Positions 1-64,000 of a stretch of 64,000 bases of DNA are shown piece after piece. Position numbers and translations under genes: made by a program. This stretch comes from a virus: IMG/VR virus record IMGVR_UViG_3300032053_000002, positions 108,752-172,751 of that record; one strand, given 5' to 3'. How positions within the stretch are numbered: position 1 is the stretch's first letter; each line of letters begins with the position of its first letter. Under the pieces are notes generated by a model. That model saw only the letters and a list, made by a program, of their open reading frames with translations. It was not told where the DNA came from and did not search any database.

Positions 1-332
1 AGTATTTTGGATACGGCTAATGCAACCGCAACCGATCTAGACATTCCGGCTTCGCAATTTATTAAAATATCGTTTACGTCATGTTTATATCTAAGAACGA
101 AATCTACAATACGTTTAGCAAGAAATTCCGAAAAATGAATAAGATCATTCATGTCTACTCGATAAAATGAATTAACGTCACCGTCATAATTTATATCATG
201 AAATTCCAGATACAAAACATCTTTACAAAAAGAAGTCTCAGGCAACCTATAAAATGGAGCTCCCGGAGAAAATATGGAAATGGCGACGAACGGAATTTTA
301 ATTCCATCGATAAATACCTTATCGGTAGCCAT
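1..332 (-). CDS. Partial CDS (runs off the window start); CX5R phosphatase-like protein (dual-specificity/tyrosine phosphatase signature CEAGMSRS)
   Basis: Minus-strand ORF starting at ATG 332 (MATDKVFIDG...), no stop before window edge; contains C-X5-R-S P-loop motif typical of Cys-based phosphatases; consensus promoter immediately upstream (368-396). Confidence 0.45.
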   Translation of the reverse strand, partial: MATDKVFIDGIKIPFVAISIFSPGAPFYRLPETSFCKDVLYLEFHDINYDGDVNSFYRVDMNDLIHFSEFLAKRIVDFVLRYKHDVNDILINCEAGMSRSVAVALAVSKI

Positions 333-367
333 ACGTTTATTTATCGCAACTATTTTATACATAGTAT

Positions 368-396
368 AATATAACCAATTTTTTATAGAAAGTCAA
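368..396 (-). promoter_or_regulatory. sigma70-like promoter, minus strand: TTGACT-N17-TATATT
   Basis: Reverse complement reads TTGACT ttctataaaaaattggt TATATT ahead of ATG at 332. Confidence 0.6.
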
Positions 397-399
397 CCG

Positions 400-585
400 C
401 TACTTTAACAGAAAATTCGCCAGCCTAATTATAAAAATAATTACGAATGCCCAGAATCCTATTCCGAAAGCAGTTCGGTCAAACACCGTCGATTTACCTC
501 GGGAATCAAAGATGATATACAACACCATTAGTCCACCGAATAAAAACAACAAACCAACACCGATATAAATTAATAAGTTTAACAT
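400..585 (-). CDS. small hydrophobic (membrane) protein, 61 aa
   Basis: ORF track; strongly hydrophobic two-helix sequence. Confidence 0.4.
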   Translation of the reverse strand: MLNLLIYIGVGLLFLFGGLMVLYIIFDSRGKSTVFDRTAFGIGFWAFVIIFIIRLANFLLK

Positions 586-596
586 TCCATTTCCTT

Positions 597-896
597 TTAA
601 CTTTTTATGTATGTTTTAGCAACATGCGCGATATCGCGAATTCGTTTAGTATGACCAGAAGTTTCCAATTTTTCAAGACAAACCACAATCTTTTCATAGT
701 CTAATTGCGGATAATAATATTTCATTTTAATCAGATTGACAATAGAAGATTCCACAACTCCGTCGTTATTGTGTTGTAATCCATTTAAATAATTAGCGAG
801 ACCCCGCTCAATTTTAATAGCCGAATCATTTACTTGCGACAATACTTGCGAAAACATTACGCTAATCAATATCACTACTAAAAAAAGTTTTTTCAT
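597..896 (-). CDS. secreted/signal-peptide protein, 99 aa
   Basis: N-terminal MKKLFLVVILISVMFSQVLS signal-like segment; AGGAG-like RBS upstream. Confidence 0.5.
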   Translation of the reverse strand: MKKLFLVVILISVMFSQVLSQVNDSAIKIERGLANYLNGLQHNNDGVVESSIVNLIKMKYYYPQLDYEKIVVCLEKLETSGHTKRIRDIAHVAKTYIKS

Positions 897-984
897 TTTC
901 TCTCTCCTTTTGTTTACATACTATTAAACGAAAAGAAAGAGTAAATGTTGTCACATCCAAGTAAACAATTGTAAAAAATTGTCA

Positions 985-1074
985 TGGCGGAGAGCATAGG
1001 ATTTGAACCTACGCTGCGTTACCGCAGGCCTCGCCTTTCCAGGGCGGCACAATACCTGATTCTGTCAACTCTCC
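985..1074 (-). tRNA. tRNA-Ser (anticodon GGA), type II with long variable arm, CCA encoded
   Basis: Reverse complement GGAGAGT..ACA/TGT D-stem..anticodon loop CTGGAAA..variable hairpin CTGCG/CGCAG..T-arm GTAGG TTCAAAT CCTAT..acceptor GCTCTCC-G-CCA. Confidence 0.8.
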
Positions 1075-1082
1075 ATCTTTCT

Positions 1083-1364
1083 TTACTGATCCAACTTTAA
1101 AAAATTATAAAATTTTTTTAACTCTCGCATAGTCATCACAACCCTTTTTACTCCATATACCACAGAATAAACGGCATCGAGTTCTGGAGTATAAACAAAA
1201 CTCTCGGATTCTTTTCCGGTATCTAATAAATGTTTATCTTTAATCCACACCATTTTTCCGTTAAACGGATATTTTTCAATAAATGTCCAACCATCTTTTC
1301 GTAATCGTCTCGGTGTAATTTTGAGCATCCATAAGTCTCCTTTGTATCGCGTTACGAATTTCAT
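1083..1364 (-). CDS. hypothetical protein, 93 aa
   Basis: ORF between two tRNA genes. Confidence 0.5.
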   Translation of the reverse strand: MKFVTRYKGDLWMLKITPRRLRKDGWTFIEKYPFNGKMVWIKDKHLLDTGKESESFVYTPELDAVYSVVYGVKRVVMTMRELKKFYNFLKLDQ

Positions 1365-1379
1365 TTTTTAAGTTTTTCG

Positions 1380-1466
1380 CGGAGAGCATAGGATTTGAAC
1401 CTACACGACTTTTCAGTCGACCTCGCATTTCGAGTGCGGTACAATACCGGATTCTGTCAACTCTCC
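1380..1466 (-). tRNA. tRNA-Ser (anticodon CGA), type II
   Basis: Reverse complement GGAGAGTTGACAG...anticodon stem CGCA/TGCG loop CTCGAAA...T-arm GTAGG TTCAAAT CCTAT...acceptor GCTCTCC. Confidence 0.8.
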
Positions 1467-1472
1467 ATAATA

Positions 1473-1649
1473 TTAATATTTCCTTTTAGATTTTCTGAAA
1501 GTCTCCAATACGTTCGGATCGGTTGTTGGTGATTTCTTTTCCGCCCACTTTTTCTCTTTATTTTCCGTCCACTTTGTTAATTGTTTATTCACAAAATATA
1601 AAATAAATACGGCGACTAAAACAATCAATCCAATAAATAAAACGTTCAT
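1473..1649 (-). CDS. small membrane protein (~58 aa; start trimmed to internal Met so it does not overlap tRNA)
   Basis: Track ORF 1473..1709 overlaps tRNA-Ser(TGA); internal ATG at 1649 gives MNVLFIGLIVLVAVFILYF... single TM helix plus Lys-rich tail. Confidence 0.4.
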   Translation of the reverse strand: MNVLFIGLIVLVAVFILYFVNKQLTKWTENKEKKWAEKKSPTTDPNVLETFRKSKRKY

Positions 1650-1676
1650 ATGTATTTCCTTTCTATTGGCTTTTCG

Positions 1677-1762
1677 CGGAAGATGAAGGATTTGAACCCT
1701 CGCGTCCAAAGGACGACCTCAGCTTTCAAGGCTGGTGCGATGCCGGACTCCGCCAATCTTCC
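1677..1762 (-). tRNA. tRNA-Ser (anticodon TGA), type II
   Basis: Reverse complement GGAAGAT..anticodon loop CTTGAAA (stem CAGC/GCTG)..T-arm GAGGG TTCAAAT CCTTC..acceptor ATCTTCC perfectly pairs GGAAGAT. Confidence 0.8.
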
Positions 1763-1766
1763 AATA

Positions 1767-2003
1767 CTATTTTTCTTTATCTTCTTTTCTTTTATTAAGG
1801 AATATTTTATTTATCAACGTCCATGCACTTAATCCAATAGAAATTAAAACTCCTAATTCCTTAACTACATCTAATAAATAATAAATGTTTAATTTTTGAA
1901 GTATGTATGTTAATAAAAACGCTCCCGCTGCCGCAGAAACTAAAAATTCTGTTACCGCGTGCCACATCCGTGACTTCCAAAACTTACCTGTTATGTTTTT
2001 CAT
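1767..2003 (-). CDS. small membrane protein, 78 aa
   Basis: ORF track; two hydrophobic segments. Confidence 0.45.
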   Translation of the reverse strand: MKNITGKFWKSRMWHAVTEFLVSAAAGAFLLTYILQKLNIYYLLDVVKELGVLISIGLSAWTLINKIFLNKRKEDKEK

Positions 2004-2039
2004 AACATAAACTCCAATTAGCGGAGAGTATAGGATTTG

Positions 2040-2125
2040 AACCTATGTGCCCAAAGGGCAACCTCGGTTTAGCAAACCGGTACAATACCTGACTCTGCCA
2101 ACTCTCCAGAACGATCTTTATTTCA
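2040..2125 (-). tRNA. tRNA-Ser (anticodon GCT), type II
   Basis: Reverse complement GGAGAGTTGGCAG...anticodon loop TTGCTAA...T-arm ATAGG TTCAAAT CCTAT...acceptor ACTCTCC. Confidence 0.8.
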
Positions 2126-2168
2126 TTTTTATCGCCATGGTGTTTCTCCAAATTTTTATATATAGATA

Positions 2169-2197
2169 AATATACGAAAATAAAATATACAAGTCAA
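2169..2197 (-). promoter_or_regulatory. sigma70-like promoter TTGACT-N17-TATATT, directed toward tRNA-Ser(GCT)
   Basis: Reverse complement TTGACT tgtatattttattttcg TATATT. Confidence 0.6.
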
Positions 2198-2213
2198 GTT
2201 ATTTGTTGAGTAT

Positions 2214-2684
2214 TTATAACTCAAAACTTTCTACTTCTTCTGGCGACAAATCATACACACTAGAAAATAGTGTTTTAAGATTGCTGTGCCAGTCGACTCC
2301 GTATTTCTTAACTATTATATAAAATTCGTTAATATCATGTCTTCTAATCCGATATTCCCATTCGCCAGATTTATCATTTGTTATCGCTAAAACATGCAAT
2401 AACTCGTGCCATAACAGTATCATTCGCTGTTCTTCTGTTATTTTATCCCAAAACTCCCCAGATAATTCTATAACATAATCGCATTCACCAAACACTTTTA
2501 ATAAGTTACTGGCTCTGGTGCATCTTCCGGCCGTTGTTTTGCTTATTGTGGGATAAACTAATAGATACTTTATTCTTGCGTTACCTATTTGAATTAGTTT
2601 ATCTTTGATAACTTCTTCCGCCAAATTTTCCACATCTGGCGACTTAACATACTCTTTTTTCTTAATTTTTGTTGTGTTGGACAT
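2214..2684 (-). CDS. SprT-like zinc metallopeptidase (HExxH: WHELLH)
   Basis: 156 aa; HELLH zinc-binding motif with downstream acidic residues; size and layout typical of SprT/DUF45 family. Confidence 0.5.
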   Translation of the reverse strand: MSNTTKIKKKEYVKSPDVENLAEEVIKDKLIQIGNARIKYLLVYPTISKTTAGRCTRASNLLKVFGECDYVIELSGEFWDKITEEQRMILLWHELLHVLAITNDKSGEWEYRIRRHDINEFYIIVKKYGVDWHSNLKTLFSSVYDLSPEEVESFEL

Positions 2685-2741
2685 GACATACCTCCGTTAA
2701 TATATTACTATAAGTTAAACGAAATTTTTCAAAAAAAGTTC

Positions 2742-4244
2742 CTATTTCGAATCCAAAACATCTCGTACCCGTTTAAGTATAGTCAGTGGAGTAACCGGTT
2801 TTTCAATAAAATTAATATTTTCGTGTAGTATTCCATAATGTACTATTGTATTATCAGTATATCCTGACATATATAATGTTTTAATTTTTGGGTATTTTTT
2901 GATTAGATTTTCTACTAATTCTACTCCATTCATTTTTGGCATAACGACATCAGTTAATACAATGTCGATTGGAACATTAAGTGTTTCCACTTTTTCTAAT
3001 GCGATCACACCATTTGAAGCCATAATTACGGTATATCCAGAATTTTCTAAACGGTCTTTTATAAGATTTCTAACTTCTAGTTCATCTTCTACTAATAATA
3101 CTGTTTCGGTTCCTCTTATATCGTTTTCATTTATTTTATCAACCAAAAAGCGTTTTACGGCAATATCATCAGTTGAAGGAAAATAAATATAAAATGTTGC
3201 TCCGTGCCCAGGTTCACTTTCTGCCCAAATATGTCCATTACTTTGTTTAACAATGCCGTATACCACAGGCAAGCCAAGACCGGTTCCTCTTCCCAATGGT
3301 TTAGTCGTAAAAAATGGTTCAAATAATCGATCCTTTACTTCTTTAGTCATTCCTACGCCAGTATCTGAAATAGAAATCAAAACAAATGAACCTCTTTTAT
3401 CAAATGGTTCGATGGATTCAACGTTTTCAGTTTTTATTACCAATTTTCCCCCATCTGGCATAGCATCAATCGCGTTTATACAAATATTTATTAAAACTGA
3501 TTGAAATTGAACCGTATCTATTTTAATATTTTTAATATCTGGGGATAGATTTAAAGAAAAATCAATGTCTTCTTTTATAAACTGACTTAAAAAATCTTTT
3601 TGTTCGGATAAAAATTGATTTGGGTCAACAGTTTCCATTTTCATCATTTGTTTTTTACTAAATGCTAAAAGTCGTTTTACAAATTTTTCTGCCCGTTCAC
3701 TCGCACGAAAAATTTTTCCAACTTTAACTTGTTCATTTGAATCTGGAACTAATTTATTCATTAGCTCTTCGCTATATCCTTTTATAACGGTTAAAATATT
3801 ATTAAAATCATGTGCGATACCGCCCGCTAATAAACCAACGGCTTCTAATTTAGAAGTATTTTTTAATTGGTCTTCTAAAACAGTTTTTTCATTTTCAAGG
3901 CACGTTATATCTCTAACATAAACAATCCCAAGCGTTTCATTGTCATGATTAAAAAATTTTGCATATACTTCGCATGAAAATGAACTACCATCTTTTTTTC
4001 TATTAATAGTTCTAGTAAAGAATTTTCCTGTTTTTTTACCGATTTCCATTAATTTAGGCAGAGTCATTTTATAATATTCTTCCGAAGTTAAATCATGTAC
4101 ATTTAATATAGATTTAAATTCTTCGCGTGTATATCCGTATAATTCAATGGCAGTTTGATTACAATCTAAAATAGTACCATCTAATTTTTCTAAAAAAATT
4201 GCGTCCGGTGACGTATCAAGTATTAAATCAAAAAATCTTTTCAT
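2742..4244 (-). CDS. hybrid sensor histidine kinase with C-terminal receiver domain (PAS - HisKA - HATPase_c - REC)
   Basis: 500 aa; PAS-like N-term; H-box HDFNNILTVIKGY; G-box ISDTGVGM...GTGLGL; receiver with LLVEDE...D(TDVVMPKMNG) phospho-acceptor Asp. Confidence 0.8.
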   Translation of the reverse strand: MKRFFDLILDTSPDAIFLEKLDGTILDCNQTAIELYGYTREEFKSILNVHDLTSEEYYKMTLPKLMEIGKKTGKFFTRTINRKKDGSSFSCEVYAKFFNHDNETLGIVYVRDITCLENEKTVLEDQLKNTSKLEAVGLLAGGIAHDFNNILTVIKGYSEELMNKLVPDSNEQVKVGKIFRASERAEKFVKRLLAFSKKQMMKMETVDPNQFLSEQKDFLSQFIKEDIDFSLNLSPDIKNIKIDTVQFQSVLINICINAIDAMPDGGKLVIKTENVESIEPFDKRGSFVLISISDTGVGMTKEVKDRLFEPFFTTKPLGRGTGLGLPVVYGIVKQSNGHIWAESEPGHGATFYIYFPSTDDIAVKRFLVDKINENDIRGTETVLLVEDELEVRNLIKDRLENSGYTVIMASNGVIALEKVETLNVPIDIVLTDVVMPKMNGVELVENLIKKYPKIKTLYMSGYTDNTIVHYGILHENINFIEKPVTPLTILKRVRDVLDSK

Positions 4245-4266
4245 TGCCGATCTCCTTCAATAAAAG

Positions 4267-4346
4267 AACCCCGAGCGGGATTTGAACCCGCCTTTTCAGC
4301 TCCATCTACGAATAGAAGTTTAGGAAACTCCCTCGGCTATCGGGGC
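4267..4346 (-). tRNA. tRNA-like element (type-II-like, degenerate D-arm; anticodon unresolved, possibly CCU)
   Basis: Reverse complement has acceptor GCCCCGA/TCGGGGT, U8 A9, perfect T-arm GCGGG TTCAAAT CCCGC and a long variable region, but no canonical D-stem; a hairpin GGAGT/ACTTC with loop TTCCTAA lies too close to the 5' end. Confidence 0.4.
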
Positions 4347-4350
4347 AAAA

Positions 4351-4617
4351 TTATTTTTTCCTCTTTTTTCTGGCCGCTGGCGGTATAGGTGGACGAGAAG
4401 TAGATGGCGGATAATTTTTTCCACCCTTAACAGTTTTGCCTTCGGTCAATAATGGAAAGTCGGGTTTAGAATTTTTCACGACTTCCGATAAAGCATCAAC
4501 CACAACTTGCTCCATTGTTTTTCCAACTTTGTTGGCATACGCTTCCAACTTTTTAAATAAGTCATTATCCAAATCGATTTCCACGTCCACATACTTTTTC
4601 ATTTTTTCTTTTTTCAT
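4351..4617 (-). CDS. hypothetical protein, 88 aa, Lys/Pro-rich C-terminus
   Basis: ORF track. Confidence 0.5.
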   Translation of the reverse strand: MKKEKMKKYVDVEIDLDNDLFKKLEAYANKVGKTMEQVVVDALSEVVKNSKPDFPLLTEGKTVKGGKNYPPSTSRPPIPPAARKKRKK

Positions 4618-4644
4618 AACTCTTTCCTTTATTTAATATAAATA

Positions 4645-5322
4645 TCATTTATTTCCGAAATATTTATTTATTTTATCATTTATTGTTTCCACCATTTTCA
4701 TATTTTCGAATATTATGTCGCGAAACTCTTTTAAGTTTTTCGCCGTTGGAAATTTCACGGTTTTCTTCTGGCGAAAATAATACTCATTTTCTCTGGTAAT
4801 ATTTAAAACGCCTATTTTCTGAAATGGAATGTGAAAGCGCTCAATCATTTGCGGTTTATCATCCAATAAATAATCACCGTTAAATAATTGTTTCTCTTTG
4901 GTAAAAATCAAATCATCATATACATTATCAACATTTTCATTCAACCATTCTATTGTCGCAATTCTCGCCGCCGTTGTTTCCTGATGCGTAGAAATGACTA
5001 TTCGACAACCTGGTATTTTGTTTTTTAATATGACGATATGATTTTTCCACTCATCCACCGATATTAACGGCTTCGCATTTCTGAAAATGTCGTAACTGGT
5101 TTTCGGGTTTTCAAAGAATACCGTGTTGCATAACTCTTCCGCCTTCTTGGCTACTTTTGGATCGAACATTCCATCAAATCCCCAACCCGTTGATTTGCCG
5201 CGAGGCAATTCATACTTTTTAAGTTCCGGATGAACTTTATAAAGCACTACCATCGCATAACCGATGAAATTTCTTAAAACGCCGTCGCAATCATGATGTA
5301 TAGTTATTATTTTATTTTCCAT
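4645..5322 (-). CDS. HAD-superfamily 5'(3')-deoxyribonucleotidase-like protein
   Basis: 225 aa; N-terminal HAD motif I ITIHHDCDGVL (DxDx[TV]); this family is common in large phages. Confidence 0.5.
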   Translation of the reverse strand: MENKIITIHHDCDGVLRNFIGYAMVVLYKVHPELKKYELPRGKSTGWGFDGMFDPKVAKKAEELCNTVFFENPKTSYDIFRNAKPLISVDEWKNHIVILKNKIPGCRIVISTHQETTAARIATIEWLNENVDNVYDDLIFTKEKQLFNGDYLLDDKPQMIERFHIPFQKIGVLNITRENEYYFRQKKTVKFPTAKNLKEFRDIIFENMKMVETINDKINKYFGNK

Positions 5323-5323
5323 T

Positions 5324-5596
5324 TTACTTTTCTTCCAGTTTAATGTCGTGATATATTTTGTTAATTATATTTAATATATGTTTTGATATAGTTATTTCCA
5401 TATCCGCAACTATAAGCCTTCTTAACTTGCCAATGGATGAATAAATGGCTCGAATATCATTTTCAGTATAAAAGTTTACTGAATTTGACGAACGCAAAAA
5501 CGTCCACCCGGGTGCATTACTCAACAGCCAATCAATTTTATTTAAAATAATATTTTTATCAGCGAAATCAAATATTCTATAATAAGTAAAACTCAT
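5324..5596 (-). CDS. hypothetical protein, 90 aa
   Basis: ORF track, overlaps start/stop with neighbours (ATGA-type coupling). Confidence 0.5.
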   Translation of the reverse strand: MSFTYYRIFDFADKNIILNKIDWLLSNAPGWTFLRSSNSVNFYTENDIRAIYSSIGKLRRLIVADMEITISKHILNIINKIYHDIKLEEK

Positions 5597-6009
5597 GTAG
5601 CTATCACTTTCGAAACAAGTTCTAGTGCTTCTCGCAACGATAACAGTTCTCCTTTTTCATTTATCATATTTTCTCGTGCATACTTTACCGCGTGAATTTT
5701 TCCATGTAATTTATAAATGTGAAAAATGTGTAATTTATGTATTTCATCTTCGGGCATTTCTTTTATCGTTACCCCCTTTTCGGTCATATACTTTTCTATC
5801 AATTTGTGTTTTTTATAAATAAAATTCGCACGCGCCATATCTTCAATAGAAAAACGAGAATTTTTTTCTATTTCATCAACTATTTTTAGAATGTCTAACA
5901 AATCTGGCGGAAATAACCACGAATCGTCGTCTTCATAATTTTTTTTAATTAGTACGGTAACCGTACGCAATTTTTTTAAAATTTCTGTTTTCTTTTCGGC
6001 TTCTTCCAT
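5593..6009 (-). CDS. hypothetical protein, 138 aa
   Basis: ORF track. Confidence 0.5.
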   Translation of the reverse strand: MEEAEKKTEILKKLRTVTVLIKKNYEDDDSWLFPPDLLDILKIVDEIEKNSRFSIEDMARANFIYKKHKLIEKYMTEKGVTIKEMPEDEIHKLHIFHIYKLHGKIHAVKYARENMINEKGELLSLREALELVSKVIAT

Positions 6010-6020
6010 TTTCTAACAAC

Positions 6021-6353
6021 TTAATTTTCGTTCAATATATCAAGTCTTTCTGGCGCAGTAACATTCCAAATAGATTTGCTCTCTAAATAAATACTTTTTC
6101 GCCACTCTTTAAGCATAGTGATAGCCGTCTTATAATCTTCATCTATAAGAACCCATAAAATTCGTCTGGCTTCAAGTCCTCGATAATTATCAAATCTCGC
6201 AAATATTTGCGATAAATCATCTTCCACCAGTTTAGAATTTCCGGATGATATTTCCTGTATCCACGTTGTTATGTCGTGAATAAGCTTTGGATTTTGCCTA
6301 CTCCGTTTTGTTCGAAACGTCATTTTTGCTGCGTCCATATTTTTTACTCCCAA
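6021..6353 (-). CDS. hypothetical protein, ~100-110 aa (true start probably at an internal Met)
   Basis: ORF track; 5' end overlaps next gene so start likely downstream. Confidence 0.45.
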   Translation of the reverse strand: MGVKNMDAAKMTFRTKRSRQNPKLIHDITTWIQEISSGNSKLVEDDLSQIFARFDNYRGLEARRILWVLIDEDYKTAITMLKEWRKSIYLESKSIWNVTAPERLDILNEN

Positions 6354-6579
6354 TTATTTTTTTATGTTGTTTATTTCTAATGTCTTCTATGTCGATTTCT
6401 TGCTTCATTTCAACTTCAATTTGAAGTTTCATTCTAAATGGATTTGTCATACTCCATGTTCTTTTGACCGAAATAATATTATATTTTTTCTTTAAATTAT
6501 TCAATACTTTATTCACATTAAAAAAATAAGTATTAAATGATATTTCAAAGGTGTATCTTTTCTGAATTATTTTATCCAT
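6298..6579 (-). CDS. hypothetical basic protein, 93 aa
   Basis: ORF track; consensus promoter just upstream (6585-6613). Confidence 0.45.
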   Translation of the reverse strand: MDKIIQKRYTFEISFNTYFFNVNKVLNNLKKKYNIISVKRTWSMTNPFRMKLQIEVEMKQEIDIEDIRNKQHKKIIGSKKYGRSKNDVSNKTE

Positions 6580-6584
6580 AATAC

Positions 6585-6613
6585 AATATACTAAAATGAA
6601 CGTTAAAAGTCAA
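6585..6613 (-). promoter_or_regulatory. sigma70-like promoter TTGACT-N17-TATATT
   Basis: Reverse complement TTGACT tttaacgttcattttag TATATT. Confidence 0.55.
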
Positions 6614-6621
6614 GTAATATT

Positions 6622-7011
6622 TTATTCGTCAGATTCTTCGGATATGTTATCAATAACGTCTAAATCAAAATTATCTATTAAAAAATGCCACGAAGGCGTT
6701 CTGTCTTCCAGTGGAACGGTAGATAGTATTTTACCAACATCGAGACGACCAACTTTAAACGCAGTATACTCTTTATCACTATCAATATATTCTATCAGCT
6801 CCGGCACATTCGCGCGGTTGCATATATATTCCAACAGAAGTGAAAATATATCAAGCTCCCACAAGAAAGTATCCAGTCCCTCAACCTGTTCCTTAACAAA
6901 ATCTGAAAATTCCTTCGCGTCTATTGCCGATCCTTCCATCCATTCAATGAATTCATCTAATTGGTTATCATCAAGGTTAAACAATTCTTTTATTAAGTCA
7001 TCCATAATCAT
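6622..7011 (-). CDS. highly acidic hypothetical protein, 129 aa
   Basis: ORF track; Asp/Glu-rich throughout. Confidence 0.5.
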   Translation of the reverse strand: MIMDDLIKELFNLDDNQLDEFIEWMEGSAIDAKEFSDFVKEQVEGLDTFLWELDIFSLLLEYICNRANVPELIEYIDSDKEYTAFKVGRLDVGKILSTVPLEDRTPSWHFLIDNFDLDVIDNISEESDE

Positions 7012-7307
7012 GCCGCATCTCCTTTTTGGATTTTTGTTACTATTCCCAGTTTGTCAAATTGTTTTTTTAAATTATTTATATAATCATTGTCGCCGTCGGC
7101 GATAATGGTTTCTCCGGTATAGTGTGCTTCAGCGGCTCGTTTCAGCGCGTCATCAAACTCCATATCGCAGACTTCCACCAGCGCGTCCATGATATATTCC
7201 GCTTCATTGGTATCATCGTTCACCAGAACCAACACGGCGAAAGACCTATCAATGTTTATATCGTGTTTTATTCCTTCATCATTTAAAATACTCGTCAACT
7301 CTTTCAT
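7008..7307 (-). CDS. ClpS-like ATP-dependent Clp protease adaptor
   Basis: 99 aa; VLVLVNDDTNEAEYIMDALVEVC...HYTGE pattern resembles the ClpS core (VxLxNDDxxxxxFVxxxL...H..G). Confidence 0.45.
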   Translation of the reverse strand: MKELTSILNDEGIKHDINIDRSFAVLVLVNDDTNEAEYIMDALVEVCDMEFDDALKRAAEAHYTGETIIADGDNDYINNLKKQFDKLGIVTKIQKGDAA

Positions 7308-7384
7308 TTTTTATTTACTCCTTAATTTTTGTAACATTCTAATAAAACTCTCGTATATTAATATAAATAGAAGAGAACGATGAT

Positions 7385-7519
7385 ATGAAACACTTTCTAA
7401 TTTATATAGTATGTTTTTTAATTTCATTTCCATTTGCGTATATAATTGTCGCGGATATAATCGATATTTATAAACGATTTCACTCGTATCTGTATATAAT
7501 TATATCCAAAATATTTTAG
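7385..7519 (+). CDS. small hydrophobic peptide, 44 aa (plus strand)
   Basis: ATG 7385, in-frame TAG 7517-7519; MKHFLIYIVCFLISFPFAYIIVADI...; sits in a divergent intergenic region. Confidence 0.25.
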   Translation: MKHFLIYIVCFLISFPFAYIIVADIIDIYKRFHSYLYIIISKIF

Positions 7520-7528
7520 GAGAATATT

Positions 7529-7846
7529 ATGCATTCGCTAGTACCTATTGCGTTTTTTGCAATGATTGTTCTAATAGTCAAATTTATTTCTGACAACAAG
7601 ATACGAAAAAAAATCATAGAGGCCGGAAATCTTAACCAGAGTTTAAAATACCTCTGGGAAAAGTCATACGCACGTAAACCGTTACAATCACTTAAAGTTG
7701 GAGCAATTGCTGTCGCGATTGGACTAATCTTTTTAGTCGGCTCAATTAGCAAATTTGAAGAGTTGGTTATCGCCGGTGCGTCTCTAGTTTCAGTTGGAAT
7801 CATATACATCATATATTATTTTATTGAACATAAAAAAGAAAATTAA
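7529..7846 (+). CDS. membrane protein, 105 aa (one of very few plus-strand genes)
   Basis: AGGAG RBS 8 nt upstream of ATG; two or three TM helices. Confidence 0.55.
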   Translation: MHSLVPIAFFAMIVLIVKFISDNKIRKKIIEAGNLNQSLKYLWEKSYARKPLQSLKVGAIAVAIGLIFLVGSISKFEELVIAGASLVSVGIIYIIYYFIEHKKEN

Positions 7847-8058
7847 AAACCGATTTCTTTAGATAGTTGCGGAGTCCATCCACCAAGTTCTCGAAATCGA
7901 TATGATATTAGGTTCTGGATTTCAACCTCTTCTTCCAATTTTTCGCGGAAATTAGTTTCGTCGATGAAGTTCATCCCCGGACTCGGCAAAAATCTTTGCC
8001 AAATCGCCAATCGAAATTTATCCGCATTCATGACTTGCTCTTTTGTTGGATAATTCAT
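7843..8058 (-). CDS. hypothetical protein, 71 aa
   Basis: ORF track. Confidence 0.45.
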   Translation of the reverse strand: MNYPTKEQVMNADKFRLAIWQRFLPSPGMNFIDETNFREKLEEEVEIQNLISYRFRELGGWTPQLSKEIGF

Positions 8059-8609
8059 TTTAAATCCTCTTTTTTTATATTATGTTTTTTTATTATTTTA
8101 TTTATTCCTTCAATCGCACTAGCACGAAATACATCGTTTTCCTGTAATTCAGTTAACGCGCTAGATATATAAAAACTTTCGTAATCCGTATCTGTTCTTT
8201 CATCAATTTTACTTAGTAATTTCGACAACGCATTGATAATAAATTCTTTTTTATATTTTATTATAACGGTTATCCATTCCGGAATAGCCATATCATATTT
8301 TTTAAAATGTTCTTTCGCCATCGGCACGTTCTCGATATATAATATATCATTGTTACCCACAACTCTAAAATATATGTTTTCAATTCTGTGTAATAGTAAT
8401 ATAGAATCCGCTACAATTTTTTCTGAATTTCGTAACATTTCAGGAATAGATTTATATTTCGAAAATGGATACGGAACTTTATCCATTTTTACGGCCAAAT
8501 CAAATCTTCCCGTCCCACCCAAAAAGCAATCTTCACTATCCGTAATTTCTACTATTCCCGGAATAGCCGTGCACATTTGCGGTTGGTCTTTAAATCTAAA
8601 CGCTCTCAT
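8055..8609 (-). CDS. paralog-family protein, long form (N-terminal M[KR]A[YF][KR]F...IEI[ST]D motif)
   Basis: 184 aa; N-terminus similar to 15381..15992 and the frameshifted 13046..13562 gene; C-terminal INKIIKKH resembles the LNxIYKKY motif. Confidence 0.55.
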   Translation of the reverse strand: MRAFRFKDQPQMCTAIPGIVEITDSEDCFLGGTGRFDLAVKMDKVPYPFSKYKSIPEMLRNSEKIVADSILLLHRIENIYFRVVGNNDILYIENVPMAKEHFKKYDMAIPEWITVIIKYKKEFIINALSKLLSKIDERTDTDYESFYISSALTELQENDVFRASAIEGINKIIKKHNIKKEDLK

Positions 8610-8730
8610 GTTTGTTTAGAAAACCAATTCTTCTGATTTTTCGTTTTTATTGGGAATCGAATTCAGCATTTCCAATTCTTCTTCCAAAGTTAAATAAAAC
8701 TTGTAATCGTCATTAAACATTTTTATATCC

Positions 8731-9159
8731 TCATTTTTTGTATTTTTTATAAATCGTATTCAATTGTTTAACATCTTCTTCTGTTAGTTTTGTAGATAAA
8801 AACCGAGTTGTACTGATTCTTCCGGTGCCGTCTATTTGAACGAATTTGTCTTTCAACATTTTCACATATTTTTTGTCGGCTCTAAACATCGAATCTCCCA
8901 TTCCACCCGTTGTTTTAGTTAATACTTCATACAAACGATACACCCTCAGCCATATATAAAACTTGTCGCAAATGTATTTAAGTCTTTCCAGTTGATTGCG
9001 AAATGTGTAATTAGTGCTTAACATCTGATTTAACAATATAATGTTAATTCTATTGTCAGGACCGACTTCAATGTCGGTAATTTTTATTTCGTCGACATAA
9101 TAACTATACCTTTGCAGATTTGACGTTGGCGAATTCCTAATTAATGTGGTTTTTTTCAT
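8731..9159 (-). CDS. paralog-family protein (CDKFYIWLRV core, C-terminal LNTIYKKYKK)
   Basis: 142 aa; shared motifs with at least 12 other ORFs in the window. Confidence 0.6.
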   Translation of the reverse strand: MKKTTLIRNSPTSNLQRYSYYVDEIKITDIEVGPDNRINIILLNQMLSTNYTFRNQLERLKYICDKFYIWLRVYRLYEVLTKTTGGMGDSMFRADKKYVKMLKDKFVQIDGTGRISTTRFLSTKLTEEDVKQLNTIYKKYKK

Positions 9160-9164
9160 TCTAT

Positions 9165-9617
9165 CTATCTATACTTTTTATAAATTTCATTTAACTTAAA
9201 AATATCGGCTTCTTCTATACTATTGACTCTAGAAAGAAACCAGGTCATTAACTTTCCACTGTTCATGTTGGCAATACCATCTTTTAATTCTTTTACATAA
9301 TTCAACGTTCCAACTTTAGCATTTTTAGAAATTAAAAGTTCGTATAAAGTATGCAATCGTAGCCATATATAAAACTTATCACACGCATACAAAACTTCTT
9401 CCGTAATTTTTTGTTTATCTCCGCCAAAATGAGAGATCGGAACCGTATAATCTATATTAAATATTTGATTTAGTAATGAAATCCTAATGGCCGGCCCCAG
9501 CGACTTTTCACCCCTATCAAATACTTCGATTTCTGTAATGCAATTCCCGCGTGAATGGTACTCATACACGGCGGATTTTGAATCGATATTAATTTCAACT
9601 AATTTAGATGTTTTCAT
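9165..9617 (-). CDS. paralog-family protein (CDKFYIWLRL, C-terminal LNEIYKKYR)
   Basis: 150 aa. Confidence 0.6.
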   Translation of the reverse strand: MKTSKLVEINIDSKSAVYEYHSRGNCITEIEVFDRGEKSLGPAIRISLLNQIFNIDYTVPISHFGGDKQKITEEVLYACDKFYIWLRLHTLYELLISKNAKVGTLNYVKELKDGIANMNSGKLMTWFLSRVNSIEEADIFKLNEIYKKYR

Positions 9618-9643
9618 TTTTTATCTTATCTTTTAATATAACT

Positions 9644-9705
9644 AATATAATCATTCCCGAACTACCAGTCAAGAATTATTTTTAAATATTGTGATTTTTT
9701 TCACA
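9644..9705 (-). promoter_or_regulatory. sigma70-like promoter TTGACT-N17-TATATT with upstream perfect TGTGA-N6-TCACA palindrome (9690-9705)
   Basis: Reverse complement TTGACT ggtagttcgggaatgat TATATT; palindrome TGTGATTTTTTTCACA. Confidence 0.6.
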
Positions 9706-9720
9706 TACCCGAATCCTTAC

Positions 9721-10236
9721 CTAATATGGGTTCGCACCTTTATACTTTTTATAAATTTCATTTAACTTAAAAATATCGGTTTCAGTTATACGCGCCGCCG
9801 TAATAGTCAGTCTTGTGTTTTTATCTTTAATGAATCGGCTTTTCAATTCATTTACATAACGCAAATCGTTCGCAAATGAAGACAAATCCACACTTACTCC
9901 GATAGTTATTAAATCGGCGCCAACATAATATCTTTCTATCATCTTGTAAAGTTTGTCTAATCGTCGCCAGATATAATATCTATTACACGTTATCAAGCAA
10001 TTATCCTGATTTGAAACCGCAAAAGTATAGTCGTGTAATTCCAAACGTTCATTTAATTCAGGAATCAATATTTCGTAGCAACTCATTGTTTCTCGGATGT
10101 CAACGCGAAAAAGTTGATATTTACCCATACGATATAGATATACTCGCCAGGTACCGAACAACGCTCCAGTTATTATCTGATAAGATTTGTCAGTATATAA
10201 TAAACTTCTATTGCCGATTTTTATTATACTTCGCAT
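9721..10236 (-). CDS. paralog-family protein (CNRYYIWRRL, C-terminal LNEIYKKYKG)
   Basis: 171 aa. Confidence 0.6.
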   Translation of the reverse strand: MRSIIKIGNRSLLYTDKSYQIITGALFGTWRVYLYRMGKYQLFRVDIRETMSCYEILIPELNERLELHDYTFAVSNQDNCLITCNRYYIWRRLDKLYKMIERYYVGADLITIGVSVDLSSFANDLRYVNELKSRFIKDKNTRLTITAARITETDIFKLNEIYKKYKGANPY

Positions 10237-10720
10237 ATATTCCGTTTAATTTTTTAATAGTTGATTTGCATATTTTTGGAGTGTGTCCTGCAAAATTAGT
10301 ATAAATTGCGCCCTTAGAAATATGAGAAAACCCCACTTTTAGTTTGGAAACATATCTTTTGTCTTTCAAATCAAAATTTTTCGCGGAAGAATTTATTAGC
10401 TCAAAAAGATTCTGTAGCCTTTTCCAAAAATAAAATCTATTACATATTCTTAAACACTCCGCAAGACACTCCGACGGTATTGCAAAAAAATCATTGTTGG
10501 GATCAGAAGAAAGCGTCGGCACGTATATGGTATAGTCAGGTATCGATAAATATTTTTGGAGTTCCATTATTTGTATTTTATTAAACGTATGACAAATATC
10601 AACTCTCGAAATAAGTACATCGTTTACTTTATAATGATATACGTACCAGAGATCATCCAGGGTATCAAACACGGTAGTAATATAGTCCAATTTTCTATTA
10701 TTAATTTCGGAGTTTTGCAT
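10208..10720 (-). CDS. paralog-family protein (CNRFYFWKRL, C-terminal LNGIYAKYNK)
   Basis: 170 aa; overlaps neighbours by a few codons (operon-like). Confidence 0.6.
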   Translation of the reverse strand: MQNSEINNRKLDYITTVFDTLDDLWYVYHYKVNDVLISRVDICHTFNKIQIMELQKYLSIPDYTIYVPTLSSDPNNDFFAIPSECLAECLRICNRFYFWKRLQNLFELINSSAKNFDLKDKRYVSKLKVGFSHISKGAIYTNFAGHTPKICKSTIKKLNGIYAKYNKNRQ

Positions 10721-11195
10721 ATATTTTATTCAGTTTTATAATGTCTTCTTTAGTTAAAATCGGCCCGGTCCGGGCTTGAAAATCGGTGAATAATATCCTA
10801 TTTTTATCCTGTATGGCGAATTTATGCATTAAAGATACGACATATTGCTGCATTTTCGCCATTTCATCCGAACCATCTTTACTATAAACGGTTGCGAGAT
10901 AAAGGTTATTTAACCTGTACCATATATAAAATCTATTGCATATTTTTAAGTATTCGTCCATTGATTGTGCGACTTTTTTTACTCGTATACAATAATCTGG
11001 TCTGTCATAATATTCATTTAAGAAAATTATTTTTATCAATCCCCCAGGATCTAAAGAAATGTAAACATTAGTTATGGCGACATCATCTACTTTATATTCA
11101 TATACGTCCCACTGGGTAATCGTGGCGACCTTTCCCGTAGAATCTTTCACTATTTCACTACGACCACCAACTTTTGTTAAAGTTTTATTTTCCAT
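10701..11195 (-). CDS. paralog-family protein (CNRFYIWYRL, C-terminal LNKIYAKLRN)
   Basis: 164 aa. Confidence 0.6.
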   Translation of the reverse strand: MENKTLTKVGGRSEIVKDSTGKVATITQWDVYEYKVDDVAITNVYISLDPGGLIKIIFLNEYYDRPDYCIRVKKVAQSMDEYLKICNRFYIWYRLNNLYLATVYSKDGSDEMAKMQQYVVSLMHKFAIQDKNRILFTDFQARTGPILTKEDIIKLNKIYAKLRN

Positions 11196-11697
11196 ACGGC
11201 GGTCTATATATTTTATAAAGTTTATTTAAAAGTTTAACTTCGTTGGGGACTAGTCCCAATTTTGAGTGGTGTTCTATGTGGTACGGAATTTTATTCAATA
11301 TTCCACCGCGCGGACATTTCACAAAAAGGTGTTTTTTTAAATTTTCAACATACCGGAGGTTCTCTTCGTGTATTCCAAGTTCGTGTCTGGTTAGTTCATT
11401 AACTACACTATAATTAGACATCATAACAGACAATAATTGTAGTCTATACCAAATATAAAATACATCACACGCGACGTTTAAATTACCGGTAATAGTTTGA
11501 TGTGGTCTCGGAGTTATTTTGATACTATAACTTTGGTCGCCTATAATATCGTTTAATATCTGGATTCGAATTACCCAACTATTGTTGTGATTTTGGCTCA
11601 AATAAACACGAGTTAGAAAGTTGCCGTTAGTATCGTAATTGTACTCGAATAAATCTTCGTCTCGCTCGTGTCTAATATAAACTAATTTTTTATCCAT
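11185..11697 (-). CDS. paralog-family protein (CDVFYIWYRL, C-terminal LNKLYKIYRP)
   Basis: 170 aa. Confidence 0.6.
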   Translation of the reverse strand: MDKKLVYIRHERDEDLFEYNYDTNGNFLTRVYLSQNHNNSWVIRIQILNDIIGDQSYSIKITPRPHQTITGNLNVACDVFYIWYRLQLLSVMMSNYSVVNELTRHELGIHEENLRYVENLKKHLFVKCPRGGILNKIPYHIEHHSKLGLVPNEVKLLNKLYKIYRPPYGK

Positions 11698-11774
11698 TTT
11701 TTCCCGCGGGTTTCAATTATAAAATAAAATCTTGCTTGCCGTGCAAATCTTGCCCGGACACTTTTTGCAACCAA

Positions 11775-11890
11775 TATATTTCGCAACCATATTTATTAAC
11801 TTCTCGCTCGCAACCATATTTATTAACTTCTCGCTCGCAACCATATTTATTAACTTCTCGCACGCAACCACATTCATTAATCTTTCGTTA
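11775..11890. repeat. 27-bp direct tandem repeat, 3 near-perfect + 1 degenerate copy (cgcaaccatatttattaacttctcgct)
   Basis: Visible by eye; the track ORF 11713..11895 (MVASEKLIN x3) is produced by this repeat. Confidence 0.8.
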
Positions 11891-12044
11891 CGCAACGAAC
11901 ACTTTTCTTTAATCTAATCTCAATATCTATTAATTTTTCGCATAGTGGGCACTTAAATGGAAACCAATTCCAATTCATCATCGTATTTTTTTCACCGCAG
12001 TGAGGACACGTAAAATCGGCCGTTATCTGTTTAATTTTAATCAT
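11877..12044 (-). CDS. small zinc-ribbon protein, 55 aa (CPHCG...CPLCE)
   Basis: ATG at 12044, TAA at 11877-11879; two CxxC pairs; below the 60-aa track cutoff. Confidence 0.3.
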   Translation of the reverse strand: MIKIKQITADFTCPHCGEKNTMMNWNWFPFKCPLCEKLIDIEIRLKKSVRCVTKD

Positions 12045-12207
12045 AATAACACCTCAATCAATAATATCCAAAGACTAACTAAAATAATATTTAAAATCGC
12101 TCCCATAGGATTAAACTTGAATTTTTCAGTATACCAACCGTATCCTTATGCTGCCGTACACGCTCCAATAGTAAAACATCCCGCAAAAATCAAAAGTCGG
12201 TTCATAT

Positions 12208-12825
12208 TTAACCCTTGCTAAAAAACTCTTTCATTAAATAACTTATTATTAATTTACTCTTATTCTTAATATGCAATTTAAGTTCGGAGTGTACTTCTAA
12301 ACCAATCCTAATACGCAAACATTCAACTGGCGACAAACATTTCTTTGCTAAAGTCATTATATAATTACGTGCCGCTTCTTCAGTATGATTCTCATTTTCT
12401 TTTATACAAAAATGATGCCCTACCTCATGCGCAAGAGTATATATATCAAAATCTTTTATCAATTCAATACATGGATATTCTGGTATTGTTTTTATGGCAA
12501 ACCCTTTCGGAAATCCAAACGTCTTTTCAATATCTCTGATTTGATTATATAATTCTTTTCCTTTATCATTCAAATAAACATATCTCCCACATGCGGCTTG
12601 AAGCATCGTTTCTTTATCGGCTAAAGGCGATATATTATTTAGTTTATATATATCGTCATAAAGTTTTATTGGGATGCCTTCCTGTTCGCAAATCCCTAAC
12701 AGCTTGCTTCTGAATTTCTCTAATACCTTTTTTTCTTCTTTCCTGTTTAACTCAAAGAAAGAAATTTTCATTGAAAATATTAAACACGCCCATGTAATTA
12801 TGGCGCAAATAATAATAATTATCAT
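12208..12825 (-). CDS. membrane-anchored ImmA/IrrE-like zinc metallopeptidase (HEVGHH)
   Basis: 205 aa; N-terminal TM helix; HExxH motif AHEVGHHF followed by conserved Glu-containing region. Confidence 0.45.
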   Translation of the reverse strand: MIIIIICAIITWACLIFSMKISFFELNRKEEKKVLEKFRSKLLGICEQEGIPIKLYDDIYKLNNISPLADKETMLQAACGRYVYLNDKGKELYNQIRDIEKTFGFPKGFAIKTIPEYPCIELIKDFDIYTLAHEVGHHFCIKENENHTEEAARNYIMTLAKKCLSPVECLRIRIGLEVHSELKLHIKNKSKLIISYLMKEFFSKG

Positions 12826-13064
12826 AATATTTTCTCCGGAAACAAAATTTTGCGTCGTCTTTCGAGTTCCTTTTTGGTATCAGACGGAATCAGTTGCACT
12901 TTCATTACTCTGTCGCCGTTTCTCCAGCATGCTTTCCACGATTTATTAGCAGATTTTGCGTGTTCTTTTACGGCCTGTCGCCGAGTGAGCCACGTTTTTG
13001 GGTAGAATCCATCTTTACCGATGATTGCCCACATAATGATTTTTTTCATGTTGTGTCTTTCCAT
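12822..13064 (-). CDS. hypothetical basic protein, 80 aa
   Basis: ORF track. Confidence 0.45.
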   Translation of the reverse strand: MERHNMKKIIMWAIIGKDGFYPKTWLTRRQAVKEHAKSANKSWKACWRNGDRVMKVQLIPSDTKKELERRRKILFPEKIL

Positions 13065-13562
13065 ATTTTATTTAATTCCTTAATATCATTTAGAGATAGT
13101 TTTCCGTTATTCATAAAGTTTTTATATATATTTATAGTATCAGCTGAGCGAATCGTTTCAAATAACTTTGCAAATTTATCGTAAATACGATTGAACTTTT
13201 CAATGTGTTCTATATTAGATATATGAAATTCGACTGCAGAATGATTTGTCTTTGTTTGATATGCTATTTCATCTTTAATTTCTTTAATGTCCGAATATAC
13301 AAATATATAATTTGTGTTCCGATTTCCATAAAAAAATGTTTTTTCGATTCGGTATAGGTCATTTGTATCATTTACGAATACTAAATGCGGATGATGATAT
13401 ATTTCGCGTATTAACGAAAAATGCTGAAATACATCGGGAAGTTTTGTTTTTTTTATATCCGATAGGTAAATATACGGGTTCATCGCATTCTGTAACTTCT
13501 AATATTCCGGGAATGGTGTGTATATACTTATACTTTTTTGTAAATTCAAATGTATTTAACAT
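13046..13562 (-). pseudogene. paralog-family gene interrupted by a frameshift in an A8 homopolymer (track ORFs 13368..13562 and 13046..13483 are its two halves)
   Basis: N-terminal half MLNTFEF...IPGILEVTECDEP matches the N-termini of 8055 and 15381; downstream half continues the family sequence and ends with LNDIKELNKIWKDTT; the frame change falls at the tttttttt/aaaaaaaa run near 13448-13455. Confidence 0.45.
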
Positions 13563-13587
13563 AATTTATTTACTTTTCAATTTAAAG

Positions 13588-13770
13588 TTAGCCGTCAATC
13601 GTATTGTCGACATATCCGGTTACTTTATGCCAATATAACCAAATATTCGCCTCTTCTGCTGATTTGAACTTTGGAGCACCTGGAAACGCTTCTTCGTTAT
13701 TATCGTTTCGTGTTAGTTGCCCAGTTTTTAAGTTCAGAGTGTAATAGTAATTTTCTTCTTGATTTTCCAT
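13588..13770 (-). CDS. hypothetical protein, 60 aa
   Basis: ORF track; two tandem consensus promoters upstream. Confidence 0.4.
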   Translation of the reverse strand: MENQEENYYYTLNLKTGQLTRNDNNEEAFPGAPKFKSAEEANIWLYWHKVTGYVDNTIDG

Positions 13771-13797
13771 GATTTTCTTTCTTTTTATTTATAATTA

Positions 13798-13826
13798 AAT
13801 ATAACAAATTTAATACTCAAAGTCAA
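13798..13826 (-). promoter_or_regulatory. sigma70-like promoter TTGACT-N17-TATATT (a second, weaker copy lies near 13880-13895)
   Basis: Reverse complement TTGACT ttgagtattaaatttgt TATATT. Confidence 0.55.
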
Positions 13827-14031
13827 CTGTTATTTTTTGTTGTAAATTACTATAATAGTAACGGCCGTTATTTCAAATATAATACTTAAAGTCAACTGTT
13901 ATTTGTTATAAACTATTATAATGATGACGGTTACCTGTTATACTGCTAATAGGTTATCGTTAGGGTATTGTATTCTCTATTTATTATTAGTGTATTATTA
14001 TTTTAAATTTTAATTTAGGGGAGAAAATATT

Positions 14032-14727
14032 ATGATTAATAAACCGATTATTTATAATGGTTCGCTTATATATGCAGATTTATCAAATCTGGATAATATT
14101 ATTGCAGCTCCAAATTTTACCGGTAGCAGTTGCAGTACCGGCAGCGTCAATGCTATACGAGTAACTCTCAGTCACATGGAACGATTTACATTTCCCACGG
14201 CTGTTATGGATATTCCGGTATCGTGGTCGTTGCTCGAACAAACTATTACGTTAGGCACATTTCTATCGCAAAGTTTGTGGCATAATAACATTATACAGGC
14301 TGCATATCCAGGGCATCAGATGCATATGAGACTTCAATTTAAAAGTTCTACTGACATGAGCGATTATTCGCCAACAATGTCTTTTTGCGTCGAACCTTAT
14401 CCTGTAATGACGTTAACTGATCCCACCCCCGGAGAAGAAATCCCTTCAATTGCTAGTTGGGGTCAGGTAGGATTTAGTTGGGGAGCCTTTTCGGCCAGAT
14501 TTGGTCATTGCAGCGGAAGTATATGGTTTCGTTATCAGATTCAGGTGGATAATAATAGTGATTTTTCTTCTCCACTGTTTAATGAGTACTGGACTACTCC
14601 GTATACTAATGTTAAATCTATAGCACTTGGAACTTATTATTGGAGAGTTCGGGCTTTAAAAGAATACGCCGCGGTTTGGTATTGCCAACCGTGGTCTTCA
14701 GTACGAAGTTTTACGGTTATTCCTTAA
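14032..14727 (+). CDS. hypothetical protein, 231 aa, plus strand, with fibronectin-III-like C-terminal segment (GTYYWRVRA)
   Basis: GGGGAG RBS 8 nt upstream; composition noticeably less AT-rich than neighbours; followed by a strong terminator. Confidence 0.6.
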   Translation: MINKPIIYNGSLIYADLSNLDNIIAAPNFTGSSCSTGSVNAIRVTLSHMERFTFPTAVMDIPVSWSLLEQTITLGTFLSQSLWHNNIIQAAYPGHQMHMRLQFKSSTDMSDYSPTMSFCVEPYPVMTLTDPTPGEEIPSIASWGQVGFSWGAFSARFGHCSGSIWFRYQIQVDNNSDFSSPLFNEYWTTPYTNVKSIALGTYYWRVRALKEYAAVWYCQPWSSVRSFTVIP

Positions 14728-14737
14728 ATTTGGAATT

Positions 14738-14776
14738 AAAGATCCCCGCTTTTTTTCACGCGGGGATTTTTGTTTT
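14738..14776. terminator. rho-independent terminator, probably bidirectional (ATCCCCGC-loop-GCGGGGAT with flanking T/A runs)
   Basis: 8-bp GC-rich inverted repeat followed by TTTTTG on plus strand and preceded by AAAG. Confidence 0.65.
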
Positions 14777-14884
14777 CTTGGACAGATTTTCCGAAAAATT
14801 TTTAACTCCTTGACTTGAATTGTCGCCAGATGTGCCTCGTAAAATTCGTTTTTTATTAATAACTGCAAAATATGTTTATTGATA

Positions 14885-15075
14885 ACTGCGAAATACTTCA
14901 GGCGAAGTTATCTCTGCAAAATACTTCAGGCGTCCGTTCCGATGACAGAAGAATGATGTCAGCAAAATACTTCAAATGATGTCAGCAAAATACTTCAGGC
15001 GTCCGTTCCGATGACAGAAGAATGATGTCAGCAAAATACTTCAGGCGTCCGTTCCGATGACAGAAGAATGTGCGA
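14885..15075. repeat. iteron-like array: 17-mer GCAAAATACTTCAGGCG x5 within ~46-bp units x3
   Basis: Direct inspection; ORF-free region. Confidence 0.75.
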
Positions 15076-15380
15076 TACCCCTTGACCCGCTCGAGCGCAT
15101 TGCGCATCTCGGACTTCCTGACTTTCTACGCCTGAGACACACCCACCAAGACCACAAGACAGGCCATGTGAAACCCTTCACAAACTGCCATACCCGCACG
15201 ACTACCCCCGCACTAAAAGGCACTCGCCGCTCGTCTACTGGCACGTCCAGAAAACGTTCTCTGATGCGGGTTGACATCGTTATACCGCTCCAGCTCCGCT
15301 CCAGCTCCGCTCCAAATAGATATGGAGATTTTTTGCCCTGGAAAATAACTTACAGTTTGCAAAGAGTTATATAGTGGGAA

Positions 15381-15992
15381 TTATAAGTTAATTTTTTTTA
15401 TAGTGACATTGATTACAGGTGTTTGACGTAATAGCATATGATGATACTTATTCAGTGAGTCAATAGAGTTTTGTGTTAGTGTATCATCACTGATAAGTTT
15501 GTCGCGGATTTTTAGTATACTTTCCAATATATGAGGGCGAGTCCGTGATATGTCGACCGTAGCCGCTACGGTCGCGACGTTTTTATAACCGCTATCTATA
15601 TTCTTGTATAATTTTTCTATCTTAGCTAATAGATATATTTTCTTTATATAGCGAGTCGCCGCGGGGTGTTCCTTAATTATATGTTTAGTGAAATTGGGTC
15701 TATCGAAAAAGAATACAGTTTCCACATTTTCAATCAGCTTGAAATACTTGGGATCATCTTTAAGGATGCCGCCGTTCGCAATACGATATATTTCTTCATG
15801 AGTACCTGTTAACTTTATTCTACTCGCCCCTTCTTTAATCTCGGCGACGGTATTAAATACTTTCAGATTTTTCGGGAATGGAACTTCATATGATTCACCG
15901 ACGTTAAAATGCGGTTCCCCATCTGAAATCTCTATCATTCCCACCGTAGTAAAACGATAGCCGCTATCATTTATAAACTTATATGCCTTCAT
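15381..15992 (-). CDS. paralog-family protein, long form (N-terminal MKAYKF...IEISDGEPHF)
   Basis: 203 aa; N-terminus paralogous to 8055..8609. Confidence 0.55.
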   Translation of the reverse strand: MKAYKFINDSGYRFTTVGMIEISDGEPHFNVGESYEVPFPKNLKVFNTVAEIKEGASRIKLTGTHEEIYRIANGGILKDDPKYFKLIENVETVFFFDRPNFTKHIIKEHPAATRYIKKIYLLAKIEKLYKNIDSGYKNVATVAATVDISRTRPHILESILKIRDKLISDDTLTQNSIDSLNKYHHMLLRQTPVINVTIKKINL

Positions 15993-16416
15993 TGTTATAC
16001 TTTCTATTTATCTTGTTCAACTTTTTAACTTCGTCGCCAGTCAATCTAGACCGATTAAACTTGGTGCCTTGTATTGTACCAGGCGCCAATAAGTCACGCG
16101 ACGCAGGAGTTTTGCCAGCAGTAGAGAGAACTATAAATCTCGCTATAATTTCACCCACATAATCATGCGCCATCTTTGATCCAGGTCTGGTTGTATCATT
16201 CATACGTCCCAATGTAGCGTACAGTTTCAGTAATCTCCGATAGATATTATACCCTTTATACAAACTTATAAACAGCTGCTTAGCAGTAGTTAAATTCCGC
16301 GATGCATAGGTTTTTGGTATATCTTTTAATGTTAGTTCCGATTCCACCAATGAATATGTCGCCAGTACTTCACCGTTTTCCACGTACAGGTATTTAATCC
16401 ATTTTCCAGGTAACAT
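15979..16416 (-). CDS. paralog-family protein (C-terminal LNKINRKYNNEGI)
   Basis: 145 aa. Confidence 0.55.
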   Translation of the reverse strand: MLPGKWIKYLYVENGEVLATYSLVESELTLKDIPKTYASRNLTTAKQLFISLYKGYNIYRRLLKLYATLGRMNDTTRPGSKMAHDYVGEIIARFIVLSTAGKTPASRDLLAPGTIQGTKFNRSRLTGDEVKKLNKINRKYNNEGI

Positions 16417-16421
16417 ATTCC

Positions 16422-18674
16422 TTAATTCCTTTTAATCGTCGAGAACAAAGAATTCAACTCTTTAGCAAGCGGAACCAGTTGATCAACCCTGATGAAGCGA
16501 CTATCCTTACCGTACATTTCGCGGAAAGTTACAGCGGAACTAGACGTGGTATCTACGCGATCACTTACGAAAAAGGACATAACCCGAATACCGTTTGCTC
16601 TCATTTTATCTACGGCTTCTTTTGTCAGAGTTTCAATATCCTTAATCCCATTATAGCTGTTAGGTTCACCGTCGCTGATGTTGATGAAGTACGATACTTT
16701 TCCGACACTACTATTAAGTATTTCTTTCATCGTCGCCTCGAAACACAATCCTTCGGGAGTACCACCAGTGGAACACATCATAGAGAAGTATTTACGAAAC
16801 TTACCGAAACTGTCTTTGCGACTATCATACGCAAGCAGAACCGTCGGCGCTTGCATACCATTAGTAACGTAGTAATCCCACCGAAGAGAAATCATAACTT
16901 TTAAGTTATTCACCTGAGTAGCAGCGTAGGCTAAAGCCGACACCATAGTCATCGTCCTATTCCACTTATCACCCCCCATAGACGATGACGCGTCAATACT
17001 AATATGTAGCATCGCTTCACCGAAAGTGTCCTTAGTAACCTGTGAAAAGACAGATTCCAAATCATATCCCAGTCCGTGAAGTAACCGTTTTTCCAGATGG
17101 CCGGTTTGTTTACGAATAAGTTTAGTAACCTTTGTCTCGTTACGAATCTGTAAGCGATTCGCCAACATCTTGCCTAACCGAATTCCGAGATTGACATACG
17201 TTTCAGACGGCTTACGATTGGAGTTATGAAATAAACTATCGCGCATCAAATGCATCGACTCGTCGTTCAGTTCGCGAATGACAACTACTTGTACACCTTC
17301 TTTACTTTCACCATGACTGTCAGATTCAGTACCGGTAGCGCCATCACCAACTTTAGTTTTTTTCCCACCAACGTTCTCAACCGTCGTACCGGACGCATCC
17401 ATTGCGTTAATTATTTCGTGCTCGTCTTTAGTGATAGCACCTTTCTTTACTTTTCCATTTACCAGTTCTTTTATTTCTTCAATAGCCTTTTTCAACTGTT
17501 TTTTCTGTTCTTTTGTCAGTTCATCTCCAGATTGTGGCGTTCCGTCTCCGACATTAACCATATCACCGTCTTGCAACTTATCTATTGGGTTATCGTGTTT
17601 CGAATCACCGTCATCTTTTTTATCACCGTCTTTGCTGTCGCCAGAGTCTTTGTCTTTTTTATCACTACCGTCAGAGTCTTTATCTTTTTTATCACTGTCG
17701 CCAGAACCGCCACCACTATCACCAGATTCTTCTCCACCATCACCGCTATCGCCAGATTCTTTTTCATCACCACTATCTTTTGTCTGCGACTCATCACCGG
17801 TTTCCGTAGGTTTATTTAACGGATGGTCAACCGGAAGCGGGTCAATGTTTTCTAACACAACCGTAAAAATCTTTTCGGCGACTATACGAGAATCGGACGT
17901 ACTTTCCAGGCGGTCGATATTGTCAATATCAAATATGTTACTGATTTTATCTAAACCAGGAAGTGCATTCAGGTCAATGTTACTTTTATCAGACGCCAGA
18001 CCGTAGAAGCGAAAATGATAACTTTCAAGATTTCTCTCGCGATAGTAACTTGATTTCAATCCAAGAGCAACTATTTTCGCGTTCCAATATCTATTATACA
18101 ACGATGTATAATATGGTCTATAACCGATAACTTTGTCCATCATAATACGGTCAATGCGACGATCTTCAATAAAGTTCCAGTAGTCAAAGAACAACTTTTC
18201 CAACTCTTCTTTATTGGTTATGTTTTTTGTAGCGGCTAAAGCCGTGATTGATGGGGTTACATTTATAGTTCCAGTTTTAAGAAACTCACTGTACAATATG
18301 TGACTGGACTCGTGGAGTGCTAACCCGACAACCGTATCAAAATCTTTGTTAGTAACGTTAGCACTAATAAAGACATTTTTACTGTCGGTCATACTATGAT
18401 CTTGAACGTTAAACAATACTTTGATTTTTTTGTCGCGAGTCGCGATGTGGACAAACCTGGCGACCGCTCTGCGAATAGACGACATTTCGATAAGCGATTT
18501 CTTATCTTTTTCTTCTGGGATAGCACGTAGCCAGTAACGAGAATACAGATTGGCGGTAGAGTAATCTTCATCTTCCCGAAAACCAAATCGCGTCTTGAAG
18601 AAATCTTTCGCCATTTCCTTATCGTATGCTTCGTCGGCTTTATTTTTGCCACCGAATAAGTTTTTTATACTCAA
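16422..18674 (-). CDS. CobT-like von Willebrand factor A (vWA) domain protein with long acidic low-complexity linker; TTG start
   Basis: 750 aa; C-terminal vWA/MIDAS-type domain (HISIDASSSMGG...), central D/S/G/K/E-rich repeat (DSGDS..., KKDKDSDGSDKKDKDSGDSKDGDKKDDGDSKHD); AAGGAA RBS before TTG; adjacent to a MoxR/CobS-like ATPase as in many large phages. Confidence 0.7.
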   Translation of the reverse strand: MSIKNLFGGKNKADEAYDKEMAKDFFKTRFGFREDEDYSTANLYSRYWLRAIPEEKDKKSLIEMSSIRRAVARFVHIATRDKKIKVLFNVQDHSMTDSKNVFISANVTNKDFDTVVGLALHESSHILYSEFLKTGTINVTPSITALAATKNITNKEELEKLFFDYWNFIEDRRIDRIMMDKVIGYRPYYTSLYNRYWNAKIVALGLKSSYYRERNLESYHFRFYGLASDKSNIDLNALPGLDKISNIFDIDNIDRLESTSDSRIVAEKIFTVVLENIDPLPVDHPLNKPTETGDESQTKDSGDEKESGDSGDGGEESGDSGGGSGDSDKKDKDSDGSDKKDKDSGDSKDGDKKDDGDSKHDNPIDKLQDGDMVNVGDGTPQSGDELTKEQKKQLKKAIEEIKELVNGKVKKGAITKDEHEIINAMDASGTTVENVGGKKTKVGDGATGTESDSHGESKEGVQVVVIRELNDESMHLMRDSLFHNSNRKPSETYVNLGIRLGKMLANRLQIRNETKVTKLIRKQTGHLEKRLLHGLGYDLESVFSQVTKDTFGEAMLHISIDASSSMGGDKWNRTMTMVSALAYAATQVNNLKVMISLRWDYYVTNGMQAPTVLLAYDSRKDSFGKFRKYFSMMCSTGGTPEGLCFEATMKEILNSSVGKVSYFINISDGEPNSYNGIKDIETLTKEAVDKMRANGIRVMSFFVSDRVDTTSSSAVTFREMYGKDSRFIRVDQLVPLAKELNSLFSTIKRN

Positions 18675-18704
18675 TCTATCTTTCCTTCTTTAATTGTATA
18701 CCTA

Positions 18705-18776
18705 AATATACCACCCCCCGGCGTATCAGTCAACTGTTATTTTAACTATTTTTTTAACCATATGAATTATTTCACA
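18705..18776 (-). promoter_or_regulatory. sigma70-like promoter TTGACT-N17-TATATT with UP-like AT block and upstream near-palindrome TATGAATTATTTCACA
   Basis: Reverse complement TTGACT gatacgccggggggtgg TATATT. Confidence 0.6.
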
Positions 18777-18852
18777 TGACCGTTCCTGGAAAAAAAGAAA
18801 TACCCCCTGCACATAATGTATAGGGGGTATTTCGCCTTCTTAGGGAAGGATT

Positions 18853-20160
18853 TTACATTAAGTCATCTTGATGAAACAGGTCGCCAGATCCAGCCACGAC
18901 CGGTTCAACTTCTTCTTTTTCCTTTTTCTCTTTTTTCGGCTCTTTGACTACATCTTTTTCGAACAGCGGCTCGGCGTCGAGGTTACTATATTGCTGAATG
19001 AACTGCAACAGATGTGTTCTTTCGGAATCGGCACCACCTTCACCGGAAAACATATTCACCACACTGGCTTCCATCACTTCACTGAAAGTAAACCCATCGT
19101 TCAACATGCTAACCTGCGCGACAGTGGAGCGGATAGAAATCATGGTAGTCAGGGTTGGCGCTTCACTGGTAGCCTCTTTACGAGTATACCCGGCAACAGC
19201 AACAATACCCTTAATAAGTTTCTGGTTAATTTCAGGATATAAAAGTTTTAACAACTTGAATTCTTCGGCTTCAGTAGGAATATCCATTTCAATCATGACC
19301 GGAAAACGGTCTTTCGTAGCACGATCAATGATACGAGTAGCGGTGTATTCACCACCGACGTTAGCGGTCGTAAAGAACGTTACTCCAGGAGCGACATTGA
19401 TTACAGGTGTTTTCGGGTCTTCATCCAACCGCACATAACGCTGATCCGGATCGAGAATCGTCATAAGGATATTTTCAGCATCAGGATTGGCACGAGTTAT
19501 TTCGTCCAAGAGAATTACAGCACCCGGTGTCGTAATGGCTTTGATAAACTCAGACTTGACGAAGTAAGTACCGGTTTCCTTATTGAAGTGTGTGTTACCG
19601 ATTAAAGTAGCACGAGCGTCCTGTGTAGCCCCAAGATTAAACTTGAAGAACGGGCGACCCAGAACTTTACCGATAGTGCGACCGGTAAGTGTTTTACCGA
19701 ATCCACTATAACCCGTAAAGATGATATTCTGGCCACGAAGAGCAGAGTGCACCGCATACTTCCATTTCAGTTCAGCCAATATGAGGGTCTTCGGTTTCAG
19801 TGAGATTGCGTTCTTGATAGCAGTACGTACATCTTCATCAGATGGGGTTACGTATCCTGTATATTCAGATGGAGTAGTCGCCTCGACTGTGGGGTTGGCG
19901 ACAACCGAAGTAGGCATAAGTGTAGAACCGTTACTATATTCATAGTCAACGGGAACTTCATCGGCTTTCAAACGACGCCAGAAAACATTACCGGCCTTCG
20001 ATACCACTTTTCCTAAGTAGATACCGTGGTCAGCCGCATGGCGACGAGCGCCGTAAGGTATTGGTTCGCTATACATCTTCTCCGTCTTGATTTCAATCGG
20101 GTTCAGATGAGAACCATCGCGAACGACTTTAACGATTACTAAAAATTTTGGTGATTTCAT
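18853..20160 (-). CDS. CobS-like / MoxR-family AAA+ ATPase
   Basis: 435 aa; Walker A GYSGFGKT, Walker B ILLDEITRANPDAENILMTILD, sensor motifs; partner of the vWA protein. Confidence 0.75.
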   Translation of the reverse strand: MKSPKFLVIVKVVRDGSHLNPIEIKTEKMYSEPIPYGARRHAADHGIYLGKVVSKAGNVFWRRLKADEVPVDYEYSNGSTLMPTSVVANPTVEATTPSEYTGYVTPSDEDVRTAIKNAISLKPKTLILAELKWKYAVHSALRGQNIIFTGYSGFGKTLTGRTIGKVLGRPFFKFNLGATQDARATLIGNTHFNKETGTYFVKSEFIKAITTPGAVILLDEITRANPDAENILMTILDPDQRYVRLDEDPKTPVINVAPGVTFFTTANVGGEYTATRIIDRATKDRFPVMIEMDIPTEAEEFKLLKLLYPEINQKLIKGIVAVAGYTRKEATSEAPTLTTMISIRSTVAQVSMLNDGFTFSEVMEASVVNMFSGEGGADSERTHLLQFIQQYSNLDAEPLFEKDVVKEPKKEKKEKEEVEPVVAGSGDLFHQDDLM

Positions 20161-20193
20161 GTAACTTTATTCCTTCCCTAAATTGTATACTTA

Positions 20194-20265
20194 AATATAC
20201 CAAATCCCGGCTTACTAGTCAACTGCTATTTTAACTATTTTTTCAGCCTTGTGAATTATTTCACT
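20194..20265 (-). promoter_or_regulatory. sigma70-like promoter TTGACT-N17-TATATT plus upstream TGTGA-N6-TCAC half-palindrome
   Basis: Reverse complement TTGACT agtaagccgggatttgg TATATT ... GGAAGGA SD ... ATG. Confidence 0.6.
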
Positions 20266-20545
20266 TGACCTTTTTCTTAGCGAATTCTGAAAACGTATCA
20301 CTCTTTCGAGCGACAGTCGCTACTTTCATTAACCGCTTACCGAACACCCGATCACAATCTTTGTCAGCAAGAGTTTTCTCTATTCTTTGCTGAACTTTCG
20401 CCACAAGCGCCGGGTGGATGTTAAAAGACGTAACCTTATATCCCCATTCCCGAACTTCAAACTTGAATATGCCCACCTTTTTAGGCATTCGTTTCAGTAT
20501 CGTTAAAGTCAGACGATTATCCTGTTCCTTAAATATCGCTTTCAT
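20261..20545 (-). CDS. hypothetical basic protein, 94 aa
   Basis: ORF track. Confidence 0.45.
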   Translation of the reverse strand: MKAIFKEQDNRLTLTILKRMPKKVGIFKFEVREWGYKVTSFNIHPALVAKVQQRIEKTLADKDCDRVFGKRLMKVATVARKSDTFSEFAKKKVK

Positions 20546-20752
20546 TTATAGCGCTCCCATTCTTTTTAATTTGTTAATTGCGGTATGCAGTTCGTGGCAA
20601 AGATATTTATGCGCAACAAACTTTTCAACATCCTCTTCTTTTCGAGCACGGTGAACTATCGTATAGCGTTTGGATTCCTTAACCCACCCAAATACCAGCC
20701 ATTCGCGATGCCCCCTCAATGTCTTAAATAATCTTGGTCTTCCCGATTTCAT
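20546..20752 (-). CDS. hypothetical protein, 68 aa
   Basis: ORF track. Confidence 0.4.
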   Translation of the reverse strand: MKSGRPRLFKTLRGHREWLVFGWVKESKRYTIVHRARKEEDVEKFVAHKYLCHELHTAINKLKRMGAL

Positions 20753-21201
20753 TATACTTGTTCCTTGTTATATTTCATGTATATTTTATTTAATTTTGTC
20801 GCCACCTTTTCACCTATCGGAATCTTCTCATCGGATGAAATGGCTCTTAATACGGTTAGTATCAACATGCACGACTCTACCTCGTCACGATCTTCCCCCA
20901 CAGCAATTAACTGTAATTTTTTCAGCTTCTCATATAGTATCGTAAAATCTTTTAATTCCACGACTTTCGCTTTGTAAATGTATAAAATTTCGCCTCTTTT
21001 GTATTTATCTACTTTCGGCGTATTATTAGGATCAGAATGTCGTATATCAAATACCATACTAAAAGTACCGCTGGCATTCCCATACAAATCGACTGTGCCC
21101 GACCAGGGTTCGGCAGGTTCTATCAAAGAACCACCTAACCCCTGCTTCTCGTACCCGTCTTTTTTATCGAATTCTATTATCTTGTATACCATATCAATCA
21201 T
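20752..21201 (-). CDS. paralog-family-related protein (C-terminal LNKIYMKYNKEQV)
   Basis: 149 aa; has the C-terminal motif but lacks the FYIW core. Confidence 0.5.
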   Translation of the reverse strand: MIDMVYKIIEFDKKDGYEKQGLGGSLIEPAEPWSGTVDLYGNASGTFSMVFDIRHSDPNNTPKVDKYKRGEILYIYKAKVVELKDFTILYEKLKKLQLIAVGEDRDEVESCMLILTVLRAISSDEKIPIGEKVATKLNKIYMKYNKEQV

Positions 21202-21451
21202 TTATCAGTAAAAGTTTCATCCCATCGATGGAAACATATCTCCAGCCATGCGTTTCTCCTTCACCATCTTTGTCGGCTCCAGAAAATATAAAGGTTCGTT
21301 TTTCTCCAGTACTCTCGTTCAACACAGTAACACAATTGTATAAGTGATGGTTTTTCACACGACCACTCAAATCACTCCATTCCCATGCCAGTGTCCGGGT
21401 TTTCTTATCCCACCCATTTTTCATCAGTTGGTTATTTACAGTGATTATCAT
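21194..21451 (-). CDS. hypothetical protein, 85 aa
   Basis: ORF track. Confidence 0.45.
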   Translation of the reverse strand: MIITVNNQLMKNGWDKKTRTLAWEWSDLSGRVKNHHLYNCVTVLNESTGEKRTFIFSGADKDGEGETHGWRYVSIDGMKLLLIND

Positions 21452-21452
21452 A

Positions 21453-21623
21453 TTATTTGATCCTCTTTGATGTTAAAAAACTGTAGATGACGTACATAAC
21501 TGCGGCGAATGCGAACAGCATCGGTTCCGTTATCAGTAAGTAAGTCAGTATCGCGACAACAAATATCGTTTCAAATGTCGCCTTCAATATCATTTTTTTA
21601 TTCACTTTACTTTTCATATTCAT
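21453..21623 (-). CDS. small membrane protein, 56 aa (below track cutoff)
   Basis: ATG 21623, TAA 21453-21455; MNMKSKVNKKMILKATFETIFVVAILTYLLITEPMLFAFAAVMYVIYSFLTSKRIK; consensus promoter directly upstream. Confidence 0.35.
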   Translation of the reverse strand: MNMKSKVNKKMILKATFETIFVVAILTYLLITEPMLFAFAAVMYVIYSFLTSKRIK

Positions 21624-21652
21624 ATATTACATCTTTCCGAATTATCAGTCAA
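21624..21652 (-). promoter_or_regulatory. sigma70-like promoter TTGACT-N17-TAATAT
   Basis: Reverse complement TTGACT gataattcggaaagatg TAATAT. Confidence 0.5.
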
Positions 21653-21718
21653 ATTATATTTTAACTATTTTTATTCTTTGTGAAAAATTTCACTTTATTT
21701 GTGTCCTATTTTTTAATT

Positions 21719-22087
21719 TTAATGCCAGTTAGTCTGATATACGGAACTTCCACTCCATACGTACGCGCGTTCAAAAGAAGAGATCGATATAAACTCGCGA
21801 CCATCTTTGGTAAGTTTTACCTTTTTCATTTTATTTTCCATACGAGCATAGTCATTACCGGCATTTAGGTCAGGTATAACGTAGTCGCTTAAACCGGTTT
21901 CCCTCTTCACGATCTTCTGCCCCACTCCGACAACCTTCACAGACTTAGCGGTCACGGCAACCACTTTATAAAAGTTTACGTTGGTCTGTTCATAACCCCA
22001 GCAACTTACGAGAATGTCATTTACTTTCATTATTATTTCCCTTTTAGTTTTAGTGTCAACATAAATGGATACAACCGCGTCAACCAC
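21719..22087 (-). CDS. hypothetical protein, 122 aa
   Basis: ORF track. Confidence 0.5.
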   Translation of the reverse strand: MVDAVVSIYVDTKTKREIIMKVNDILVSCWGYEQTNVNFYKVVAVTAKSVKVVGVGQKIVKRETGLSDYVIPDLNAGNDYARMENKMKKVKLTKDGREFISISSFERAYVWSGSSVYQTNWH

Positions 22088-22230
22088 TTTTCTACTTCTT
22101 CCAAAAGTGTTTCGTCAGAAACCGTTGATTTTGTCCGTGGTCTTAGCCAAGCTGCGAGTTCTTTTTTTATTTCGTCGAATGGACGAGTAGTGTCAATCGT
22201 AAACGGTGCGTCATTTTTTGATTTACTCAT
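22033..22230 (-). CDS. hypothetical protein, 65 aa
   Basis: ORF track. Confidence 0.35.
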   Translation of the reverse strand: MSKSKNDAPFTIDTTRPFDEIKKELAAWLRPRTKSTVSDETLLEEVEKWLTRLYPFMLTLKLKGK

Positions 22231-22325
22231 TTTATTTATGTCCTATTTTTTTACTTACCAGTGAATGTATCGTATAGCACATCGCCAGATTCGCGGCGAC
22301 AACTACTAAAACAACGACTACCATT

Positions 22326-22691
22326 TTAATTAGTCCTCGACTTGGATGCACGTAACCAGTCAGTATTGACTACTACCGGAACGACATCAGTGATCTTACC
22401 ATTAGCAACTTTCGCTAACTGACCAATATATTTTTTGATTCTACGTTTGATGATGGCGAACTGCTTGTCAGTGATAAACCCAAACCGTGAATAGAAGTTA
22501 CCGATGCTGGTAAATATCTCACCATCGACACCAGTGAACCCCACTCCATTATCTTCGGTCGTACCAACGAATGATTTTTCGCCACGAGTCTGAAGAGAAT
22601 AGATTCTCAGGAAACCCTTGAATATGGCGTAGTCATTGTCTATCAGCATATTCGCTATATCTTCTTTATTATACTTTGGTTTTGTTTTCAT
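22326..22691 (-). CDS. hypothetical protein, 121 aa
   Basis: ORF track; consensus promoter at 22700-22728. Confidence 0.5.
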   Translation of the reverse strand: MKTKPKYNKEDIANMLIDNDYAIFKGFLRIYSLQTRGEKSFVGTTEDNGVGFTGVDGEIFTSIGNFYSRFGFITDKQFAIIKRRIKKYIGQLAKVANGKITDVVPVVVNTDWLRASKSRTN

Positions 22692-22699
22692 AATAGTAT

Positions 22700-22728
22700 A
22701 ATATACAATTCCTCAGTATAACAGTCAA
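22700..22728 (-). promoter_or_regulatory. sigma70-like promoter TTGACT-N17-TATATT
   Basis: Reverse complement TTGACT gttatactgaggaattg TATATT. Confidence 0.55.
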
Positions 22729-22754
22729 ATTATTTTTTAACTATTCTTACAGAG

Positions 22755-22883
22755 TGTGAAATTATTCACAAGATCGTCGCCGTGACTGGCGACTTGCCAT
22801 CCCGAGCCTTGTGAAGTTTTTCACAAAGTAGCGGCTCAGCTTGACGCGAGCAAGCGGCCGGCCGCGTTGTGAAATTTTTCACA
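22755..22883. promoter_or_regulatory. cluster of three perfect CRP-like palindromes TGTGA-N6-TCACA (22755-22770, 22810-22825, 22868-22883) with GC-rich hairpins between them
   Basis: TGTGAAATTATTCACA, TGTGAAGTTTTTCACA, TGTGAAATTTTTCACA; also GTCGCC-gtgactg-GGCGAC hairpin and 12-bp palindrome GCGGCCGGCCGC. Confidence 0.6.
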
Positions 22884-22899
22884 AGCGACTGTAATAAAA

Positions 22900-23255
22900 A
22901 AGTCCTACGTCCGTGACTTCCATGTAGCCTCGGGTTGCGATCCCGTTCGTCATGGCCTCGTCACGTAATTCGTAGGACTTTTCTCACCTAAGTCGTTTCC
23001 GACTGTCCACATTACCTGCTAGCCGGCGGGATAGTTGGATGGGCGACGACTCCCATCATCTCATACCGACACATACGGCCGGTGCGCCTTTCTTCCTTAG
23101 ACCACAACTATTTTCGGTGATTCTCGCGATTTCTGCCGAATTCGCGATACTTTTATTCATTTCTCAAAGAACAAAAGAGTGCCCCGTAGGACACCCCCGA
23201 ACGTTCTCCCGGGGAGTGTCCTCCACGCGGGTATACGTTCCATATTTGATATACT
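22900..23255 (-). ncRNA. candidate ~350-nt structured non-coding RNA (GC-rich, ORF-free, own promoter and terminator-like 3' stem)
   Basis: Consensus promoter at 23256-23284 fires into this segment; no credible ORF on either strand; 3' end forms long stem GTCCTACG...CGTAGGAC followed by a U-run (plus-strand aaaaaaGTCCTACG at ~22905); GC content far above surrounding DNA. Confidence 0.4.
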
Positions 23256-23284
23256 AATATACAACTTCTTGGCGAGAAAGTCAA
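23256..23284 (-). promoter_or_regulatory. sigma70-like promoter TTGACT-N17-TATATT
   Basis: Reverse complement TTGACT ttctcgccaagaagttg TATATT. Confidence 0.55.
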
Positions 23285-23292
23285 CTGTTATT

Positions 23293-23472
23293 TTAACTAA
23301 ATGGGGAATCTCGATCTTCTAACTCGTCGAGCGTACGCTTGAAATCTTCGAGCGTCTCAATATATTTCAACTTCAGCTGCTTGTTTTCTTTAAGCAATCG
23401 CTCCACTTCCTTCTTCAACTCGGAGATGGTTTTCAGCATCTCGATCTTATTCTTTAGTTCAGCGGTAGTCAT
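23293..23472 (-). CDS. small coiled-coil protein, 59 aa (below track cutoff)
   Basis: ATG 23472, TAA 23293-23295; MTTAELKNKIEMLKTISELKKEVERLLKENKQLKLKYIETLEDFKRTLDELEDRDSPFS. Confidence 0.35.
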   Translation of the reverse strand: MTTAELKNKIEMLKTISELKKEVERLLKENKQLKLKYIETLEDFKRTLDELEDRDSPFS

Positions 23473-23498
23473 ATCTTATCCTTATTTTTAAGTCTTAG

Positions 23499-23723
23499 TT
23501 ATAGAACAAAAAAAACCGCTCGGTTCTTTCCAACCTTTTCATACGTCAACACCCTTGAAGGGCGGAAATCGCTCAAATAACCGGCGAGTTCATCCAAAGA
23601 ATCGAAATACTTCGGCGAAAAAAACTTATCAGGATCGGGGTCTTTTTCCAATACCCATCGCTTGTTGAGCATTTTGCGCCGATTTTTGACCTTGTTGGCG
23701 AAATAATGGTCGGTGGTTTTCAT
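23499..23723 (-). CDS. hypothetical protein, 74 aa
   Basis: ORF track. Confidence 0.45.
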   Translation of the reverse strand: MKTTDHYFANKVKNRRKMLNKRWVLEKDPDPDKFFSPKYFDSLDELAGYLSDFRPSRVLTYEKVGKNRAVFFVL

Positions 23724-23753
23724 ATATTGTTTCCTTTTTTTATATTTTAATCT

Positions 23754-23829
23754 TGGGGTGCACGGTGAGATTCGAACTCACGCTCCGCGGGTCACAGCCG
23801 CGTAATGCTACCGCTACATCACGCGCACC
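23754..23829 (-). tRNA. tRNA-His (anticodon GTG) with G-1:C73 and encoded CCA
   Basis: Reverse complement G-GTGCGCG..anticodon stem CGCGG/CCGCG loop CTGTGAC..T-arm GTGAG TTCGAAT CTCAC..CGTGCAC-C-CCA. Confidence 0.85.
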
Positions 23830-23836
23830 ATATATT

Positions 23837-24058
23837 TTATCCTGAGAAAGCTTTTTCCAATGTTATTCGTTGCAACACTTCCCAGTATAACTTCGGCATT
23901 GCCTTCTTATCGATCATTTCCGATATATTCCGAGCCGATCCGAATTCGTCTTCAAAAGCCTGTTCGGACTTCTCAATGTACTTTTTTACTTCTTTTAAAA
24001 ACGTCATGTTACTCTTCACGGCGAAACTCTCCTTAATTTTTATACTATAATATAACAC
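23837..24058 (-). CDS. hypothetical protein, 73 aa
   Basis: ORF track; consensus-type promoter at ~24049-24078 (spacer 18). Confidence 0.45.
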   Translation of the reverse strand: MLYYSIKIKESFAVKSNMTFLKEVKKYIEKSEQAFEDEFGSARNISEMIDKKAMPKLYWEVLQRITLEKAFSG

Positions 24059-24086
24059 CTATCAGCTTACCAGTCAACTGCTATTT

Positions 24087-24524
24087 TTACTTATTTTTTG
24101 CGTATGCATTTAGTGCCCATCTCCACATTTCGTTTAAAAACCCAACGTCTTTTATACTGAGTTTGCGGGTTTTTAAAAATTCTTTATAAAATAACGTTAT
24201 TTCCGTTGCTGATTCGGTACACCCGACATTCTTTAAACTACTAATTAAAAGCTCAATTTTTTCGCTGATTCTTTTTATTTTCTCTTCGGGCGACTCTACT
24301 CTTTCTAGTACGAAAAATGGAAAATTATATCCGCTATCAAGATGAATTCCTTTACTTCCGCTACAAATAAACGTTATGTCGCCCTCTTCACCGACATATT
24401 TGTCCATCATAGAAGTCCAAGTATTATCCCATCCATTTTCATGATTATGAGCAATCATTACAACTTTTACTCTGTCGCCAACTTTGAATCCGGCAGCTTT
24501 TTGTTTGATTTCGTATTCACTCAT
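24087..24524 (-). CDS. hypothetical protein, 145 aa; paralog of 24521..24955
   Basis: Shares KVGDRVKVV...W.NTW N-terminal block and C-terminal FLNEMW motif with neighbour. Confidence 0.55.
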   Translation of the reverse strand: MSEYEIKQKAAGFKVGDRVKVVMIAHNHENGWDNTWTSMMDKYVGEEGDITFICSGSKGIHLDSGYNFPFFVLERVESPEEKIKRISEKIELLISSLKNVGCTESATEITLFYKEFLKTRKLSIKDVGFLNEMWRWALNAYAKNK

Positions 24525-24955
24525 TTTTTAATATACGCTTTCCATATTGCATTTAAATACTCAACATCGTCTATACTGAATTTATGACTTTTTTTAAATC
24601 GCGCGTACATTTTATACACTTCGTTAGCAACACGTTTGCATCCGTTATTCTGTAAACCACTAATTAAACGCTCAAACTTTTCACTTACTCTCTTTATTTT
24701 CTCATCGGACGACTTCACTTTTTTCAGTACGGAAGGTGGGAATCTGTATGTCGGGCCTTTACGGGGAATACTTTCTAAACGAATTCCTGCGGTCTTATGA
24801 ATATCGGATATAACCATTATTTTGCCAACACTTTTATTCATCTCAAGTACCCATGTATTCCGCCACTCACTCGTGTAGCTCTCAGCAATACCGGTAACTT
24901 TTACTTTGTCGCCGATTTTGAACTGGGTGGGGGTTCTCTTTTTTCCTGGCGACAT
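24521..24955 (-). CDS. hypothetical protein, 144 aa; paralog of 24087..24524
   Basis: KIGDKVKVTGIAESYTSEWRNTW; C-terminal YLNAIWKAYIKK. Confidence 0.55.
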   Translation of the reverse strand: MSPGKKRTPTQFKIGDKVKVTGIAESYTSEWRNTWVLEMNKSVGKIMVISDIHKTAGIRLESIPRKGPTYRFPPSVLKKVKSSDEKIKRVSEKFERLISGLQNNGCKRVANEVYKMYARFKKSHKFSIDDVEYLNAIWKAYIKK

Positions 24956-24957
24956 CT

Positions 24958-25512
24958 CTACACACTCTCCAAATATGCGTGATTTAACCCGCCTTTTTTA
25001 TTACTGTATATAGACACTTCTGCATCAAGTTCACTGGGAGTATTACTTACCCAACCGAAGAACTTCTTTCTACAATCACTGTGACGACAGAAGTCAACTT
25101 GCGGACCGTCAACCGGTTTACCACAGTAGTGGCAATACCTTTCTTCACGAAACATTTCTGTTTTCGGAAGTAAACGTTTCCATAGGGAAATATCCTTCCG
25201 CTTATACGTTTTCTTCACCACTGCGGGACTTCCAAATATAACTTCACCATGCAACTTAGCGAGATAAGGTCTTATCCATTTTACCGAGTATTCCACCACG
25301 GCGACTCGCTTATAAGTGTATTTATAATCGAACAACTTATCCATAGCGTCTTGCTGTTTTCTAATCAACTCCAGCATACCTGAATCATCTTTCACAGTAA
25401 CGGTAATCCCCAGCTCACTATTCTTGAAAACTAGGAAGGTACGCCCGACTTTATACGCAAAAGATACTTTCGCGTCTCCGTATGTCTCGTAAAACTTTTT
25501 TTCGTTCATCAT
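24958..25512 (-). CDS. hypothetical protein with C-terminal Cys-rich zinc-binding segment, 184 aa
   Basis: CHYCGKPVDGPQVDFCRHSDCRKKFFGW. Confidence 0.5.
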   Translation of the reverse strand: MMNEKKFYETYGDAKVSFAYKVGRTFLVFKNSELGITVTVKDDSGMLELIRKQQDAMDKLFDYKYTYKRVAVVEYSVKWIRPYLAKLHGEVIFGSPAVVKKTYKRKDISLWKRLLPKTEMFREERYCHYCGKPVDGPQVDFCRHSDCRKKFFGWVSNTPSELDAEVSIYSNKKGGLNHAYLESV

Positions 25513-25534
25513 TATTCTTTTCTCCTATACCTAA

Positions 25535-25563
25535 AATATACCACTTCTCAGCGTATCAGTCAA
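25535..25563 (-). promoter_or_regulatory. sigma70-like promoter TTGACT-N17-TATATT
   Basis: AGTCAA at 25558-25563 and AATATA at 25535-25540 on plus strand. Confidence 0.55.
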
Positions 25564-25664
25564 GAACTATTTTCGCTATAGCGGCATTCCGGACGGCAAT
25601 GCGGTCGTAACTAGAGCCCTTCGTGAACTTTTTCACATACGGTCTGTACGTTTTCTGTAAGTGG

Positions 25665-25745
25665 TTTTTCAATCCGCTCGCTCCTCTCGGTTGCAATCCG
25701 CTCGCTCCTCTCGGTTGTCAATTCGCTCGCTCCTCTCGGTTGTAG
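25665..25745. repeat. ~23-bp direct repeat x3 (ccgctcgctcctctcggttgcaat)
   Basis: Direct inspection, GC-rich ORF-free island. Confidence 0.8.
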
Positions 25746-25854
25746 GGGGCAACTCGGTAGACGTGTCAGGCGAGTTCAGAACCGTGCATGCAAATAGGCA
25801 GCCTGAAGTGTGTTCGTCGTGTGGGGGGGTTCTTGGCGGGAGTTTGTGGTTTGT

Positions 25855-25912
25855 GCGGGAGTTCTTGCGAGAGTTTGCGCGGGAGTTCTTGCGGGAGTTT
25901 GCGCGAGGAATC
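25855..25912. repeat. ~22-bp direct repeat x2.5 (gcgggagttcttgcgagagttt)
   Basis: Direct inspection. Confidence 0.75.
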
Positions 25913-26084
25913 GTGGAGAAGTGGGGGCATGGGGGTGGCGGTGCTTCCGACGAGTAGCAATTGCGCATCGGCAATACCTGCGACCCACTATTATAATATT
26001 ATCCGAATATCAAAAAGGCGTGGATTATTTATTTATAATAGGGAAGTGATTATCAATTCCAGCAAGTTGTATCAAATAGGCGAG

Positions 26085-26165
26085 TGATATGCAGCGATAT
26101 GCAGTGATATGCAGCGATATGCAGTGATATGCAGTGATATGCAGTGATATGCAGCGATATGCGCT
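26085..26165. repeat. 10-bp tandem repeat gatatgcagY x8
   Basis: Direct inspection. Confidence 0.85.
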
Positions 26166-26178
26166 GTAATATATATGG

Positions 26179-26937
26179 CTAATAACGTTGTATAAAAGCG
26201 AGTTCCGATTTAAGATTAGAAAGAAAGAAATGTTCATCAGTAGTTCTATCGAATACTATTGTAGCATCGTGTATAGTAGGTTGATCATAAATTAGTTTCG
26301 GATCTATATTATTTTTAGAATAGTCGCCGATTAGTTGTTTGGCCAGAACATTTAATGTTTGTAAATCATCTTTTTTTAAAGATGGTCGCAGTAACAAATG
26401 GTCTACAAATATAAATCGTAATCTTGCCTGAAAGCGTTCTTCTGATATTAAATACTCAAATATTCTCTCATATTTCGAAGTATCATTTTCCCATAATGCA
26501 TAGGATTCGCGAAGAATATGTCTCAATTTGTTTAATATCGTATAGTATTTATTTATGTAATATTTTTCGCCGAGGTGATTCGTATGATATTTACTTCTCC
26601 AGAATTCAAGCCGGGTTGAAACACTAACATCTTTACTAAGAAGGCTTTGCAGATGATTAATAGAAAAAAATGTTTCACTTTGATTGAGTAACTTGCGAAC
26701 TTCATTAAAATCATAGCTTTCGCCTTCTTGCGAAGTTTGGGCAGATTTATTTAGACACTTAGATACGATTTGGTGCTCTATTATTTTATAGTGCGAAAAA
26801 TCTTTATCATACATTAAAACACCGCCGATTGGCAGCGCTTCTGCATAAAACACATAAGAGCGAATATGTATTTTGTTGTCTTTATAAAAAGATTTTAAGT
26901 TGATAGCGTGAACAGGTACTATATTTGTATTAGACAT
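26179..26937 (-). CDS. hypothetical protein, 252 aa; paralog of 29441..30142
   Basis: N-terminal VPVHAINLKSFYKDNKIHIRSYVFY matches LPVHVINLRENMSRARIYVKSIVIY of 29441..30142. Confidence 0.55.
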   Translation of the reverse strand: MSNTNIVPVHAINLKSFYKDNKIHIRSYVFYAEALPIGGVLMYDKDFSHYKIIEHQIVSKCLNKSAQTSQEGESYDFNEVRKLLNQSETFFSINHLQSLLSKDVSVSTRLEFWRSKYHTNHLGEKYYINKYYTILNKLRHILRESYALWENDTSKYERIFEYLISEERFQARLRFIFVDHLLLRPSLKKDDLQTLNVLAKQLIGDYSKNNIDPKLIYDQPTIHDATIVFDRTTDEHFFLSNLKSELAFIQRY

Positions 26938-26943
26938 AACTAT

Positions 26944-27192
26944 TTATTTCGCCAACCAGGCCCAATATTTTGGAGTTCCGTAAGCACCTATTGACAAACC
27001 GTTGCACCATATGGTGCAACGGTTACCGTTGTACCATTGTAAAGGATTTAGTTCGTCTTTCCATGGCGAAAATGATACGGCTCTATTGTGGTTGAACCAT
27101 ACCAGAATAGCACTATTATAATCAACCGTATTAACGTCTGGCGGGTCGCCTTCAATCCACTCCAAATCAAGCGGTGATTTTGTTATTTTCAT
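26944..27192 (-). CDS. hypothetical Trp-rich protein, 82 aa
   Basis: ORF track. Confidence 0.45.
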   Translation of the reverse strand: MKITKSPLDLEWIEGDPPDVNTVDYNSAILVWFNHNRAVSFSPWKDELNPLQWYNGNRCTIWCNGLSIGAYGTPKYWAWLAK

Positions 27193-27201
27193 AAGTCGTT
27201 C

Positions 27202-27558
27202 CTATTTTTCTTTTATTGTAAACGTGCTGTCAGTAGGTTGAGTAATGATGTAGTGATTGTCCCCTATTACTACTGGGATTTCGCGTGGTTTGGATCTAAA
27301 TTGATTACTTTTCAATATACGAGAAATTTCCATTAACTTGCGCCTTGGTTCATCATACTTTCGGAATATTATAAACTTTTCTTTTTGAAAGTTGATTTCG
27401 TCGATAACCGCAAACAACGAATCACCAATCTCTTTTGAAAAACTATTTTTTTCGGAGAGTATCTTAAAAATAACCGTCAACTCTTCGGTTGGTTCTATAT
27501 CACAACCGAGCGACATTAAAAATATAGAACATAATAATAATAACATTAAATTTTTCAT
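27202..27558 (-). CDS. putative lipoprotein, 118 aa
   Basis: MKNLMLLLLCSIFLMSLGC lipobox-like signal. Confidence 0.5.
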   Translation of the reverse strand: MKNLMLLLLCSIFLMSLGCDIEPTEELTVIFKILSEKNSFSKEIGDSLFAVIDEINFQKEKFIIFRKYDEPRRKLMEISRILKSNQFRSKPREIPVVIGDNHYIITQPTDSTFTIKEK

Positions 27559-27980
27559 TTTTTAACTCCAATTATTTTTGCTATTTTATTTAATCTTAAC
27601 ACATCATATTCGGTAAGGCGAGTACCCGAAAGATGAGTCCAATTTTCATTGGCTCCGTAACTCTCAACAAACTTTTCTACTAAACGATTAACATAAATTC
27701 GATCTCCCCACGCCTTTTGTTTGGAGTATGATAAATATATCCCATCGTTTATAAACCTATTAAGTTTATTCGATAATATTTTTAATCGTCGCCAGATAGT
27801 TAAACCCTTGTATAAACCGTCTATTTTCTTCTTTGCCTCGTCAACCGTCATTATATCATAATAGTTGGCCGGAACTTCAAGTATAACCATAATCTGAGAA
27901 TCGGGTTTCCATTCGGCTATTGCGGGTACGCGACGATCTTCATAACAAAAATTTCCAACCCACGTCAAAACATCATTCAT
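27555..27980 (-). CDS. paralog-family protein (TIWRRLK core, C-terminal LNKIAKIIG)
   Basis: 141 aa. Confidence 0.55.
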   Translation of the reverse strand: MNDVLTWVGNFCYEDRRVPAIAEWKPDSQIMVILEVPANYYDIMTVDEAKKKIDGLYKGLTIWRRLKILSNKLNRFINDGIYLSYSKQKAWGDRIYVNRLVEKFVESYGANENWTHLSGTRLTEYDVLRLNKIAKIIGVKK

Positions 27981-28468
27981 CTATTCTTATTTCCTTCAAC
28001 GCACCTATTTATTTTATTTAGCATTTTTACTTCTTCGTCAGTTAGTCTCGACTCAAATCGCGGTATAACTTTTATGCTTCCAGGAACTTCGGCGGACTCT
28101 AGATAAGTAACAAATTTGCCAATTAGCCCATTAACATACCTTTCGTATTCTTCCAATACCAGAGACATTTTGGCGTAAGAAGATGGATAGTCTTTGTATT
28201 TAACCACCAGAGTTTTTTCCAGTTCAATAATTTTAAGTAGTAATTCTTTTAATCTTCGCCAGATGGTTGTGCCCTTATACAGGTCGTTCATCGCAACTTT
28301 TGCTACATCGAGGCTTAGGCAATCATGGTATACGTGCGGAACTTCGTGTAATATTAAAGATTTTTCTTCTGCGTTATAAGTCGCTATCTTATTAGAAGAC
28401 CCGGTTTTCACGTCGCCTTCGTAACATTCATCATCAACCCATTGTAAAGTATTTTTTATTGCGTTCAT
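27977..28468 (-). CDS. paralog-family protein (TIWRRLK core, C-terminal LNKINRCVEG)
   Basis: 163 aa. Confidence 0.55.
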   Translation of the reverse strand: MNAIKNTLQWVDDECYEGDVKTGSSNKIATYNAEEKSLILHEVPHVYHDCLSLDVAKVAMNDLYKGTTIWRRLKELLLKIIELEKTLVVKYKDYPSSYAKMSLVLEEYERYVNGLIGKFVTYLESAEVPGSIKVIPRFESRLTDEEVKMLNKINRCVEGNKNR

Positions 28469-28632
28469 AACTTACTCTCGATACGTTTTTCCATTACTTT
28501 GCATTTTCTGCATAAGCATCCAATCACTAAATTAAGATATTTTTTTCGCCAACGAGATTCTCTCGTTTTTAAAAACTCGTTTTCTTCTGTTAATTCAAGT
28601 ATTCTCGCCTTCAATTGGGCGACCTCTTTCAT
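28465..28632 (-). CDS. small coiled-coil/Cys-containing protein, 55 aa (below track cutoff)
   Basis: ATG 28632; TGA 28465-28467 overlaps next ATG as ATGA; MKEVAQLKARILELTEENEFLKTRESRWRKKYLNLVIGCLCRKCKVMEKRIESKL. Confidence 0.3.
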   Translation of the reverse strand: MKEVAQLKARILELTEENEFLKTRESRWRKKYLNLVIGCLCRKCKVMEKRIESKL

Positions 28633-28640
28633 ATGTTTGC

Positions 28641-29429
28641 TCATAATCTTTCAATCTTTTTACCGTATTTGGACAAGTAAATACCCACACATCCGATACA
28701 GCTACTTTCCGTGTTGTTAGGTATCGTGATGGCGATTCGCATACACTCTTCACTACAAAAACCGGCAGTTATAGTTTTGCCTTTTTCTAAATAACAACTA
28801 CCTTTAATATGTTCGTAATGCAGGTGTCCGGTAAATGTTCGTGCCTTTTTACCGCAAATTATACACCTATCAACGTGCCAATGGATATGGTTTTTTGCGA
28901 TATTGTTCATGGCATCTACCATACCAGGAGTAAACCGGTCATTATTTTTAACCTGCCGCATCACTGCTAAAACCCTTGATCTCGCACTTTCATCATCAAC
29001 ATTTTTCAGAATACTTTTTAGTTTTTTTAAGAGTCTCTCTTTTTTATGCGGTATAACATAATCATCATATAATTCGGCTAATATTTTATATTTGCCATTA
29101 AAAACGGGGCATAATCTACCCGCGAAGTTATTATACGCAAAAATATAGTCATCTCCGTTACGATGTATGAAATACGAACTCGGGGTTAAGAAAAATAATC
29201 CAAACGAAGCCACTCCGCGTCCGGTCTTGGAAAAAACTACATTCAATAATTTGGATTTTTTTACTATTTCGCGAACATTTTTATATCTTCTAAAGTTTTC
29301 CGGAAGTGGTACGAGCGACATTATTTCCGGGATGCCGGTAATTTCTATCATATTTTTATATAATAAATGTCCACCGTCCCCATCATAAATTTCTATGTCA
29401 GGAGTTTCATATTTATTTGCAACTAACAT
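28641..29429 (-). CDS. hypothetical protein with C-terminal Cys/His-rich zinc-binding region, 262 aa
   Basis: HIHWHVDRCIICGKK...HLHYEH...CSEEC...CIGC. Confidence 0.5.
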   Translation of the reverse strand: MLVANKYETPDIEIYDGDGGHLLYKNMIEITGIPEIMSLVPLPENFRRYKNVREIVKKSKLLNVVFSKTGRGVASFGLFFLTPSSYFIHRNGDDYIFAYNNFAGRLCPVFNGKYKILAELYDDYVIPHKKERLLKKLKSILKNVDDESARSRVLAVMRQVKNNDRFTPGMVDAMNNIAKNHIHWHVDRCIICGKKARTFTGHLHYEHIKGSCYLEKGKTITAGFCSEECMRIAITIPNNTESSCIGCVGIYLSKYGKKIERL

Positions 29430-29440
29430 AACTTTTATTC

Positions 29441-30142
29441 CTATACATGACGCAAATATGGTTTGTCTTTACCGGGTGCAATATCCAATACCGTACCAGA
29501 CGTGTCAAACAAATAATAATCATTTCCATTGTAACAATTGACTTCTTGATAAACTTCGGTGGCGGTCATAAAATCCGAGTAAGAAATGATTTTATTTTTA
29601 ATCAACCCGTCCGATATTTTGTTTAAAGTTTCAATCGACACAAAATTTTTAAAACTCTCTATTAGTAAAGTGTGTATTAACGTGCCTTTTATTATATCAT
29701 AAATATTTTTATTAACAATAGTTGGAAATTTTTTAGTCATATGAAGATACAGGTATTTTAGTTTATTTAGTATCCTGAAATATTTTGCAGACTCCAGGTC
29801 ATGCATTTGCTTAAAATAATCCCAATCGAGAACCACGTTGATATTGTCATAATGAATTGATGGGCGAAATTCGGAATCTATATAATTATAAATTTTCGTT
29901 ATCGCTTCGCCTTGAGGAAACGATGCTAATATTCCTTCAGTCTTAGATTCTTTTATAATTTTGTTCTGAGTTTTACTTATCAAAAATGCTTTAACTGAAA
30001 ATCTTGTTGGTGGTCTGTATTTTTTTGTGTCAGATACTTGCGAATAAATAACAATAGATTTGACATAGATTCTCGCTCGTGACATATTTTCTCTTAAATT
30101 TATAACGTGAACTGGTAAATACCTATCCAGTGATGAAGCCAT
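29441..30142 (-). CDS. hypothetical protein, 233 aa; paralog of 26179..26937
   Basis: Shared N-terminal block. Confidence 0.55.
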   Translation of the reverse strand: MASSLDRYLPVHVINLRENMSRARIYVKSIVIYSQVSDTKKYRPPTRFSVKAFLISKTQNKIIKESKTEGILASFPQGEAITKIYNYIDSEFRPSIHYDNINVVLDWDYFKQMHDLESAKYFRILNKLKYLYLHMTKKFPTIVNKNIYDIIKGTLIHTLLIESFKNFVSIETLNKISDGLIKNKIISYSDFMTATEVYQEVNCYNGNDYYLFDTSGTVLDIAPGKDKPYLRHV

Positions 30143-30172
30143 TTTCTGATAACCTTACTTTTTTATCTATAA

Positions 30173-30520
30173 TTAAATCATTTTTATTGCGGAGTGGTCG
30201 AATAGATAACCTTTAATTTCTTTATTATACATATTCCAATTCTTTTCGTACATTGGATATTCATTATAAATATATTCTTTATATTCATCCAATTCGTTTT
30301 TTTCTGCGTACAACCACTCATACTCATACGCAAAATATGACGTATTTAATATGACCGCCAAATTTCCAATAATTAATGCGACGGCGAAAAGATAAAACAA
30401 AATCATCGCATCAGTTATTACTAGAGCCGGATAAGAAAATATAAGAATAATCAGTGTTAATAATTCAGTATTAATCGTTACGATAACACCATTTCTACTA
30501 AATGTGTATGTGTAATTCAT
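30173..30520 (-). CDS. membrane protein, 115 aa
   Basis: Two long hydrophobic helices. Confidence 0.5.
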   Translation of the reverse strand: MNYTYTFSRNGVIVTINTELLTLIILIFSYPALVITDAMILFYLFAVALIIGNLAVILNTSYFAYEYEWLYAEKNELDEYKEYIYNEYPMYEKNWNMYNKEIKGYLFDHSAIKMI

Positions 30521-30521
30521 A

Positions 30522-30836
30522 TCAAATATTTCTCCATCTTTTTGATAATGTTTTATCTAATTCTTCGGGAGTGGGTATTCTGGAAAATTGCAGAGATTCA
30601 CTTTCATCCGCCATTTCCAAACGTCCGGCATCGATATAAAACGCCTGTTTTGGAAAACGAGACGCAAGAAGTGTTATCACTCCATTCTTCGGTTCGTTAG
30701 TGTCAGATATAGATTCTACCCTATCTTCTGACGCCAGAATGTTTTTATCTATTGAAAATGTTTGAGATGGGAATAATGAATGCAGTATGTTTAATAACTC
30801 ATTATCATCTTTTATAACGATGTCGCGAAATTTCAT
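30522..30836 (-). CDS. hypothetical protein, 104 aa
   Basis: ORF track. Confidence 0.5.
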   Translation of the reverse strand: MKFRDIVIKDDNELLNILHSLFPSQTFSIDKNILASEDRVESISDTNEPKNGVITLLASRFPKQAFYIDAGRLEMADESESLQFSRIPTPEELDKTLSKRWRNI

Positions 30837-30877
30837 AAATCTATTTCTATTTTTTTATTTTGATAAAAACTAAAAAA

Positions 30878-30905
30878 CGGGCGGGATTTGTGTCCGCATC
30901 TCTTA
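30878..30905 (-). terminator. rho-independent terminator for the 30999..31337 gene (GCGGA-tttgtg-TCCGC, U-run on minus strand)
   Basis: Plus strand aaaaaCGGGCGGGAtttgtgTCCGCatc; initially resembled a tRNA fragment but lacks tRNA architecture. Confidence 0.5.
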
Positions 30906-30998
30906 CCCCAGAGCCGGCTCCGGATAAAGTGTTTTTTCAGCCTTCTATCTATTATGAGCCTACTTATTAAACTACCGTTCTATTATAAAGTTTCTCAC

Positions 30999-31337
30999 TT
31001 ACTCCAACGGTGATATAGAAACGTCGCCAGTCTTTAATCCAGTGGCGACAATATAATATTTATATCTTGAAGACATGGATAATCCGCTAGTGGAATATTG
31101 TATTTCAATTATAGCAATATTAACATCGTTTTCGCCGAAGCCGTCTATTACTCGGGTGCCTTCGTATAAGACTTTAACGCCTTTTACTTCGAAACCTCCA
31201 GACGTTGTTTGCGAATTCGCGATTTTTATGAATCCGGTGCCGAATAACAAAAACAATATTAGCATGGTTAAAAAGAATGTTAGCGCCGTTTGAACGGAGG
31301 CCGATTTTAATATTTTATTCATAATGTTTCTCCTCAA
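30999..31337 (-). CDS. secreted protein with N-terminal signal/TM segment, 112 aa
   Basis: ORF track; hydrophobic N-terminus. Confidence 0.5.
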   Translation of the reverse strand: MRRNIMNKILKSASVQTALTFFLTMLILFLLFGTGFIKIANSQTTSGGFEVKGVKVLYEGTRVIDGFGENDVNIAIIEIQYSTSGLSMSSRYKYYIVATGLKTGDVSISPLE

Positions 31338-31354
31338 TTTATTTACGTTTTTTA

Positions 31355-31451
31355 GGAAGGACGGTGGGATTCGAACCCACCTATTACTTGCTCATACGGA
31401 CTTAAACCGTCGCACTTTTGTCGCATTCCCGACATTCCTGTCACGTCCTTC
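31355..31451 (-). tRNA. atypical ~97-nt tRNA-like gene, anticodon loop UUUAAGU (anticodon UAA, Leu-type), Sec-like geometry
   Basis: Reverse complement: acceptor GAAGGAC/GTCCTTC, U9, D-arm TGACA-GGAA-TGTCG (5 bp, 4-nt loop), 19-nt insert, anticodon stem ACGG/CCGT, 14-nt variable region, 6-bp T-stem GGTGGG TTCGAAT CCCACC. Confidence 0.45.
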
Positions 31452-31462
31452 ACCACCAAAAA

Positions 31463-32533
31463 TTACTTTACGGGTTGAATATTTACGAACGGAACCGCGC
31501 CACCAGTAACTTGTGGCAAAATACCATTCCAAGTTTGAACCGCTTGCCATTGAATTAATGCTTGTGTTAAAGACGCATTGACGATTCGATTAGCTTCAGC
31601 TTGTCCTTTCGCCACGTTAATAAGTGATTGAGCCGTACCTTCAGAAGTTTTAATCTTCTGTTGTGCTTCCGCATCAGCTTGACGAATCTTATTTTCGGCT
31701 TCGATAGCACGCTGTGTTGCTTCAATAACGGCGTTAATACTGGCCTTGACCGTTGGGTCAACGCGCATTTCGCCGACAAACCCAATCATATCAAACTTAA
31801 ATCCCTTCGGCTCAAGATCCTTCACAGCTATTTCTTTAACTCTATCAAGTAGTTCTTGTTTTCCCGCTCCAAAAATAGCCGTAACTTTCATACTTGAAGC
31901 AATACGATTAAAATAATCCCTAATTTTTGAACGAACATAAACACGGGCAATGTGTTCGGGGTCTTGACGATATTCAACGAATAAAGATGGTACTTTTTCA
32001 GAAATATATCCAAACGATACGGCTATATCTGTATTGATAACAGCACCTTCGATAGAATTAAAAGTAATGGCTTCGTCGGTTGGCGACCCCTCGTTAAGGT
32101 CTTGTGTCCATACCCAGTTTTGTAAAAATGTCGGGAATTTGTAAACATCTTCGGTAAATGGGTTTAGCCAAACACGACCGGTCATCAAAGGAAAATCTTC
32201 CACACCTTTTTGGGTGCCGTATTGGTTTACTTTGATTCCCACATAACCGGGTTCTACTTTTACGCAACCATTTAAAGTAAGAAAACAAAACGCGATAATC
32301 ATTCCCAGCATGAAAATCTTTTTGACTTCTTTCACTAAAAAGATGCCCCAAAATACTGCGGCGAAAATCATAAGAACCAATATCACCACACCGACTAAAA
32401 CGGCAATGGAGCTCGGTTCACTTATCATTTCGCCAACACTTTCGAATACCCACATAAATGCGAAGATACCGAAAATAATCAGCGCAATGGCCTTGAGAGT
32501 CGCAGAGACTCTCGGGTTCATGTTAAATAACAT
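31463..32533 (-). CDS. SPFH/band-7 (prohibitin/HflK-like) membrane protein
   Basis: 356 aa; N-terminal TM helices; C-terminal QADAEAQQKIKTSEGTAQSLINVAKGQAEANRI coiled segment typical of SPFH proteins. Confidence 0.65.
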   Translation of the reverse strand: MLFNMNPRVSATLKAIALIIFGIFAFMWVFESVGEMISEPSSIAVLVGVVILVLMIFAAVFWGIFLVKEVKKIFMLGMIIAFCFLTLNGCVKVEPGYVGIKVNQYGTQKGVEDFPLMTGRVWLNPFTEDVYKFPTFLQNWVWTQDLNEGSPTDEAITFNSIEGAVINTDIAVSFGYISEKVPSLFVEYRQDPEHIARVYVRSKIRDYFNRIASSMKVTAIFGAGKQELLDRVKEIAVKDLEPKGFKFDMIGFVGEMRVDPTVKASINAVIEATQRAIEAENKIRQADAEAQQKIKTSEGTAQSLINVAKGQAEANRIVNASLTQALIQWQAVQTWNGILPQVTGGAVPFVNIQPVK

Positions 32534-32546
32534 GGTTTACCTCCTG

Positions 32547-32804
32547 TTAGTTATTGTTTATAGTTATTGTTCTTTTGCCTTCTTCAAGGTTTTTTATTCG
32601 TTTATGAAGTTCAAGTATACTGTCGTTTAATTTACCATTTTGTGTTATCGTGCCATTTACGAGATCCAAAATATCGTTGCTTTGTTTAAGAATCCATTTA
32701 TCATTTTTGTAAATGCGGATTCCCAGAACAACCATATATATAGTCAATCCGATAATTATACCATATAATAAACTTAGCATAAAATTACTTTCTTTTTCTT
32801 GCAA
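32547..32804 (-). CDS. small membrane protein, 85 aa
   Basis: ORF track; N-terminal TM helix. Confidence 0.45.
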   Translation of the reverse strand: MQEKESNFMLSLLYGIIIGLTIYMVVLGIRIYKNDKWILKQSNDILDLVNGTITQNGKLNDSILELHKRIKNLEEGKRTITINNN

Positions 32805-32814
32805 AACATATCTA

Positions 32815-33066
32815 TTAATTCATCGTATTAAATTTTTTAATAAGTAATTCTTTACGTTCTCCATCAATTTCTTCTTCATGTTTCAATATCAAATCCATCC
32901 TCGTGTATTTTTTCACTATTTCTTCTTCGGTTAAGGAATTCGGGTATTCTTCCGCAAGAACCAATAAAGTAATTTTTTCGCTCTTGGTTAAAGAATACCA
33001 ATTTTTATCATTTACGAAATTTTCGATAACTAATTTATACCCACCGTGCATTTTTAATCTCCCCAT
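32815..33066 (-). CDS. hypothetical protein, 83 aa
   Basis: ORF track. Confidence 0.45.
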   Translation of the reverse strand: MGRLKMHGGYKLVIENFVNDKNWYSLTKSEKITLLVLAEEYPNSLTEEEIVKKYTRMDLILKHEEEIDGERKELLIKKFNTMN

Positions 33067-33068
33067 TA

Positions 33069-33344
33069 TCAGATTGAAAAACTTGCAATCACGTCTTTCA
33101 GTCTTGCTTCAAACATATCATTTTTTATTCTTTTTTTCTTATCCGGCATAATCCAGTTAAGATGTTTCCCGGTAGTGTTGCCCCAAATATTCTCGGAGCA
33201 AATCAGCCCATGATGAGAAGTGCTAAATGCGACAGGTGTACTGTACGAGAAATAGACCGACAGATTGCCGATAGAAACTATTAACGTATGAGCACCATAG
33301 TTACTGGTTGAGTATTTTCCGTAATTTTCAATTTTTGGTAACAT
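33069..33344 (-). CDS. hypothetical protein, 91 aa
   Basis: ORF track. Confidence 0.45.
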   Translation of the reverse strand: MLPKIENYGKYSTSNYGAHTLIVSIGNLSVYFSYSTPVAFSTSHHGLICSENIWGNTTGKHLNWIMPDKKKRIKNDMFEARLKDVIASFSI

Positions 33345-33374
33345 AAAATTATAACCTTTTACTTTTTATGATGT

Positions 33375-33602
33375 TCAATTTAGATTGTTATTATTACTTG
33401 GTTGCATGGTTTTAATAAAAATATTATATTTCTCTTCGCCTAAAATTAAATATAAAACCGAATGAATTGCTTTATTTTTTTCATCTTCACTGTATTTTGT
33501 GGCGTCAACTCCGGTCGATTCGAAAATTTCGTAAACCACTTTATGAAATCGCTCATATTGGTCAGTCGTTTTTAATGATTTTTCTATTTTTGATAAATCC
33601 AA
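33375..33602 (-). CDS. hypothetical protein, 75 aa
   Basis: ORF track; consensus promoter (spacer 16) at 33636-33663. Confidence 0.45.
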   Translation of the reverse strand: MDLSKIEKSLKTTDQYERFHKVVYEIFESTGVDATKYSEDEKNKAIHSVLYLILGEEKYNIFIKTMQPSNNNNLN

Positions 33603-33659
33603 TTCACTTTCCTTTTTTATTATAATATACTATTAAATATACGAAATATAATTAAAAAG

Positions 33660-33971
33660 TCAAGGTTTATTTTTGTTTCTCATAATATAATTTTTCGCCC
33701 ATATGAACGCATCGGCGCTTGAAGCATATCCGACACATTCGAATAAAATTTGTTCCCATGAGTGTTTGCGAGTGTCAATCACTTGCCATACGTTGAAACG
33801 TGCTTTATAATAGATGATAAGGTTTTCAAACTGATAACGCTCGTCGTTTAACGCAACTATCAGACGCACTTTTTCCGACTCTACTCGTTTTTCGTCGATG
33901 TGATTTAATTTTTCACGGCGGCGTTCTTTTAAACCGTACTCTATTTTCTTCTTATTATTATTACTTACCAT
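33660..33971 (-). CDS. hypothetical protein, 103 aa
   Basis: ORF track. Confidence 0.45.
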   Translation of the reverse strand: MVSNNNKKKIEYGLKERRREKLNHIDEKRVESEKVRLIVALNDERYQFENLIIYYKARFNVWQVIDTRKHSWEQILFECVGYASSADAFIWAKNYIMRNKNKP

Positions 33972-34534
33972 TTTTATTCTTGCCTCCTACCCAAACTTTG
34001 AAAACATACGCCGTAAGTGCGATAATAATTCCCGCAAATCCCCAATTTGAATCTAGTGTTAGTACCATAAATAACGCGCATATCAACGAAATAAAAATTA
34101 AGATTCCGCTGACTATAAGTTTTAATGGCTTCATAACTTTTTTCTTTTATTTTATTTTCATATTGGATATTTTTATTTTAATTTTTAACTTTATGTATAG
34201 TATTTTCATATAAAATCCCCCGGCCTTCTTTTTGTTATAGGTGACAGTATCCATCATCGATTAACGATTTAGCAGTACGACCATAAAATCCCTGTAATTG
34301 CCATACCACTCCGGAATCAATCATCTTCTGAAATTCGGTGATGACTTCATCTTCAGTCGCCTCACCATTTTCAAAACGTAAAATAAAATCTAAATTCGGC
34401 ATTATTTTGCTCCTTTATTTTTTCTTGTTTTCATTCCACCACATCACAAATTGTTTCCATACCCACTCTAAAAAATGATAGGCGACAATACAAATTATTA
34501 TATCTATTAGGTATGACAGTACTATTCGCATATT

Positions 34535-34897
34535 TTATACGTGCTCTCCATTATTCAATTTCCGGTATAACTCTTTTACCGTTATCGGCCTGAAATACTT
34601 ATCTCGTTCAAGTCCGCAACCCGGAAAAATTTCTACGGACTCCAGTTCTTTTAGCGATATTGAACCCATTTCAGGCCCCACATCGTCAAACAGAATTGCC
34701 ACTCCCCATAAATAATCGGAGTCTTTCGGATCCTGGTTCATTAGATACCAGGTCGCCCGACCGTAGGGATTAAAGATTTTGGCGACAACTTCCTGTTCGA
34801 ATGACGAACCTTTTGGAAATTGTTTTTTTAATTTAGTCTCTAACTCTTTGGTGAGTAACTTCATTTGCCTATTCCTTTTTGGTTTTTGTTTTAACAA
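34535..34897 (-). CDS. DUF2958-like protein (FNPYGRATWYL motif), 120 aa
   Basis: Motif ...AKIFNPYGRATWYLMNQDP...; recollection of DUF2958 signature, not database-verified. Confidence 0.4.
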   Translation of the reverse strand: MLKQKPKRNRQMKLLTKELETKLKKQFPKGSSFEQEVVAKIFNPYGRATWYLMNQDPKDSDYLWGVAILFDDVGPEMGSISLKELESVEIFPGCGLERDKYFRPITVKELYRKLNNGEHV

Positions 34898-35039
34898 CCG
34901 GTTTTTTAACTTCCGCCAACCACGTTTTAGTCGCGTCAGTATTTTTACGAACCATAACTTCTAAGCAATGCATTTTGTATTCTCCTTGTTATACTCTAAT
35001 ATACGAAATTTAAACCTATTTGTCAACTGAATAAATAAA

Positions 35040-35205
35040 TAGTGCCTGGAGGAGGAGTTGAACCCCCGACCATCCATTCGGGCAAATCTACTAAGGATGG
35101 CTTCTCAGTAGGCGATTCTACTTCAGTCATTTGCCAACCGAAATATATTCTTTTCCTACCTACCCGCTCCGGCGGTTCCGGGCATAATAAATTGTTTTTT
35201 ATCAT
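35040..35205 (-). ncRNA. candidate small RNA / tRNA-like element driven by a consensus promoter
   Basis: Promoter 35211-35239 points into this ORF-poor segment; transcript would end ...GGTCGGGGG TTCAACT CCTCC TCCAGGCA (T-arm-like plus acceptor-like 3' end); 5' segment GCCCGGA could pair with TCCAGGC with one mismatch; internal 7-bp hairpin GCCATCC/GGATGGT; does not fold as a canonical tRNA. Confidence 0.3.
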
Positions 35206-35210
35206 ACCAG

Positions 35211-35239
35211 AATATACAACTATTTAAAGTAACAGTCAA
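35211..35239 (-). promoter_or_regulatory. sigma70-like promoter TTGACT-N17-TATATT
   Basis: AGTCAA 35234-35239, AATATA 35211-35216 on plus strand. Confidence 0.55.
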
Positions 35240-35288
35240 GTGGTATTTTGATTATTTTTTTGAAATGGTATACGAATGTACACCAGTG

Positions 35289-35819
35289 TTATTTTTTAAG
35301 TTTTATCTCTTGTATAATTTCTCCAGTATACGGGTCATATAGATATTCCCGTTTTTTTCCGGTCAAATTTCCAACAGTATAAAAATTACAATTATAACAG
35401 ATCAGTGTTAGATTTTCTAGTTTATAGTTTGTTTTGTCACCATCATTAAACCCGAGCAATAACGGTGTTCTACCATCCACTATTCGTTTTTCATTGAGTC
35501 CACATATAGAACATTTTTCTTCGACCATTAATTCGGCGATTATTTGGTCTCTGAAACGGGTAGTATTCATTTTTTTACCGTTATATTTTCCTTCGAGCGT
35601 CGCTTTGAATCGTTCCCTAGAGAACCCCCGAAACTTTACAGTACCCTTGCCACTTCTATTTTTTCCACCACATTCAAATATACCATAACTCTTCGCGACT
35701 TTCTTGAACGTATTATAACTAATATGGAGATAGCGAGCCGCATCCATATATGAATGCGTTTTATCGATTGCATCTCTTAATGTAACTTCTGATAATTCGA
35801 TTAGTGGTCTTCCAGTCAT
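35289..35819 (-). CDS. HNH endonuclease with N-terminal HTH-like segment
   Basis: 176 aa; CSICGLNE...NGDKTNYKLENLTLICYNCN (HNH-like Cys/His/Asn pattern). Confidence 0.55.
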   Translation of the reverse strand: MTGRPLIELSEVTLRDAIDKTHSYMDAARYLHISYNTFKKVAKSYGIFECGGKNRSGKGTVKFRGFSRERFKATLEGKYNGKKMNTTRFRDQIIAELMVEEKCSICGLNEKRIVDGRTPLLLGFNDGDKTNYKLENLTLICYNCNFYTVGNLTGKKREYLYDPYTGEIIQEIKLKK

Positions 35820-36127
35820 TCGTTTTCCTCATTTTGTAAATTATTCCATAGAACAATGGCTTTTTTTATTGTTTCGGATTTTTCTGATTCTTTTCCGCAT
35901 TCTATACAACATATGGAAACCAAAGTCGGCTCACCGACATATATGTTTGGTATAAGTTTATCATTCCCGCACTTGCAAGGAACTGTATTCTCGTACACTT
36001 CATTTCCCCTGCCCGCGATAAGGTTTTTTATATTTTTTGCTTCCTTTTCTAAAGCGCTTGGTATTCGGAGAATTTCCTTGCCGAGTCTTTTTTGATTTTC
36101 TTTTGCTATTGTCTCGTTTGTATTCAC
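35816..36127 (-). CDS. zinc-ribbon protein, 103 aa
   Basis: CKCGNDK...CIECGKE. Confidence 0.5.
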   Translation of the reverse strand: MNTNETIAKENQKRLGKEILRIPSALEKEAKNIKNLIAGRGNEVYENTVPCKCGNDKLIPNIYVGEPTLVSICCIECGKESEKSETIKKAIVLWNNLQNEENE

Positions 36128-36153
36128 CTATAAAAGCCGCCATAATTTTTCTC

Positions 36154-36951
36154 CTATTTTTGTTTTCCTACCCAAATATAAGTATCACCTTTGAATTTAA
36201 GAGTCTTATGCTCAGAAACTTCAAATTTTGTTTTTAATAAGTCTAATAAATAATACTTTCTATCACAATCATCTTTACTACGATTTTCAAAAATATTCAT
36301 AGTCAAATAAACGTTATTCGAATACGAAAGTATGGAATCGAAGAAAAACTTTGTAGCCGAAACATTCATTTCGGATAAACAATAATCACTGATAGTCAAA
36401 TAACTTTCTTTTTTTTCGACACTGTCAGACGAATTAAATATAACATTGTTTAAATTAAATTTACTCAGGTATTTTTTAGATAACTCTATTGCTTCAGGCA
36501 TATCAACCAATCTATACGAATTAAATTTGTATACGCAACTAGTTATTAGGCATTGACCACCATATGCAGAACCTATTTCGGTTATATCTTTATTATTTAA
36601 GTCGCCAAAATGTTTTCCTAAATCCCCAACAACTTTTATATAGCGCGTTGTATTTGGCGAAAATTTACCGAATTTTTCATATTCGTATATTGGAGGAGAA
36701 CCATGTATATCATTCTTTCTAAACTCGTCGAAGTGATTTATTAAATATGGATATTCTTTTTCAATATAGGTAAGGAATTGTTTTCCTCTTTCAATTCCAT
36801 GGCTATCACACCCAACAATTTGTATGTATTCTCGTAATCTTTTAAATGATGAAAATGTTTCTTCATTTACGGCGGCTTCCTTACAAATTTTTGTATATGG
36901 TTCTGCGAATCTTCGTTCAAGCATCCAATGTCCCTTTACTGTGATAGTCAT
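36154..36951 (-). CDS. putative SAM-dependent methyltransferase, 265 aa
   Basis: ITEIGSAYGGQ glycine-rich motif-I-like segment followed by acidic residue region (LVDMPEA). Confidence 0.4.
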   Translation of the reverse strand: MTITVKGHWMLERRFAEPYTKICKEAAVNEETFSSFKRLREYIQIVGCDSHGIERGKQFLTYIEKEYPYLINHFDEFRKNDIHGSPPIYEYEKFGKFSPNTTRYIKVVGDLGKHFGDLNNKDITEIGSAYGGQCLITSCVYKFNSYRLVDMPEAIELSKKYLSKFNLNNVIFNSSDSVEKKESYLTISDYCLSEMNVSATKFFFDSILSYSNNVYLTMNIFENRSKDDCDRKYYLLDLLKTKFEVSEHKTLKFKGDTYIWVGKQK

Positions 36952-36952
36952 T

Positions 36953-38566
36953 TTAATTATCCTTCTTTAATTTGCTTACTAAAAGTTTCAATTCATAAAA
37001 ATATAAAAAATCAATTTGAGTTTTTAAAAAACATTCGATGGCATCTTTTGGAGTTTCAACAATAGGCTCTCTATCGTTAAAACTGGTATTCAATATTAAA
37101 GGGATTCCGGTTTTTTCTTTCCATTTTTTTAAAAAATTATAATACCATTTATTGTCTTTTTCTGTTACGGTTTGTATTCTCGCCGAACCGTCTGCGTGAA
37201 CTACTGCCGGAACTTTGTTTTTCATATCTTCTTTAAATTTAACAACGATAGACATATATGGACTGTCTACATCTCTAACAAACCAATCTTCTACGTCTTC
37301 TCTCAAAATACTCGGAGCAAAAGGGCGAAACCACTGGCGATGTTTTACTTTTTCATTTACTTTATCTTTCATTTTTATGTCGCGAGGATCGGCAAGAATA
37401 CTTCTATTTCCCAGTGCTCTTCTTCCGGTTTCAGATTTTCCACCATATACGGAAATTATTTTTTGGTTATTCAATAAATCAATGGCTTCTTCATCATTTG
37501 AATTCCGTGATTCGATGTTGCTATATTGTTTAATAGATTTAAAAACGTCCGAATCAGGATAAGAATACCCCAAATACGGAGTGAAATTATCTTTCCAGAA
37601 TATTCGAGGATTGTTGTTGATATGATGCCAAAAGTATTGAGCGGAGCCGATGGCGCACCCAGAATCAGCTGGGGTTGGTGATACGTATATTCCGTCAACG
37701 TTGGGAAACCAATCATAAAGTTTCCCGACCATAACGGAATTAAGAGCCACCCCTCCGGCCAAGCATAAGAATGTTGGGTTGTATTTTTCAATATAGGGCG
37801 ACAATGTTTCTCGAATTAAAATTTCTGTATATTTTTGAAGCGCCGCGGCGACATCAAATTTATATTGCTCATTCTGCTGTATAAGTTCTCGAAGTGCTTC
37901 ACGCGATATAGGAATTTCTTGAGTTACATTTTTGAAAAATCTTTCCGGGTCTCCAAACGCAGACATTGCCATAACCGTTCCTTCCTGAGATCCAATCGGA
38001 TACCCGACAGACAACCCGAATACCTGACTCGTATATTTCTGCCATATCTCTCCGATATTTGGGTCTCCCTGAAATATTTTGATGGGGTATATTTTATTAT
38101 CCACACCTGCCCAAATAGTAAATCCGGAAACTTGTTTACAAATACCACCGTCTTCGCCATTATGAAATTCGTCGCCACCACCATCCATCGTAATAATTAA
38201 CGCATTTTTATAATTGGAAGAAAAAAACGCATTCGCTGCATGAGATTTATGATGCCCAATACCATAACTGGGATTAGTTCCCGGGTCTCCATAAAAGTTA
38301 GCTATTTTTTCAGCTTTTTCATACGTATCAGGGTATCGTTTTTTAATTCCGCCGTGCCATGTCATAACAGGATGAGTAAATGCGTTTATATCACTATAAT
38401 ATGGATATACATTAAACATGAATTCAATAGAATCGGAAACTTTCATCTTCTCTCGCGAAAATCTTTCCAACTCGTGATGAACGGTCGGTATTCCATTTTC
38501 TAATATTGCAAATGAGCAATCATGCCCGCTAAGAAGTCCGCATATTTTCATTTCTTTTATCTCCAT
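36953..38566 (-). CDS. carbamoyltransferase (NodU/CmcH family)
   Basis: 537 aa; N-terminal ICGLLSGHDCSFAILENG Kae1/YrdC-like fold start and HHxSHAANAFF motif typical of this family. Confidence 0.75.
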   Translation of the reverse strand: MEIKEMKICGLLSGHDCSFAILENGIPTVHHELERFSREKMKVSDSIEFMFNVYPYYSDINAFTHPVMTWHGGIKKRYPDTYEKAEKIANFYGDPGTNPSYGIGHHKSHAANAFFSSNYKNALIITMDGGGDEFHNGEDGGICKQVSGFTIWAGVDNKIYPIKIFQGDPNIGEIWQKYTSQVFGLSVGYPIGSQEGTVMAMSAFGDPERFFKNVTQEIPISREALRELIQQNEQYKFDVAAALQKYTEILIRETLSPYIEKYNPTFLCLAGGVALNSVMVGKLYDWFPNVDGIYVSPTPADSGCAIGSAQYFWHHINNNPRIFWKDNFTPYLGYSYPDSDVFKSIKQYSNIESRNSNDEEAIDLLNNQKIISVYGGKSETGRRALGNRSILADPRDIKMKDKVNEKVKHRQWFRPFAPSILREDVEDWFVRDVDSPYMSIVVKFKEDMKNKVPAVVHADGSARIQTVTEKDNKWYYNFLKKWKEKTGIPLILNTSFNDREPIVETPKDAIECFLKTQIDFLYFYELKLLVSKLKKDN

Positions 38567-39560
38567 TTATCATATAATATTTTTTCCAATATTCGATCAT
38601 TTCATCTAACATTTCTTCAAATGTTATTTCCGGTTTCCAACCCGTAGCATTTCTTAATTTGGTCGAGTCTCCCCGTAGTTCATTTAGTTCTTCAGGTCGT
38701 AAATATTTTTTATCAATTTTAACATAATTTTTCCAATCCAATCCTAAAGATGCAAATACATATTCGAGCAATTCCTTAACTGAATGAGATACACCGGTGG
38801 CACAAACAAAATCATCTGGACTATCTTGTTGTAAAATTAACCACATGGCTTTGGCATAATCTTTTGCGTGTCCCCAATCTCTTTTTGCATCAATATTTCC
38901 GAGGACTAACTCGTTTTCCAATCCAAGTTTTATTTCTGTAGCTCTCTTAACAATTTTATTAGTGACAAAATTAGTTCCTCGAACAGGCGATTCATGATTA
39001 AATAAAATTCCATTTGATGCGAATAATTTATATGAATGTCTATAATTTCTTGTAATATTATACGCAAATAATTTCGAGCATCCGTATGGACTTACTGGAT
39101 TTTTTGGCGTTGTTTCTCGCTGAAATCCATCACTATCAATATTGTTTCCAAACATTTCGCTTGAGCTCGCCTGATAAAATTTCGCGTTAGGAGTGATTAA
39201 TTTAATGGCTTCTAATAAGTTCAACGTTCCTATCGCATTCGTCTGTGACGTATAAATAGGTTGGTCGAAACTTATTCTAACATGAGATTGCGCCGCGAGA
39301 TTATAAATTTCGTCGGGCCGTGAATCTTGTAATACACGAATTAGCGAAGACATATCCGTCATGTCACCATAAACAAGTTCTAATTTTTTATGTAATTCTT
39401 TTTTAAACAGATCTTGTAATCTAGATGTTTGATTTTCGGCGACAGAATTTCTTTTTACTATTCCCCAGACTTTATAATTTTTTTCTAATAAGAATCTCGC
39501 TAAATAGCTTCCGTCCTGACCACCGGCACCAGTGAGGAACGCGACTTTTTTTATTCTCAT
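38529..39560 (-). CDS. gmd: GDP-mannose 4,6-dehydratase
   Basis: 343 aa; FLTGAGGQDGSYLARFLLEKNYKVWGIVKRNS N-terminus and YGCSKLFAY catalytic YxxxK are characteristic of GMD. Confidence 0.85.
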   Translation of the reverse strand: MRIKKVAFLTGAGGQDGSYLARFLLEKNYKVWGIVKRNSVAENQTSRLQDLFKKELHKKLELVYGDMTDMSSLIRVLQDSRPDEIYNLAAQSHVRISFDQPIYTSQTNAIGTLNLLEAIKLITPNAKFYQASSSEMFGNNIDSDGFQRETTPKNPVSPYGCSKLFAYNITRNYRHSYKLFASNGILFNHESPVRGTNFVTNKIVKRATEIKLGLENELVLGNIDAKRDWGHAKDYAKAMWLILQQDSPDDFVCATGVSHSVKELLEYVFASLGLDWKNYVKIDKKYLRPEELNELRGDSTKLRNATGWKPEITFEEMLDEMIEYWKKYYMINGDKRNENMRTS

Positions 39561-40771
39561 ACGGAAACTCCTTTATATCTATTTAATATATTACAGATAT
39601 ATTCAACGTCTTCGTCGTTCATTTCGGGATGATTGGGGACGTAAAATCCGAATTGGTCGGCTTTGTTGGCGTTATATAGTAATTTGTTTCCATATTTTTG
39701 AATGTACATCGGCTGAGTACCCATTGAACCGCATATCAGGGGTCTGGTTTCCACTCCGGCGTCAATTAAATCATACGTGATAGCGTATTTCATCGGATGA
39801 ATAACAGGATACGCGAAGTTTGAAACAAAAGTATCGTTTAATGGCTTGGGTTTCCATCCAGGCAAATTTGGAACGTTTTCTTTCCAGATAAGATTTTGAT
39901 ATGTATTAAAATTTTTATTTCTGATTTCAACATTTTTATTAAGTTTTTTGAGTTGTAGTAATCCAAGTTTAGCATTTAAATCGGTTGACCTTAAATTAAA
40001 TCCTGGATGATAAAAAGTCAGAAGCGCATCAAAATTATTTACATTCCAATGTTTTCTAAGTAGATTTCTTTTTTCTTCTGGCAAATCCCTGTCCCATCCA
40101 TGGCTTCGCAACATTAATAACATATGATATAAATCTTCGTCGTTTGTATTCACAAATCCGCCTTCAATGGTCGAAATATGATGTCCGAAATAAGTTGAAT
40201 ATGTGCTGGCGATACCAAAATTGCCTAAATGTTTACCATGATATTTTGTTCCCATTGATTCACAGTTATCCTCAATCAAATCGACATGGTATTGTTTAGA
40301 AATATTTACGAGCTTATCCATATTTGGCGAAAACCCAAGAACCGAAACAGAAATAACGGCGACTATATGGTTGTCGTTTTCTAAGATTGTGGCTAATTGA
40401 TCTAAATCAAGTGTTAAATCATCCATATTACAATCAACCAACACGGGCTTAAATCCAAGTTGTATAACCGGTGATAAGTCTGTCGCCCAAGAAATTGCGG
40501 GGACAACCACTCTAGCATTTCCGTCATAAAATTTTGCATACGCACTATTTTTACTTAATAAAGATAACGCGTACAATAAAAGAAGATTCGCGGACGAACC
40601 ACTATTTACAAACACCGAATATTTAGTTCCGATATATTTTGCCCATTCAGATTCAAGTTGAACAGTTAGTTCACCTTTGGTCAACCTCGGAAATGTTTTT
40701 AACCATTCAATTAATTCGTCAATATCTTGTTTGTCAATTGTATCATTTATTAATGCAATTTTTTTCATCAA
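39557..40771 (-). CDS. DegT/DnrJ/EryC1/StrS-family PLP-dependent sugar aminotransferase (GDP-perosamine-synthase-like)
   Basis: 404 aa; N-terminal LTKGELTVQLESEWAKYIGTKYSVFVNSGSSANLL pattern; genomic coupling with gmd. Confidence 0.8.
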   Translation of the reverse strand: MMKKIALINDTIDKQDIDELIEWLKTFPRLTKGELTVQLESEWAKYIGTKYSVFVNSGSSANLLLLYALSLLSKNSAYAKFYDGNARVVVPAISWATDLSPVIQLGFKPVLVDCNMDDLTLDLDQLATILENDNHIVAVISVSVLGFSPNMDKLVNISKQYHVDLIEDNCESMGTKYHGKHLGNFGIASTYSTYFGHHISTIEGGFVNTNDEDLYHMLLMLRSHGWDRDLPEEKRNLLRKHWNVNNFDALLTFYHPGFNLRSTDLNAKLGLLQLKKLNKNVEIRNKNFNTYQNLIWKENVPNLPGWKPKPLNDTFVSNFAYPVIHPMKYAITYDLIDAGVETRPLICGSMGTQPMYIQKYGNKLLYNANKADQFGFYVPNHPEMNDEDVEYICNILNRYKGVSV

Positions 40772-41471
40772 TAATCCCTTTCTTTTTCATATCATCAATT
40801 ATATCCTGTGATAATGTTCTGTTATCATTGATTAAATTAAAATTTAGAGGCAGGTCAAGTCTTCCTCGTCTTATAGCCTGACATGGTTGAATGACATAAT
40901 CTCTATATGTCGCCAATATTTTATATCCGTCATTTCTCGCGGCATTAGACCCGTATATTTCAAATTCCCATGGCGACCAACCGGGTAATATATATTTTAA
41001 TAAATATTTTCTATTCCATATCGACCACATTGCCGATAATCGGTAATCAACGTTGGGGCGATTAATTATAACATCAAATCCCACTTGCGAACTACAAAAA
41101 TCAAATGGTCGTAATTTACCATCATTCGTTAAACAAAATCTGCCCAACTCATCTGTTAGATAGTTTCCAATTATGTGATTATATATAAAAAAATTAACCG
41201 GTTGCATAATGAATTGATCTTCTGTTGCCCATACAAAAAATTCATCATCAATCGACTCAAAAAAAATTTTCAAATCCGTTGACCACATTTGTATTCCACC
41301 GGTTTGTTTTCCCATAGAAACAAATGTAAAATTACTCGGTAAATTAAATTCGGGCGCATCATACCCCAAAATGGTCACTGATGCGGTTGTACTCCAAAAC
41401 CTGTTAAACAAGTAAGAAAACACTTTTATTAAAGGCAAACATTGGTCGGCAGTTGAAATATAAATCTTCAT
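40743..41471 (-). CDS. hypothetical protein (possible glycosyltransferase), 242 aa
   Basis: ORF track; context. Confidence 0.45.
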   Translation of the reverse strand: MKIYISTADQCLPLIKVFSYLFNRFWSTTASVTILGYDAPEFNLPSNFTFVSMGKQTGGIQMWSTDLKIFFESIDDEFFVWATEDQFIMQPVNFFIYNHIIGNYLTDELGRFCLTNDGKLRPFDFCSSQVGFDVIINRPNVDYRLSAMWSIWNRKYLLKYILPGWSPWEFEIYGSNAARNDGYKILATYRDYVIQPCQAIRRGRLDLPLNFNLINDNRTLSQDIIDDMKKKGIIDEKNCINK

Positions 41472-42733
41472 TTATTAAGCACCATATTCCTTTCTTGAAT
41501 AAATTCTAATATTTCTTTTCTATGTTTTTTTAAATCTTCATTTGATAATTTATCATGCGTGAACACAAAATCTCTTTCATCTTCATCTTTATAGAGTCCG
41601 ACCGTAAATACATAATCACTAAAATTAAGTTGTTTTTTTAATTTAATATTATATTTTTCAGGATTGTTATAAATATCAGAACCTGGCAATGGGACAAACG
41701 TAGAAAGATCTACCGCGTCCGGATTGGTTTTTTTAATAAAATCAATCATATTTTTACTCACATCACTTTCCTGCCCCGGCAATCCTATCATTAAAAATGC
41801 TCTAATTTTAATTCCCGCTTCTTTTGTATTATGGATCGCTTCATAGATTTCACTAACATTAACCCCTTTATTATTTATATCTAAAACATTTTGAGAAACG
41901 TCTTCAATTCCAAAATCTAATTCATAACACCCAGCATCAAACATTTTTTTTAGAACGTCTTTTTCAGCAAAATCTATTCTTGTATTCGCTCTCCATTTGA
42001 TATTCAAATCTTTTATTGTATCGCAAAATTCAAATACCCACTTTTTGTTGGATGTTAAAGTATCATCTTGAAATCTAAATTGTTTTATATCGTATTTATT
42101 AATAATATCACGTATTTCTAGCGAAACATTTTCTGGGCTTCTATATCGCAATCTTCTTTTCCAGATGCTATTGATAGCACAGAAAGAACAGTTGAAAGGA
42201 CATCCACGAGACGCAATTATAGAAGTTGCGTCTTCTCCCCTTTCGCAAAGATATTTACTAATAAAAGAATCTTTTGGAAGAAGATGTCTAGCCGGAAAGG
42301 GCAAATCGCTTATATTTTTTATTAATTTCGCCTCGTATACATTTTTAAGATTGTTTTTTTCATAATCGTTTATCGCATCAATTGTAGATAACTCGCCTTC
42401 TCCAATTATTACAGAATCAAATATTTCATCAACTTTGGATGCGGTTCCATGCATTCCACCGAGAATTATTTTGCATCTATTATCTCTTCCTTTTAGCAAT
42501 TTCGCGAGTTTTAAAACGGTTGGATATTCCGGTGTAGTAGCCGTAATCCCATATATCTCATTTTGTGGCACAAAATTTAACCATCCACGTTCTTCAATAT
42601 TCCGTAAATCTATCATTTCTACCAAAAATCCGTTCGTTTCAAGATATGACGCAATATACATTATACCCAGAGACGGATTGCGTTTCTGGTCTCCTAAAAA
42701 TAGTGATGGTGGTATTATTAGAATTATTTTCAT
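41468..42733 (-). CDS. B12-binding-domain radical SAM enzyme
   Basis: 421 aa; N-terminal cobalamin-binding-like Rossmann segment then CPFNCSFC (CxxxCxxC) radical SAM cluster motif. Confidence 0.75.
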   Translation of the reverse strand: MKIILIIPPSLFLGDQKRNPSLGIMYIASYLETNGFLVEMIDLRNIEERGWLNFVPQNEIYGITATTPEYPTVLKLAKLLKGRDNRCKIILGGMHGTASKVDEIFDSVIIGEGELSTIDAINDYEKNNLKNVYEAKLIKNISDLPFPARHLLPKDSFISKYLCERGEDATSIIASRGCPFNCSFCAINSIWKRRLRYRSPENVSLEIRDIINKYDIKQFRFQDDTLTSNKKWVFEFCDTIKDLNIKWRANTRIDFAEKDVLKKMFDAGCYELDFGIEDVSQNVLDINNKGVNVSEIYEAIHNTKEAGIKIRAFLMIGLPGQESDVSKNMIDFIKKTNPDAVDLSTFVPLPGSDIYNNPEKYNIKLKKQLNFSDYVFTVGLYKDEDERDFVFTHDKLSNEDLKKHRKEILEFIQERNMVLNK

Positions 42734-42739
42734 AACGAA

Positions 42740-43123
42740 TTATTTTTTGTTGTTTTTTAAACGACCTTTATTTTCCTTACGATTTTTATATTTGTTTTCT
42801 TCATTTTTCATTTTTGTTTTTTTAATTTCAGAAAACTTTTCGAAATTTTCTTCTTGTTCGTCAAGTTCTTCAAAATCCTCGATTTCTCTAAGATTTATTT
42901 TAGGCATTTTAATTTTCTCCTCTAAGTTTTTCGTTAGGTCGTTTATGTTTAAATTGGAAGGTACTACTGATACTATTCCGAAATGATGCAATGATTTGAA
43001 GTTCCCCATCGCGAATTTTGTCGCCTCGAAAATGGAATAAGACATCACATCGCACAATTTTTGCGGTTGTGTATGTTCATTTTCCATATAAACCATGTAT
43101 GATTTTAATTGATTTTTTTTCAT
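42740..43123 (-). CDS. Lys/Glu-rich hypothetical protein, 127 aa
   Basis: ORF track; low complexity. Confidence 0.4.
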   Translation of the reverse strand: MKKNQLKSYMVYMENEHTQPQKLCDVMSYSIFEATKFAMGNFKSLHHFGIVSVVPSNLNINDLTKNLEEKIKMPKINLREIEDFEELDEQEENFEKFSEIKKTKMKNEENKYKNRKENKGRLKNNKK

Positions 43124-43410
43124 TTAAATAAATTATTAAACCACGCCGTTATCTTTTTAACTCTTTCATATTTCCATAAGTATTTAGAAAAAAAAATATG
43201 CAAGGGCGAAACATATGTTGCATCTATCAACTCTTGTATTGTGTGCTGATAAATATCATCGGCGAGAATAATGAATCCTATTGTAATAATTACTTTCGCT
43301 ACTATAATGAGAATTATGTAGTGAATAGCAATTGCCAGCCATAATAAAAGAGCGCCAAAAATCACCAAACCAATTCCTAGATATCCATGATGCCATTCTC
43401 TCCAAGTCAT
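43120..43410 (-). CDS. membrane protein, 96 aa
   Basis: Three hydrophobic helices. Confidence 0.45.
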   Translation of the reverse strand: MTWREWHHGYLGIGLVIFGALLLWLAIAIHYIILIIVAKVIITIGFIILADDIYQHTIQELIDATYVSPLHIFFSKYLWKYERVKKITAWFNNLFK

Positions 43411-43832
43411 TTTTTATTCTCCAATTTGTAAATTTCATAGTCGCGATTTTTTTCAATTGACTCTAAGGATAAATATACTAATCTTTGTTTATAGTCTCGT
43501 ACTGAATAATCTTTTTTTATATCTCTTCTAACCGCAATATACGCCTTTCCGTTTGGAGTTAATAGTCTTTTTATTTTCTTGAGTATTGTCGCCTGAACTA
43601 CTTCTGAAACAACATTCAACACAAACAAACAGGTAATAGTATCAAATTTTTCTTCAGGAACGGTGGGATTCCAGTGCGGGTCATACGATTCTGTTTTTAA
43701 TATTTTCGCATCTTCTCCCTGACCGCAACCATAATCTAAAATTCTTCCCACCAATAATTTATTATCGGCAAGAAATTTCATCGGCCGGGACAAGGATTTT
43801 CTTTTAATGGCGGCTTTCCAGGAAGTATTCAT
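43407..43832 (-). CDS. class I SAM-dependent methyltransferase, 141 aa
   Basis: ILDYGCGQGEDA motif I. Confidence 0.6.
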   Translation of the reverse strand: MNTSWKAAIKRKSLSRPMKFLADNKLLVGRILDYGCGQGEDAKILKTESYDPHWNPTVPEEKFDTITCLFVLNVVSEVVQATILKKIKRLLTPNGKAYIAVRRDIKKDYSVRDYKQRLVYLSLESIEKNRDYEIYKLENKK

Positions 43833-43834
43833 AA

Positions 43835-45034
43835 TTATCTATTCATCGATTTATCACAAAAAATTAATTCCCGTTCATAATGTTTTACGCGACTAACTAT
43901 AACAGTAAATATATCAAATTGATAATTTCCAACTTCGGTTAGTTGGTCGCCCAATATGAAGGGCATCTCGGCGACATAATTAAAAGTTTCTCTCGTCGCT
44001 TTTCTGGCGTCAAACTTAATCATAATATCAGGTTCAAAAAGAGTTTTATTTTTTTCATTTGGAAATACTCTTTTAGTTAAATCATAAAAAGTATTCGGTT
44101 GCTCTTCTTTAATATATTTTTCGCATTCACCAACTGGCAAATCTGTGAAGATGCGTGTTGAATACGGCTCCAAAAAGTGCAACAAATCCAGAGTTACTCC
44201 TGAAACGGAATATGTGATCTGATATTTGTGCGGGATAGTTGGTCTTAAATAATTGTCGTGTTTAACCATTGCGCCCCATTTGCGAATAAAGTTTCTTTCT
44301 GACCGACGATTTTGTATCAACCATTCTATTGAAGGAGTTCCCACCGTAGTGAGTTGCGGTTGAAATCTTGATCCGCGACAGGTCATATGATAGCAAAAAG
44401 AGTTCCACGTCTGTATTGGTTCATACCCCGCCAGAATAAATCTATTGAAAATATCAGAGTCTTCTCGCGACTGCGGAGCAAAAAGAGGATCGTGCCCACC
44501 AATTTTTAAAAAATCTTCCTTGTGTATCGCCCACGGCGCGAACATCCCCTTTGTTTTTTCTGAACTTTTTTGTTTTTCCGCAAACTCCAAAAAATCCTTT
44601 TCTATAAATTGTTCTGGTTCAGTACCATATGCGGCTAATATCTTTTCTGGGCCGGGCGGGTGGATTGGTGGTTCTATTCTGGTAACAGATACTACTGTTT
44701 TCGGTTTTATTAAATCAGATATTTCAGTATCCATTCCAGGGATTGCGTGCATGTCCGCGTGCCAGATCATTATTATTTCGTTTGTCGCCGAGTCGATTAA
44801 CCGGTCGTATAGTATGGTGTGACCGAGACGAGTTGGGCCTTCGTTACGAAATATCCGAACATTCTTATCTTTTTCGGCGACCTCTTGTAGCCATTTCCAC
44901 GTTCCATCGTTGGAAAAGTCGTCGTACATACAGATTTCGTGAGATGGGTCGCAATGTTTTCTTAGCGAATTATACGACCATTTTAAGTACTGTAAATTGT
45001 TTCGGCTTGGAACTATAAAACTGATTTTTTTCAT
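43835..45034 (-). CDS. family-2 glycosyltransferase (GT-A fold)
   Basis: 399 aa; ISFIVPSRNNLQYLKWSYNSLRKH...YDDFSNDGT. Confidence 0.65.
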   Translation of the reverse strand: MKKISFIVPSRNNLQYLKWSYNSLRKHCDPSHEICMYDDFSNDGTWKWLQEVAEKDKNVRIFRNEGPTRLGHTILYDRLIDSATNEIIMIWHADMHAIPGMDTEISDLIKPKTVVSVTRIEPPIHPPGPEKILAAYGTEPEQFIEKDFLEFAEKQKSSEKTKGMFAPWAIHKEDFLKIGGHDPLFAPQSREDSDIFNRFILAGYEPIQTWNSFCYHMTCRGSRFQPQLTTVGTPSIEWLIQNRRSERNFIRKWGAMVKHDNYLRPTIPHKYQITYSVSGVTLDLLHFLEPYSTRIFTDLPVGECEKYIKEEQPNTFYDLTKRVFPNEKNKTLFEPDIMIKFDARKATRETFNYVAEMPFILGDQLTEVGNYQFDIFTVIVSRVKHYERELIFCDKSMNR

Positions 45035-45267
45035 CCAAGTTTCTCCACAAGTTTTTCTTTAAACTTAATAATGGCCGGATTTTTTCCGCACATTGGAAAA
45101 TCGTTTATCACAGTATTACTCGTTATGACCGTGTTGCAGTATTCACACGCATAATAATCAGGTCGCAATTCAATCCAAAAATGAGAGTTGAAAACCCAAT
45201 CTTGCAGCATATTTTCTTTTTCGTCTTTTATATCCGTTGGTTTAAATGGTTCAAGTCTTTTAAGCAT
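45031..45267 (-). CDS. hypothetical protein, 78 aa
   Basis: ORF track. Confidence 0.4.
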   Translation of the reverse strand: MLKRLEPFKPTDIKDEKENMLQDWVFNSHFWIELRPDYYACEYCNTVITSNTVINDFPMCGKNPAIIKFKEKLVEKLG

Positions 45268-45607
45268 AACTACCTCCCGTTTTTATTTTTAAAATCTTTT
45301 TTTCTATATCTTTGATTTTAATCTCTTCCGCTTCAGATTTGTTGTCGCTTCCGCGCTCTAAAAATATAATGTCGCCATCATTATAAAATTCAAACAAATA
45401 ATACATATAATCTATTCTGAAAAATTCCATTATGACACCCTCCTCGGAAGAAGCGACTACTAAATCAGGAAGAAAATTATTTTTAGTGAAGATATTTACC
45501 GCTTCTATTGCATTTTTGATGGCGACATCATTTGGAGGGTTCGACTCATACGAATCAAATCCTACGGGTAAATCTTTGAAAGAAAGAATTTTACTTATTA
45601 AGTCCAC
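45260..45607 (-). CDS. hypothetical protein, 115 aa
   Basis: ORF track. Confidence 0.45.
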   Translation of the reverse strand: MDLISKILSFKDLPVGFDSYESNPPNDVAIKNAIEAVNIFTKNNFLPDLVVASSEEGVIMEFFRIDYMYYLFEFYNDGDIIFLERGSDNKSEAEEIKIKDIEKKILKIKTGGSYA

Positions 45608-45609
45608 TT

Positions 45610-46335
45610 TTATTTTTCTTTAGACGCTTTTTTTCGGTCTTCATCCGTAATTTCATAATCTCCGGTGGTACGATATGACGCGACTACTGTATTTACTGCG
45701 GAATATAAATTCATCGTTCCTATCGCATTCGCATTATAAGTTAGTGAAGATTTTGCTGAGATTCCATATTGAGACGCCGTGGTAATTGCATCCTGATTTG
45801 CTCCCAAAAATATAAATTCCCATTTATTATTTTCTTTTTTATCGGTAATGAGTTTGAAAATATGTTTAGCATCAAATTCTTTACTATTATTTTCGTAACC
45901 ATCCGTCATAACAATAATCATAACTTTTTTAGGCTTATCACTTTCGGCTAATAAACGTATTCTATCTTCCGTCGATTCTATGGTTCTACCTATCGCATCT
46001 AGTAAAGAAGTCATTCCTCTCGGAACAAAAGTGCTATCATCCAATTCGTTTGCGGTTTGTATATCTGCTCCGGTATAGACAACTTCATATTCATGATCAA
46101 ATTGGAATAAAGAAAATAACGCTCTATCTTTTAACTTTTTCTGTTTTTTAAGAAATTCATTAAATCCTCCGATAACATCGTTTTTAATAGACGACATCGA
46201 CCCCGACCGGTCTAATACAAATGATATGTCCGTGTAGTTTTGAGATCCTACTTTTTTACTATAATGTTTTTTAATGTAGTTATTCCTTTTTTTTCTAATC
46301 ACGGACTCTTCTTTTTTGTTAAGTTTTTTTTTCAT
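45610..46335 (-). CDS. vWA domain protein (MIDAS DxSxS: DRSGSMSS)
   Basis: 241 aa; ISFVLDRSGSMSS... Confidence 0.6.
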   Translation of the reverse strand: MKKKLNKKEESVIRKKRNNYIKKHYSKKVGSQNYTDISFVLDRSGSMSSIKNDVIGGFNEFLKKQKKLKDRALFSLFQFDHEYEVVYTGADIQTANELDDSTFVPRGMTSLLDAIGRTIESTEDRIRLLAESDKPKKVMIIVMTDGYENNSKEFDAKHIFKLITDKKENNKWEFIFLGANQDAITTASQYGISAKSSLTYNANAIGTMNLYSAVNTVVASYRTTGDYEITDEDRKKASKEK

Positions 46336-46483
46336 TTTTTGTTTCTCCTATTTTTAAATTATAACTCGTTTTTAATTATTTGAAAATGGATTTTTAGTTA
46401 AATCGTTTTCCGCCTTTTTCTCGCCTCGTGAACTTAAACTGAAAACAATGTCGTCTTTTTCGGGCGAATAATCTATAAGGACA

Positions 46484-46810
46484 TCAAAATTGAGGACGGA
46501 TTTTAATAACGCCAGTCCTATAAATATGGTATCCGCCCCATTTAAGAATTTTTTCTACTTCATTTACATCAAATCCTTTGTTATTTCGAGAAACCCCCAG
46601 ATTCGTAATCAATCTTATAGCAATTTCATCAGTCAACTCATGATTTGTGTTAATCAGAGTTTTTAATTCTTCGCTAACATTTTCGAGAAATTCTTCCGGG
46701 TTGCTGGACAGAAGTTTTTTTATTTTCTCGTCATTTTTTTGATTGCCTCTTGCCGATTTTGACTTCATTTCTCCTCTCCTATCTATTTTCAAACAACTTA
46801 TTGGGGTCAT
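46484..46810 (-). CDS. hypothetical protein, 108 aa
   Basis: ORF track. Confidence 0.45.
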   Translation of the reverse strand: MTPISCLKIDRRGEMKSKSARGNQKNDEKIKKLLSSNPEEFLENVSEELKTLINTNHELTDEIAIRLITNLGVSRNNKGFDVNEVEKILKWGGYHIYRTGVIKIRPQF

Positions 46811-47615
46811 TTGCTATATGTTTATAATCTTTTACTTTGCTCACACTCATGCCTTTATAATGGTAAATAAATGCGGTTTTACACACGGCAGAGAAATCAT
46901 TGTTCGGAATAAGGGTTGACCAGTTAAATTGGTCTTCGGCTTTATCCATCAAGAATTTCGAGTCGAATAAGAATCCGTCGTCTCTTTCATATTTAATAAT
47001 ATTACGACTCATCATAAAAAAGAAACCATTAAACATTTTCATGCGAAGTGGATCTAAAAAATATAAATTATTTTCTTTAGTTAATTTGGTTTTAATACTT
47101 AAAATCTGATCCTGAACGATTTGATAATTAACATCGAGAGTAACAAAATTTGCGTCTAATTGGTAATGATTTTCTATTCCTTGAAATTGGCCGTTGTGCC
47201 CTGCTCCGTATCTAGTTGACAGTGGTACAACCAATGAAAACGGCCATTTATTAAAAACATCAACCATTTCGCTTAATGCGCCATTTGGAACGAGAATATC
47301 ATTATTGGTGAGAACAATATATTTATAATTCGCGTTATCTTTAAAATGTTTATATGCATTGTTCCACGAATCAGTTAATCCTCTCCCCGTATCCTTTTCT
47401 TTAATCGTAACAGTGTTTTTATAACACCATTGTTGAGTGCCATCCTTTGATACATCGTCAAATATCATTAAATCATAATTTACGTCGGTTATTTTTTTAA
47501 TCGATTCGACACATAATTTAGTGAAAGGCAATTGATTGTATGTAGTAACCGCCAATAAAATTTGATCAGGCATTAGCACTCTCAACTTCGATTTTGTATT
47601 TCGCAAGTAATGCAA
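46779..47615 (-). CDS. family-2 glycosyltransferase
   Basis: 278 aa; LLAVTTYNQL...IFDDVSKDGT. Confidence 0.65.
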   Translation of the reverse strand: MHYLRNTKSKLRVLMPDQILLAVTTYNQLPFTKLCVESIKKITDVNYDLMIFDDVSKDGTQQWCYKNTVTIKEKDTGRGLTDSWNNAYKHFKDNANYKYIVLTNNDILVPNGALSEMVDVFNKWPFSLVVPLSTRYGAGHNGQFQGIENHYQLDANFVTLDVNYQIVQDQILSIKTKLTKENNLYFLDPLRMKMFNGFFFMMSRNIIKYERDDGFLFDSKFLMDKAEDQFNWSTLIPNNDFSAVCKTAFIYHYKGMSVSKVKDYKHIANDPNKLFENR

Positions 47616-47751
47616 TGAGTGCCTCTTCTAAAACGGCGTGTTGACTAGATTTTTTGTTTTCTTTGATTGTTTTCAAAACGACTAACTCTTCCAGTAACAC
47701 TTTTGTATCTTCTGAAACCTTAAAATTTAAATTTACTTTATGGCTTTCCAT
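47566..47751 (-). CDS. hypothetical small protein, 61 aa
   Basis: ORF track. Confidence 0.3.
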   Translation of the reverse strand: MESHKVNLNFKVSEDTKVLLEELVVLKTIKENKKSSQHAVLEEALIALLAKYKIEVESANA

Positions 47752-47812
47752 TTTTTTCCTCTATTTTATACTTTATAGTATTTATACTATTTATTTTAAA
47801 GAAAGTTCCATT

Positions 47813-48790
47813 TCATCTAAATAGTTCGTTGATAACGTTGTTAATATATGGTATATAATTCTTTTCATTATATAACGATTTATTAAAATTTTCTCGGGCT
47901 TCCAATTCGCACTCTTTTCTAAAAACTTCGTCGGTCTTTAATTTTTTTGCTAATTTTGTCGCCGTGAGAATATCGCCATCACTAACACTTAGTTTTGGCT
48001 GGCAGCTTTCTTGCGTATCCAACCCCCTATATCCGATGCAAGGAATTCCATAAAAAGAGCAATTCAAAGTAAACGTTCCTGCGGCGTGAGTCGGCATTAA
48101 ATGCACCCCAAAGGAAAATTGTGAAAGTTGTCTCATCCATTCCAACCAATCAACAAACGGTATATGAATTAACTCCAAATCTTCTTCCTGTTTTATTCTT
48201 CTTCCCATACTAGGAGCATATATTGGGTAACCGAATGTTTGGGCGACAATATAAGAATCGAATCCCCCATACCATCTAACCATATTTCCACCAATTATAG
48301 TCAATTCCCGTCTATTGACAATATTTTGTGAAAGTCTTTCTGTAATCATTAAAGTCGGGTTAATAACAGTTTTAACTCCAGTAAGTCCTTGATAATAACT
48401 GGCATCTTTTTTATTGTGCGCCCAAATCATATCAAATTCTGTTAAAATATTATAATACCAAACCTGTTCTGCCATAGAAAAATCTTGGAAATACCAATGC
48501 GGCCCCTCTTGCATCATTATCATTTTTTTAGAATTTTTTTTAATTTTTTCTATCGAATTCAGTTGAATTAGAGCGGTTATATTTTTTTTAGGTAATGTTA
48601 CAATAGATAAATCAAATTTTATATCAGGAACATTAAATCTTGTATCGGGAACATTAAAAATACAATAGTGAGTCGCGTTTAAAACATGCATCCACGCCGA
48701 GTCATTTCTCATATTACGATGATCTCTAGGAATTTTTCCGACCCAGTTGCCCTCTGTAAACCACGCAATGTTTAAGTCTTTTATTTCCAT
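47813..48790 (-). CDS. hypothetical protein (possible glycosyltransferase), 325 aa
   Basis: ORF track; context. Confidence 0.45.
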   Translation of the reverse strand: MEIKDLNIAWFTEGNWVGKIPRDHRNMRNDSAWMHVLNATHYCIFNVPDTRFNVPDIKFDLSIVTLPKKNITALIQLNSIEKIKKNSKKMIMMQEGPHWYFQDFSMAEQVWYYNILTEFDMIWAHNKKDASYYQGLTGVKTVINPTLMITERLSQNIVNRRELTIIGGNMVRWYGGFDSYIVAQTFGYPIYAPSMGRRIKQEEDLELIHIPFVDWLEWMRQLSQFSFGVHLMPTHAAGTFTLNCSFYGIPCIGYRGLDTQESCQPKLSVSDGDILTATKLAKKLKTDEVFRKECELEARENFNKSLYNEKNYIPYINNVINELFR

Positions 48791-49704
48791 ATCAGGTCTT
48801 CCATTTCTTTGATAGACATTTTTTCCGCCGTTAAAGAAGAATACTTTTCAAGCAATCTTGTATTCGAATTGGTATTCTTTTCATTTTTAATGTATATAAA
48901 GTCGCCTTCGACATATGAATATAATATTTCCATATCATTTATTAAATCTTCATTTATTTTTTCGCCTTCTCTATCTCCTACTATCATTACTTTGTCGGAA
49001 ATGATTTTTGCTAAAGAATACATATTTACTGATTTTGATTTATACAATCCGATTATTCCACCGCCATTTTTTACTGTATATTCCAGTACGTTTTTTATCG
49101 TAGTCGCCGCATTTTCTTGGCTCAACATCAATCTATTCATATCGGGATTAGTAAGTAACAAGGGCTCTCCATTTTCTTTTAGTGATAACCAGTATGGTAT
49201 AACGGAACCGGTACTGTGCGCGACATTAGCAAACCTGACTATCGAAAATTTATTTTTTTCAGAATTGGAATTCAAAAAACACTTTTCCATTAAATACTTA
49301 GTTGACCCGTATACATTGCTCGGAGAACACGCTTTATCTGTGCTGATAAATAATGTGACTGGAACATTGGTGCGTAAAGACGCATCTATAACGTTTAAAC
49401 CGCCCGTTATATTTACTTTACACGCATACGTTGGATTTTTTTCAATCAAATCAACGTGTTTTAATGCTGCGGTATGAATCACCGCATGCGGTTTAACTTC
49501 AGAAAAAACTTTTAATAAAAATCCGGCGTCTTCAATTCCTCCCGAATACGTTTTAATGCCAGGAAATTCCCTATTCAATTTTACTGAATTTATTTCCGTT
49601 CTATTCACATTTATAAATTCGTAATCGTTTTTATATTTCCTTATAAAAGAACTTCCAATAGTCCCGCTTCCGCCGGTTACAAGAATTTTCATATTACTCG
49701 CCAT
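48781..49704 (-). CDS. NAD-dependent epimerase/dehydratase (CapD/PseB-like)
   Basis: 307 aa; MKILVTGGSGTIGSSF; YGSTKYLMEK. Confidence 0.7.
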   Translation of the reverse strand: MASNMKILVTGGSGTIGSSFIRKYKNDYEFINVNRTEINSVKLNREFPGIKTYSGGIEDAGFLLKVFSEVKPHAVIHTAALKHVDLIEKNPTYACKVNITGGLNVIDASLRTNVPVTLFISTDKACSPSNVYGSTKYLMEKCFLNSNSEKNKFSIVRFANVAHSTGSVIPYWLSLKENGEPLLLTNPDMNRLMLSQENAATTIKNVLEYTVKNGGGIIGLYKSKSVNMYSLAKIISDKVMIVGDREGEKINEDLINDMEILYSYVEGDFIYIKNEKNTNSNTRLLEKYSSLTAEKMSIKEMEDLIWK

Positions 49705-50083
49705 CCGATGCGTGGTTTATTTTTATATCTTTAAATCCTTCACCGTATTCTTCAACAATTTCATTTTTTATTGCAACTCTTTTCTTATTCAGGTCGCGAA
49801 TTTTTATTGCGCGTCTTCCTACTTCTTCAAGACCGAGTTCACCCTCTCTACCCTTTCGTATGTCAGATTCAAGATCCCAGATTTCCGCATTTATATTGTA
49901 TAATCGTTCGGCATATGAAAAAATATCATTAACTTCTTTTCCATTGTCGCGAGTTTTCCAAAATTCGGTTATTTCATCAATATACATCTGAATTTCTTTT
50001 AACATATCAGCACCCGTTCTCTCTCGTTTGAGAACGCAAATAGAATATCTATCCGCTATTTCTGAAATAGGCATTGGTATCAT
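49694..50083 (-). CDS. hypothetical protein, 129 aa
   Basis: ORF track. Confidence 0.45.
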   Translation of the reverse strand: MIPMPISEIADRYSICVLKRERTGADMLKEIQMYIDEITEFWKTRDNGKEVNDIFSYAERLYNINAEIWDLESDIRKGREGELGLEEVGRRAIKIRDLNKKRVAIKNEIVEEYGEGFKDIKINHASDGE

Positions 50084-51108
50084 TTTATTACTCCTTGTAC
50101 TTTCTCAAAATAATTTTCCCACGTATGAAATTTGAAATTCGGATTATCTAAATTATTCAGATTTGCTTTTGACATATCTACCAGCATCGACCACCACAAT
50201 CCCTTATCAGTTGATCCGCAAAATCCCATTTCATTATTTTCGCCTTTAATGTATAGCCGTTTTTTTGAACGGCGACGATTATGTACGCGCAAAATATTTT
50301 TTATGATGTATTGAGTATAGTTTTTTCCAAGTATTTTTTTCGCCGACCATCCAAAACTAGTGTCTTCTCCGCTACATAATAATGCGTGCGGAATATTTAC
50401 TCCGCACTTAACCATTTCGGAACTAATAACCAAACACGACCCATCAAATTTTGGTTCATCCGTTATTCTAATATCATACTTTACGGACTTTTTATTTATT
50501 TCATTCATTTGTTCGATTGACATATAACATTTTTCACTGGCGATATTTTTTAGCGTCCACTCGTCATTATCCTGGAATTGTTCATTTTCAAATTCAGGGT
50601 GTTCCAACAATTTCCAATCCGTTCCCCACATTTTACGATAGGCGAAAACAATCGTATACCGGCGATTTTCATTGTTTTTTTCAATGTGTTCAGAAATGCT
50701 TTCTATTATATGAAATGTTTCTTGTGGAAAAAAACTATCCGTTTCCAACCACAATAAAAAATCCACCATTTCGCAATATTTATGATTAAAATCTCTTCGA
50801 TACTGAGCAATATTATATGGGAACTTTTCGTTTTCGTCATATAAAATTTTATCATTAACAGTTAATCCAACACTTGTTAATCTGTTTTTTTGCGTATTAT
50901 ATTTTTCTATTATCTTTTCTCTAGTAATTTTATTAATATCTATGGTTTCAAAAAATTGCGTTGTATTGAAACAAAAATCTATAATAATATTCTCCTTATT
51001 TTCTATATCTTTAATCATATTTAATATACCATCAACAAATTCTATAAACATCTCTACTTCGTAAAATTGAATCAAACATCCCAATCCATATTTGTTTTTA
51101 AGGATCAT
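50080..51108 (-). CDS. hypothetical protein, 342 aa
   Basis: ORF track. Confidence 0.5.
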   Translation of the reverse strand: MILKNKYGLGCLIQFYEVEMFIEFVDGILNMIKDIENKENIIIDFCFNTTQFFETIDINKITREKIIEKYNTQKNRLTSVGLTVNDKILYDENEKFPYNIAQYRRDFNHKYCEMVDFLLWLETDSFFPQETFHIIESISEHIEKNNENRRYTIVFAYRKMWGTDWKLLEHPEFENEQFQDNDEWTLKNIASEKCYMSIEQMNEINKKSVKYDIRITDEPKFDGSCLVISSEMVKCGVNIPHALLCSGEDTSFGWSAKKILGKNYTQYIIKNILRVHNRRRSKKRLYIKGENNEMGFCGSTDKGLWWSMLVDMSKANLNNLDNPNFKFHTWENYFEKVQGVIK

Positions 51109-51109
51109 T

Positions 51110-51877
51110 TTATTTTCCCCATATTTCTATAAATTCACATTTTAAATAATTAATAATTTCTTGTTTTCTTTTTTTATCTTTTTCAATTTGAAATCGGTGA
51201 CGCTTTTCATAATATTCAAACCAAGTATTAGTTGATTTACTATATCCGTCGGCCCAATATCCTAAATCTTTAATATAAAACTCGCCCCCGTTTTCGGCGT
51301 GTTGCAAATCTGTAATATTGAGTTTTTCCGCGTTTGATTCTAGAATCGGAATGGCTCTTGGATTATAATTTGGTTTTATTTGCCCTTTATTTTTTTCTAT
51401 TCTTTTAATAGCAGACAATCTCATTTTTTTCTTTGTTTCTTTTGATAGTTTTTTTCCTGAATTGGCTTTATTCCCAATAGTTGCGTTACCTATTTTTCTT
51501 TTCGTCTCTTCCGTATGTAAATGCCAAGAATTTACTCTTATTTTTTCTTTTGATTCTTCGGAATGTTTTCTACCACCAAATCCCGCCGGTTTAACTCTCT
51601 TTATAGATTCGCTAATCTTTCTTCTATGTTCTGATGAAAGTTGCTTGCCGAAAAAAGGATTTCCTTCTCCGGTTTTTGATTTACTCATATTTAACTTCGC
51701 ATTCTCAGAAAGGTGTCTTCCTGAGAATGTACAGGAAAGACATTTATAATTTCTAATTTCTGCAAAATTTCTGTTTTTTTGTGATTTATAGAATATTTTT
51801 TTCTCACACTTAGGGCACTTTCTGCTCCATTTTTTTTCTTTTATTTTCCCAATATCGCTTTTTGTTTCGTTCATCAA
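51110..51877 (-). CDS. zinc-finger protein with three NUMOD3-like repeats (homing-endonuclease-type DNA-binding module)
   Basis: 255 aa; CPKCEKK...CLSC; repeats GKQLSSEHRRKISESIKR / GRKHSEESKEKIRVNS / GKKLSKETKKKMRLSAIKR. Confidence 0.45.
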   Translation of the reverse strand: MMNETKSDIGKIKEKKWSRKCPKCEKKIFYKSQKNRNFAEIRNYKCLSCTFSGRHLSENAKLNMSKSKTGEGNPFFGKQLSSEHRRKISESIKRVKPAGFGGRKHSEESKEKIRVNSWHLHTEETKRKIGNATIGNKANSGKKLSKETKKKMRLSAIKRIEKNKGQIKPNYNPRAIPILESNAEKLNITDLQHAENGGEFYIKDLGYWADGYSKSTNTWFEYYEKRHRFQIEKDKKRKQEIINYLKCEFIEIWGK

Positions 51878-52050
51878 TTTTCTCCTTATTTTTCCAATAA
51901 AATCTGCGAGATTTTTGACGGTTTGCTTCCATCAGCTCTTCTTTTGTTTTATATTTTTTTAGTCGTCCCATTTAAAATCTCTTTTAATATAAATATCGGA
52001 AAAATAAAAAAGTTAGAAAAAAAGTTAGATTATTTTCTATTATTTCTTTT

Positions 52051-52863
52051 TTAAACATATTTGTCTTTAACCATTTCCCACGTTTCTTTCATCAATCTAT
52101 TTCTTGTTTCTCCTCTGTCAGAATATCCTGAAAAAATCCAGCAATAACAATATTTGATAAAAAATGGCGTGGTATCTTCTTTAAGTTGCCAGTTGTGTGA
52201 AAATAATTCGTGGCGATATAAATGGCTAGCCCCATACACTATCGGAAGATAGTTTACGTCTATGTTTTTTATTTGCAATAAATAATTTATTACTGGTTGG
52301 TCTCGTCCCCTTTTTACTTTAACATCTTCCAATTCTATAATTTTATCTGTATTCTGCAAATAAAAATCTTTTAACTCCCTGAAAAATTGTTCGTGGTATT
52401 GTTTATTAAAAACTATAAATCCAGACGCGATATACTTATCAATATCAAAATTGAAATTATTAAAAAACTCTTTATATCCCATCGCGCTCTCATACGTCCA
52501 TTTCAAGTTTTCATCAGAACGAAATGCGCATAATCTTCTTTTATCGAGTTCAAAATAATTTGGAGCGTCCCATCTCACCATTGTACTGGCATCAACTGAT
52601 AATATGTTGTCATAGTCGCCAGGAACAATATCAGATATGTCGAGCCATCGAGCCCAATTTATTTTAGTTTTTAGCATATCTATATTTTTATCCAGCGGCT
52701 TCTCGTATGGAATAAACGTAACCCCATTTTTATTGCACCAGTATTCCCACGTTTTCCGAGAATAATCCATCCACGAGAAATCTCCATACCCGTATTTTTC
52801 ACTAACTCTCGGATCATCTGATTTTACGCCCGTCCAGAATACAAAATTTTTCATTTTATACAC
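52051..52863 (-). CDS. hypothetical protein, 270 aa
   Basis: ORF track. Confidence 0.5.
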   Translation of the reverse strand: MYKMKNFVFWTGVKSDDPRVSEKYGYGDFSWMDYSRKTWEYWCNKNGVTFIPYEKPLDKNIDMLKTKINWARWLDISDIVPGDYDNILSVDASTMVRWDAPNYFELDKRRLCAFRSDENLKWTYESAMGYKEFFNNFNFDIDKYIASGFIVFNKQYHEQFFRELKDFYLQNTDKIIELEDVKVKRGRDQPVINYLLQIKNIDVNYLPIVYGASHLYRHELFSHNWQLKEDTTPFFIKYCYCWIFSGYSDRGETRNRLMKETWEMVKDKYV

Positions 52864-53306
52864 TCCTCAACCCATTTTTTAGTTTCTTCAGCAATAGTTA
52901 TTTTATTTTTATTTTTTTCATACCACTCTTTTATATCCACGAATCCGTTTATTGCTCTTCCCGCGCCAATCCAGTCGCATAACATTTCAACGCGATATTT
53001 TATAGACATCTCCATAACTTTTTCTTTTCCTTCGTCCTCTCTTAAAATCCACCATTGCCAGTGGTGTTTATTTCTTCTTTGATGGAGTAACCACGCAAAA
53101 TCAAACTTCTTTTTATTTTCATCATTTTTTTCGCCAAAGAAATAGTTCGTGTAAGGAATAAATTCCGATGGAAGCAACTTTGACCAGTCGTGAATGATCC
53201 CCAGCAAATACTGTTTTCTTTTAAAGCACTCAATTGCCACAAACCATTTATGGCGAAGAATATAATTAAAAGTTTTTAAATATTTATTCATTTTTATTTT
53301 TTCCAT
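52851..53306 (-). CDS. hypothetical protein, 151 aa
   Basis: ORF track. Confidence 0.45.
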   Translation of the reverse strand: MEKIKMNKYLKTFNYILRHKWFVAIECFKRKQYLLGIIHDWSKLLPSEFIPYTNYFFGEKNDENKKKFDFAWLLHQRRNKHHWQWWILREDEGKEKVMEMSIKYRVEMLCDWIGAGRAINGFVDIKEWYEKNKNKITIAEETKKWVEECIK

Positions 53307-53559
53307 ATAATAGTTTTTTAAAAAAGTCTTCTACGTCTATCGCGAAATATGTACCGACAAAAAGACCAAACAACCACGGAAATATTGGCCAAGAATTTAT
53401 AATTATTCCTTTGATTATGACGGCTGCAAATATTCCGGTAGCGACTGAATAGAATGCGCCCTGTAATTTTTTTCCTTCGGCAACTTTTCTGATATACAAT
53501 GCCCAAACTATGTCCGTGAATACTCCCGTCAAAAATAATATTAGTGCATAAAGTATCAT
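53284..53559 (-). CDS. small membrane protein, 91 aa
   Basis: Three TM helices. Confidence 0.4.
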   Translation of the reverse strand: MILYALILFLTGVFTDIVWALYIRKVAEGKKLQGAFYSVATGIFAAVIIKGIIINSWPIFPWLFGLFVGTYFAIDVEDFFKKLLYGKNKNE

Positions 53560-54917
53560 TTTAATTCACCCCAAAAGTATCCGTAAGTTTTTTTCATCCA
53601 ATAATTCGTCGCTTGGTTGTTTTCATTGTTTGGTATGGCATTAAACTGATATATCCAACCGCATTTAGTAAAGAGTAAATCTTCGGTCAAAATTTCTTTT
53701 CTATTCATATCTACCATATTGTACGAGTACGGGAGTTGAATGCGCGGAATATTATTCATTTGCAGCAAAAAATTAACTGGAGTCTGGTCGGTTCCTCCGT
53801 GAAACTTTTCCATTTCTTTTAGTGCGTTTTTACTACTCAAATAAAATTGAAGTATATTATCATAAAATTTTTTATGCATTTTATTTACGATAAAAAATCC
53901 TGCATCCATATATTCCCAATAGTTTATCATACTACCACCAAAAATAAACTTGGAATAGTTTTCTATGCTTCTCAAAACCCAATCCCAACTTCCCGCAAAA
54001 TGCGCTCCCGCGAAATCATATTTAGTCATATCAAAAAAATTGGGCGTATCTGGGTGAACTATTGTGTCAGCATCAACCATTAAAATTTGATTATATTTTA
54101 CGCCATTTCCTACCAAAATTTGAAACATATAATATCTTTGCCAACAGATGCCCATTTCCTCGATTGGCATCAGCAAATCTTCTAGCAAAATCACATCCGA
54201 GTTATTTTTCTCCGCCCATTTTTGCCAACTGGCGATAGAATATTTGTACGGTTCGCTACGGCTACTTGACCATCTTCCGTCACCAGATAGTTTTATATTT
54301 AGCATAAAGATTATATCTTTTTTTCTCTTCAATTTGAGAATAACCCCCTCCGGATCATCGGGACGAAACTCCGTTCCTTTTGCAGAAATTAAATCTTTTC
54401 CTAACTCTCCTATGTAGTGAATCGACTCCACCGCTCCAGATTCAACTAACTCGCTTACAACCTGTTTTACTCCGACATTTGGATGCGCATAATCATCAAA
54501 AATAATATATGGGTCATTCAAATTATCAGTAAATCTTTCGACATCATATTTTATGGAACTATAATCGTGCCCCGCATCAATCCAGATTATGCGAACATCG
54601 CTCGGGCATTCAAACGTTTTAGAATATACATCGTCTACATAAAATTCCGTATTAGCGCGATTTTTATTAACTTCTTTTGCAATAGAAATTGCGTTTGGAT
54701 CTTTGTCCACCGCGAAAACCTTTTTAAACAAATGACTTAATATAAAAGTTGAATAGCCATTACTACACCCCAATTCAAGCACTTTTAAACCCCGGCTGCC
54801 AATTTCTTCTTTGGAAAAATATTCGATAAGGTCTTTCTTGAATTTCCGACTAGTCGTATTTTTATCAGTATTTTTATTATGGGGAACCTGGTTTAGCAAT
54901 TCTTCATAATTTATCAT
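53556..54917 (-). CDS. two-domain protein with N-terminal class I SAM-methyltransferase fold, 453 aa
   Basis: VLELGCSNGYSTFILS motif I. Confidence 0.5.
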   Translation of the reverse strand: MINYEELLNQVPHNKNTDKNTTSRKFKKDLIEYFSKEEIGSRGLKVLELGCSNGYSTFILSHLFKKVFAVDKDPNAISIAKEVNKNRANTEFYVDDVYSKTFECPSDVRIIWIDAGHDYSSIKYDVERFTDNLNDPYIIFDDYAHPNVGVKQVVSELVESGAVESIHYIGELGKDLISAKGTEFRPDDPEGVILKLKRKKDIIFMLNIKLSGDGRWSSSRSEPYKYSIASWQKWAEKNNSDVILLEDLLMPIEEMGICWQRYYMFQILVGNGVKYNQILMVDADTIVHPDTPNFFDMTKYDFAGAHFAGSWDWVLRSIENYSKFIFGGSMINYWEYMDAGFFIVNKMHKKFYDNILQFYLSSKNALKEMEKFHGGTDQTPVNFLLQMNNIPRIQLPYSYNMVDMNRKEILTEDLLFTKCGWIYQFNAIPNNENNQATNYWMKKTYGYFWGELK

Positions 54918-55672
54918 AGCAACTCCTCAGGAAAAGATACCATTTCGGCTTTCATAGACTCTTTGATTTCTTTATTTTTTTCGGGTATCAGAGATAAAAA
55001 ATTGTAATAGTTGTTATATCCTGTTTCTGTCCAGGAATACGGGTGACATAACAACTGTAATTTATTTATTTTAGATAAATCTTCTTTTAATGGGTGCCCA
55101 TATTTCCACGAATGATTGCTATCAGAAAAATAATAAACATCTAAATCGATAGGTCTTTCGCCTTCGAAATAACGAAAAAATGGTTTATCAAAAAGATTTA
55201 TCAATTTATTTACTTCAATACGACTTTTTAATAAATCGGGCGTGGGACGATGAAATACGAATCGATCAATAGAAATGTTCAAAAAATGCCCGAGAGTCCA
55301 CGCATCTTGATAAATAAAACCTCTCAAAAGCTCAGGAATAACGATATGGTTTTTCCAATAATCTATATGAACATGCGCACCTAGGTGGTGCCCTAAATCG
55401 TAGATTTTTCTCGCCAATTCTATATTTTTATCTGATAGTGCGTTATAATTATTATTTCGCAATTGTATATTATAAGTCGACTGCACTCCCATTTCTTTTT
55501 CAACTTTCGCAAGTTTGTATGCACGTTTCATTGAAAATTCTATGTCGTGGCGAATAACACAATACTTGTCTAAATTTTTATCAATAACGTCTTTATAGTC
55601 AACGATCGGCAAATATTTTCTGATCGTGTCCATTATAATTGCGTATTCTTTGTAACTAAATTGTTCTACCAT
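54914..55672 (-). CDS. hypothetical protein, 252 aa
   Basis: ORF track. Confidence 0.5.
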   Translation of the reverse strand: MVEQFSYKEYAIIMDTIRKYLPIVDYKDVIDKNLDKYCVIRHDIEFSMKRAYKLAKVEKEMGVQSTYNIQLRNNNYNALSDKNIELARKIYDLGHHLGAHVHIDYWKNHIVIPELLRGFIYQDAWTLGHFLNISIDRFVFHRPTPDLLKSRIEVNKLINLFDKPFFRYFEGERPIDLDVYYFSDSNHSWKYGHPLKEDLSKINKLQLLCHPYSWTETGYNNYYNFLSLIPEKNKEIKESMKAEMVSFPEELL

Positions 55673-55782
55673 TTTTTAAGTCTCCTAATTATCAAATAAA
55701 TTTTTTAATAGTTATATTTTTTCAGTATCTTTATGTGGAGTTTCATCTAATATTTTTTTATTTAGTCGCGAAAACTCTTCCA

Positions 55783-56568
55783 TTATATTCCCCTTTCTAT
55801 GTCGCGAATTCGCGAGAATGGGTTTTTCCAATGAAATAAATAATCATATACATTAAACGGGCATCCCGTTTTATCAAGTAAACTCCCAAATCTAAGTCCT
55901 TGCGCTTCTAGAACACGTTTTGTTCCATCAAACGCGATACAATCATCCCATCTATCAAATTCGAAAACTGCATGAGTTAAATAAGATTTTAAAAAACCGT
56001 CAATAAAATATTTTCCTCGTTCCCCCAAATTGAAAATCATAATATCCGTCTCGGTATAAAGACCAAACAATTTTCTATCTATATGGCAAACATCGAATTT
56101 TTGTACCCACGCTAAAAATTCATCATCGATAGGCTTTTTCCAAAAAACATCTGCGCCTACCCAAATTAAAAAAGGTGTTTTTACCATATTAATAACACTA
56201 TGCAATGCGACTACTTTTCTAAACCAAAATATTGCGTTTCTTTTCCAATAATGAGGTGGATCAAAAGTGGATGGGGTTCCGAATGTATGGCAATATTTAA
56301 AAGGGCTATTAGATAAAAAATCGGGCAGCCACGGATTCAACTCAAATAAATCGTATACGTGAAGCTTATCCCAATTTTCCTTAATTATTACCTCTTCCCT
56401 CCCTCGTTCTTTTTCAAATTTATTTTCATGAAATACAAAAAAATCCATATCAGGATAAGTATCTAACATACTTTTTACTATCATACAATATTCATTTTCG
56501 TATAATCGTTTATTAAAAGTTGTTCCGACAGTAAAAAGTTCTTCTATGGAAAGTTCTTCCGTAATCAT
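55783..56568 (-). CDS. hypothetical protein, 261 aa
   Basis: ORF track. Confidence 0.5.
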   Translation of the reverse strand: MITEELSIEELFTVGTTFNKRLYENEYCMIVKSMLDTYPDMDFFVFHENKFEKERGREEVIIKENWDKLHVYDLFELNPWLPDFLSNSPFKYCHTFGTPSTFDPPHYWKRNAIFWFRKVVALHSVINMVKTPFLIWVGADVFWKKPIDDEFLAWVQKFDVCHIDRKLFGLYTETDIMIFNLGERGKYFIDGFLKSYLTHAVFEFDRWDDCIAFDGTKRVLEAQGLRFGSLLDKTGCPFNVYDYLFHWKNPFSRIRDIERGI

Positions 56569-56592
56569 CTCGAATTTTCCTCCTTATTATTT

Positions 56593-57510
56593 TTATCCCA
56601 TGCCTAAATTGTAAAAGTTTTCAAAATACCATTCATACGTTTTTCTCAACCCGTTTTCCAACGAAGTAAACGAATATTCATATCCTAACAAACTATTTAA
56701 TTCGCCGTTATCTCCATCTTTTCTATATTGCCCATCAAGTTTCCCATTGAATTTTATATGTAGATGTTTACCGCTAATTTTTAATACCATGTCAATATAT
56801 TCTTTAATACTGATATTTTCTTTTGGCGCAACTATTATCGGAATATCATTGTGATGTTTTTCCAACAGAATAGGAATAATATTAGCCAAATCGTCTACAT
56901 ATAATTCTTGTCTTAATGGATTTCCAGTACCAAAAAATTCTATCGTGTCCCCATTACGTGCATGCACAACTTTTCTAATAAGAACGGATGTAAAATGCGA
57001 GGTTTCCAGATCAAAATTGCTTCCCGGCCCATATAAATTTGACGGTACGAAAGTACAATAATCCATGCCATATTGTTTTCTACACGCATTAATGTGAACG
57101 ATCAGCATTCTCTTCGCATATCCATAGCCTAAATTTGTTTCAGCTGGAGCCCCTTCATGCAAATCTCTTTCAGCCATTGGATATTTTGGAAGAACATCTG
57201 GAAAAGAACAAACACTAGACGCCGCAATAAGTCTTTTAATTTTCATTTCAAGCGCGGCTTTAACAACATTAGTATTGATCATAATGTTCTCATAATAAAA
57301 CGTTTCTGGAAAACTACTATTTGCTTTAATCCCCCCAACGCGTGCGGCTAAATGAATAATTGCGTCCGGATTATAATATTCTACCATATCACGTGTGTCT
57401 TTAAAATCAATAAGATTGTTGTGTTCGTTTCCAACGTATATCCATTCGGGTTTAACCTTACGTAACGCACTTCCTACAAATCCAGTACCACCGGTGACTA
57501 ATATTTTCAT
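56593..57510 (-). CDS. GDP-L-fucose synthase-like (GDP-4-keto-6-deoxymannose 3,5-epimerase/4-reductase)
   Basis: 305 aa; MKILVTGGTGFVGSAL; HLAARVGGIKANS; SNLYGPGSNFDLETSHF..VLIRK matches Fcl/WcaG signature. Confidence 0.75.
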   Translation of the reverse strand: MKILVTGGTGFVGSALRKVKPEWIYVGNEHNNLIDFKDTRDMVEYYNPDAIIHLAARVGGIKANSSFPETFYYENIMINTNVVKAALEMKIKRLIAASSVCSFPDVLPKYPMAERDLHEGAPAETNLGYGYAKRMLIVHINACRKQYGMDYCTFVPSNLYGPGSNFDLETSHFTSVLIRKVVHARNGDTIEFFGTGNPLRQELYVDDLANIIPILLEKHHNDIPIIVAPKENISIKEYIDMVLKISGKHLHIKFNGKLDGQYRKDGDNGELNSLLGYEYSFTSLENGLRKTYEWYFENFYNLGMG

Positions 57511-57514
57511 AATA

Positions 57515-57937
57515 TCACTCCCAACTTATTTCCCAATCTTTAAATTCTGCGGCTATACAATCTATTTTATAATCTTTTCTACCGCCAATTATATTTTGTA
57601 TTTTATTTTTCGCCGTGTTTCTGATACCATTCAGACCATGAGTTAATCCAAGATTTCCGTTTCCGGTACCCGCACGATATTCGGTTTCGTTATGCCAGAT
57701 ATGCAAGTTCATCTGCGACAAAACAACAATAGCACGAATGACATCTGCATTCATATCCGGATCATTTTCTGCTAATATCAAATCTATATCATGCATTATA
57801 TCCTTGATCTCTTGAGCATATTCTTCTTTGTGTTCTGGAATAAAAACTTCTTTCAGTTGTATAATGGATAATCTATCTATCAATTCTGCAAATGTGGGAA
57901 GATAACGTCTTCCATTATTTTCTATGCCCATTTTCAT
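57515..57937 (-). CDS. hypothetical protein, 140 aa
   Basis: ORF track. Confidence 0.45.
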   Translation of the reverse strand: MKMGIENNGRRYLPTFAELIDRLSIIQLKEVFIPEHKEEYAQEIKDIMHDIDLILAENDPDMNADVIRAIVVLSQMNLHIWHNETEYRAGTGNGNLGLTHGLNGIRNTAKNKIQNIIGGRKDYKIDCIAAEFKDWEISWE

Positions 57938-58682
57938 TTCTCCACTTTATAAGTTTCTGAATGTCTTCTTCTATTCTCTGTTTACCTTCCCCGTGATCTA
58001 ACCAGTACTTAGCAGGGACTTTTACTTTTGTAGAATATCCTCCAGCACCATCGTCGGGTAATCCAAAAATTAATTTTTTCGCTCCACCATCATCATAATA
58101 ATCCATTTCGCCTTTTCCTCTTTGTAAGTGGAGCATTTTCATATTAGCATTTAATGGAAGAATACCCGCGCCAATTCCCACCAATTTTAAATAGCCATCC
58201 GTTGCTCTACTTCCACTAACCCTTCCAATGATTTCGTACCATTTTCTATTTATTCCAACAAAAGTCGGAGTCCCCTTCCAAATTTCGTTTAGCGGAACGC
58301 TCGCAATCCAAAATGGCTGCCCTTTGACCGGAGCAACAGCGTTTCTAAGATTGGTATCCCACCCCCCTTCTATACAAATTAGATCGTCGTTAAAAATAAA
58401 TAAACATTCTCCGGTAAACAATTCTCCCGCCTTATTTTGGTATTGTTCTAATTCCCCGTACCCGTATCGTTTGTCCATAACAAAACAAAACAATTGCGCA
58501 TCATTCGCATAACACATTGGCGAAATTTTAGTCAACGCGTCTTCGGTTTCCTTATCGTCGGGGTCTAATGCAAAAAAATACTCGATATTTTTATTATCAT
58601 CCGCATTTTGAATAAATGACGAAAGAGAATATACCAATTCGTGCGAACGTTTTCTTGTTATCCACACCACACTAATTTTCAT
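57915..58682 (-). CDS. hypothetical protein (possible GT-A glycosyltransferase, DPDD), 255 aa
   Basis: ORF track. Confidence 0.45.
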   Translation of the reverse strand: MKISVVWITRKRSHELVYSLSSFIQNADDNKNIEYFFALDPDDKETEDALTKISPMCYANDAQLFCFVMDKRYGYGELEQYQNKAGELFTGECLFIFNDDLICIEGGWDTNLRNAVAPVKGQPFWIASVPLNEIWKGTPTFVGINRKWYEIIGRVSGSRATDGYLKLVGIGAGILPLNANMKMLHLQRGKGEMDYYDDGGAKKLIFGLPDDGAGGYSTKVKVPAKYWLDHGEGKQRIEEDIQKLIKWRNENGHRK

Positions 58683-58683
58683 T

Positions 58684-59721
58684 TTATCTCCAATATTGAT
58701 ATAATCCTTTTTCTATTTCGTAGTTTTCCCATTTATATACTGGGCGATTTGGTTGTATTTTGGCCCACTCCCACATTTTTTCCAACCCCTCTTTCAATCC
58801 AATCTTATGTTCGAACCCGAGAAAATCAATAGATTTTTGATAAGTCGAAAACGCATTTTGAACTTCGTGACGACACTCAAGAAATTTCATTTCACCTTTA
58901 CCGGCAACATCAATTAAAGTTTTAGCCGCATCAAGAATAGTAATTGACTCAAATCCTCCAAGATTTATAATTTCATCAGTCGATTTTTTGTCGATAGCAT
59001 TCCACAAAGGTTCTAAAATATCGTCGACAAAAGTGAATGCTCGGCGTTGTTCACCGTTACCGTATATAGAAATCGGTTCATTATTTAAAATTTGTCTTAC
59101 CCAAATTCCGAGAACATTCCGATATTTATCCCATATATTTTGGTTAATACCATAAACATTATGAGGGCGAATAATCGTATACTCTAACCCATGTTGGGCG
59201 TACGCCACTTGTAAGTCTAATTCACACGCAAGTTTTGAAATGCCGTACGGGTCGATTGGTTTTGGAACATCACGCTCATCAAATGGCACTTCGCCGTGTC
59301 CATATACAGCTAAAGAAGATGTGAAAATAAACTTCTTAACGTTATATTTAATCGCCATATTGATCAATCGTACTGTCGCAATTAAATTTGTTTCATAATT
59401 AAAGTGCCGTATAAATGGCGACAATCCTTCGGCAGCATATGCGGCGAAATGATATACATAATCAATTTTATGGTTTATAAAGATATTTTCAACATTGTCG
59501 TGAACCAGATTCATTTTTTGAAAATAAACACCCTGAGGAATATGTTCCAAATATCCGCCGCTTAAATCATCGATTCCGATAATCATAACATCTTTTTTAT
59601 TTTCAAGAACCCAGTGACAAAATCGCGACCCGATCATTCCTGCGCATCCCGTTACTAAAATTATCATGTACTTCTCCTTAAATTTATAATACACCTCTCC
59701 AATATTCCAGCAAATCATCAC
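58684..59721 (-). CDS. NAD-dependent epimerase/dehydratase (extended SDR)
   Basis: 345 aa; ILVTGCAGMIGSRF; YGISKLACE (YxxxK). Confidence 0.75.
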   Translation of the reverse strand: MMICWNIGEVYYKFKEKYMIILVTGCAGMIGSRFCHWVLENKKDVMIIGIDDLSGGYLEHIPQGVYFQKMNLVHDNVENIFINHKIDYVYHFAAYAAEGLSPFIRHFNYETNLIATVRLINMAIKYNVKKFIFTSSLAVYGHGEVPFDERDVPKPIDPYGISKLACELDLQVAYAQHGLEYTIIRPHNVYGINQNIWDKYRNVLGIWVRQILNNEPISIYGNGEQRRAFTFVDDILEPLWNAIDKKSTDEIINLGGFESITILDAAKTLIDVAGKGEMKFLECRHEVQNAFSTYQKSIDFLGFEHKIGLKEGLEKMWEWAKIQPNRPVYKWENYEIEKGLYQYWR

Positions 59722-60673
59722 AGATATGAGTTAAACTCTTTTTAGGTTTCCAACCAAACTCATTTCTAAACTTTGAGCTGTCGGGAATCTGTAAAGTAAT
59801 ATCAGTTGGTCTAATTCTGTCGGGATTTAGTTGTTTGTAAAAAGCGTCTGGATATTTAGACATGGAAATTAGCATATCTAAAGCATCGCCAACAGTACAA
59901 GTATAATCCCCTCCGATATTGTATACTTCGCCAAACTTTTTTGCAGAAGAACATAACCAATATGCTTCAACCGCATCTTCAATATGATTATACGTCCTAA
60001 CGGAGTTTAAGTTCCCGTGCTCTATTGAATATAATCCGATTGGAAAATCTTTTGATTTTTCATGCGCGACTATTTGATGCGCAAAAGAAGATAGTGCGAA
60101 TTGTTTGCTGCGTCTTGCTCCCTCGTGACTAAACATTCTCGTAATAATAACCTTCATGCCATACGCCGAATGATAATATTGTGACATCAAATCATGCCCG
60201 ACTTTGGAAATTGAATAAGGATTCGCCGCTCGAATCGGATTTTTTTCTGTAATCGGAACTTCGTCTTTGGTAGGATTTCCATAGACTTCAGAAGAAGATA
60301 CACTAACTATTATTGGATTACACCATCCCGCTTCTTTAAAGTTTTTTAGTTCTTCCATAAGATTTGTCGTACCAAGCACATTTGTTGTCAAAGTCATTAT
60401 CGGAGTTAAGAAACTCGTTTCAGGAAAACTTTGCGCGGCAAAATGATAAACAATATCTGGTAAAGATGCTTTAATAGCTCTAAATAAACTTCCTCTGTCT
60501 GTTAAGTCGGCTTCGAGAAACTTTACTCTCATATCAGAATAGAAATGTTTTATATTATCATCTCTACTTCTCCATCGTCTTATCGCATATATTTGTATAT
60601 TTTCTTTTTTCAGAAGATAGTCCACCATGTGACTACCGACAAATCCCGTGCAACCTGTAAGTAAAACTTTCAT
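59684..60673 (-). CDS. NAD-dependent epimerase/dehydratase (extended SDR)
   Basis: 329 aa; MKVLLTGCTGFVGSHM; YSISKVGHD. Confidence 0.75.
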   Translation of the reverse strand: MKVLLTGCTGFVGSHMVDYLLKKENIQIYAIRRWRSRDDNIKHFYSDMRVKFLEADLTDRGSLFRAIKASLPDIVYHFAAQSFPETSFLTPIMTLTTNVLGTTNLMEELKNFKEAGWCNPIIVSVSSSEVYGNPTKDEVPITEKNPIRAANPYSISKVGHDLMSQYYHSAYGMKVIITRMFSHEGARRSKQFALSSFAHQIVAHEKSKDFPIGLYSIEHGNLNSVRTYNHIEDAVEAYWLCSSAKKFGEVYNIGGDYTCTVGDALDMLISMSKYPDAFYKQLNPDRIRPTDITLQIPDSSKFRNEFGWKPKKSLTHICDDLLEYWRGVL

Positions 60674-60873
60674 AAACTTTCTCCCGTTTTTATATCATAT
60701 ACCGGCAACTTGCTCGTATGTTTTTTCTCATACGCATAAATAAACGCGGACGAACTTTTGCGATATATATTCTGCGAACGACAATTTGGGCATTCAATAA
60801 AAGATTCATAATCCGTATCAACCCATTGTGTATCGCAATCTTCACACCACATTTCTTCAACATTTGTATTCAT
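60670..60873 (-). CDS. zinc-ribbon protein, 67 aa
   Basis: CEDCDTQ...CPNCRSQ. Confidence 0.45.
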   Translation of the reverse strand: MNTNVEEMWCEDCDTQWVDTDYESFIECPNCRSQNIYRKSSSAFIYAYEKKHTSKLPVYDIKTGESL

Positions 60874-61819
60874 TTTTATACCATTTCAGAGTTTTCTTTA
60901 TTCCTTCGTCTATACCGGTTTTCGCCGACCAGCCTAATAAATCTTTCGCCTTTGAGCAATCTAAATATAAAGATGTTGGAATTGTTGGTTTTGATAGATC
61001 ATGCGTTACCTTTAATTGTTTCCCAGAGTGTTGAATTATTTTATTTACCAGGTCTATTATTTTAACAGCTTTACCCACCCCAACATTAAATAGTTCATAA
61101 TTAGATTTTTGGTTTTCTAGCGACAAATCTATAAAATCTATTAAATCGTCTACATATAATAAATCTCTCGCCTCTTCACCGGTTCCCCAAACAACCAACT
61201 CTCCAGTTTTATTTGTCATTACTTTAGTAATTGTGGCGCCGAAAACATGGCTTTTTTCTAAATCATATTTATCGTACGGCCCGTACACATTCGAATGGCG
61301 AATTACTGTATGTTTGGTTCTTCCCAACCTCGAATAAAACTCACACATTTTTTCAATATAAACTTTTGTATTGCCTACACCAAAATAAGTTTTGTATATC
61401 TCGTCGTTACCGTTAAAATCCGTTTCCTTTAATGCTTTATCAGATGGTTGATACATAACAGTGCAACTTGGAAATATAATATGTTCTATCTTTTGTTCGT
61501 AGCATTCTCTTAAAATATAACTATTCATGACCGCATTATCAGTAACGTGAACGTATGGTTGATTGACTATATCGTTAGCACCAGACGTTGTTGCGGCGAA
61601 CTGAAGTACAATATCAACATCTTTCAGTGCGTCTTTAACATCTACGGGATTTCTCAAATCGCACCAAACCCATTCAGCATTTCGATATTCTCTCGCCAAA
61701 AATAATGACCACACGGAAAGAAATGGTATTCTAATTTTGTATTTTCCACTTTTGTAATAATGATTTAATAAATTTCTGCCTATAAAACCAGATGCTCCGC
61801 AAATTAAAATTCTTTTCAT
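60857..61819 (-). CDS. NAD-dependent epimerase/reductase, GDP-fucose-synthase-like
   Basis: 320 aa; MKRILICGASGFIGRNL; SNVYGPYDKYDLEKSHV. Confidence 0.7.
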   Translation of the reverse strand: MKRILICGASGFIGRNLLNHYYKSGKYKIRIPFLSVWSLFLAREYRNAEWVWCDLRNPVDVKDALKDVDIVLQFAATTSGANDIVNQPYVHVTDNAVMNSYILRECYEQKIEHIIFPSCTVMYQPSDKALKETDFNGNDEIYKTYFGVGNTKVYIEKMCEFYSRLGRTKHTVIRHSNVYGPYDKYDLEKSHVFGATITKVMTNKTGELVVWGTGEEARDLLYVDDLIDFIDLSLENQKSNYELFNVGVGKAVKIIDLVNKIIQHSGKQLKVTHDLSKPTIPTSLYLDCSKAKDLLGWSAKTGIDEGIKKTLKWYKNEYKC

Positions 61820-61820
61820 T

Positions 61821-62006
61821 TTAACCCCTTCTCATTAAAAATCGTTTTGACACGATTGCTACAATTGCCAATGTTAATGTTATTAAAAAAGAAATACTCA
61901 TAACGTATATTATTGAATGAGTACCTTTTCCAGATAAGCAAACCAGAAAATAGTATACCCACGTTCCGACCACAACAAGAGTAAAATTTTTCCAACTCGG
62001 TTTCAT
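61821..62006 (-). CDS. small membrane protein, 61 aa
   Basis: ORF track. Confidence 0.4.
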   Translation of the reverse strand: MKPSWKNFTLVVVGTWVYYFLVCLSGKGTHSIIYVMSISFLITLTLAIVAIVSKRFLMRRG

Positions 62007-62009
62007 TTT

Positions 62010-62783
62010 TTAACTTCCTCCCAAATAATCATCAATTGCTTGCCATGATGTTTTTCCTGTATAAATTGGATTTGGAAATGTTTCTGGAGTAATATATGTA
62101 AAGTCGCCAAATTCAACATCGAAACCATAGTGATATTTAATATCTTTCAATTTAACATTTCCCGTAGTAACAAAATCATAAATTCCCTGTAAATCGTAAC
62201 ATTGTTCGCTCATAAAAAATTTCAAAAGATAATCATAGCAAACATAATTAAAGGTCGATTCTTCAGATAAAGTTATTTTTTCTCCTATAATCATTTTCGT
62301 GAAATGATTTTCTCTCATTCCTTTGCCAATTAATGCTGAACATCTCAATATCAATGAATTTGGGTATTGTTTAACAATCGATTCGGTGAATCTTTTAAAC
62401 ATACTGTAAAGATTTTCTTGTAAAGCGAACCAATATACATCAATAGATGAAATATAAATAAACTTACCATACTTCATGTTTAGCAATCTTTGGGTTAGTA
62501 AAATGTTATCATCGATATATTTGTAGTAGTCAGTTATTTTTTTTTCCTTATTGAAAGCACAATGAATAACAGTATCATATTCTTTATTTTTTATGTCGTC
62601 AAAATTATGTCTATTCAATCCAACAGAGTTATTTAAATTTTCATATAAATATTTACCTAGACCGCTACCAACACCTGTAATCAAATATTTCTTTATCATT
62701 TTAATTTCCTTTCTTTTGGTAAGAAAGGGTACGCTCCAATTTTCCACCATATAAACACCGCTATTAAAAATAGAGAAATCCAA
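62010..62783 (-). CDS. Rossmann-fold NAD(P)-binding protein (SDR-like), 257 aa
   Basis: ITGVGSGLGKYL glycine-rich loop. Confidence 0.5.
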   Translation of the reverse strand: MDFSIFNSGVYMVENWSVPFLTKRKEIKMIKKYLITGVGSGLGKYLYENLNNSVGLNRHNFDDIKNKEYDTVIHCAFNKEKKITDYYKYIDDNILLTQRLLNMKYGKFIYISSIDVYWFALQENLYSMFKRFTESIVKQYPNSLILRCSALIGKGMRENHFTKMIIGEKITLSEESTFNYVCYDYLLKFFMSEQCYDLQGIYDFVTTGNVKLKDIKYHYGFDVEFGDFTYITPETFPNPIYTGKTSWQAIDDYLGGS

Positions 62784-62807
62784 AACACTAAAAATACAAT
62801 ATTCATA

Positions 62808-63803
62808 TTATTTAACTCCCTTCTTAAAAGCATTATATCTTTTATCAACAATATCTTTATTTTCTAAATACCATTTTATTGTATCTTTTATGCCTTCTTC
62901 AATTGAAATAAATGGCTCGAATCCATATGAACGAATGCGACCTGTATCGAATAGTCTTTCTAAATCTCCGGTAGGCTTGTCGCTCAACCATTTTATCGGT
63001 TTGTTAAATTCTTTCGCCACAATCTCGGCGACTTCCTTAATCGCTACCCCAAATCCACTTCCCAGATTAACTGGTTGAGTTATACCGCTTTCAACTGCTA
63101 ATATCATTCCCCTGGCGACATCATCGGCGTGTATAAAATCTCTAATGGGGCTTCCGTCTCCCCAAACTTCCAACATATCATTTTCATCGGCTTTTCGTAT
63201 TAGTGAAGGTATAACCATAGCATTTTCTGGATCGAAGTTATCATATCGCCCATAAACATTCGCGGGTCTGACAATAGATACTTTATTCCAATTATATTGT
63301 ATGGAATATGCTTCCGCTTGTAACTCTCCCATCCGTTTCGCCCAACCTGCAAACCTATCATTAGGCGATGGAAATGTTTTCCACACATCGTCTTCTCTAA
63401 ATAACTTAGCAGGAGAATACACACCAACAGAACTTGTATACAGATACCATTCTACATCTGCAAGTCTCGCCGCTTCCATCATGTTTGTGTTGAATTGCAG
63501 CATGGGAACAAAAAAACTTGCGGGTTGTTCCGCACACATTTTCGGAGAACCTTTTACGCCAACTAAATTAAATACGTAATCCATTCTTTCGCAAATAGCG
63601 CGGCAATCTTCAAAATTTCTTAAATCGGCATAAACGTATACGGCATCCAACCCTTCAGGATATGTCAAATCCGCCACTTCCACATCCGCTCCGCAAATCT
63701 TTAACCTCTCGACCAATGAGCGGCCTATCATTCCACTACCACCAGTAACTAAAACTTTTTTATTTTCTAAATTATTTTGTAGCATAACATTCTCCATACT
63801 CAA
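62808..63803 (-). CDS. GDP-L-fucose synthase-like NAD-dependent epimerase/reductase
   Basis: 331 aa; KVLVTGGSGMIGRSL; ANVYGRYDNFDPENAMVIPSLIRK. Confidence 0.75.
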   Translation of the reverse strand: MSMENVMLQNNLENKKVLVTGGSGMIGRSLVERLKICGADVEVADLTYPEGLDAVYVYADLRNFEDCRAICERMDYVFNLVGVKGSPKMCAEQPASFFVPMLQFNTNMMEAARLADVEWYLYTSSVGVYSPAKLFREDDVWKTFPSPNDRFAGWAKRMGELQAEAYSIQYNWNKVSIVRPANVYGRYDNFDPENAMVIPSLIRKADENDMLEVWGDGSPIRDFIHADDVARGMILAVESGITQPVNLGSGFGVAIKEVAEIVAKEFNKPIKWLSDKPTGDLERLFDTGRIRSYGFEPFISIEEGIKDTIKWYLENKDIVDKRYNAFKKGVK

Positions 63804-64000
63804 TTAATAATGTTGATATAAAATCATTTCTATTATATGCAAATTCAAATGCTGGAAATATCTGTTCAGCTGAATTTAATATTACTATATTAATTTCGTT
63901 TAACATATGTACGAACGCGGAAGTATGATTCTGGGTATGTTGAACTCCGGCGTCTAACGGTGTTTTCGACCCGACCGAAGTTCGTATAATAACTCTTGGC
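63772..64000 (-). CDS. partial CDS (C-terminal ~75 aa; gene continues beyond window end)
   Basis: Open frame ...RVIIRTSVGSKTPLDAGVQHTQNHTSAFVHMLNEINIVILNSAEQIFPAFEFAYNRNDFISTLLIEYGECYATK ending TAA at 63772-63774, overlapping the next gene start. Confidence 0.4.
   Translation of the reverse strand, partial: PRVIIRTSVGSKTPLDAGVQHTQNHTSAFVHMLNEINIVILNSAEQIFPAFEFAYNRNDFISTLLIEYGECYATK

Follow-up and report, generated by a model that had tools for sequence, protein, structure and literature searches.

Extent of the island

The window, a stretch of 64,000 nt from a large uncultured aquatic phage, has a contiguous series of minus-strand genes from 36154 to 63803, and one more gene crosses its end; all ORFs of at least 80 aa accepted as genes from 36154 to the window end are on that strand. 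The island is at least 28 kb long, continues beyond base 64000 and has at least 22 genes with sugar-related assignments, which bears out the original prediction of a 28-kb single-strand sugar and glycan module. It is very probably a nucleotide-sugar and glycosyltransfer island.

The sigma-70-like motif TTGACT-N16-18-TATATT was found 13 times (0.08 expected by chance), always on the minus strand and always between 368 and 35239, in the neighbouring 35-kb region of small ORFs, with zero copies in the island. The predicted lack of early-type promoters is thus real, and this motif absence, the sole guide to timing, suggests that the island is outside the early programme. As to membrane proteins, hydropathy analysis of the 33 ORFs that are 80 aa or longer revealed none with more than two TM-like segments; therefore the island has no flippase (Wzx) or polymerase (Wzy), as had been anticipated, and no ligase or priming/phosphoglycosyl transferase.

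Nucleotide-sugar and tailoring enzymes

36154..36951 (-): 265-aa protein, last gene of the island; glycine-rich motif 'EIGSAYGGQ'
36953..38566 (-): NodU/CmcH-family carbamoyltransferase; Carbam_trans_C 215 bits, Carbam_trans_N 70.9 bits
38529..39560 (-): GDP-mannose 4,6-dehydratase (GMD); TIGR01472 417.6 bits (cut-off 415), Pfam GDP_Man_Dehyd 411 bits
39557..40771 (-): ColD-type PMP-dependent GDP-4-keto-6-deoxymannose 3-dehydratase; DegT-family Pfam 205 bits
41468..42733 (-): class-B (B12-binding) radical SAM enzyme; Radical_SAM 76.5 bits, B12-binding 45.9 bits, 'CPFNCSFC' motif
43407..43832 (-): small SAM-dependent methyltransferase; Methyltransf_23 43.3 bits
48781..49704 (-): PseB/FlaA1-type UDP-HexNAc 4,6-dehydratase-family enzyme; Polysacc_synt_2 187 bits, PseB model 176.6 bits (under cut-off), 129.5 bits to H. 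pylori FlaA1 (2gn4)
56593..57510 (-): GDP-L-fucose synthase (3,5-epimerase/4-reductase); 198 bits to the human enzyme, NCBIfam Fcl model 205.6 bits (under its cut-off of 500)
58684..59721 (-): GalE-like NDP-sugar 4-epimerase; Epimerase 158 bits, 169 bits to T. maritima UDP-glucose 4-epimerase (4zrm)

The GMD, the carbamoyltransferase and the B12-binding radical SAM enzyme had all been predicted, and the above scores confirm them. For 39557..40771 the DegT family had been called correctly but not the function. A perosamine-type aminotransferase was rejected: the protein scores 207.8 bits against E. coli ColD (2gms) versus 97 bits against perosamine synthase, and the position of the Schiff-base Lys is occupied by a His, ColD His188 ('YSHHIATMEGG') being aligned to 'FGHHISTIEGG'. 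This signature of the ColD/E1 3-dehydratases, found in the sole DegT-family enzyme, does away with the proposed amino-sugar branch and makes a colitose-type 3,6-dideoxyhexose the predicted product in place of perosamine.

The reading frames of the ColD, GMD and carbamoyltransferase genes overlap, and the operon order Fcl-ColD-GMD recurs in three viral loci (L087, L108 and L114). The SxC, YxxxK and His positions of human GDP-L-fucose synthase are kept in 56593..57510. Judging from homology and motif tests, GMD would convert host GDP-mannose into GDP-4-keto-6-deoxymannose, a hub that would feed both the bona fide GDP-L-fucose synthase and the ColD-type enzyme; the GDP-3,6-dideoxy-4-ketohexose made by the latter could then be turned into a colitose-type sugar by an Fcl-like reductase. 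The PseB-type dehydratase, in which the 'STDKA' and 'YGxTK' stretches are kept, would open a UDP-HexNAc 6-deoxy branch. Its homologue is directly upstream of the GT-B gene (see below) in many of the 37 loci with one, and the 10-bp overlap of the two genes seen in the window is also present in metagenome contigs L034-L036 and L049-L052.

Homologues of the carbamoyltransferase (~31% identity) were found in 136 phage records, most of them from cyanophages and pelagiphages. The top NCBIfam models for the radical SAM protein are B12-rSAM methylases, none reaching cut-off, and its homologues adjoin sugar SDR genes in four viral loci (L002, L010-L012); it is probably a C-methyltransferase or other radical tailoring enzyme. 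At least four SAM methyltransferases had been announced; only two have Pfam support above threshold, one being 43407-43832 and the other the N-terminal portion of 53556-54917. Together, these two, the carbamoyltransferase and the radical SAM enzyme may tailor the sugars by O-carbamoylation and O-/C-methylation. The product of 36154..36951, for which family searches gave no match, is by its glycine-rich motif a possible methyltransferase.

A thiamine-enzyme cassette at the window end

63772..64000 (-): E1-beta-like thiamine-diphosphate (Transket_pyr) subunit, C-terminal 76 codons of 178 aa
62808..63803 (-): Fcl-like SDR (NDP-4-keto-6-deoxyhexose epimerase/reductase family); Epimerase 147 bits, GDP-L-fucose synthase model 148.6 bits (under cut-off), 117 bits to E. 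coli GMER
62010..62783 (-): short SDR-like reductase; weak Epimerase match, phrog_540 'nucleotide-sugar epimerase'
61821..62006 (-): 61-aa hydrophobic ORF, two TM segments by eye in its translation (outside the hydropathy scan)
60857..61819 (-): SDR epimerase/reductase; Epimerase 129 bits
60670..60873 (-): 67-aa zinc-ribbon-like ORF (CxxC...CxxC)
59684..60673 (-): GDP-sugar 4,6-dehydratase/reductase-like SDR, a second dehydratase and GMD paralogue; GDP_Man_Dehyd 228 bits

The split E1-like thiamine enzyme, together with three SDRs and the second GDP-sugar 4,6-dehydratase/reductase-like enzyme, constitutes a separate conserved cassette. Translation of the thiamine beta gene stops in frame at 63772, and the rest of it and its alpha partner are past the window end; the fragment is identical to the gene at 437-973 of locus L028, which has PF02779, and an alpha subunit with a GDM...EDNG motif was observed in L028 and L170. 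The closest solved relatives of the beta subunit are pyruvate/2-oxoacid dehydrogenase E1 beta subunits, and some of its 3772 homologues are named 'pyruvate/2-oxoglutarate/acetoin dehydrogenase E1 component' by JGI. The dehydratase is closest to C. jejuni GDP-D-glycero-D-manno-heptose 4,6-dehydratase (7us5, 221 bits), then to GDP-6-deoxy-D-lyxo-4-hexulose reductase (2pk3, 172 bits), and is 28% identical to the GMD of the window. The best solved relatives of 60857..61819 are UDP-GlcA and UDP-Glc 4-epimerases (~82 bits), with Fcl at ~71 bits; 62010..62783 probably starts near 62699, which would give ~229 aa with a TGxGSGLG motif.

The seven SDR epimerase/dehydratase-family proteins expected are all there (at 48781, 56593, 58684, 59684, 60857, 62010 and 62808). 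Three had been regarded as GDP-fucose-synthase-like reductases, which is clear for 56593-57510 and moderately so for 62808-63803, but not for 60857-61819, a generic SDR.

The order TPP-alpha, TPP-beta, [His-type DegT], SDR, SDR, SDR, dehydratase was found in 34 IMG/VR loci. Homologues of 62808..63803 come after the thiamine-enzyme genes in 30 of them (at most 73% identity), those of 60857..61819 are in 29 (at most 70%), and those of 62010..62783 occupy the same slot in 20 (at most 52%); viral homologues of the dehydratase are up to 73% identical. Once the His-versus-Lys test was extended to viral homologues, the DegT genes of these loci proved to be of the His type (24 out of 24, 22 being directly downstream of TPP-beta), i.e. 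a 3-dehydratase usually completes the cassette. Among thiamine enzymes, YerE has been shown to add a two-carbon branch, and the same has been proposed for AviB1/AviB2. The content of the cassette and the usual 3-dehydratase suggest a C-branched deoxysugar as product: as in those systems, the thiamine enzyme would put an acetyl or hydroxyethyl branch on a 4-keto-deoxysugar.

Glycosyltransferases

47813..48790 (-): 325-aa protein modelled as a GT-B-fold (GT4-like) glycosyltransferase; AlphaFold pLDDT 85.5, pTM 0.84
43835..45034 (-): two-domain GT2 glycosyltransferase, N-terminal GT-A and C-terminal alpha/beta domain; Glycos_transf_2 49.6 bits, Glyco_transf_7C E 9e-4, model pLDDT 88.3
46779..47615 (-): GT2 glycosyltransferase; Glycos_transf_2 51.2 bits
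53556..54917 (-): fusion of an N-terminal SAM methyltransferase (Methyltransf_24 36.9 bits, residues 47-143) and a C-terminal GT8-like glycosyltransferase (Glyco_transf_8 E 1e-3, residues 261-402)
52051..52863 (-): GT8-like glycosyltransferase, paralogue of the C-terminal half of the fusion (BLASTP, 30% identity over 194 aa, E 4e-20)
57915..58682 (-): candidate GT-A glycosyltransferase; phrog_14945 'glycosyltransferase' E 7.9e-7, weak GT2 match (E 0.15), N-terminal beta-strand and 'FNDD' motif visible
35289..35819 (-): HNH-endonuclease-like gene; phrog_14736, phrog_10822

The six glycosyltransferases (one GT-B, two GT2, two GT8-like and one candidate GT-A) include the minimum of two GT2 enzymes foreseen. 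The GT-B protein has no Pfam or PHROG match and no homologue among GenBank phages; its model has as top Foldseek matches the GT4 enzymes BA1558, BshA, Gtf3, SenB, PglA and PimA (E ~1e-9, TM 0.6-0.69), and its homologues number 3739, with at least 145 IMG/VR contigs. It is one of two conserved core transferases, 55-62% conserved between different phage lineages, the other being the two-domain GT2. The latter matches heparosan and chondroitin synthases and polypeptide GalNAc-transferases (Foldseek E 1e-13 to 1e-10), has at least 7649 homologues, is in 68 of 80 loci and is 42% identical to gp169 of Flavobacterium phage immuto. Homologues of the fusion (at most 58% identity) and of 52051..52863 are in 45 and 46 of these loci, respectively. 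The HNH-like gene, with homologues on the downstream side of the core transferases in 30 of the 80 and in immuto (36% identity), marks a conserved downstream boundary of the island.

The picture is that of a mosaic, phage-encoded glycan factory of enzymes predicted to be soluble, which would yield several rare activated sugars, built up stepwise within the infected cell by at least six glycosyltransferases.

Interspersed genes

57515..57937 (-): small helical DUF4254/DUF6165-like protein (weak DUF4254 match, family alignment)
55783..56568 (-): 261-aa ORFan; no Pfam/PHROG match, no homologue among compared viral loci
54914..55672 (-): 252-aa protein; no match in family searches, homologues in a few viral islands (L053 and L120, 49-50% identity)
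53284..53559 (-): 91-aa protein, two TM-like segments (hydropathy)
52851..53306 (-): DUF5662 protein (128 bits; phrog_20637), not evidently sugar-related
51110..51877 (-): NUMOD3 homing endonuclease (61.7 bits), selfish insertion
50080..51108 (-): conserved 342-aa protein, 'WxETDS' motif in alignment; no match in PDB and profile searches
49694..50083 (-): second small DUF4254/DUF6165-like protein (weak DUF6165 match; aligns with 57515..57937 family)
47566..47751 (-): 61-aa ORF (gene call on ENA contig), possibly ribbon-helix-helix by eye only
46484..46810 (-): 108-aa ORF; weak DivIVA match (E 0.006, well under cut-off), no PHROG match
45610..46335 (-): vWA-domain protein (VWA 25.4 bits; phrog_7371 211.7 bits)
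45260..45607 (-): 115-aa ORF; no Pfam or PHROG match
45031..45267 (-): 78-aa Cys-rich ORF (gene call on ENA contig)
43120..43410 (-): 96-aa protein, two TM-like segments (hydropathy)
42740..43123 (-): 127-aa ORF; no Pfam or PHROG match
40743..41471 (-): 242-aa protein; no match in family searches, homologues in a few viral islands (29-35% identity)

The run of sugar genes is broken by the NUMOD3 homing endonuclease, the DUF5662 and vWA proteins and several ORFans. Where a pair of vWA/Zn-ribbon proteins had been expected, there are one vWA protein (45610-46335) and two small Cys-rich ORFs. The 57515..57937 family, for which a search against solved structures gave no match, is highly conserved in viral sugar islands (21 of the 34 cassette loci, at most 77% identity; 12 of the 80 loci). 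Homologues of 50080..51108, a candidate transferase, are in 31 of the 80.

Acceptor of the glycans

The weakest step concerns the acceptor, for which we tentatively put forward the phage's own virion proteins. An intracellular acceptor agrees with the absence of export, ligation and priming genes from the island, with its apparent exclusion from the early programme, and with the likeness of the methyltransferase-glycosyltransferase fusion to A064R, a GT+MT fusion of chlorovirus PBCV-1. Several rare sugars would also exceed the need of a simple receptor-masking modification. Gtf3, GtfC and GtfA are protein O-glycosyltransferases, and the modelled core transferases resemble them and polypeptide GalNAc-transferases, among others; however, the fold matches equally include lipid-linked or small-acceptor enzymes (PglA, PimA, BshA) and polysaccharide synthases, and the window has no structural gene that would give a capsid or tail linkage or an acceptor motif.

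The main rival, which we hold to be somewhat less likely, is remodelling of the host envelope. Colitose, fucose and 6-deoxyheptose-type sugars, like GT8 enzymes, are textbook features of LPS and capsule, and their presence here would fit such a role. So would the 55-62% conservation of the core transferases, which suits a universal lipid-linked acceptor no less than divergent virion proteins. Modification of the host O-chain or surface is, moreover, the published reading of analogous pelagimyophage and cyanophage islands (PMC7029224, PMC12801897). DNA hypermodification, the third role originally proposed, has the weakest support: the window ORFs that were scanned include neither a base-hydroxymethylase nor a DNA glycosyltransferase. 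Sequence alone cannot separate the three.

Comparison with known systems

With virion proteins as acceptor, the particle would bear a glycan coat like those found on giant viruses and mycobacteriophages. Islands of this type turn out to be widespread in aquatic phages, the present one being unusually large, and the prediction of far more sugar chemistry than phages normally carry holds only in part. Islands of the same kind have been described in cyanomyophages and pelagimyophages (PMC7029224), a smaller comparable one is present in a Flavobacterium phage, and core-gene homologues were found in no fewer than 145 IMG/VR viral contigs and thousands of metagenome proteins. Cultured phages with core genes include Flavobacterium phage vB_FspM_immuto and cyanophage ACG-2014f. 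By its gene number, the island matches or exceeds the largest described set found, the 22 cell-wall genes of cyanophage S-SCSM2R (PMC12801897).

Extent and setting of the sugar island

The window is AT-rich (31-37% GC, except for a stretch at ~14-26 kb with 38-42%) and almost entirely coded on the minus strand. On that strand, 36154-63803 contains 33 non-overlapping ORFs of 80 aa or more, the stop codon of one often overlapping the start codon of the next, and four small ORFs in the gaps; at least 22 genes in these 28 kb are sugar-related, and more lie beyond the edge. The final 229 bases of the window code for the C-terminal part of one more gene, so that the module continues past 64000. No exact match that would extend the sequence beyond base 64000 was found in the JGI contigs scanned, and ~1.1 kb was read instead from a 98%-identical JGI fragment (L170). 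According to this fragment and a Logan contig, the island goes on upstream of the window end with three genes or more: two encode the subunits of a thiamine-diphosphate enzyme, and another is an ORF that contains the motif 'RFGDGD'.

The gene order from 49.6 kb to ~28.5 kb is the same in an independent ENA contig (L029, k141_1483895, 168,695 bp, ~99% identical), which spans the junction at 36 kb between the island and the region of small ORFs; an assembly artefact can therefore be excluded as the source of this arrangement. If colinearity is assumed, coordinate mapping puts the end of that contig near window position 2900. The protein cluster of the thiamine-enzyme beta subunit (P0241) lists a contig of 292,723 bp, so that the true genome may be that of a jumbo phage; the window itself is from a different assembly.

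The surroundings are phage-like: they comprise five tRNAs, a phage metallopeptidase, HNH and NUMOD3 endonucleases and members of PHROG families.

Features of the window other than sugar genes
985-2107 and 23754-23828, minus strand: tRNAs, four tRNA-Ser in a row (GGA, CGA, TGA, GCT) and one tRNA-His
2214-2684: phage metallopeptidase
2742-4244, minus strand: hybrid sensor histidine kinase of 500 aa (PAS, HisKA, HATPase_c and receiver domains), adjoining the metallopeptidase and the tRNA cluster
4645-5322, minus strand: NT5C-type 5'-nucleotidase, among the small ORFs downstream of the island
14032-14727 and 15057-15374, plus strand: the sole sizeable plus-strand ORFs without a larger minus-strand overlap, both in the ~14000-26000 segment
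16422-18674: 750-aa partner of the following ATPase
18853-20160: AAA_5 (MoxR/CobS-like) ATPase
31463-32533, minus strand: SPFH/Band_7 protein, among the small ORFs downstream of the island
34535-34897, minus strand: DUF2958 protein, among the small ORFs downstream of the island
35289-35819, minus strand: HNH-endonuclease-like gene, the downstream boundary of the island
51110-51877, minus strand: NUMOD3 homing endonuclease, inserted within the island

The AAA_5 ATPase and its partner, both in the higher-GC segment (the GC content on either side is 31-35%), have close matches (33-45% identity) only in Microcystis phage Mel-JY01 and in the 484-kb uncultured phage LR756508. With 24 kb of the island, megablast gave no nucleotide match among 50,697 phage records; a search of IMG/VR for close phage relatives with two non-island window proteins gave one distant match for one of them and none for the other. 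No T4-like core, photosynthesis or tail-fibre gene was recognised within the 64-kb window, and no lysogeny gene was found in the 64 kb examined.

The sequence TTGACT-N16-18-TATATT is present in 13 exact copies between 368 and 35239, all on the minus (coding) strand of the small-ORF region downstream of the island, about one per 2.7 kb; 0.08 copies are expected by chance. These copies look like a phage early-promoter set read by host sigma-70. The island holds none, in agreement with the original prediction that it carries no early-type promoter.

That the island could be cellular, namely a low-GC bacterial O-antigen or capsule locus mis-assembled into phage DNA or mistaken for it, is hardly credible. 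Relatives of its GT-B glycosyltransferase (47813-48790) do occur on contigs binned in bacterial and archaeal MAGs, but these are short contigs, spread over at least eight unrelated lineages, and are most simply explained as viral DNA mis-binned into MAGs. Moreover, the island genes recur on IMG/VR contigs of up to 191 kb, in a 160-kb cultured Flavobacterium phage and on a 309-kb phage-like contig; there is no break in strand, GC content or gene packing between the island and the region of the tRNAs, metallopeptidase, endonucleases and PHROG families; and the independent ENA assembly has the identical order, junction included. The MAG contigs (GTDB loci L037-L048) had been binned as Marinimicrobia, Pelagibacter, Nisaea, Pacearchaeota, Flavobacteriales, Gammaproteobacteria and Nitrosopelagicus.

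The predicted GDP-mannose hub

Genes of the predicted GDP-mannose hub and related reductases
38529-39560, minus strand: GDP-mannose 4,6-dehydratase (GMD)
39557-40771, minus strand: predicted ColD-type 3-dehydratase
56593-57510, minus strand: predicted GDP-L-fucose synthase (Fcl)
60857-61819, minus strand: generic short-chain dehydrogenase/reductase (SDR), by similarity
62808-63803, minus strand: SDR with moderate likeness to Fcl

The identification of GMD was borne out: the protein scores 417.6 bits against the TIGR01472 equivalog, for which the cut-off is 415. The adjacent reading frame, which overlaps that of GMD, had been taken for a DegT-type aminotransferase of the perosamine kind and, with it, the island had been credited with an amino-sugar capacity. 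Comparison with solved structures led to another assignment, the best match by far being ColD (2gms, 207.8 bits), ahead of the CDP-sugar 3-dehydrase E1 (3bcx, 116), PseC (2fn6, 99) and perosamine synthase (3bn1, 97). In ColD a catalytic histidine, His188, stands in for the Schiff-base lysine of the DegT aminotransferases. The 'GHHISTIEG' stretch of the window protein aligns with 'SHHIATMEG' of ColD, with a histidine at the position of His188 (marked by the H188N entry 3b8x). The column discriminates, since nine viral DegT homologues of lower identity have lysine there against 17 with histidine (the window protein, 15 viral-contig homologues and gp211 of cyanophage ACG-2014f). A perosamine-type aminotransferase was thus rejected: histidine occupies the place of the PLP-aldimine lysine and ColD is far closer. 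We predict that 39557-40771 encodes a ColD-type GDP-4-keto-6-deoxymannose 3-dehydratase opening a 3,6-dideoxyhexose branch; the DegT-family enzyme being of ColD type, the amino-sugar capacity is unsupported.

The protein of 56593-57510 gave 198 bits with human GDP-L-fucose synthase, and its 'SVCSFPD', 'YGYAKRM' and 'TSHF' stretches align with the catalytic stretches of that enzyme. Although it is below the NCBIfam Fcl equivalog cut-off (205.6 bits for a cut-off of 500), it is a convincing candidate for a GDP-L-fucose synthase. Similarity to E. coli GMER was lower for 62808-63803 (117 bits), which appears moderately Fcl-like, and lower still for 60857-61819 (71 bits), which has UDP-sugar 4-epimerases as best matches and is, on that similarity, a generic SDR. 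The seven SDR-family proteins originally listed are all there, but they include one clear GDP-L-fucose synthase instead of three, as judged from solved structures. Fcl-like, ColD and GMD genes follow one another in three related viral contigs (L087, L108 and L114), and together the three predicted enzymes would be the full set for GDP-colitose. No mannose-1-phosphate guanylyltransferase or phosphomannomutase was seen. A literature search on colitose together with phage returned nothing relevant.

Other sugar and tailoring enzymes

Further sugar, tailoring and unassigned genes
36953-38566, minus strand: carbamoyltransferase
41468-42733, minus strand: class B radical SAM enzyme
48781-49704, minus strand: PseB/FlaA1-type UDP-HexNAc 4,6-dehydratase-family protein
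49694-50083 and 57515-57937, minus strand: paralogous helical proteins of ~130-140 aa with weak DUF4254/DUF6165 hints
50080-51108, minus strand: 342-aa protein, the 50080 family
58684-59721, minus strand: GalE-like SDR (solved-structure comparison)
59684-60673, minus strand: dehydratase or reductase of the second GDP-sugar branch (predicted)

The PseB/FlaA1-type protein has a Polysacc_synt_2 match of 187 bits, and its 'STDKA' and 'YGSTK' stretches align with the Thr-Asp-Lys and Tyr-x3-Lys stretches of FlaA1; it misses the PseB equivalog cut-off, and none of the partners PseC, PseH, PseG, PseI and PseF was found. The protein of 59684-60673 is closest to C. jejuni GDP-heptose 4,6-dehydratase (221 bits) and then to GDP-6-deoxy-D-lyxo-4-hexulose reductase (172 bits).

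The carbamoyltransferase, the B12-binding radical SAM enzyme and the two GT2 glycosyltransferases foreseen from the sequence all scored above Pfam thresholds. In the first, Carbam_trans_N (70.9 bits) and Carbam_trans_C (215 bits) were both recognised, with 137.5 bits against the NodU equivalog, i.e. below its cut-off of 1000. In the second, an N-terminal B12-binding domain (45.9 bits) precedes a Radical_SAM domain (76.5 bits), with the CxxxCxxC motif in the form 'CPFNCSFC'; no equivalog cut-off was reached. The prediction was too generous on two points: two SAM methyltransferase domains reached threshold where at least four had been announced, and one vWA protein is present instead of two.

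The PHROGs were run on 20 ORFs, mostly without Pfam assignment. The matches of use were for 57915 and 62010, and also for the vWA protein, a DUF5662 protein, a methyltransferase domain and the HNH-like gene. For ten unknown ORFs, Pfam searches at E-values of up to 5 gave weak hints only (DUF4254, DUF6165, GT2). The small helical proteins are among the most conserved in viral sugar islands, with up to 77% identity, and have no solved-structure match. Profile searches of this family and of the 50080 family against PDB sequences gave no match, nor did hhalign of the 50080 family against the GT2 family.

Related contigs contain sugar chemistry that is not in the window. In two JGI marine contigs (L034, L036) and in a third locus (L141), sulfotransferases with APS kinase, UDP-glucose dehydrogenase, and a heptose-type set (SIS_2, split transketolase and nucleotidyltransferase) were seen; inspection of L141 by eye also revealed an ORF with a sugar-1-phosphate nucleotidyltransferase-like N-terminus and another, with a Cys-rich N-terminus, which could be a sugar C-methyltransferase. 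The differing chemistry of related islands indicates that the combinatorial repertoire is very large.

The thiamine-enzyme cassette at the window end

The gene running off the window end encodes a 178-aa Transket_pyr (PF02779) protein, which resembles the Pyr domain of the beta subunit of 2-oxoacid dehydrogenase E1. Its upstream partner, the alpha subunit (230 aa in L170), carries the ThDP-binding GD-x26-EDNG motif, 'IGDMTYETGIFHESHKYSKNFNLPIQFVVEDNG'. The pair thus has the split E1-like architecture, with a GDG-x(25-30)-N-type ThDP motif in alpha and a Pyr domain in beta. A split transketolase feeding a heptose pathway was considered and rejected, the beta subunit resembling E1 beta and not the transketolase halves of other contigs. 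The ORF preceding alpha (105-395 of L170), whose 'RFGDGD' motif is reminiscent of GT-D (DUF1792) glycosyltransferases, suggests that there are more transferases beyond base 64000.

The beta subunit has 3,772 homologues and was located on 425 JGI contigs and in 34 IMG/VR loci. In the viral loci the order is alpha, beta, [DegT], then homologues of 62808, 62010 (62010-62783), 60857 and 59684, with maximum identities of 73%, 52%, 70% and 73%, respectively. The 34 loci contain 24 DegT genes, all of the His type, and 22 of these are directly downstream of beta. The window cassette has no embedded 3-dehydratase, the sole enzyme of that type being 23 kb away, next to GMD.

A C-4 two-carbon branch (yersiniose, paulomycose) is installed by YerE, and the two-protein enzymes AviB1/AviB2 and Pau11/Pau12 are proposed to install it using pyruvate (PMC4753412). 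The phage loci encode a two-subunit E1-type thiamine enzyme next to a 4,6-dehydratase and ketoreductases, and in 22 of the 34 viral loci a His-type 3-dehydratase lies directly beside beta. By analogy, the 4,6-dehydratase, 3-dehydratase, pyruvate-dehydrogenase-type thiamine enzyme and ketoreductases may form the set for a C-4 acetyl- or hydroxyethyl-branched 3,6-dideoxyhexose. For the window, whose cassette has no 3-dehydratase embedded in it, this assignment is weaker. The phage subunits also differ from the AviB1/AviB2 type in being far shorter (~230 and 178 aa) and without a transketolase C-terminal domain; the two-carbon chemistry of the phage is argued throughout from analogy, and in the window the 3-dehydratase is 23 kb off.

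Glycosyltransferases and the conserved core

Predicted glycosyltransferase genes
43835-45034, minus strand: two-domain GT2 protein, GT2-399
47813-48790, minus strand: 325-aa GT-B protein
52051-52863, minus strand: paralogue of the GT8-like half of the following fusion
53556-54917, minus strand: methyltransferase-GT8 fusion
57915-58682, minus strand: match to a PHROG glycosyltransferase family

The 325-aa protein has 3,739 homologues among 5.8 billion proteins, most of them ~55-58% identical and of equal length. IMG/VR viral contigs, the longest of 191 kb, account for at least 145 of them, and GenBank phage records for none; the protein has no Pfam or PHROG match. Its AlphaFold model (pLDDT 85.5) displays the two-Rossmann GT-B fold, for which Foldseek found GT4 enzymes to be closest (probability 1.0, TM 0.6-0.69). 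We conclude from the model that it is probably a GT-B (GT4-like) glycosyltransferase of an unclassified family. A PseG-like hydrolase of the pseudaminic-acid pathway was rejected: PseC, PseH, PseI and PseF partners are lacking and the best folds are GT4 transferases.

The neighbours of the GT-B gene were counted in 80 fetched viral loci. GT2-399 homologues were the most frequent (68/80), usually after the GT-B gene. A PseB-type dehydratase was present in 37 loci, commonly before it, and the 10-bp overlap between these two genes seen in the window recurs in metagenome contigs. The GT8-like paralogues were found in 46 and 45 loci, GMD and the 50080 family in 31 each, and the downstream HNH-like gene, also kept in Flavobacterium phage immuto, in 30.

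GT2-399 belongs to a family of at least 7,649 homologues and is 42% identical over its full length to gp169 of the cultured Flavobacterium phage vB_FspM_immuto. Its model consists of a GT-A domain and a second alpha/beta domain, and resembles glycosaminoglycan synthases and polypeptide GalNAc-transferases; with polysaccharide synthases the overall superposition is poor (TM-score ~0.4, rmsd 12-19 A). Compared with most relatives, the window has ~8 kb more between GT2-399 and the HNH-like boundary gene (methyltransferase, radical SAM, ColD, GMD and carbamoyltransferase), and ~3 kb more (GT2, vWA, ORFans) separates its two core transferases. These inserts around the core mean that the island is a mosaic of cassettes on a conserved core. 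Protein identity to viral-contig relatives is at most ~60% for the core transferases and up to 77% for some cassette genes; to any cultured phage it does not exceed 42%.

Several of these enzymes have relatives in small-molecule metabolism, and a soluble or secreted glycoside (antibiotic-like or signalling) or a free exopolysaccharide made during infection was considered. The relatives that tailor antibiotic sugars are the TobZ/NodU-type carbamoyltransferase, the B12-radical-SAM methylases and the AviB1/AviB2-like thiamine enzyme (PMC4753412); the small-molecule glycosylators BshA and SenB are among the top fold matches of the GT-B protein, and the likeness of GT2-399 to glycosaminoglycan synthases points the same way. 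Such a product is nonetheless quite improbable: the island has no exporter and no aglycone-forming enzyme (PKS, NRPS or cyclitol synthesis), and the likeness to polysaccharide synthases is of the poor quality given above.

The acceptor of the glycan

The island holds all the parts for building a glycan in the cytoplasm. Among its 33 ORFs, hydropathy and Pfam analysis revealed no priming phosphoglycosyl transferase, flippase, ABC exporter, polymerase or ligase: just two small proteins have two TM-like segments each and none has more. Since no polytopic membrane proteins or families were found, the island is not a Wzx/Wzy- or ABC-dependent cluster, which upholds the initial observation that Wzx/Wzy-type genes are lacking.

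From homology and motif tests, a GDP-mannose-derived hub would feed fucose and colitose-type branches, in addition to a UDP-HexNAc 6-deoxy branch and a second GDP-sugar dehydratase/reductase branch; tailoring enzymes and six predicted soluble transferases would complete the system. What we infer beyond this is the sequence of steps, the acceptor, the branched sugar and where the carbamoyl and methyl groups would go. The glycan would be built in the cytoplasm and then placed on the phage's own virion proteins. We favour these proteins as acceptor, tentatively, because there are no genes for priming, flipping, polymerising or ligating, because the island lies outside the host-type promoter block, and because several rare sugars exceed what receptor masking would need.

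It is possible, if doubtful, that the host envelope is the target. Phage nucleotide sugars and peripheral transferases would then act on undecaprenyl-linked O-antigen, capsule or core intermediates of the host, whose flippase and ligase would export the altered glycan, so that superinfection is blocked or progeny are kept off infected cells and debris. This is how the LPS-gene-rich 'host recognition cluster' of pelagimyophages, in which GT8 is the commonest family (PMC7029224), and the 22 cell-wall genes of cyanophage S-SCSM2R (PMC12801897) have been read, and GT8-like enzymes are present twice in the window. Sugars such as those predicted are typically found in O-antigens (for ColD, the closest solved enzyme is from E. 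coli, 2gms, and for the dehydratase from C. jejuni), the fold matches of the GT-B protein include PglA and PimA, and a universal lipid-linked acceptor would agree with core transferases that are strongly conserved from one phage lineage to another. On the other hand, the island lacks all the priming and export functions listed above, and host Wzx, Wzy and WaaL would presumably have to tolerate several new rare sugars. Exclusion functions are usually expressed early, and the promoter motif of the neighbouring small-ORF region is missing from the island. Experimental support for envelope remodelling in any marine phage was not found in the literature.

The original prediction also proposed DNA hypermodification, in which sugars would be put on hydroxymethylated or otherwise activated phage bases to evade restriction. 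Phage glycosyltransferases can decorate DNA with diverse glycans, according to Pyle et al. (2024) as cited in PMC12619734. However, among the scanned ORFs of the 64-kb window there is no dCMP/dUMP hydroxymethylase, thymidylate-synthase homologue, DNA glycosyltransferase or dNMP kinase; the one nucleotide enzyme found is the NT5C-type nucleotidase, and the transferases present are of GT2, GT4-like and GT8 types. More than 20 genes for several deoxysugars would presumably also lack precedent in DNA decoration, and we regard this role as very improbable.

If virion proteins are the acceptor, a broader proposition can be put forward, namely that aquatic tailed phages widely coat their virions with self-made hypervariable glycans assembled around two conserved and so far unclassified core transferase families, GT-B (325 aa) and the two-domain GT2-399. 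These glycans would include rare sugars specific to the viruses, among them a 3,6-dideoxyhexose of colitose type and a deoxysugar with a two-carbon branch at C-4, the latter the work of a split E1-type thiamine enzyme of minimal size. The fibril glycosylation of giant viruses would then have a counterpart in bacteriophages, with the window among the largest examples; this proposition is unlikely to hold as a whole.

Significance

Sugar islands of marine phages have been noted for twenty years; we know of no function shown for them. The window is a large and chemically explicit case, with predicted routes to fucose, to a colitose-type sugar, to a HexNAc-deoxy sugar and probably to a branched sugar, with tailoring by carbamoylation and methylation, and with six predicted transferases. 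Very large viral families, of 3,700 to more than 7,600 homologues and absent from Pfam, PHROGs or GenBank phages, account for several of its 'unknown' genes. Its value is in the pathway predictions and the large uncharacterised viral families that it exposes, more than in the mere existence of the island. Were the virion the acceptor, aquatic phage particles would have variable glycan coats, which would matter for adsorption, grazing and aggregation and for how host defences recognise the particles; were it the host envelope, no more elaborate surface reprogramming would be known for a phage that, over the 64 kb examined, shows no lysogeny gene. The two conserved cassettes, Fcl-ColD-GMD and the thiamine enzyme, are open to in vitro testing. 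Experiments are also possible because the cultured phage immuto and cyanophage ACG-2014f hold parts of the system.

Comparison with known systems

Islands of this kind are already known from cyanophages, pelagimyophages and 'Moraphages' and, as far as could be tested, the window is in none of those lineages. Four predicted features that are united here were met in no description of a phage that we found: an unclassified GT-B family, an E1-type thiamine cassette, a radical SAM enzyme of the cobalamin type and, beside GMD, a ColD-type enzyme.

The cyanomyophages P-SSM2, S-SCSM1, S-SCSM2R and ACG-2014f, which are large aquatic myophages, likewise have islands where genes for GMD-like, SDR and DegT proteins cluster with those for methyltransferases and glycosyltransferases. 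That of ACG-2014f has 13 genes in ~10 kb, beginning with two nucleotide-sugar epimerases (one of which is annotated as GMD in sister records) followed by DegT, glycosyltransferase, methyltransferase, glycosyltransferase and onward; its DegT is also of the His type, and carbamoyltransferase homologues are common in cyanomyophages. However, identities are only ~28-38%, the window island is about three times longer, and it adds the B12-radical-SAM enzyme, the E1-like thiamine enzyme, the PseB-type dehydratase and the GT-B/GT2-399 pair; no full-length match to GT2-399 was found in cyanomyophages. The 22 cell-wall genes of S-SCSM2R include 13 glycosyltransferases, perhaps the highest number in a marine phage according to its authors (PMC12801897). 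The pelagimyophage host recognition cluster is similarly a region rich in deoxysugar enzymes and glycosyltransferases (GT8 predominating) in AT-rich marine myophages; it is hypervariable, with a mean length of 44.6 kb and a hypothesised role (PMC7029224). It is defined by its VrlC-gp14 location and by tail-fibre genes, none of which was recognised in the 64-kb window, and the sole match seen with pelagimyophage HTVC008M was the carbamoyltransferase (31% identity). For 'Moraphages', four core glycosyltransferase families are described (PMC12619734).

Phage immuto (NC_055915), experimentally tractable because it is cultured, shares GT2-399 (42%), the HNH-like downstream gene (36%) and a distant GT-B homologue annotated as mannosyltransferase. 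Its island is smaller (~11 kb) and consists of glycosyltransferases, aminotransferases, a methyltransferase and an epimerase; GMD, ColD, carbamoyltransferase, radical SAM and thiamine enzyme were not found in the annotated stretch. That the window phage is a relative of Immutovirus was rejected: GT2 and the HNH-like gene alone match clearly (SDR and DegT weakly), a further 50 kb of the immuto genome has no match, and no other window gene has a clear match in the 81 kb compared.

The giant viruses PBCV-1, Mimivirus and Megavirus have their own GMD/fucose-synthase-type enzymes, soluble glycosyltransferases and methyltransferases, some of them fused, and make virion glycans without host export. 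In fold searches the GT2-399 model matches their multi-domain transferases; they are, however, viruses of eukaryotes, and the resemblance may not reflect orthology.

The glycosylation operons of mycobacteriophages reportedly have few genes, draw on host nucleotide sugars, and place glycosyltransferase and methyltransferase genes near structural genes, whereas the window has at least 22 genes and what appear to be complete deoxysugar pathways. In those phages, which encode glycosyltransferases and methyltransferases, capsid and tail-tube subunits are glycosylated at their C-termini, according to Freeman et al. (2023) as cited in PMC12619734.

The closest biochemical parallel considered for the hub is the bacterial GDP-colitose pathway (GMD, ColD and ColC), to which the island corresponds by its GMD at equivalog level, its best match to ColD with the catalytic histidine and its Fcl-type reductases, one of the Fcl-like paralogues being a candidate for the role of ColC.

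What the first reader, a model, noticed from the sequence alone, without database searches (positions are those of the whole stretch)
36953..42733. Carbamoyltransferase, GMD, DegT aminotransferase and B12-radical-SAM in one co-directional run
The order is a carbamoyltransferase, then GDP-mannose dehydratase, then a PLP aminotransferase, then an unknown 242-aa protein, then a cobalamin-dependent radical SAM. It fits synthesis of a 4-amino-4,6-dideoxyhexose that is subsequently N- or O-carbamoylated and C-methylated, since B12-rSAM enzymes are typically methyltransferases acting on unactivated carbons. That combination is characteristic of antibiotic sugar tailoring rather than of phage genomes.
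Basis: inference. Interest (0 to 1): 0.6.

Follow-up and report, generated by a model that had tools for sequence, protein, structure and literature searches.

The report
Phage dideoxy-sugar operon with radical-SAM partner
A large uncultured phage carries an operon that most likely turns GDP-mannose into a 3,6-dideoxy sugar (not an amino sugar), modifies it with an uncharacterised B12-type radical SAM enzyme and attaches and decorates it, and the same enzyme partnership recurs in uncultivated bacteria and archaea.

Summary
The five ORFs are real, at the stated coordinates, all on the minus strand. They are transcribed rSAM -> 242-aa protein -> DegT-fold protein -> GMD -> carbamoyltransferase and are translationally coupled inside a ~28-kb glycan island of a phage-like 169-kb contig.

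- The "aminotransferase" is a ColD-type PMP-dependent GDP-4-keto-6-deoxymannose 3-dehydratase. His197 replaces the Schiff-base lysine, and ColD scores E=3e-60 against 1e-26 for perosamine synthase. The predicted sugar is therefore a 3,6-dideoxyhexose, not a 4-amino sugar.
- The "unknown" 242-aa protein has a GT-A glycosyltransferase fold.
- The rSAM has CxxxCxxC and a B12-binding domain but reaches no characterised family's cutoff. Its nearest solved relative is the non-methylating sugar dehydratase AprD4.

Orthologues of the rSAM (41-58% identity) in Omnitrophota, Planctomycetia and DPANN/other archaea sit next to a GDP-fucose-synthase-like SDR (14/19 loci), GMD (9/19) and a DegT-fold gene (8/19; His-type wherever checked). 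In one archaeon the rSAM is fused to the SDR.

The individual enzymes are common in phages. The rSAM-bearing version is rare. The rSAM's reaction is unproven; C-methylation is the most likely.

The parts
41468..42733 (-). B12-binding-domain radical SAM enzyme (421 aa), first gene of the five. Uncharacterised subfamily; proposed to modify the GDP-3,6-dideoxyhexose or one of its intermediates.
   Evidence: Pfam Radical_SAM 76.5 bits and B12-binding 45.9 bits. C178/C182/C185 (CxxxCxxC), G92-G93-x-H95 and E112-G113-E114 are invariant in 34 homologues. The N-terminal domain aligns with the TokK cobalamin domain. No NCBIfam cutoff is reached. AprD4 is the best solved match by sequence and by fold.
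40743..41471 (-). 242-aa soluble GT-A-fold protein, a candidate glycosyltransferase for a GDP-deoxyhexose.
   Evidence: AF2 pLDDT 95. Foldseek matches GT-A glycosyltransferases in PDB and BFVD, probability 1.0, TM 0.45-0.59. E84-D85 follows strand 78-83 at the DXD position, and D85 is invariant. 46 IMG/VR loci carry this family, and about 33 have GMD within about 9 kb.
39557..40771 (-). ColD-type PMP-dependent GDP-4-keto-6-deoxymannose 3-dehydratase (DegT fold, His197 in place of the catalytic Lys).
   Evidence: PDB phmmer: ColD 3e-60, E1 1.8e-32, PseC-type 2.4e-27, perosamine synthase 1e-26. 'YFGHHIST' aligns to ColD 'FYSHHIAT', and the H188N and H188K mutant entries mark the position.
38529..39560 (-). 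GDP-mannose 4,6-dehydratase (GMD).
   Evidence: TIGR01472 equivalog 417.6 bits against cutoff 415. Pfam GDP_Man_Dehyd 411 bits.
36953..38566 (-). O-carbamoyltransferase of the NodU/CmcH/TobZ/NovN family; an accessory tailoring enzyme.
   Evidence: Pfam Carbam_trans_C and Carbam_trans_N. PDB hits TobZ 5.6e-45, NovN 6.8e-43, GdmN 1e-39. About 30% identity to cyanophage and pelagiphage carbamoyltransferases. Absent from the L172 relative. One IMG/VR locus (L179) has a 51% homologue 2.3 kb from a GT-A242 gene.
36154..36951 (-). Probable sugar O-methyltransferase (NanM-like), immediately downstream.
   Evidence: TIGR04371 43.4 bits against cutoff 44, so borderline. Homologues lie next to GT-A242 in 12 viral loci.
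42740..43410 (-). Two small unknown ORFs (127 aa; 96 aa with two hydrophobic segments), translationally coupled upstream of the rSAM.
   Evidence: ORF list; no family found; hydrophobicity scan.
43407..45034 (-). SAM-methyltransferase domain protein (141 aa) and a GT2 glycosyltransferase (399 aa) in the same coupled run.
   Evidence: Pfam Methyltransf_23 43.3 bits and Glycos_transf_2 49.6 bits.
56593..57510 (-). GDP-L-fucose-synthase/ColC-like epimerase-reductase; the probable displaced 4-reductase of the pathway.
   Evidence: NF047922 205.6 bits, below its cutoff. PDB GDP-L-fucose synthase 2e-57. Its 57% homologue sits between ColD-like and GMD in L172. The same SDR type lies next to rSAM orthologues in 14/19 loci and is fused to one in L101.

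Best explanation
The five genes are the core of a translationally coupled glycan-decoration operon of a large uncultured phage.

Proposed pathway:
1. GMD converts GDP-mannose to GDP-4-keto-6-deoxymannose.
2. The DegT-fold protein is a ColD-type PMP enzyme. It removes the 3-OH and gives GDP-4-keto-3,6-dideoxymannose. It does not aminate.
3. A GDP-fucose-synthase/ColC-like SDR (56593-57510, displaced about 16 kb here, adjacent in relatives) reduces and possibly epimerises this to a colitose-type GDP-3,6-dideoxyhexose.
4. The B12-domain radical SAM enzyme is a conserved partner of this pathway. It adds a radical modification, most likely a cobalamin-dependent C-methylation of an unactivated carbon such as C3 or C6.
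5. The 242-aa GT-A-fold protein transfers the sugar to an unknown acceptor (virion protein or host surface glycan).
6. The carbamoyltransferase and the neighbouring O-methyltransferase decorate free hydroxyls.

Shown here: gene identities, the His-for-Lys substitution, the GT-A fold, and the conserved synteny and fusion.
Inferred: the rSAM's substrate and reaction, the order of steps, and the acceptor.
For: - GMD passes its equivalog cutoff.
- ColD is the best PDB match by about 30 orders of magnitude over aminotransferases. His197 aligns with ColD His188.
- The DegT-fold genes in rSAM-orthologue loci with at least 25% identity to the window's protein over more than 350 aa are all His-type (AHH, AHN, AHL, GHH). 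More distant DegT paralogues in four of those loci (L003, L100, L103, L107) keep the lysine.
- rSAM orthologues (>=41% identity, 19 loci) have an Fcl-like SDR in 14, GMD in 9 and DegT in 8, against 3, 2 and 1 of 128 loci for more distant B12-rSAMs. Fisher p = 5e-13 for the SDR and 6e-8 for GMD.
- L101 encodes the SDR and the rSAM as one 740-aa ORF with no intervening stop.
- L172/L173 keep rSAM, GT-A242, ColD-like, Fcl-like SDR and GMD contiguous.
- Phage loci L195, L196 and L216 have GT-A242, Fcl-like SDR, ColD-like and GMD without the rSAM. This makes the rSAM an optional tailoring step.
- The B12 domain is above the Pfam cutoff, and GGxH and GEGE align with the TokK cobalamin domain.
- The 242-aa protein has a GT-A fold.
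- The carbamoyltransferase groups with O-carbamoyltransferases that act on sugar hydroxyls, TobZ and NovN.
Against: - No biochemical data exist for any member of this rSAM subfamily.
- All NCBIfam matches are far below their cutoffs, and methylases (ApyD, PhpK, HpnR) are interleaved with non-methylases (HpnJ, BchE, AprD4).
- The closest solved structure by sequence (profile E = 6e-30) and by fold (TM 0.75) is AprD4, which needs no cobalamin and dehydrates a sugar diol.
- The Fcl-like SDR is not adjacent in this window, and three such SDRs exist in the island, so the pairing rests on the L172 homology.
- 5 of 19 orthologue loci show none of the three partners within 8 kb, and several of the 19 loci come from related genomes (L094/L095, L098/L106, L100/L107).
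- No lipid-carrier, flippase or polymerase gene was seen in the window, and the acceptor is unknown.
Confidence: 0.5

Rival explanations
1. The rSAM is not a methylase. It is an AprD4-like, HpnJ-like or OxsB-like radical enzyme (dehydratase, epimerase or rearrangement) that works as a pair with the Fcl-like SDR, as AprD4 does with the reductase AprD3. It would act on a GDP-6-deoxyhexose intermediate and give a further deoxygenated or rearranged sugar.
For: AprD4 is the top solved match by sequence and by fold, and it acts on a sugar. Per the review PMC12931638, AprD4 does not bind cobalamin despite a Rossmann-like N-terminal domain. The strongest genomic partner of the rSAM is an SDR, which is even fused to it in L101; this mirrors a radical-dehydratase plus ketoreductase pair. 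HpnJ, a sugar ring-contraction enzyme, scores 130 bits.
Against: After ColD action no vicinal diol remains on the hexose, so AprD4-type 1,2-diol dehydration has no obvious substrate downstream of ColD (inference from chemistry). The AprD4 alignment covers only the rSAM core (positions 137-358), whereas the N-terminal domain aligns with the genuine cobalamin domain of TokK and passes the Pfam B12-binding cutoff. Identity to AprD4 is only 18-19%.
Confidence: 0.25
2. One reading: GMD plus a genuine 4-aminotransferase make a 4-amino-4,6-dideoxyhexose (perosamine-type), which is then N- or O-carbamoylated and C-methylated.
For: The protein has the DegT/DnrJ/EryC1 fold. Perosamine synthases are detectable homologues at E = 1e-26. 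The ColD H188K mutant is deposited (PDB 2r0t); from my own knowledge of the ColD literature it has aminotransferase activity, so the two activities are close.
Against: There is no lysine at the Schiff-base position: H197-H198 aligns with ColD H188-H189. ColD and E1 dehydratases outscore all aminotransferases. The motif FGHHxxTIEGG is conserved in the 70% homologue in L172 and in cyanophage ACG-2014f gp211.
Confidence: 0.07
3. The run is a mosaic of independently acquired genes with no shared product. The rSAM acts on a non-sugar substrate such as a peptide, lipid or cofactor.
For: Phage glycan islands are clearly modular: GT-A242, GMD, O-methyltransferase and carbamoyltransferase occur in many combinations. 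The best NCBIfam hit is a RiPP enzyme, ApyD. L005 and L011 orthologues lack sugar genes nearby.
Against: The Fisher-tested enrichment of SDR and GMD (and the 8/19 vs 1/128 excess of DegT) near orthologues, the SDR-rSAM fusion, and the conserved rSAM-GT-A-ColD order at 72% identity. The 4-nt start/stop overlaps at both ends of the 242-aa gene.
Confidence: 0.08
4. The island makes a sugar for hypermodification of phage DNA rather than for a protein or surface glycan.
For: Phages are known to glycosylate DNA bases (general knowledge). No lipid-carrier machinery was seen in the window.
Against: No base-hydroxymethylase or DNA-glycosyltransferase family was detected among the proteins scanned. The island holds several GT2/GT-A/GT8-type transferases and O-methyltransferases typical of oligosaccharide assembly. 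Cellular orthologue modules sit in glycan loci with GT1/GT2 genes, Bac_transf and a Polysacc_synt-family (Wzx-type) transporter.
Confidence: 0.03

Closest known systems
GDP-L-colitose pathway of E. coli O55 and related O-antigens (GMD, ColD, ColC)
   Same: GMD passes the equivalog cutoff. The DegT-fold enzyme has His at the ColD His188 position and ColD as its best match. A GDP-fucose-synthase/ColC-like SDR is present in the island and adjacent in relatives.
   Different: Only about 35% identity to ColD. Gly replaces the Ser before the His pair. The SDR lies 16 kb away in this window. The pathway is coupled to a B12-domain rSAM, a novel GT-A, a carbamoyltransferase and an O-methyltransferase, none of which belong to the colitose pathway. 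The stereochemistry of the product is unknown.
Class B (cobalamin-dependent) radical SAM enzymes such as TokK, CysS, QCMT/MgmA, GenK, Fom3
   Same: N-terminal B12-binding Rossmann domain with GGxH and GEGE motifs, plus a CxxxCxxC radical SAM core. Fold matches to MgmA, TsrM, CysS and TokK at TM 0.66-0.71.
   Different: No family-specific cutoff is reached. Compact two-domain protein of 421 aa. The proposed substrate would be a GDP-sugar of a cell-surface or virion glycan rather than an antibiotic, peptide or cofactor. Cobalamin binding and methyl transfer are untested.
AprD4/AprD3 (apramycin C3' deoxygenation: radical SAM diol dehydratase plus reductase)
   Same: Closest solved structure (TM 0.75; profile E = 6e-30). 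AprD4 acts on a sugar. The partnership with an NAD(P)H-dependent reductase-type protein parallels the rSAM-SDR linkage and fusion.
   Different: 18-19% identity. The AprD4 N-terminal domain is not aligned by sequence, and AprD4 binds no cobalamin. The C3 deoxygenation is already provided here by the ColD-type enzyme.
Cyanophage and pelagiphage 'LPS/glycan' auxiliary gene islands (e.g. Synechococcus phage ACG-2014f, S-SCSM1, P-RSM4)
   Same: GMD, Fcl-like SDRs, a His-type DegT (ACG-2014f gp211), glycosyltransferases, methyltransferases and Nol-like carbamoyltransferases are encoded by cultured marine myoviruses.
   Different: No nucleotide similarity to any deposited phage. Protein identities are 30-50%. 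None of those phages has this rSAM; the only deposited-phage hit covering most of it is Streptomyces phage SF3 at 25%.
Noviose/novobiocin-type and moenomycin-type antibiotic sugar tailoring
   Same: Combination of a deoxysugar with O-carbamoylation (NovN is a strong PDB hit), O-methylation and a possible C-methylation (the rest from general knowledge).
   Different: Analogy only. The nucleotide carrier is GDP rather than dTDP. NovU is a conventional SAM C-methyltransferase. The genomic setting is a phage and prokaryotic glycan loci, not a secondary-metabolite cluster.

Membership tests
ColD-type GDP-4-keto-6-deoxymannose 3-dehydratase | Fold-type I DegT/DnrJ/EryC1 scaffold | tested here: met
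   PF01041 205 bits against cutoff 19.8.
ColD-type GDP-4-keto-6-deoxymannose 3-dehydratase | Histidine in place of the Schiff-base lysine (ColD His188) | tested here: met
   H197 aligns with the position mutated in the PDB entries 3b8x (H188N) and 2r0t (H188K). No Lys in the motif YFGHHISTIEGG.
ColD-type GDP-4-keto-6-deoxymannose 3-dehydratase | Closer to ColD/E1 dehydratases than to sugar aminotransferases | tested here: met
   ColD 3e-60, E1 1.8e-32, best aminotransferase 2.4e-27. The best NCBIfam match is RfbH, below its cutoff.
ColD-type GDP-4-keto-6-deoxymannose 3-dehydratase | Catalytic activity: C3 deoxygenation with PMP regenerated from glutamate | not testable with these tools
   Needs an enzyme assay.
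GDP-mannose 4,6-dehydratase | Equivalog-level HMM score | tested here: met
   TIGR01472 417.6 bits against cutoff 415.
Class B cobalamin-dependent radical SAM methyltransferase | CxxxCxxC cluster motif in a radical SAM core | tested here: met
   C178, C182 and C185 are invariant in 34 homologues.
Class B cobalamin-dependent radical SAM methyltransferase | N-terminal B12-binding Rossmann domain | tested here: met
   PF02310 45.9 bits against cutoff 32.1. Aligns with the TokK cobalamin domain including GGxH and GEGE.
Class B cobalamin-dependent radical SAM methyltransferase | Membership of a characterised methylase family by curated cutoff | tested here: not met
   ApyD 135.9/750, PhpK 122/600, HpnR 78.6/650 and QCMT (TIGR04014) 67.1/360 bits; all below cutoff.
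Class B cobalamin-dependent radical SAM methyltransferase | Cobalamin binding and methyl transfer (SAH and 5'-dA formed, +14 Da product) | not testable with these tools
   Needs anaerobic reconstitution.
AprD4-type radical SAM diol dehydratase | Curated family score | tested here: not met
   NF033070 72.9 bits against cutoff 500, although AprD4 is the best solved match.
NodU/CmcH/TobZ O-carbamoyltransferase | Kae1-like N-terminal plus YrdC-like C-terminal carbamoyltransferase domains | tested here: met
   PF02543 70.9 bits and PF16861 215 bits, both above cutoff. TobZ, NovN and GdmN hits. The NodU equivalog is not met (137.5/1000), so membership is at family level only.
GT-A fold glycosyltransferase | Rossmann-like GT-A fold | tested here: met
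   AF2 pLDDT 95. Foldseek probability 1.0 to SpsA, GTA/GTB, POMGnT1 and B4GALNT1, TM 0.45-0.52. Viral GT-A proteins also match.
GT-A fold glycosyltransferase | DXD-type acidic motif after the fourth strand | tested here: inconclusive
   E84-D85-Q86 follows strand 78-83, and D85 is invariant. It is E-D-x rather than D-x-D, and metal or nucleotide binding was not modelled.
GT-A fold glycosyltransferase | Match to a curated GT family | tested here: not met
   No Pfam, NCBIfam or PHROG hit.

The most novel reading that the evidence does not exclude
The rSAM defines an undescribed enzyme family that performs a cobalamin-dependent radical modification, such as C-methyl branching or chain extension, on a GDP-linked 3,6-dideoxy or 6-deoxy hexose. 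This would be a new class of branched deoxysugar used in cell-surface glycans of Omnitrophota, Planctomycetia and DPANN and other archaea, and borrowed by a large phage to decorate its virion or its host's surface. It would be, to my knowledge, the first B12-radical SAM enzyme acting on a nucleotide sugar of primary glycan biosynthesis.
Probability: 0.35. Interest if true: 0.7.

Novelty: new variant of a known kind. Interest (0 to 1): 0.55.

Why it matters
Phage-encoded glycan islands are widespread but almost uncharacterised. This one gives a concrete, testable pathway.

- It corrects a likely systematic mis-annotation. His-type DegT proteins in phages, for example cyanophage ACG-2014f gp211, are labelled aminotransferases but look like 3-dehydratases.
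- It identifies a phage-typical GT-A family tied to GDP-mannose-derived sugars.
- It links an uncharacterised B12-domain radical SAM subfamily to the GDP-deoxyhexose pathway through enriched synteny and a gene fusion. That linkage names a substrate class for an orphan radical SAM family found across poorly known phyla, so its chemistry can be tested directly.

If the product is a new branched dideoxy sugar, it would add to known glycan chemistry. It could also bear on phage-host recognition in groundwater and sediment communities.

Tried and rejected
- Megablast of 36-46 kb against deposited phages found no match.
- Promoter and terminator scans gave counts equal to shuffled sequence, so they say nothing about operon limits.
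- PHROG and Pfam scans of the remaining island ORFs mostly returned nothing.
- phmmer of the 242-aa protein against the PDB found nothing, so a structure prediction was needed.
- Literature searches for a radical SAM enzyme linked to colitose, a 3-dehydratase or GDP-4-keto-6-deoxy sugars found no relevant paper in the held library.
- The look-up of the identical 242-aa protein did not return the 292-kb contig reported for its cluster, so genome size and host remain open.
- I considered whether the rSAM could replace the E3 reductase of E1-type dehydratases (the E1-like L003 locus shows no E3). I rejected this as unsupported speculation.
- I considered DNA hypermodification and ranked it low.
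- NCBIfam scores cannot separate methylase from non-methylase function, because the two kinds are interleaved.

Full report
**Observation.** The window is AT-rich (GC 0.31-0.42) and nearly all long ORFs lie on the minus strand. The five ORFs of the finding are present exactly as described:
- 36953-38566 (537 aa)
- 38529-39560 (343 aa)
- 39557-40771 (404 aa)
- 40743-41471 (242 aa)
- 41468-42733 (421 aa)

Because they are on the minus strand, transcription runs rSAM -> 242-aa -> DegT-fold -> GMD -> carbamoyltransferase. Pfam assigns Carbam_trans_N/C, GDP_Man_Dehyd, DegT_DnrJ_EryC1, nothing, and B12-binding plus Radical_SAM, all above gathering cutoffs. GMD also passes the NCBIfam equivalog cutoff (417.6 against 415 bits). 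Neighbouring start and stop codons overlap or are a few bases apart from 46335 down to 36154, so the five genes are part of a longer coupled run. Simple promoter and terminator scans were uninformative.

**Setting.** The window comes from a 168,695-bp metagenomic contig (ENA ERZ27247916). It looks like a large phage for these reasons:
- uniform gene orientation and many small ORFs;
- a cluster of four tRNA-Ser genes plus tRNA-His;
- a NUMOD3 endonuclease;
- PHROG hits, including a CobS/MoxR-like ATPase;
- protein-level relatives in a Microcystis phage and in huge-phage contigs.

There is no nucleotide similarity to any deposited phage. The finding lies at the edge of a glycan island that runs from about 36 kb to the end of the window. 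The island holds:
- two GT2 genes, a methyltransferase-GT8 fusion and a PseB-like dehydratase;
- a further 4,6-dehydratase-like SDR and a GalE-like SDR;
- three GDP-fucose-synthase-like SDRs and several methyltransferases.

No multi-pass membrane protein of the Wzx, Wzy or initiating-transferase type was seen.

**The 'aminotransferase' is a 3-dehydratase.** Against the PDB, the DegT-fold protein matches ColD (GDP-4-keto-6-deoxymannose 3-dehydratase) at E = 3e-60. Next come the CDP-sugar 3-dehydrase E1 at 1.8e-32, and only then aminotransferases (PseC-type 2.4e-27, perosamine synthase 1e-26).
- The alignment places query H197 opposite ColD His188. This is the residue that replaces the Schiff-base lysine of aminotransferases.
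- The deposited H188N and H188K mutants mark the column unambiguously.
- With GMD encoded immediately downstream, the expected product is GDP-4-keto-3,6-dideoxymannose, not a 4-amino sugar.
- The same FGHHxxTIEGG motif is present in the 70%-identical homologue of a related contig. It is also present in gp211 of cultured Synechococcus phage ACG-2014f, which is annotated 'aminotransferase' and sits next to two SDRs.

**The 242-aa protein.** It has no family match but about 25 metagenomic homologues.
- An AlphaFold model built on their alignment is confident (pLDDT 95).
- It matches GT-A glycosyltransferases in the PDB (SpsA, blood-group GTA/GTB, POMGnT1, B4GALNT1) and in viral proteomes, at probability 1.0 and TM 0.45-0.59.
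- An acidic pair E84-D85 follows strand 78-83, where GT-A enzymes carry DXD. D85 is invariant.
- In IMG/VR the family occurs in 46 viral loci, and about 33 of them have a GMD gene (>=52% identity) within about 9 kb.

It is therefore a phage-typical candidate transferase for a GDP-mannose-derived sugar.

**The radical SAM enzyme.**
- Motifs: it has CxxxCxxC (C178/C182/C185) and an N-terminal domain above the Pfam B12-binding cutoff. The invariant motifs G92-G93-x-H95 and E112-G113-E114 (GEGE in most members) align with the cobalamin domain of TokK.
- Family scores: none of 35 NCBIfam rSAM families reaches its cutoff. Methylases (ApyD, PhpK, HpnR) and non-methylases (HpnJ, BchE, AprD4) are interleaved in the ranking.
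- Solved relatives: the nearest structure is AprD4, both by sequence (profile E = 6e-30, rSAM core only) and by fold (TM 0.75). The genuine B12 enzymes MgmA/QCMT, TsrM, CysS and TokK follow at TM 0.66-0.71. AprD4 dehydrates a sugar diol and is reported not to bind cobalamin (PMC12931638).

The B12 domain is therefore supported by homology, but the reaction type is not settled.

**Comparative genomics.** The rSAM has 3,631 relatives. The closest cellular ones (41-58% identity) are in Omnitrophota, Planctomycetia, DPANN archaea and Methanoperedens MAGs.

| Partner within 8 kb | rSAM >=41% identity (19 loci) | More distant B12-rSAM (128 loci) | Fisher p |
|---|---|---|---|
| GDP-fucose-synthase-like SDR | 14 | 3 | 5e-13 |
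| GMD (45-51% identity) | 9 | 2 | 6e-8 |
| DegT-fold gene | 8 | 1 | not computed |

Some loci come from related genomes.
- The closer DegT-fold genes in these loci (at least 25% identity to the window's protein over more than 350 aa) are all His-type, with motifs AHH, AHN, AHL or GHH. More distant DegT paralogues in four of the loci keep the lysine.
- In the archaeal locus L101 the SDR and the rSAM form one 740-aa ORF without an intervening stop. This is a Rosetta-stone fusion.
- In a related phage-like contig (L172/L173) the order is rSAM (72%), GT-A (59%), ColD-like (70%), Fcl-like SDR (57% to window 56593-57510), GMD (73%). This identifies 56593-57510 as the probable displaced reductase of the pathway.
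- Viral loci L195, L196 and L216 carry GT-A, SDR, ColD-like and GMD without the rSAM. A more distant viral locus (L057) again has a B12-rSAM next to a His-type DegT and an Fcl-like SDR. The rSAM thus behaves as an optional tailoring module added to a colitose-type pathway.
- The carbamoyltransferase is not part of the conserved core. It is absent from L172 and present near GT-A242 only in L179 at 51% identity. Its solved relatives are O-carbamoyltransferases acting on sugar or polyketide hydroxyls: TobZ, NovN and GdmN.

**Mechanism proposed.**
1. GDP-mannose is converted to GDP-4-keto-6-deoxymannose by GMD.
2. The ColD-type enzyme converts this to GDP-4-keto-3,6-dideoxymannose.
3. The Fcl/ColC-like SDR converts this to a GDP-3,6-dideoxyhexose.
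4. The rSAM adds a radical modification. The point in the pathway is unknown. The most likely reaction is cobalamin-dependent C-methylation of an unactivated carbon.
5. The GT-A protein transfers the sugar.
6. O-carbamoylation and O-methylation follow.

Steps 1 and 2 rest on strong sequence evidence. Step 3 rests on homology and synteny. Steps 4 to 6 are inference. The main rival is a non-methylating, AprD4-like or HpnJ-like radical reaction paired with the SDR. The acceptor (virion protein, host surface glycan or, least likely, DNA) is unknown.

**Comparison and novelty.** Each enzyme type occurs in phages, so the claim that the set is foreign to phage genomes is not supported. GMD/Fcl/His-DegT cassettes already exist in cultured cyanophages, though they are unrecognised as such. 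Two things are new:
- the coupling to this uncharacterised B12-domain rSAM subfamily, which among deposited phages has only a 25% relative in Streptomyces phage SF3;
- the recognition that the same module is conserved in uncultivated bacteria and archaea.

No paper in the held library connects a radical SAM enzyme with colitose-type pathways. I rate it a new variant of a known kind, with moderate interest.

Noticed in passing
window 985-2107 and 23754-23828: Four tRNA-Ser genes with four different anticodons (GGA, CGA, TGA, GCT) clustered within 1.1 kb, plus a tRNA-His, all on the minus strand. This is an unusual single-amino-acid tRNA set for a phage.
   Followed up: no
window 2742-4244: A 500-aa hybrid sensor kinase (PAS, HisKA, HATPase_c and a receiver domain) encoded in a phage-like contig. 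It matches phrog_5982 strongly.
   Followed up: no
window 18853-20160 and 45610-46335: A CobS/MoxR-like AAA+ ATPase (phrog_249 'porphyrin biosynthesis') and a vWA-domain protein occur in the same genome as a B12-domain radical SAM enzyme. The vWA gene lies inside the glycan island. Any link to cobalamin supply is speculative.
   Followed up: no
window 14001-26000: A block with GC 0.38-0.42 against 0.31-0.35 elsewhere. It contains a 750-aa ORF with relatives only in a Microcystis phage and a 484-kb huge-phage contig.
   Followed up: partly
window 51110-51877: A NUMOD3-motif homing-endonuclease-like gene sits in the middle of the glycan island.
   Followed up: no
window 56593-57510, 60857-61819, 62808-63803, 59684-60673, 48781-49704: Three GDP-fucose-synthase-like SDRs, a second 4,6-dehydratase-like SDR and a PseB-like dehydratase lie in one island. 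This suggests several deoxysugar branches from one or two precursors.
   Followed up: partly
L170 6968-8161 (Synechococcus phage ACG-2014f_Syn7803US26 gp211, NC_047714.1): This gene is annotated 'aminotransferase' but carries FYFGHHMTTIEGG, the His-type ColD motif, next to two nucleotide-sugar SDRs. It is probably a mis-annotated 3-dehydratase in cultured cyanophages.
   Followed up: yes
L101 7050-9272 (archaeal MAG JBDRMT010000026.1): A single 740-aa ORF fuses a GDP-fucose-synthase-like SDR to the rSAM orthologue.
   Followed up: yes
L094, L095, L098, L106 (Planctomycetia and Omnitrophota MAGs): Loci with the rSAM orthologue hold two further B12-binding radical SAM paralogues (475-530 aa), SAM methyltransferases and a GT1. 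L003 and L099 combine an E1-like His-DegT and the rSAM. L003 also has a ThDP enzyme next to the DegT and no E3 reductase among its annotated genes.
   Followed up: partly
window 53556-54917: A 453-aa protein combines an N-terminal SAM-methyltransferase domain with a C-terminal GT8-like region.
   Followed up: no
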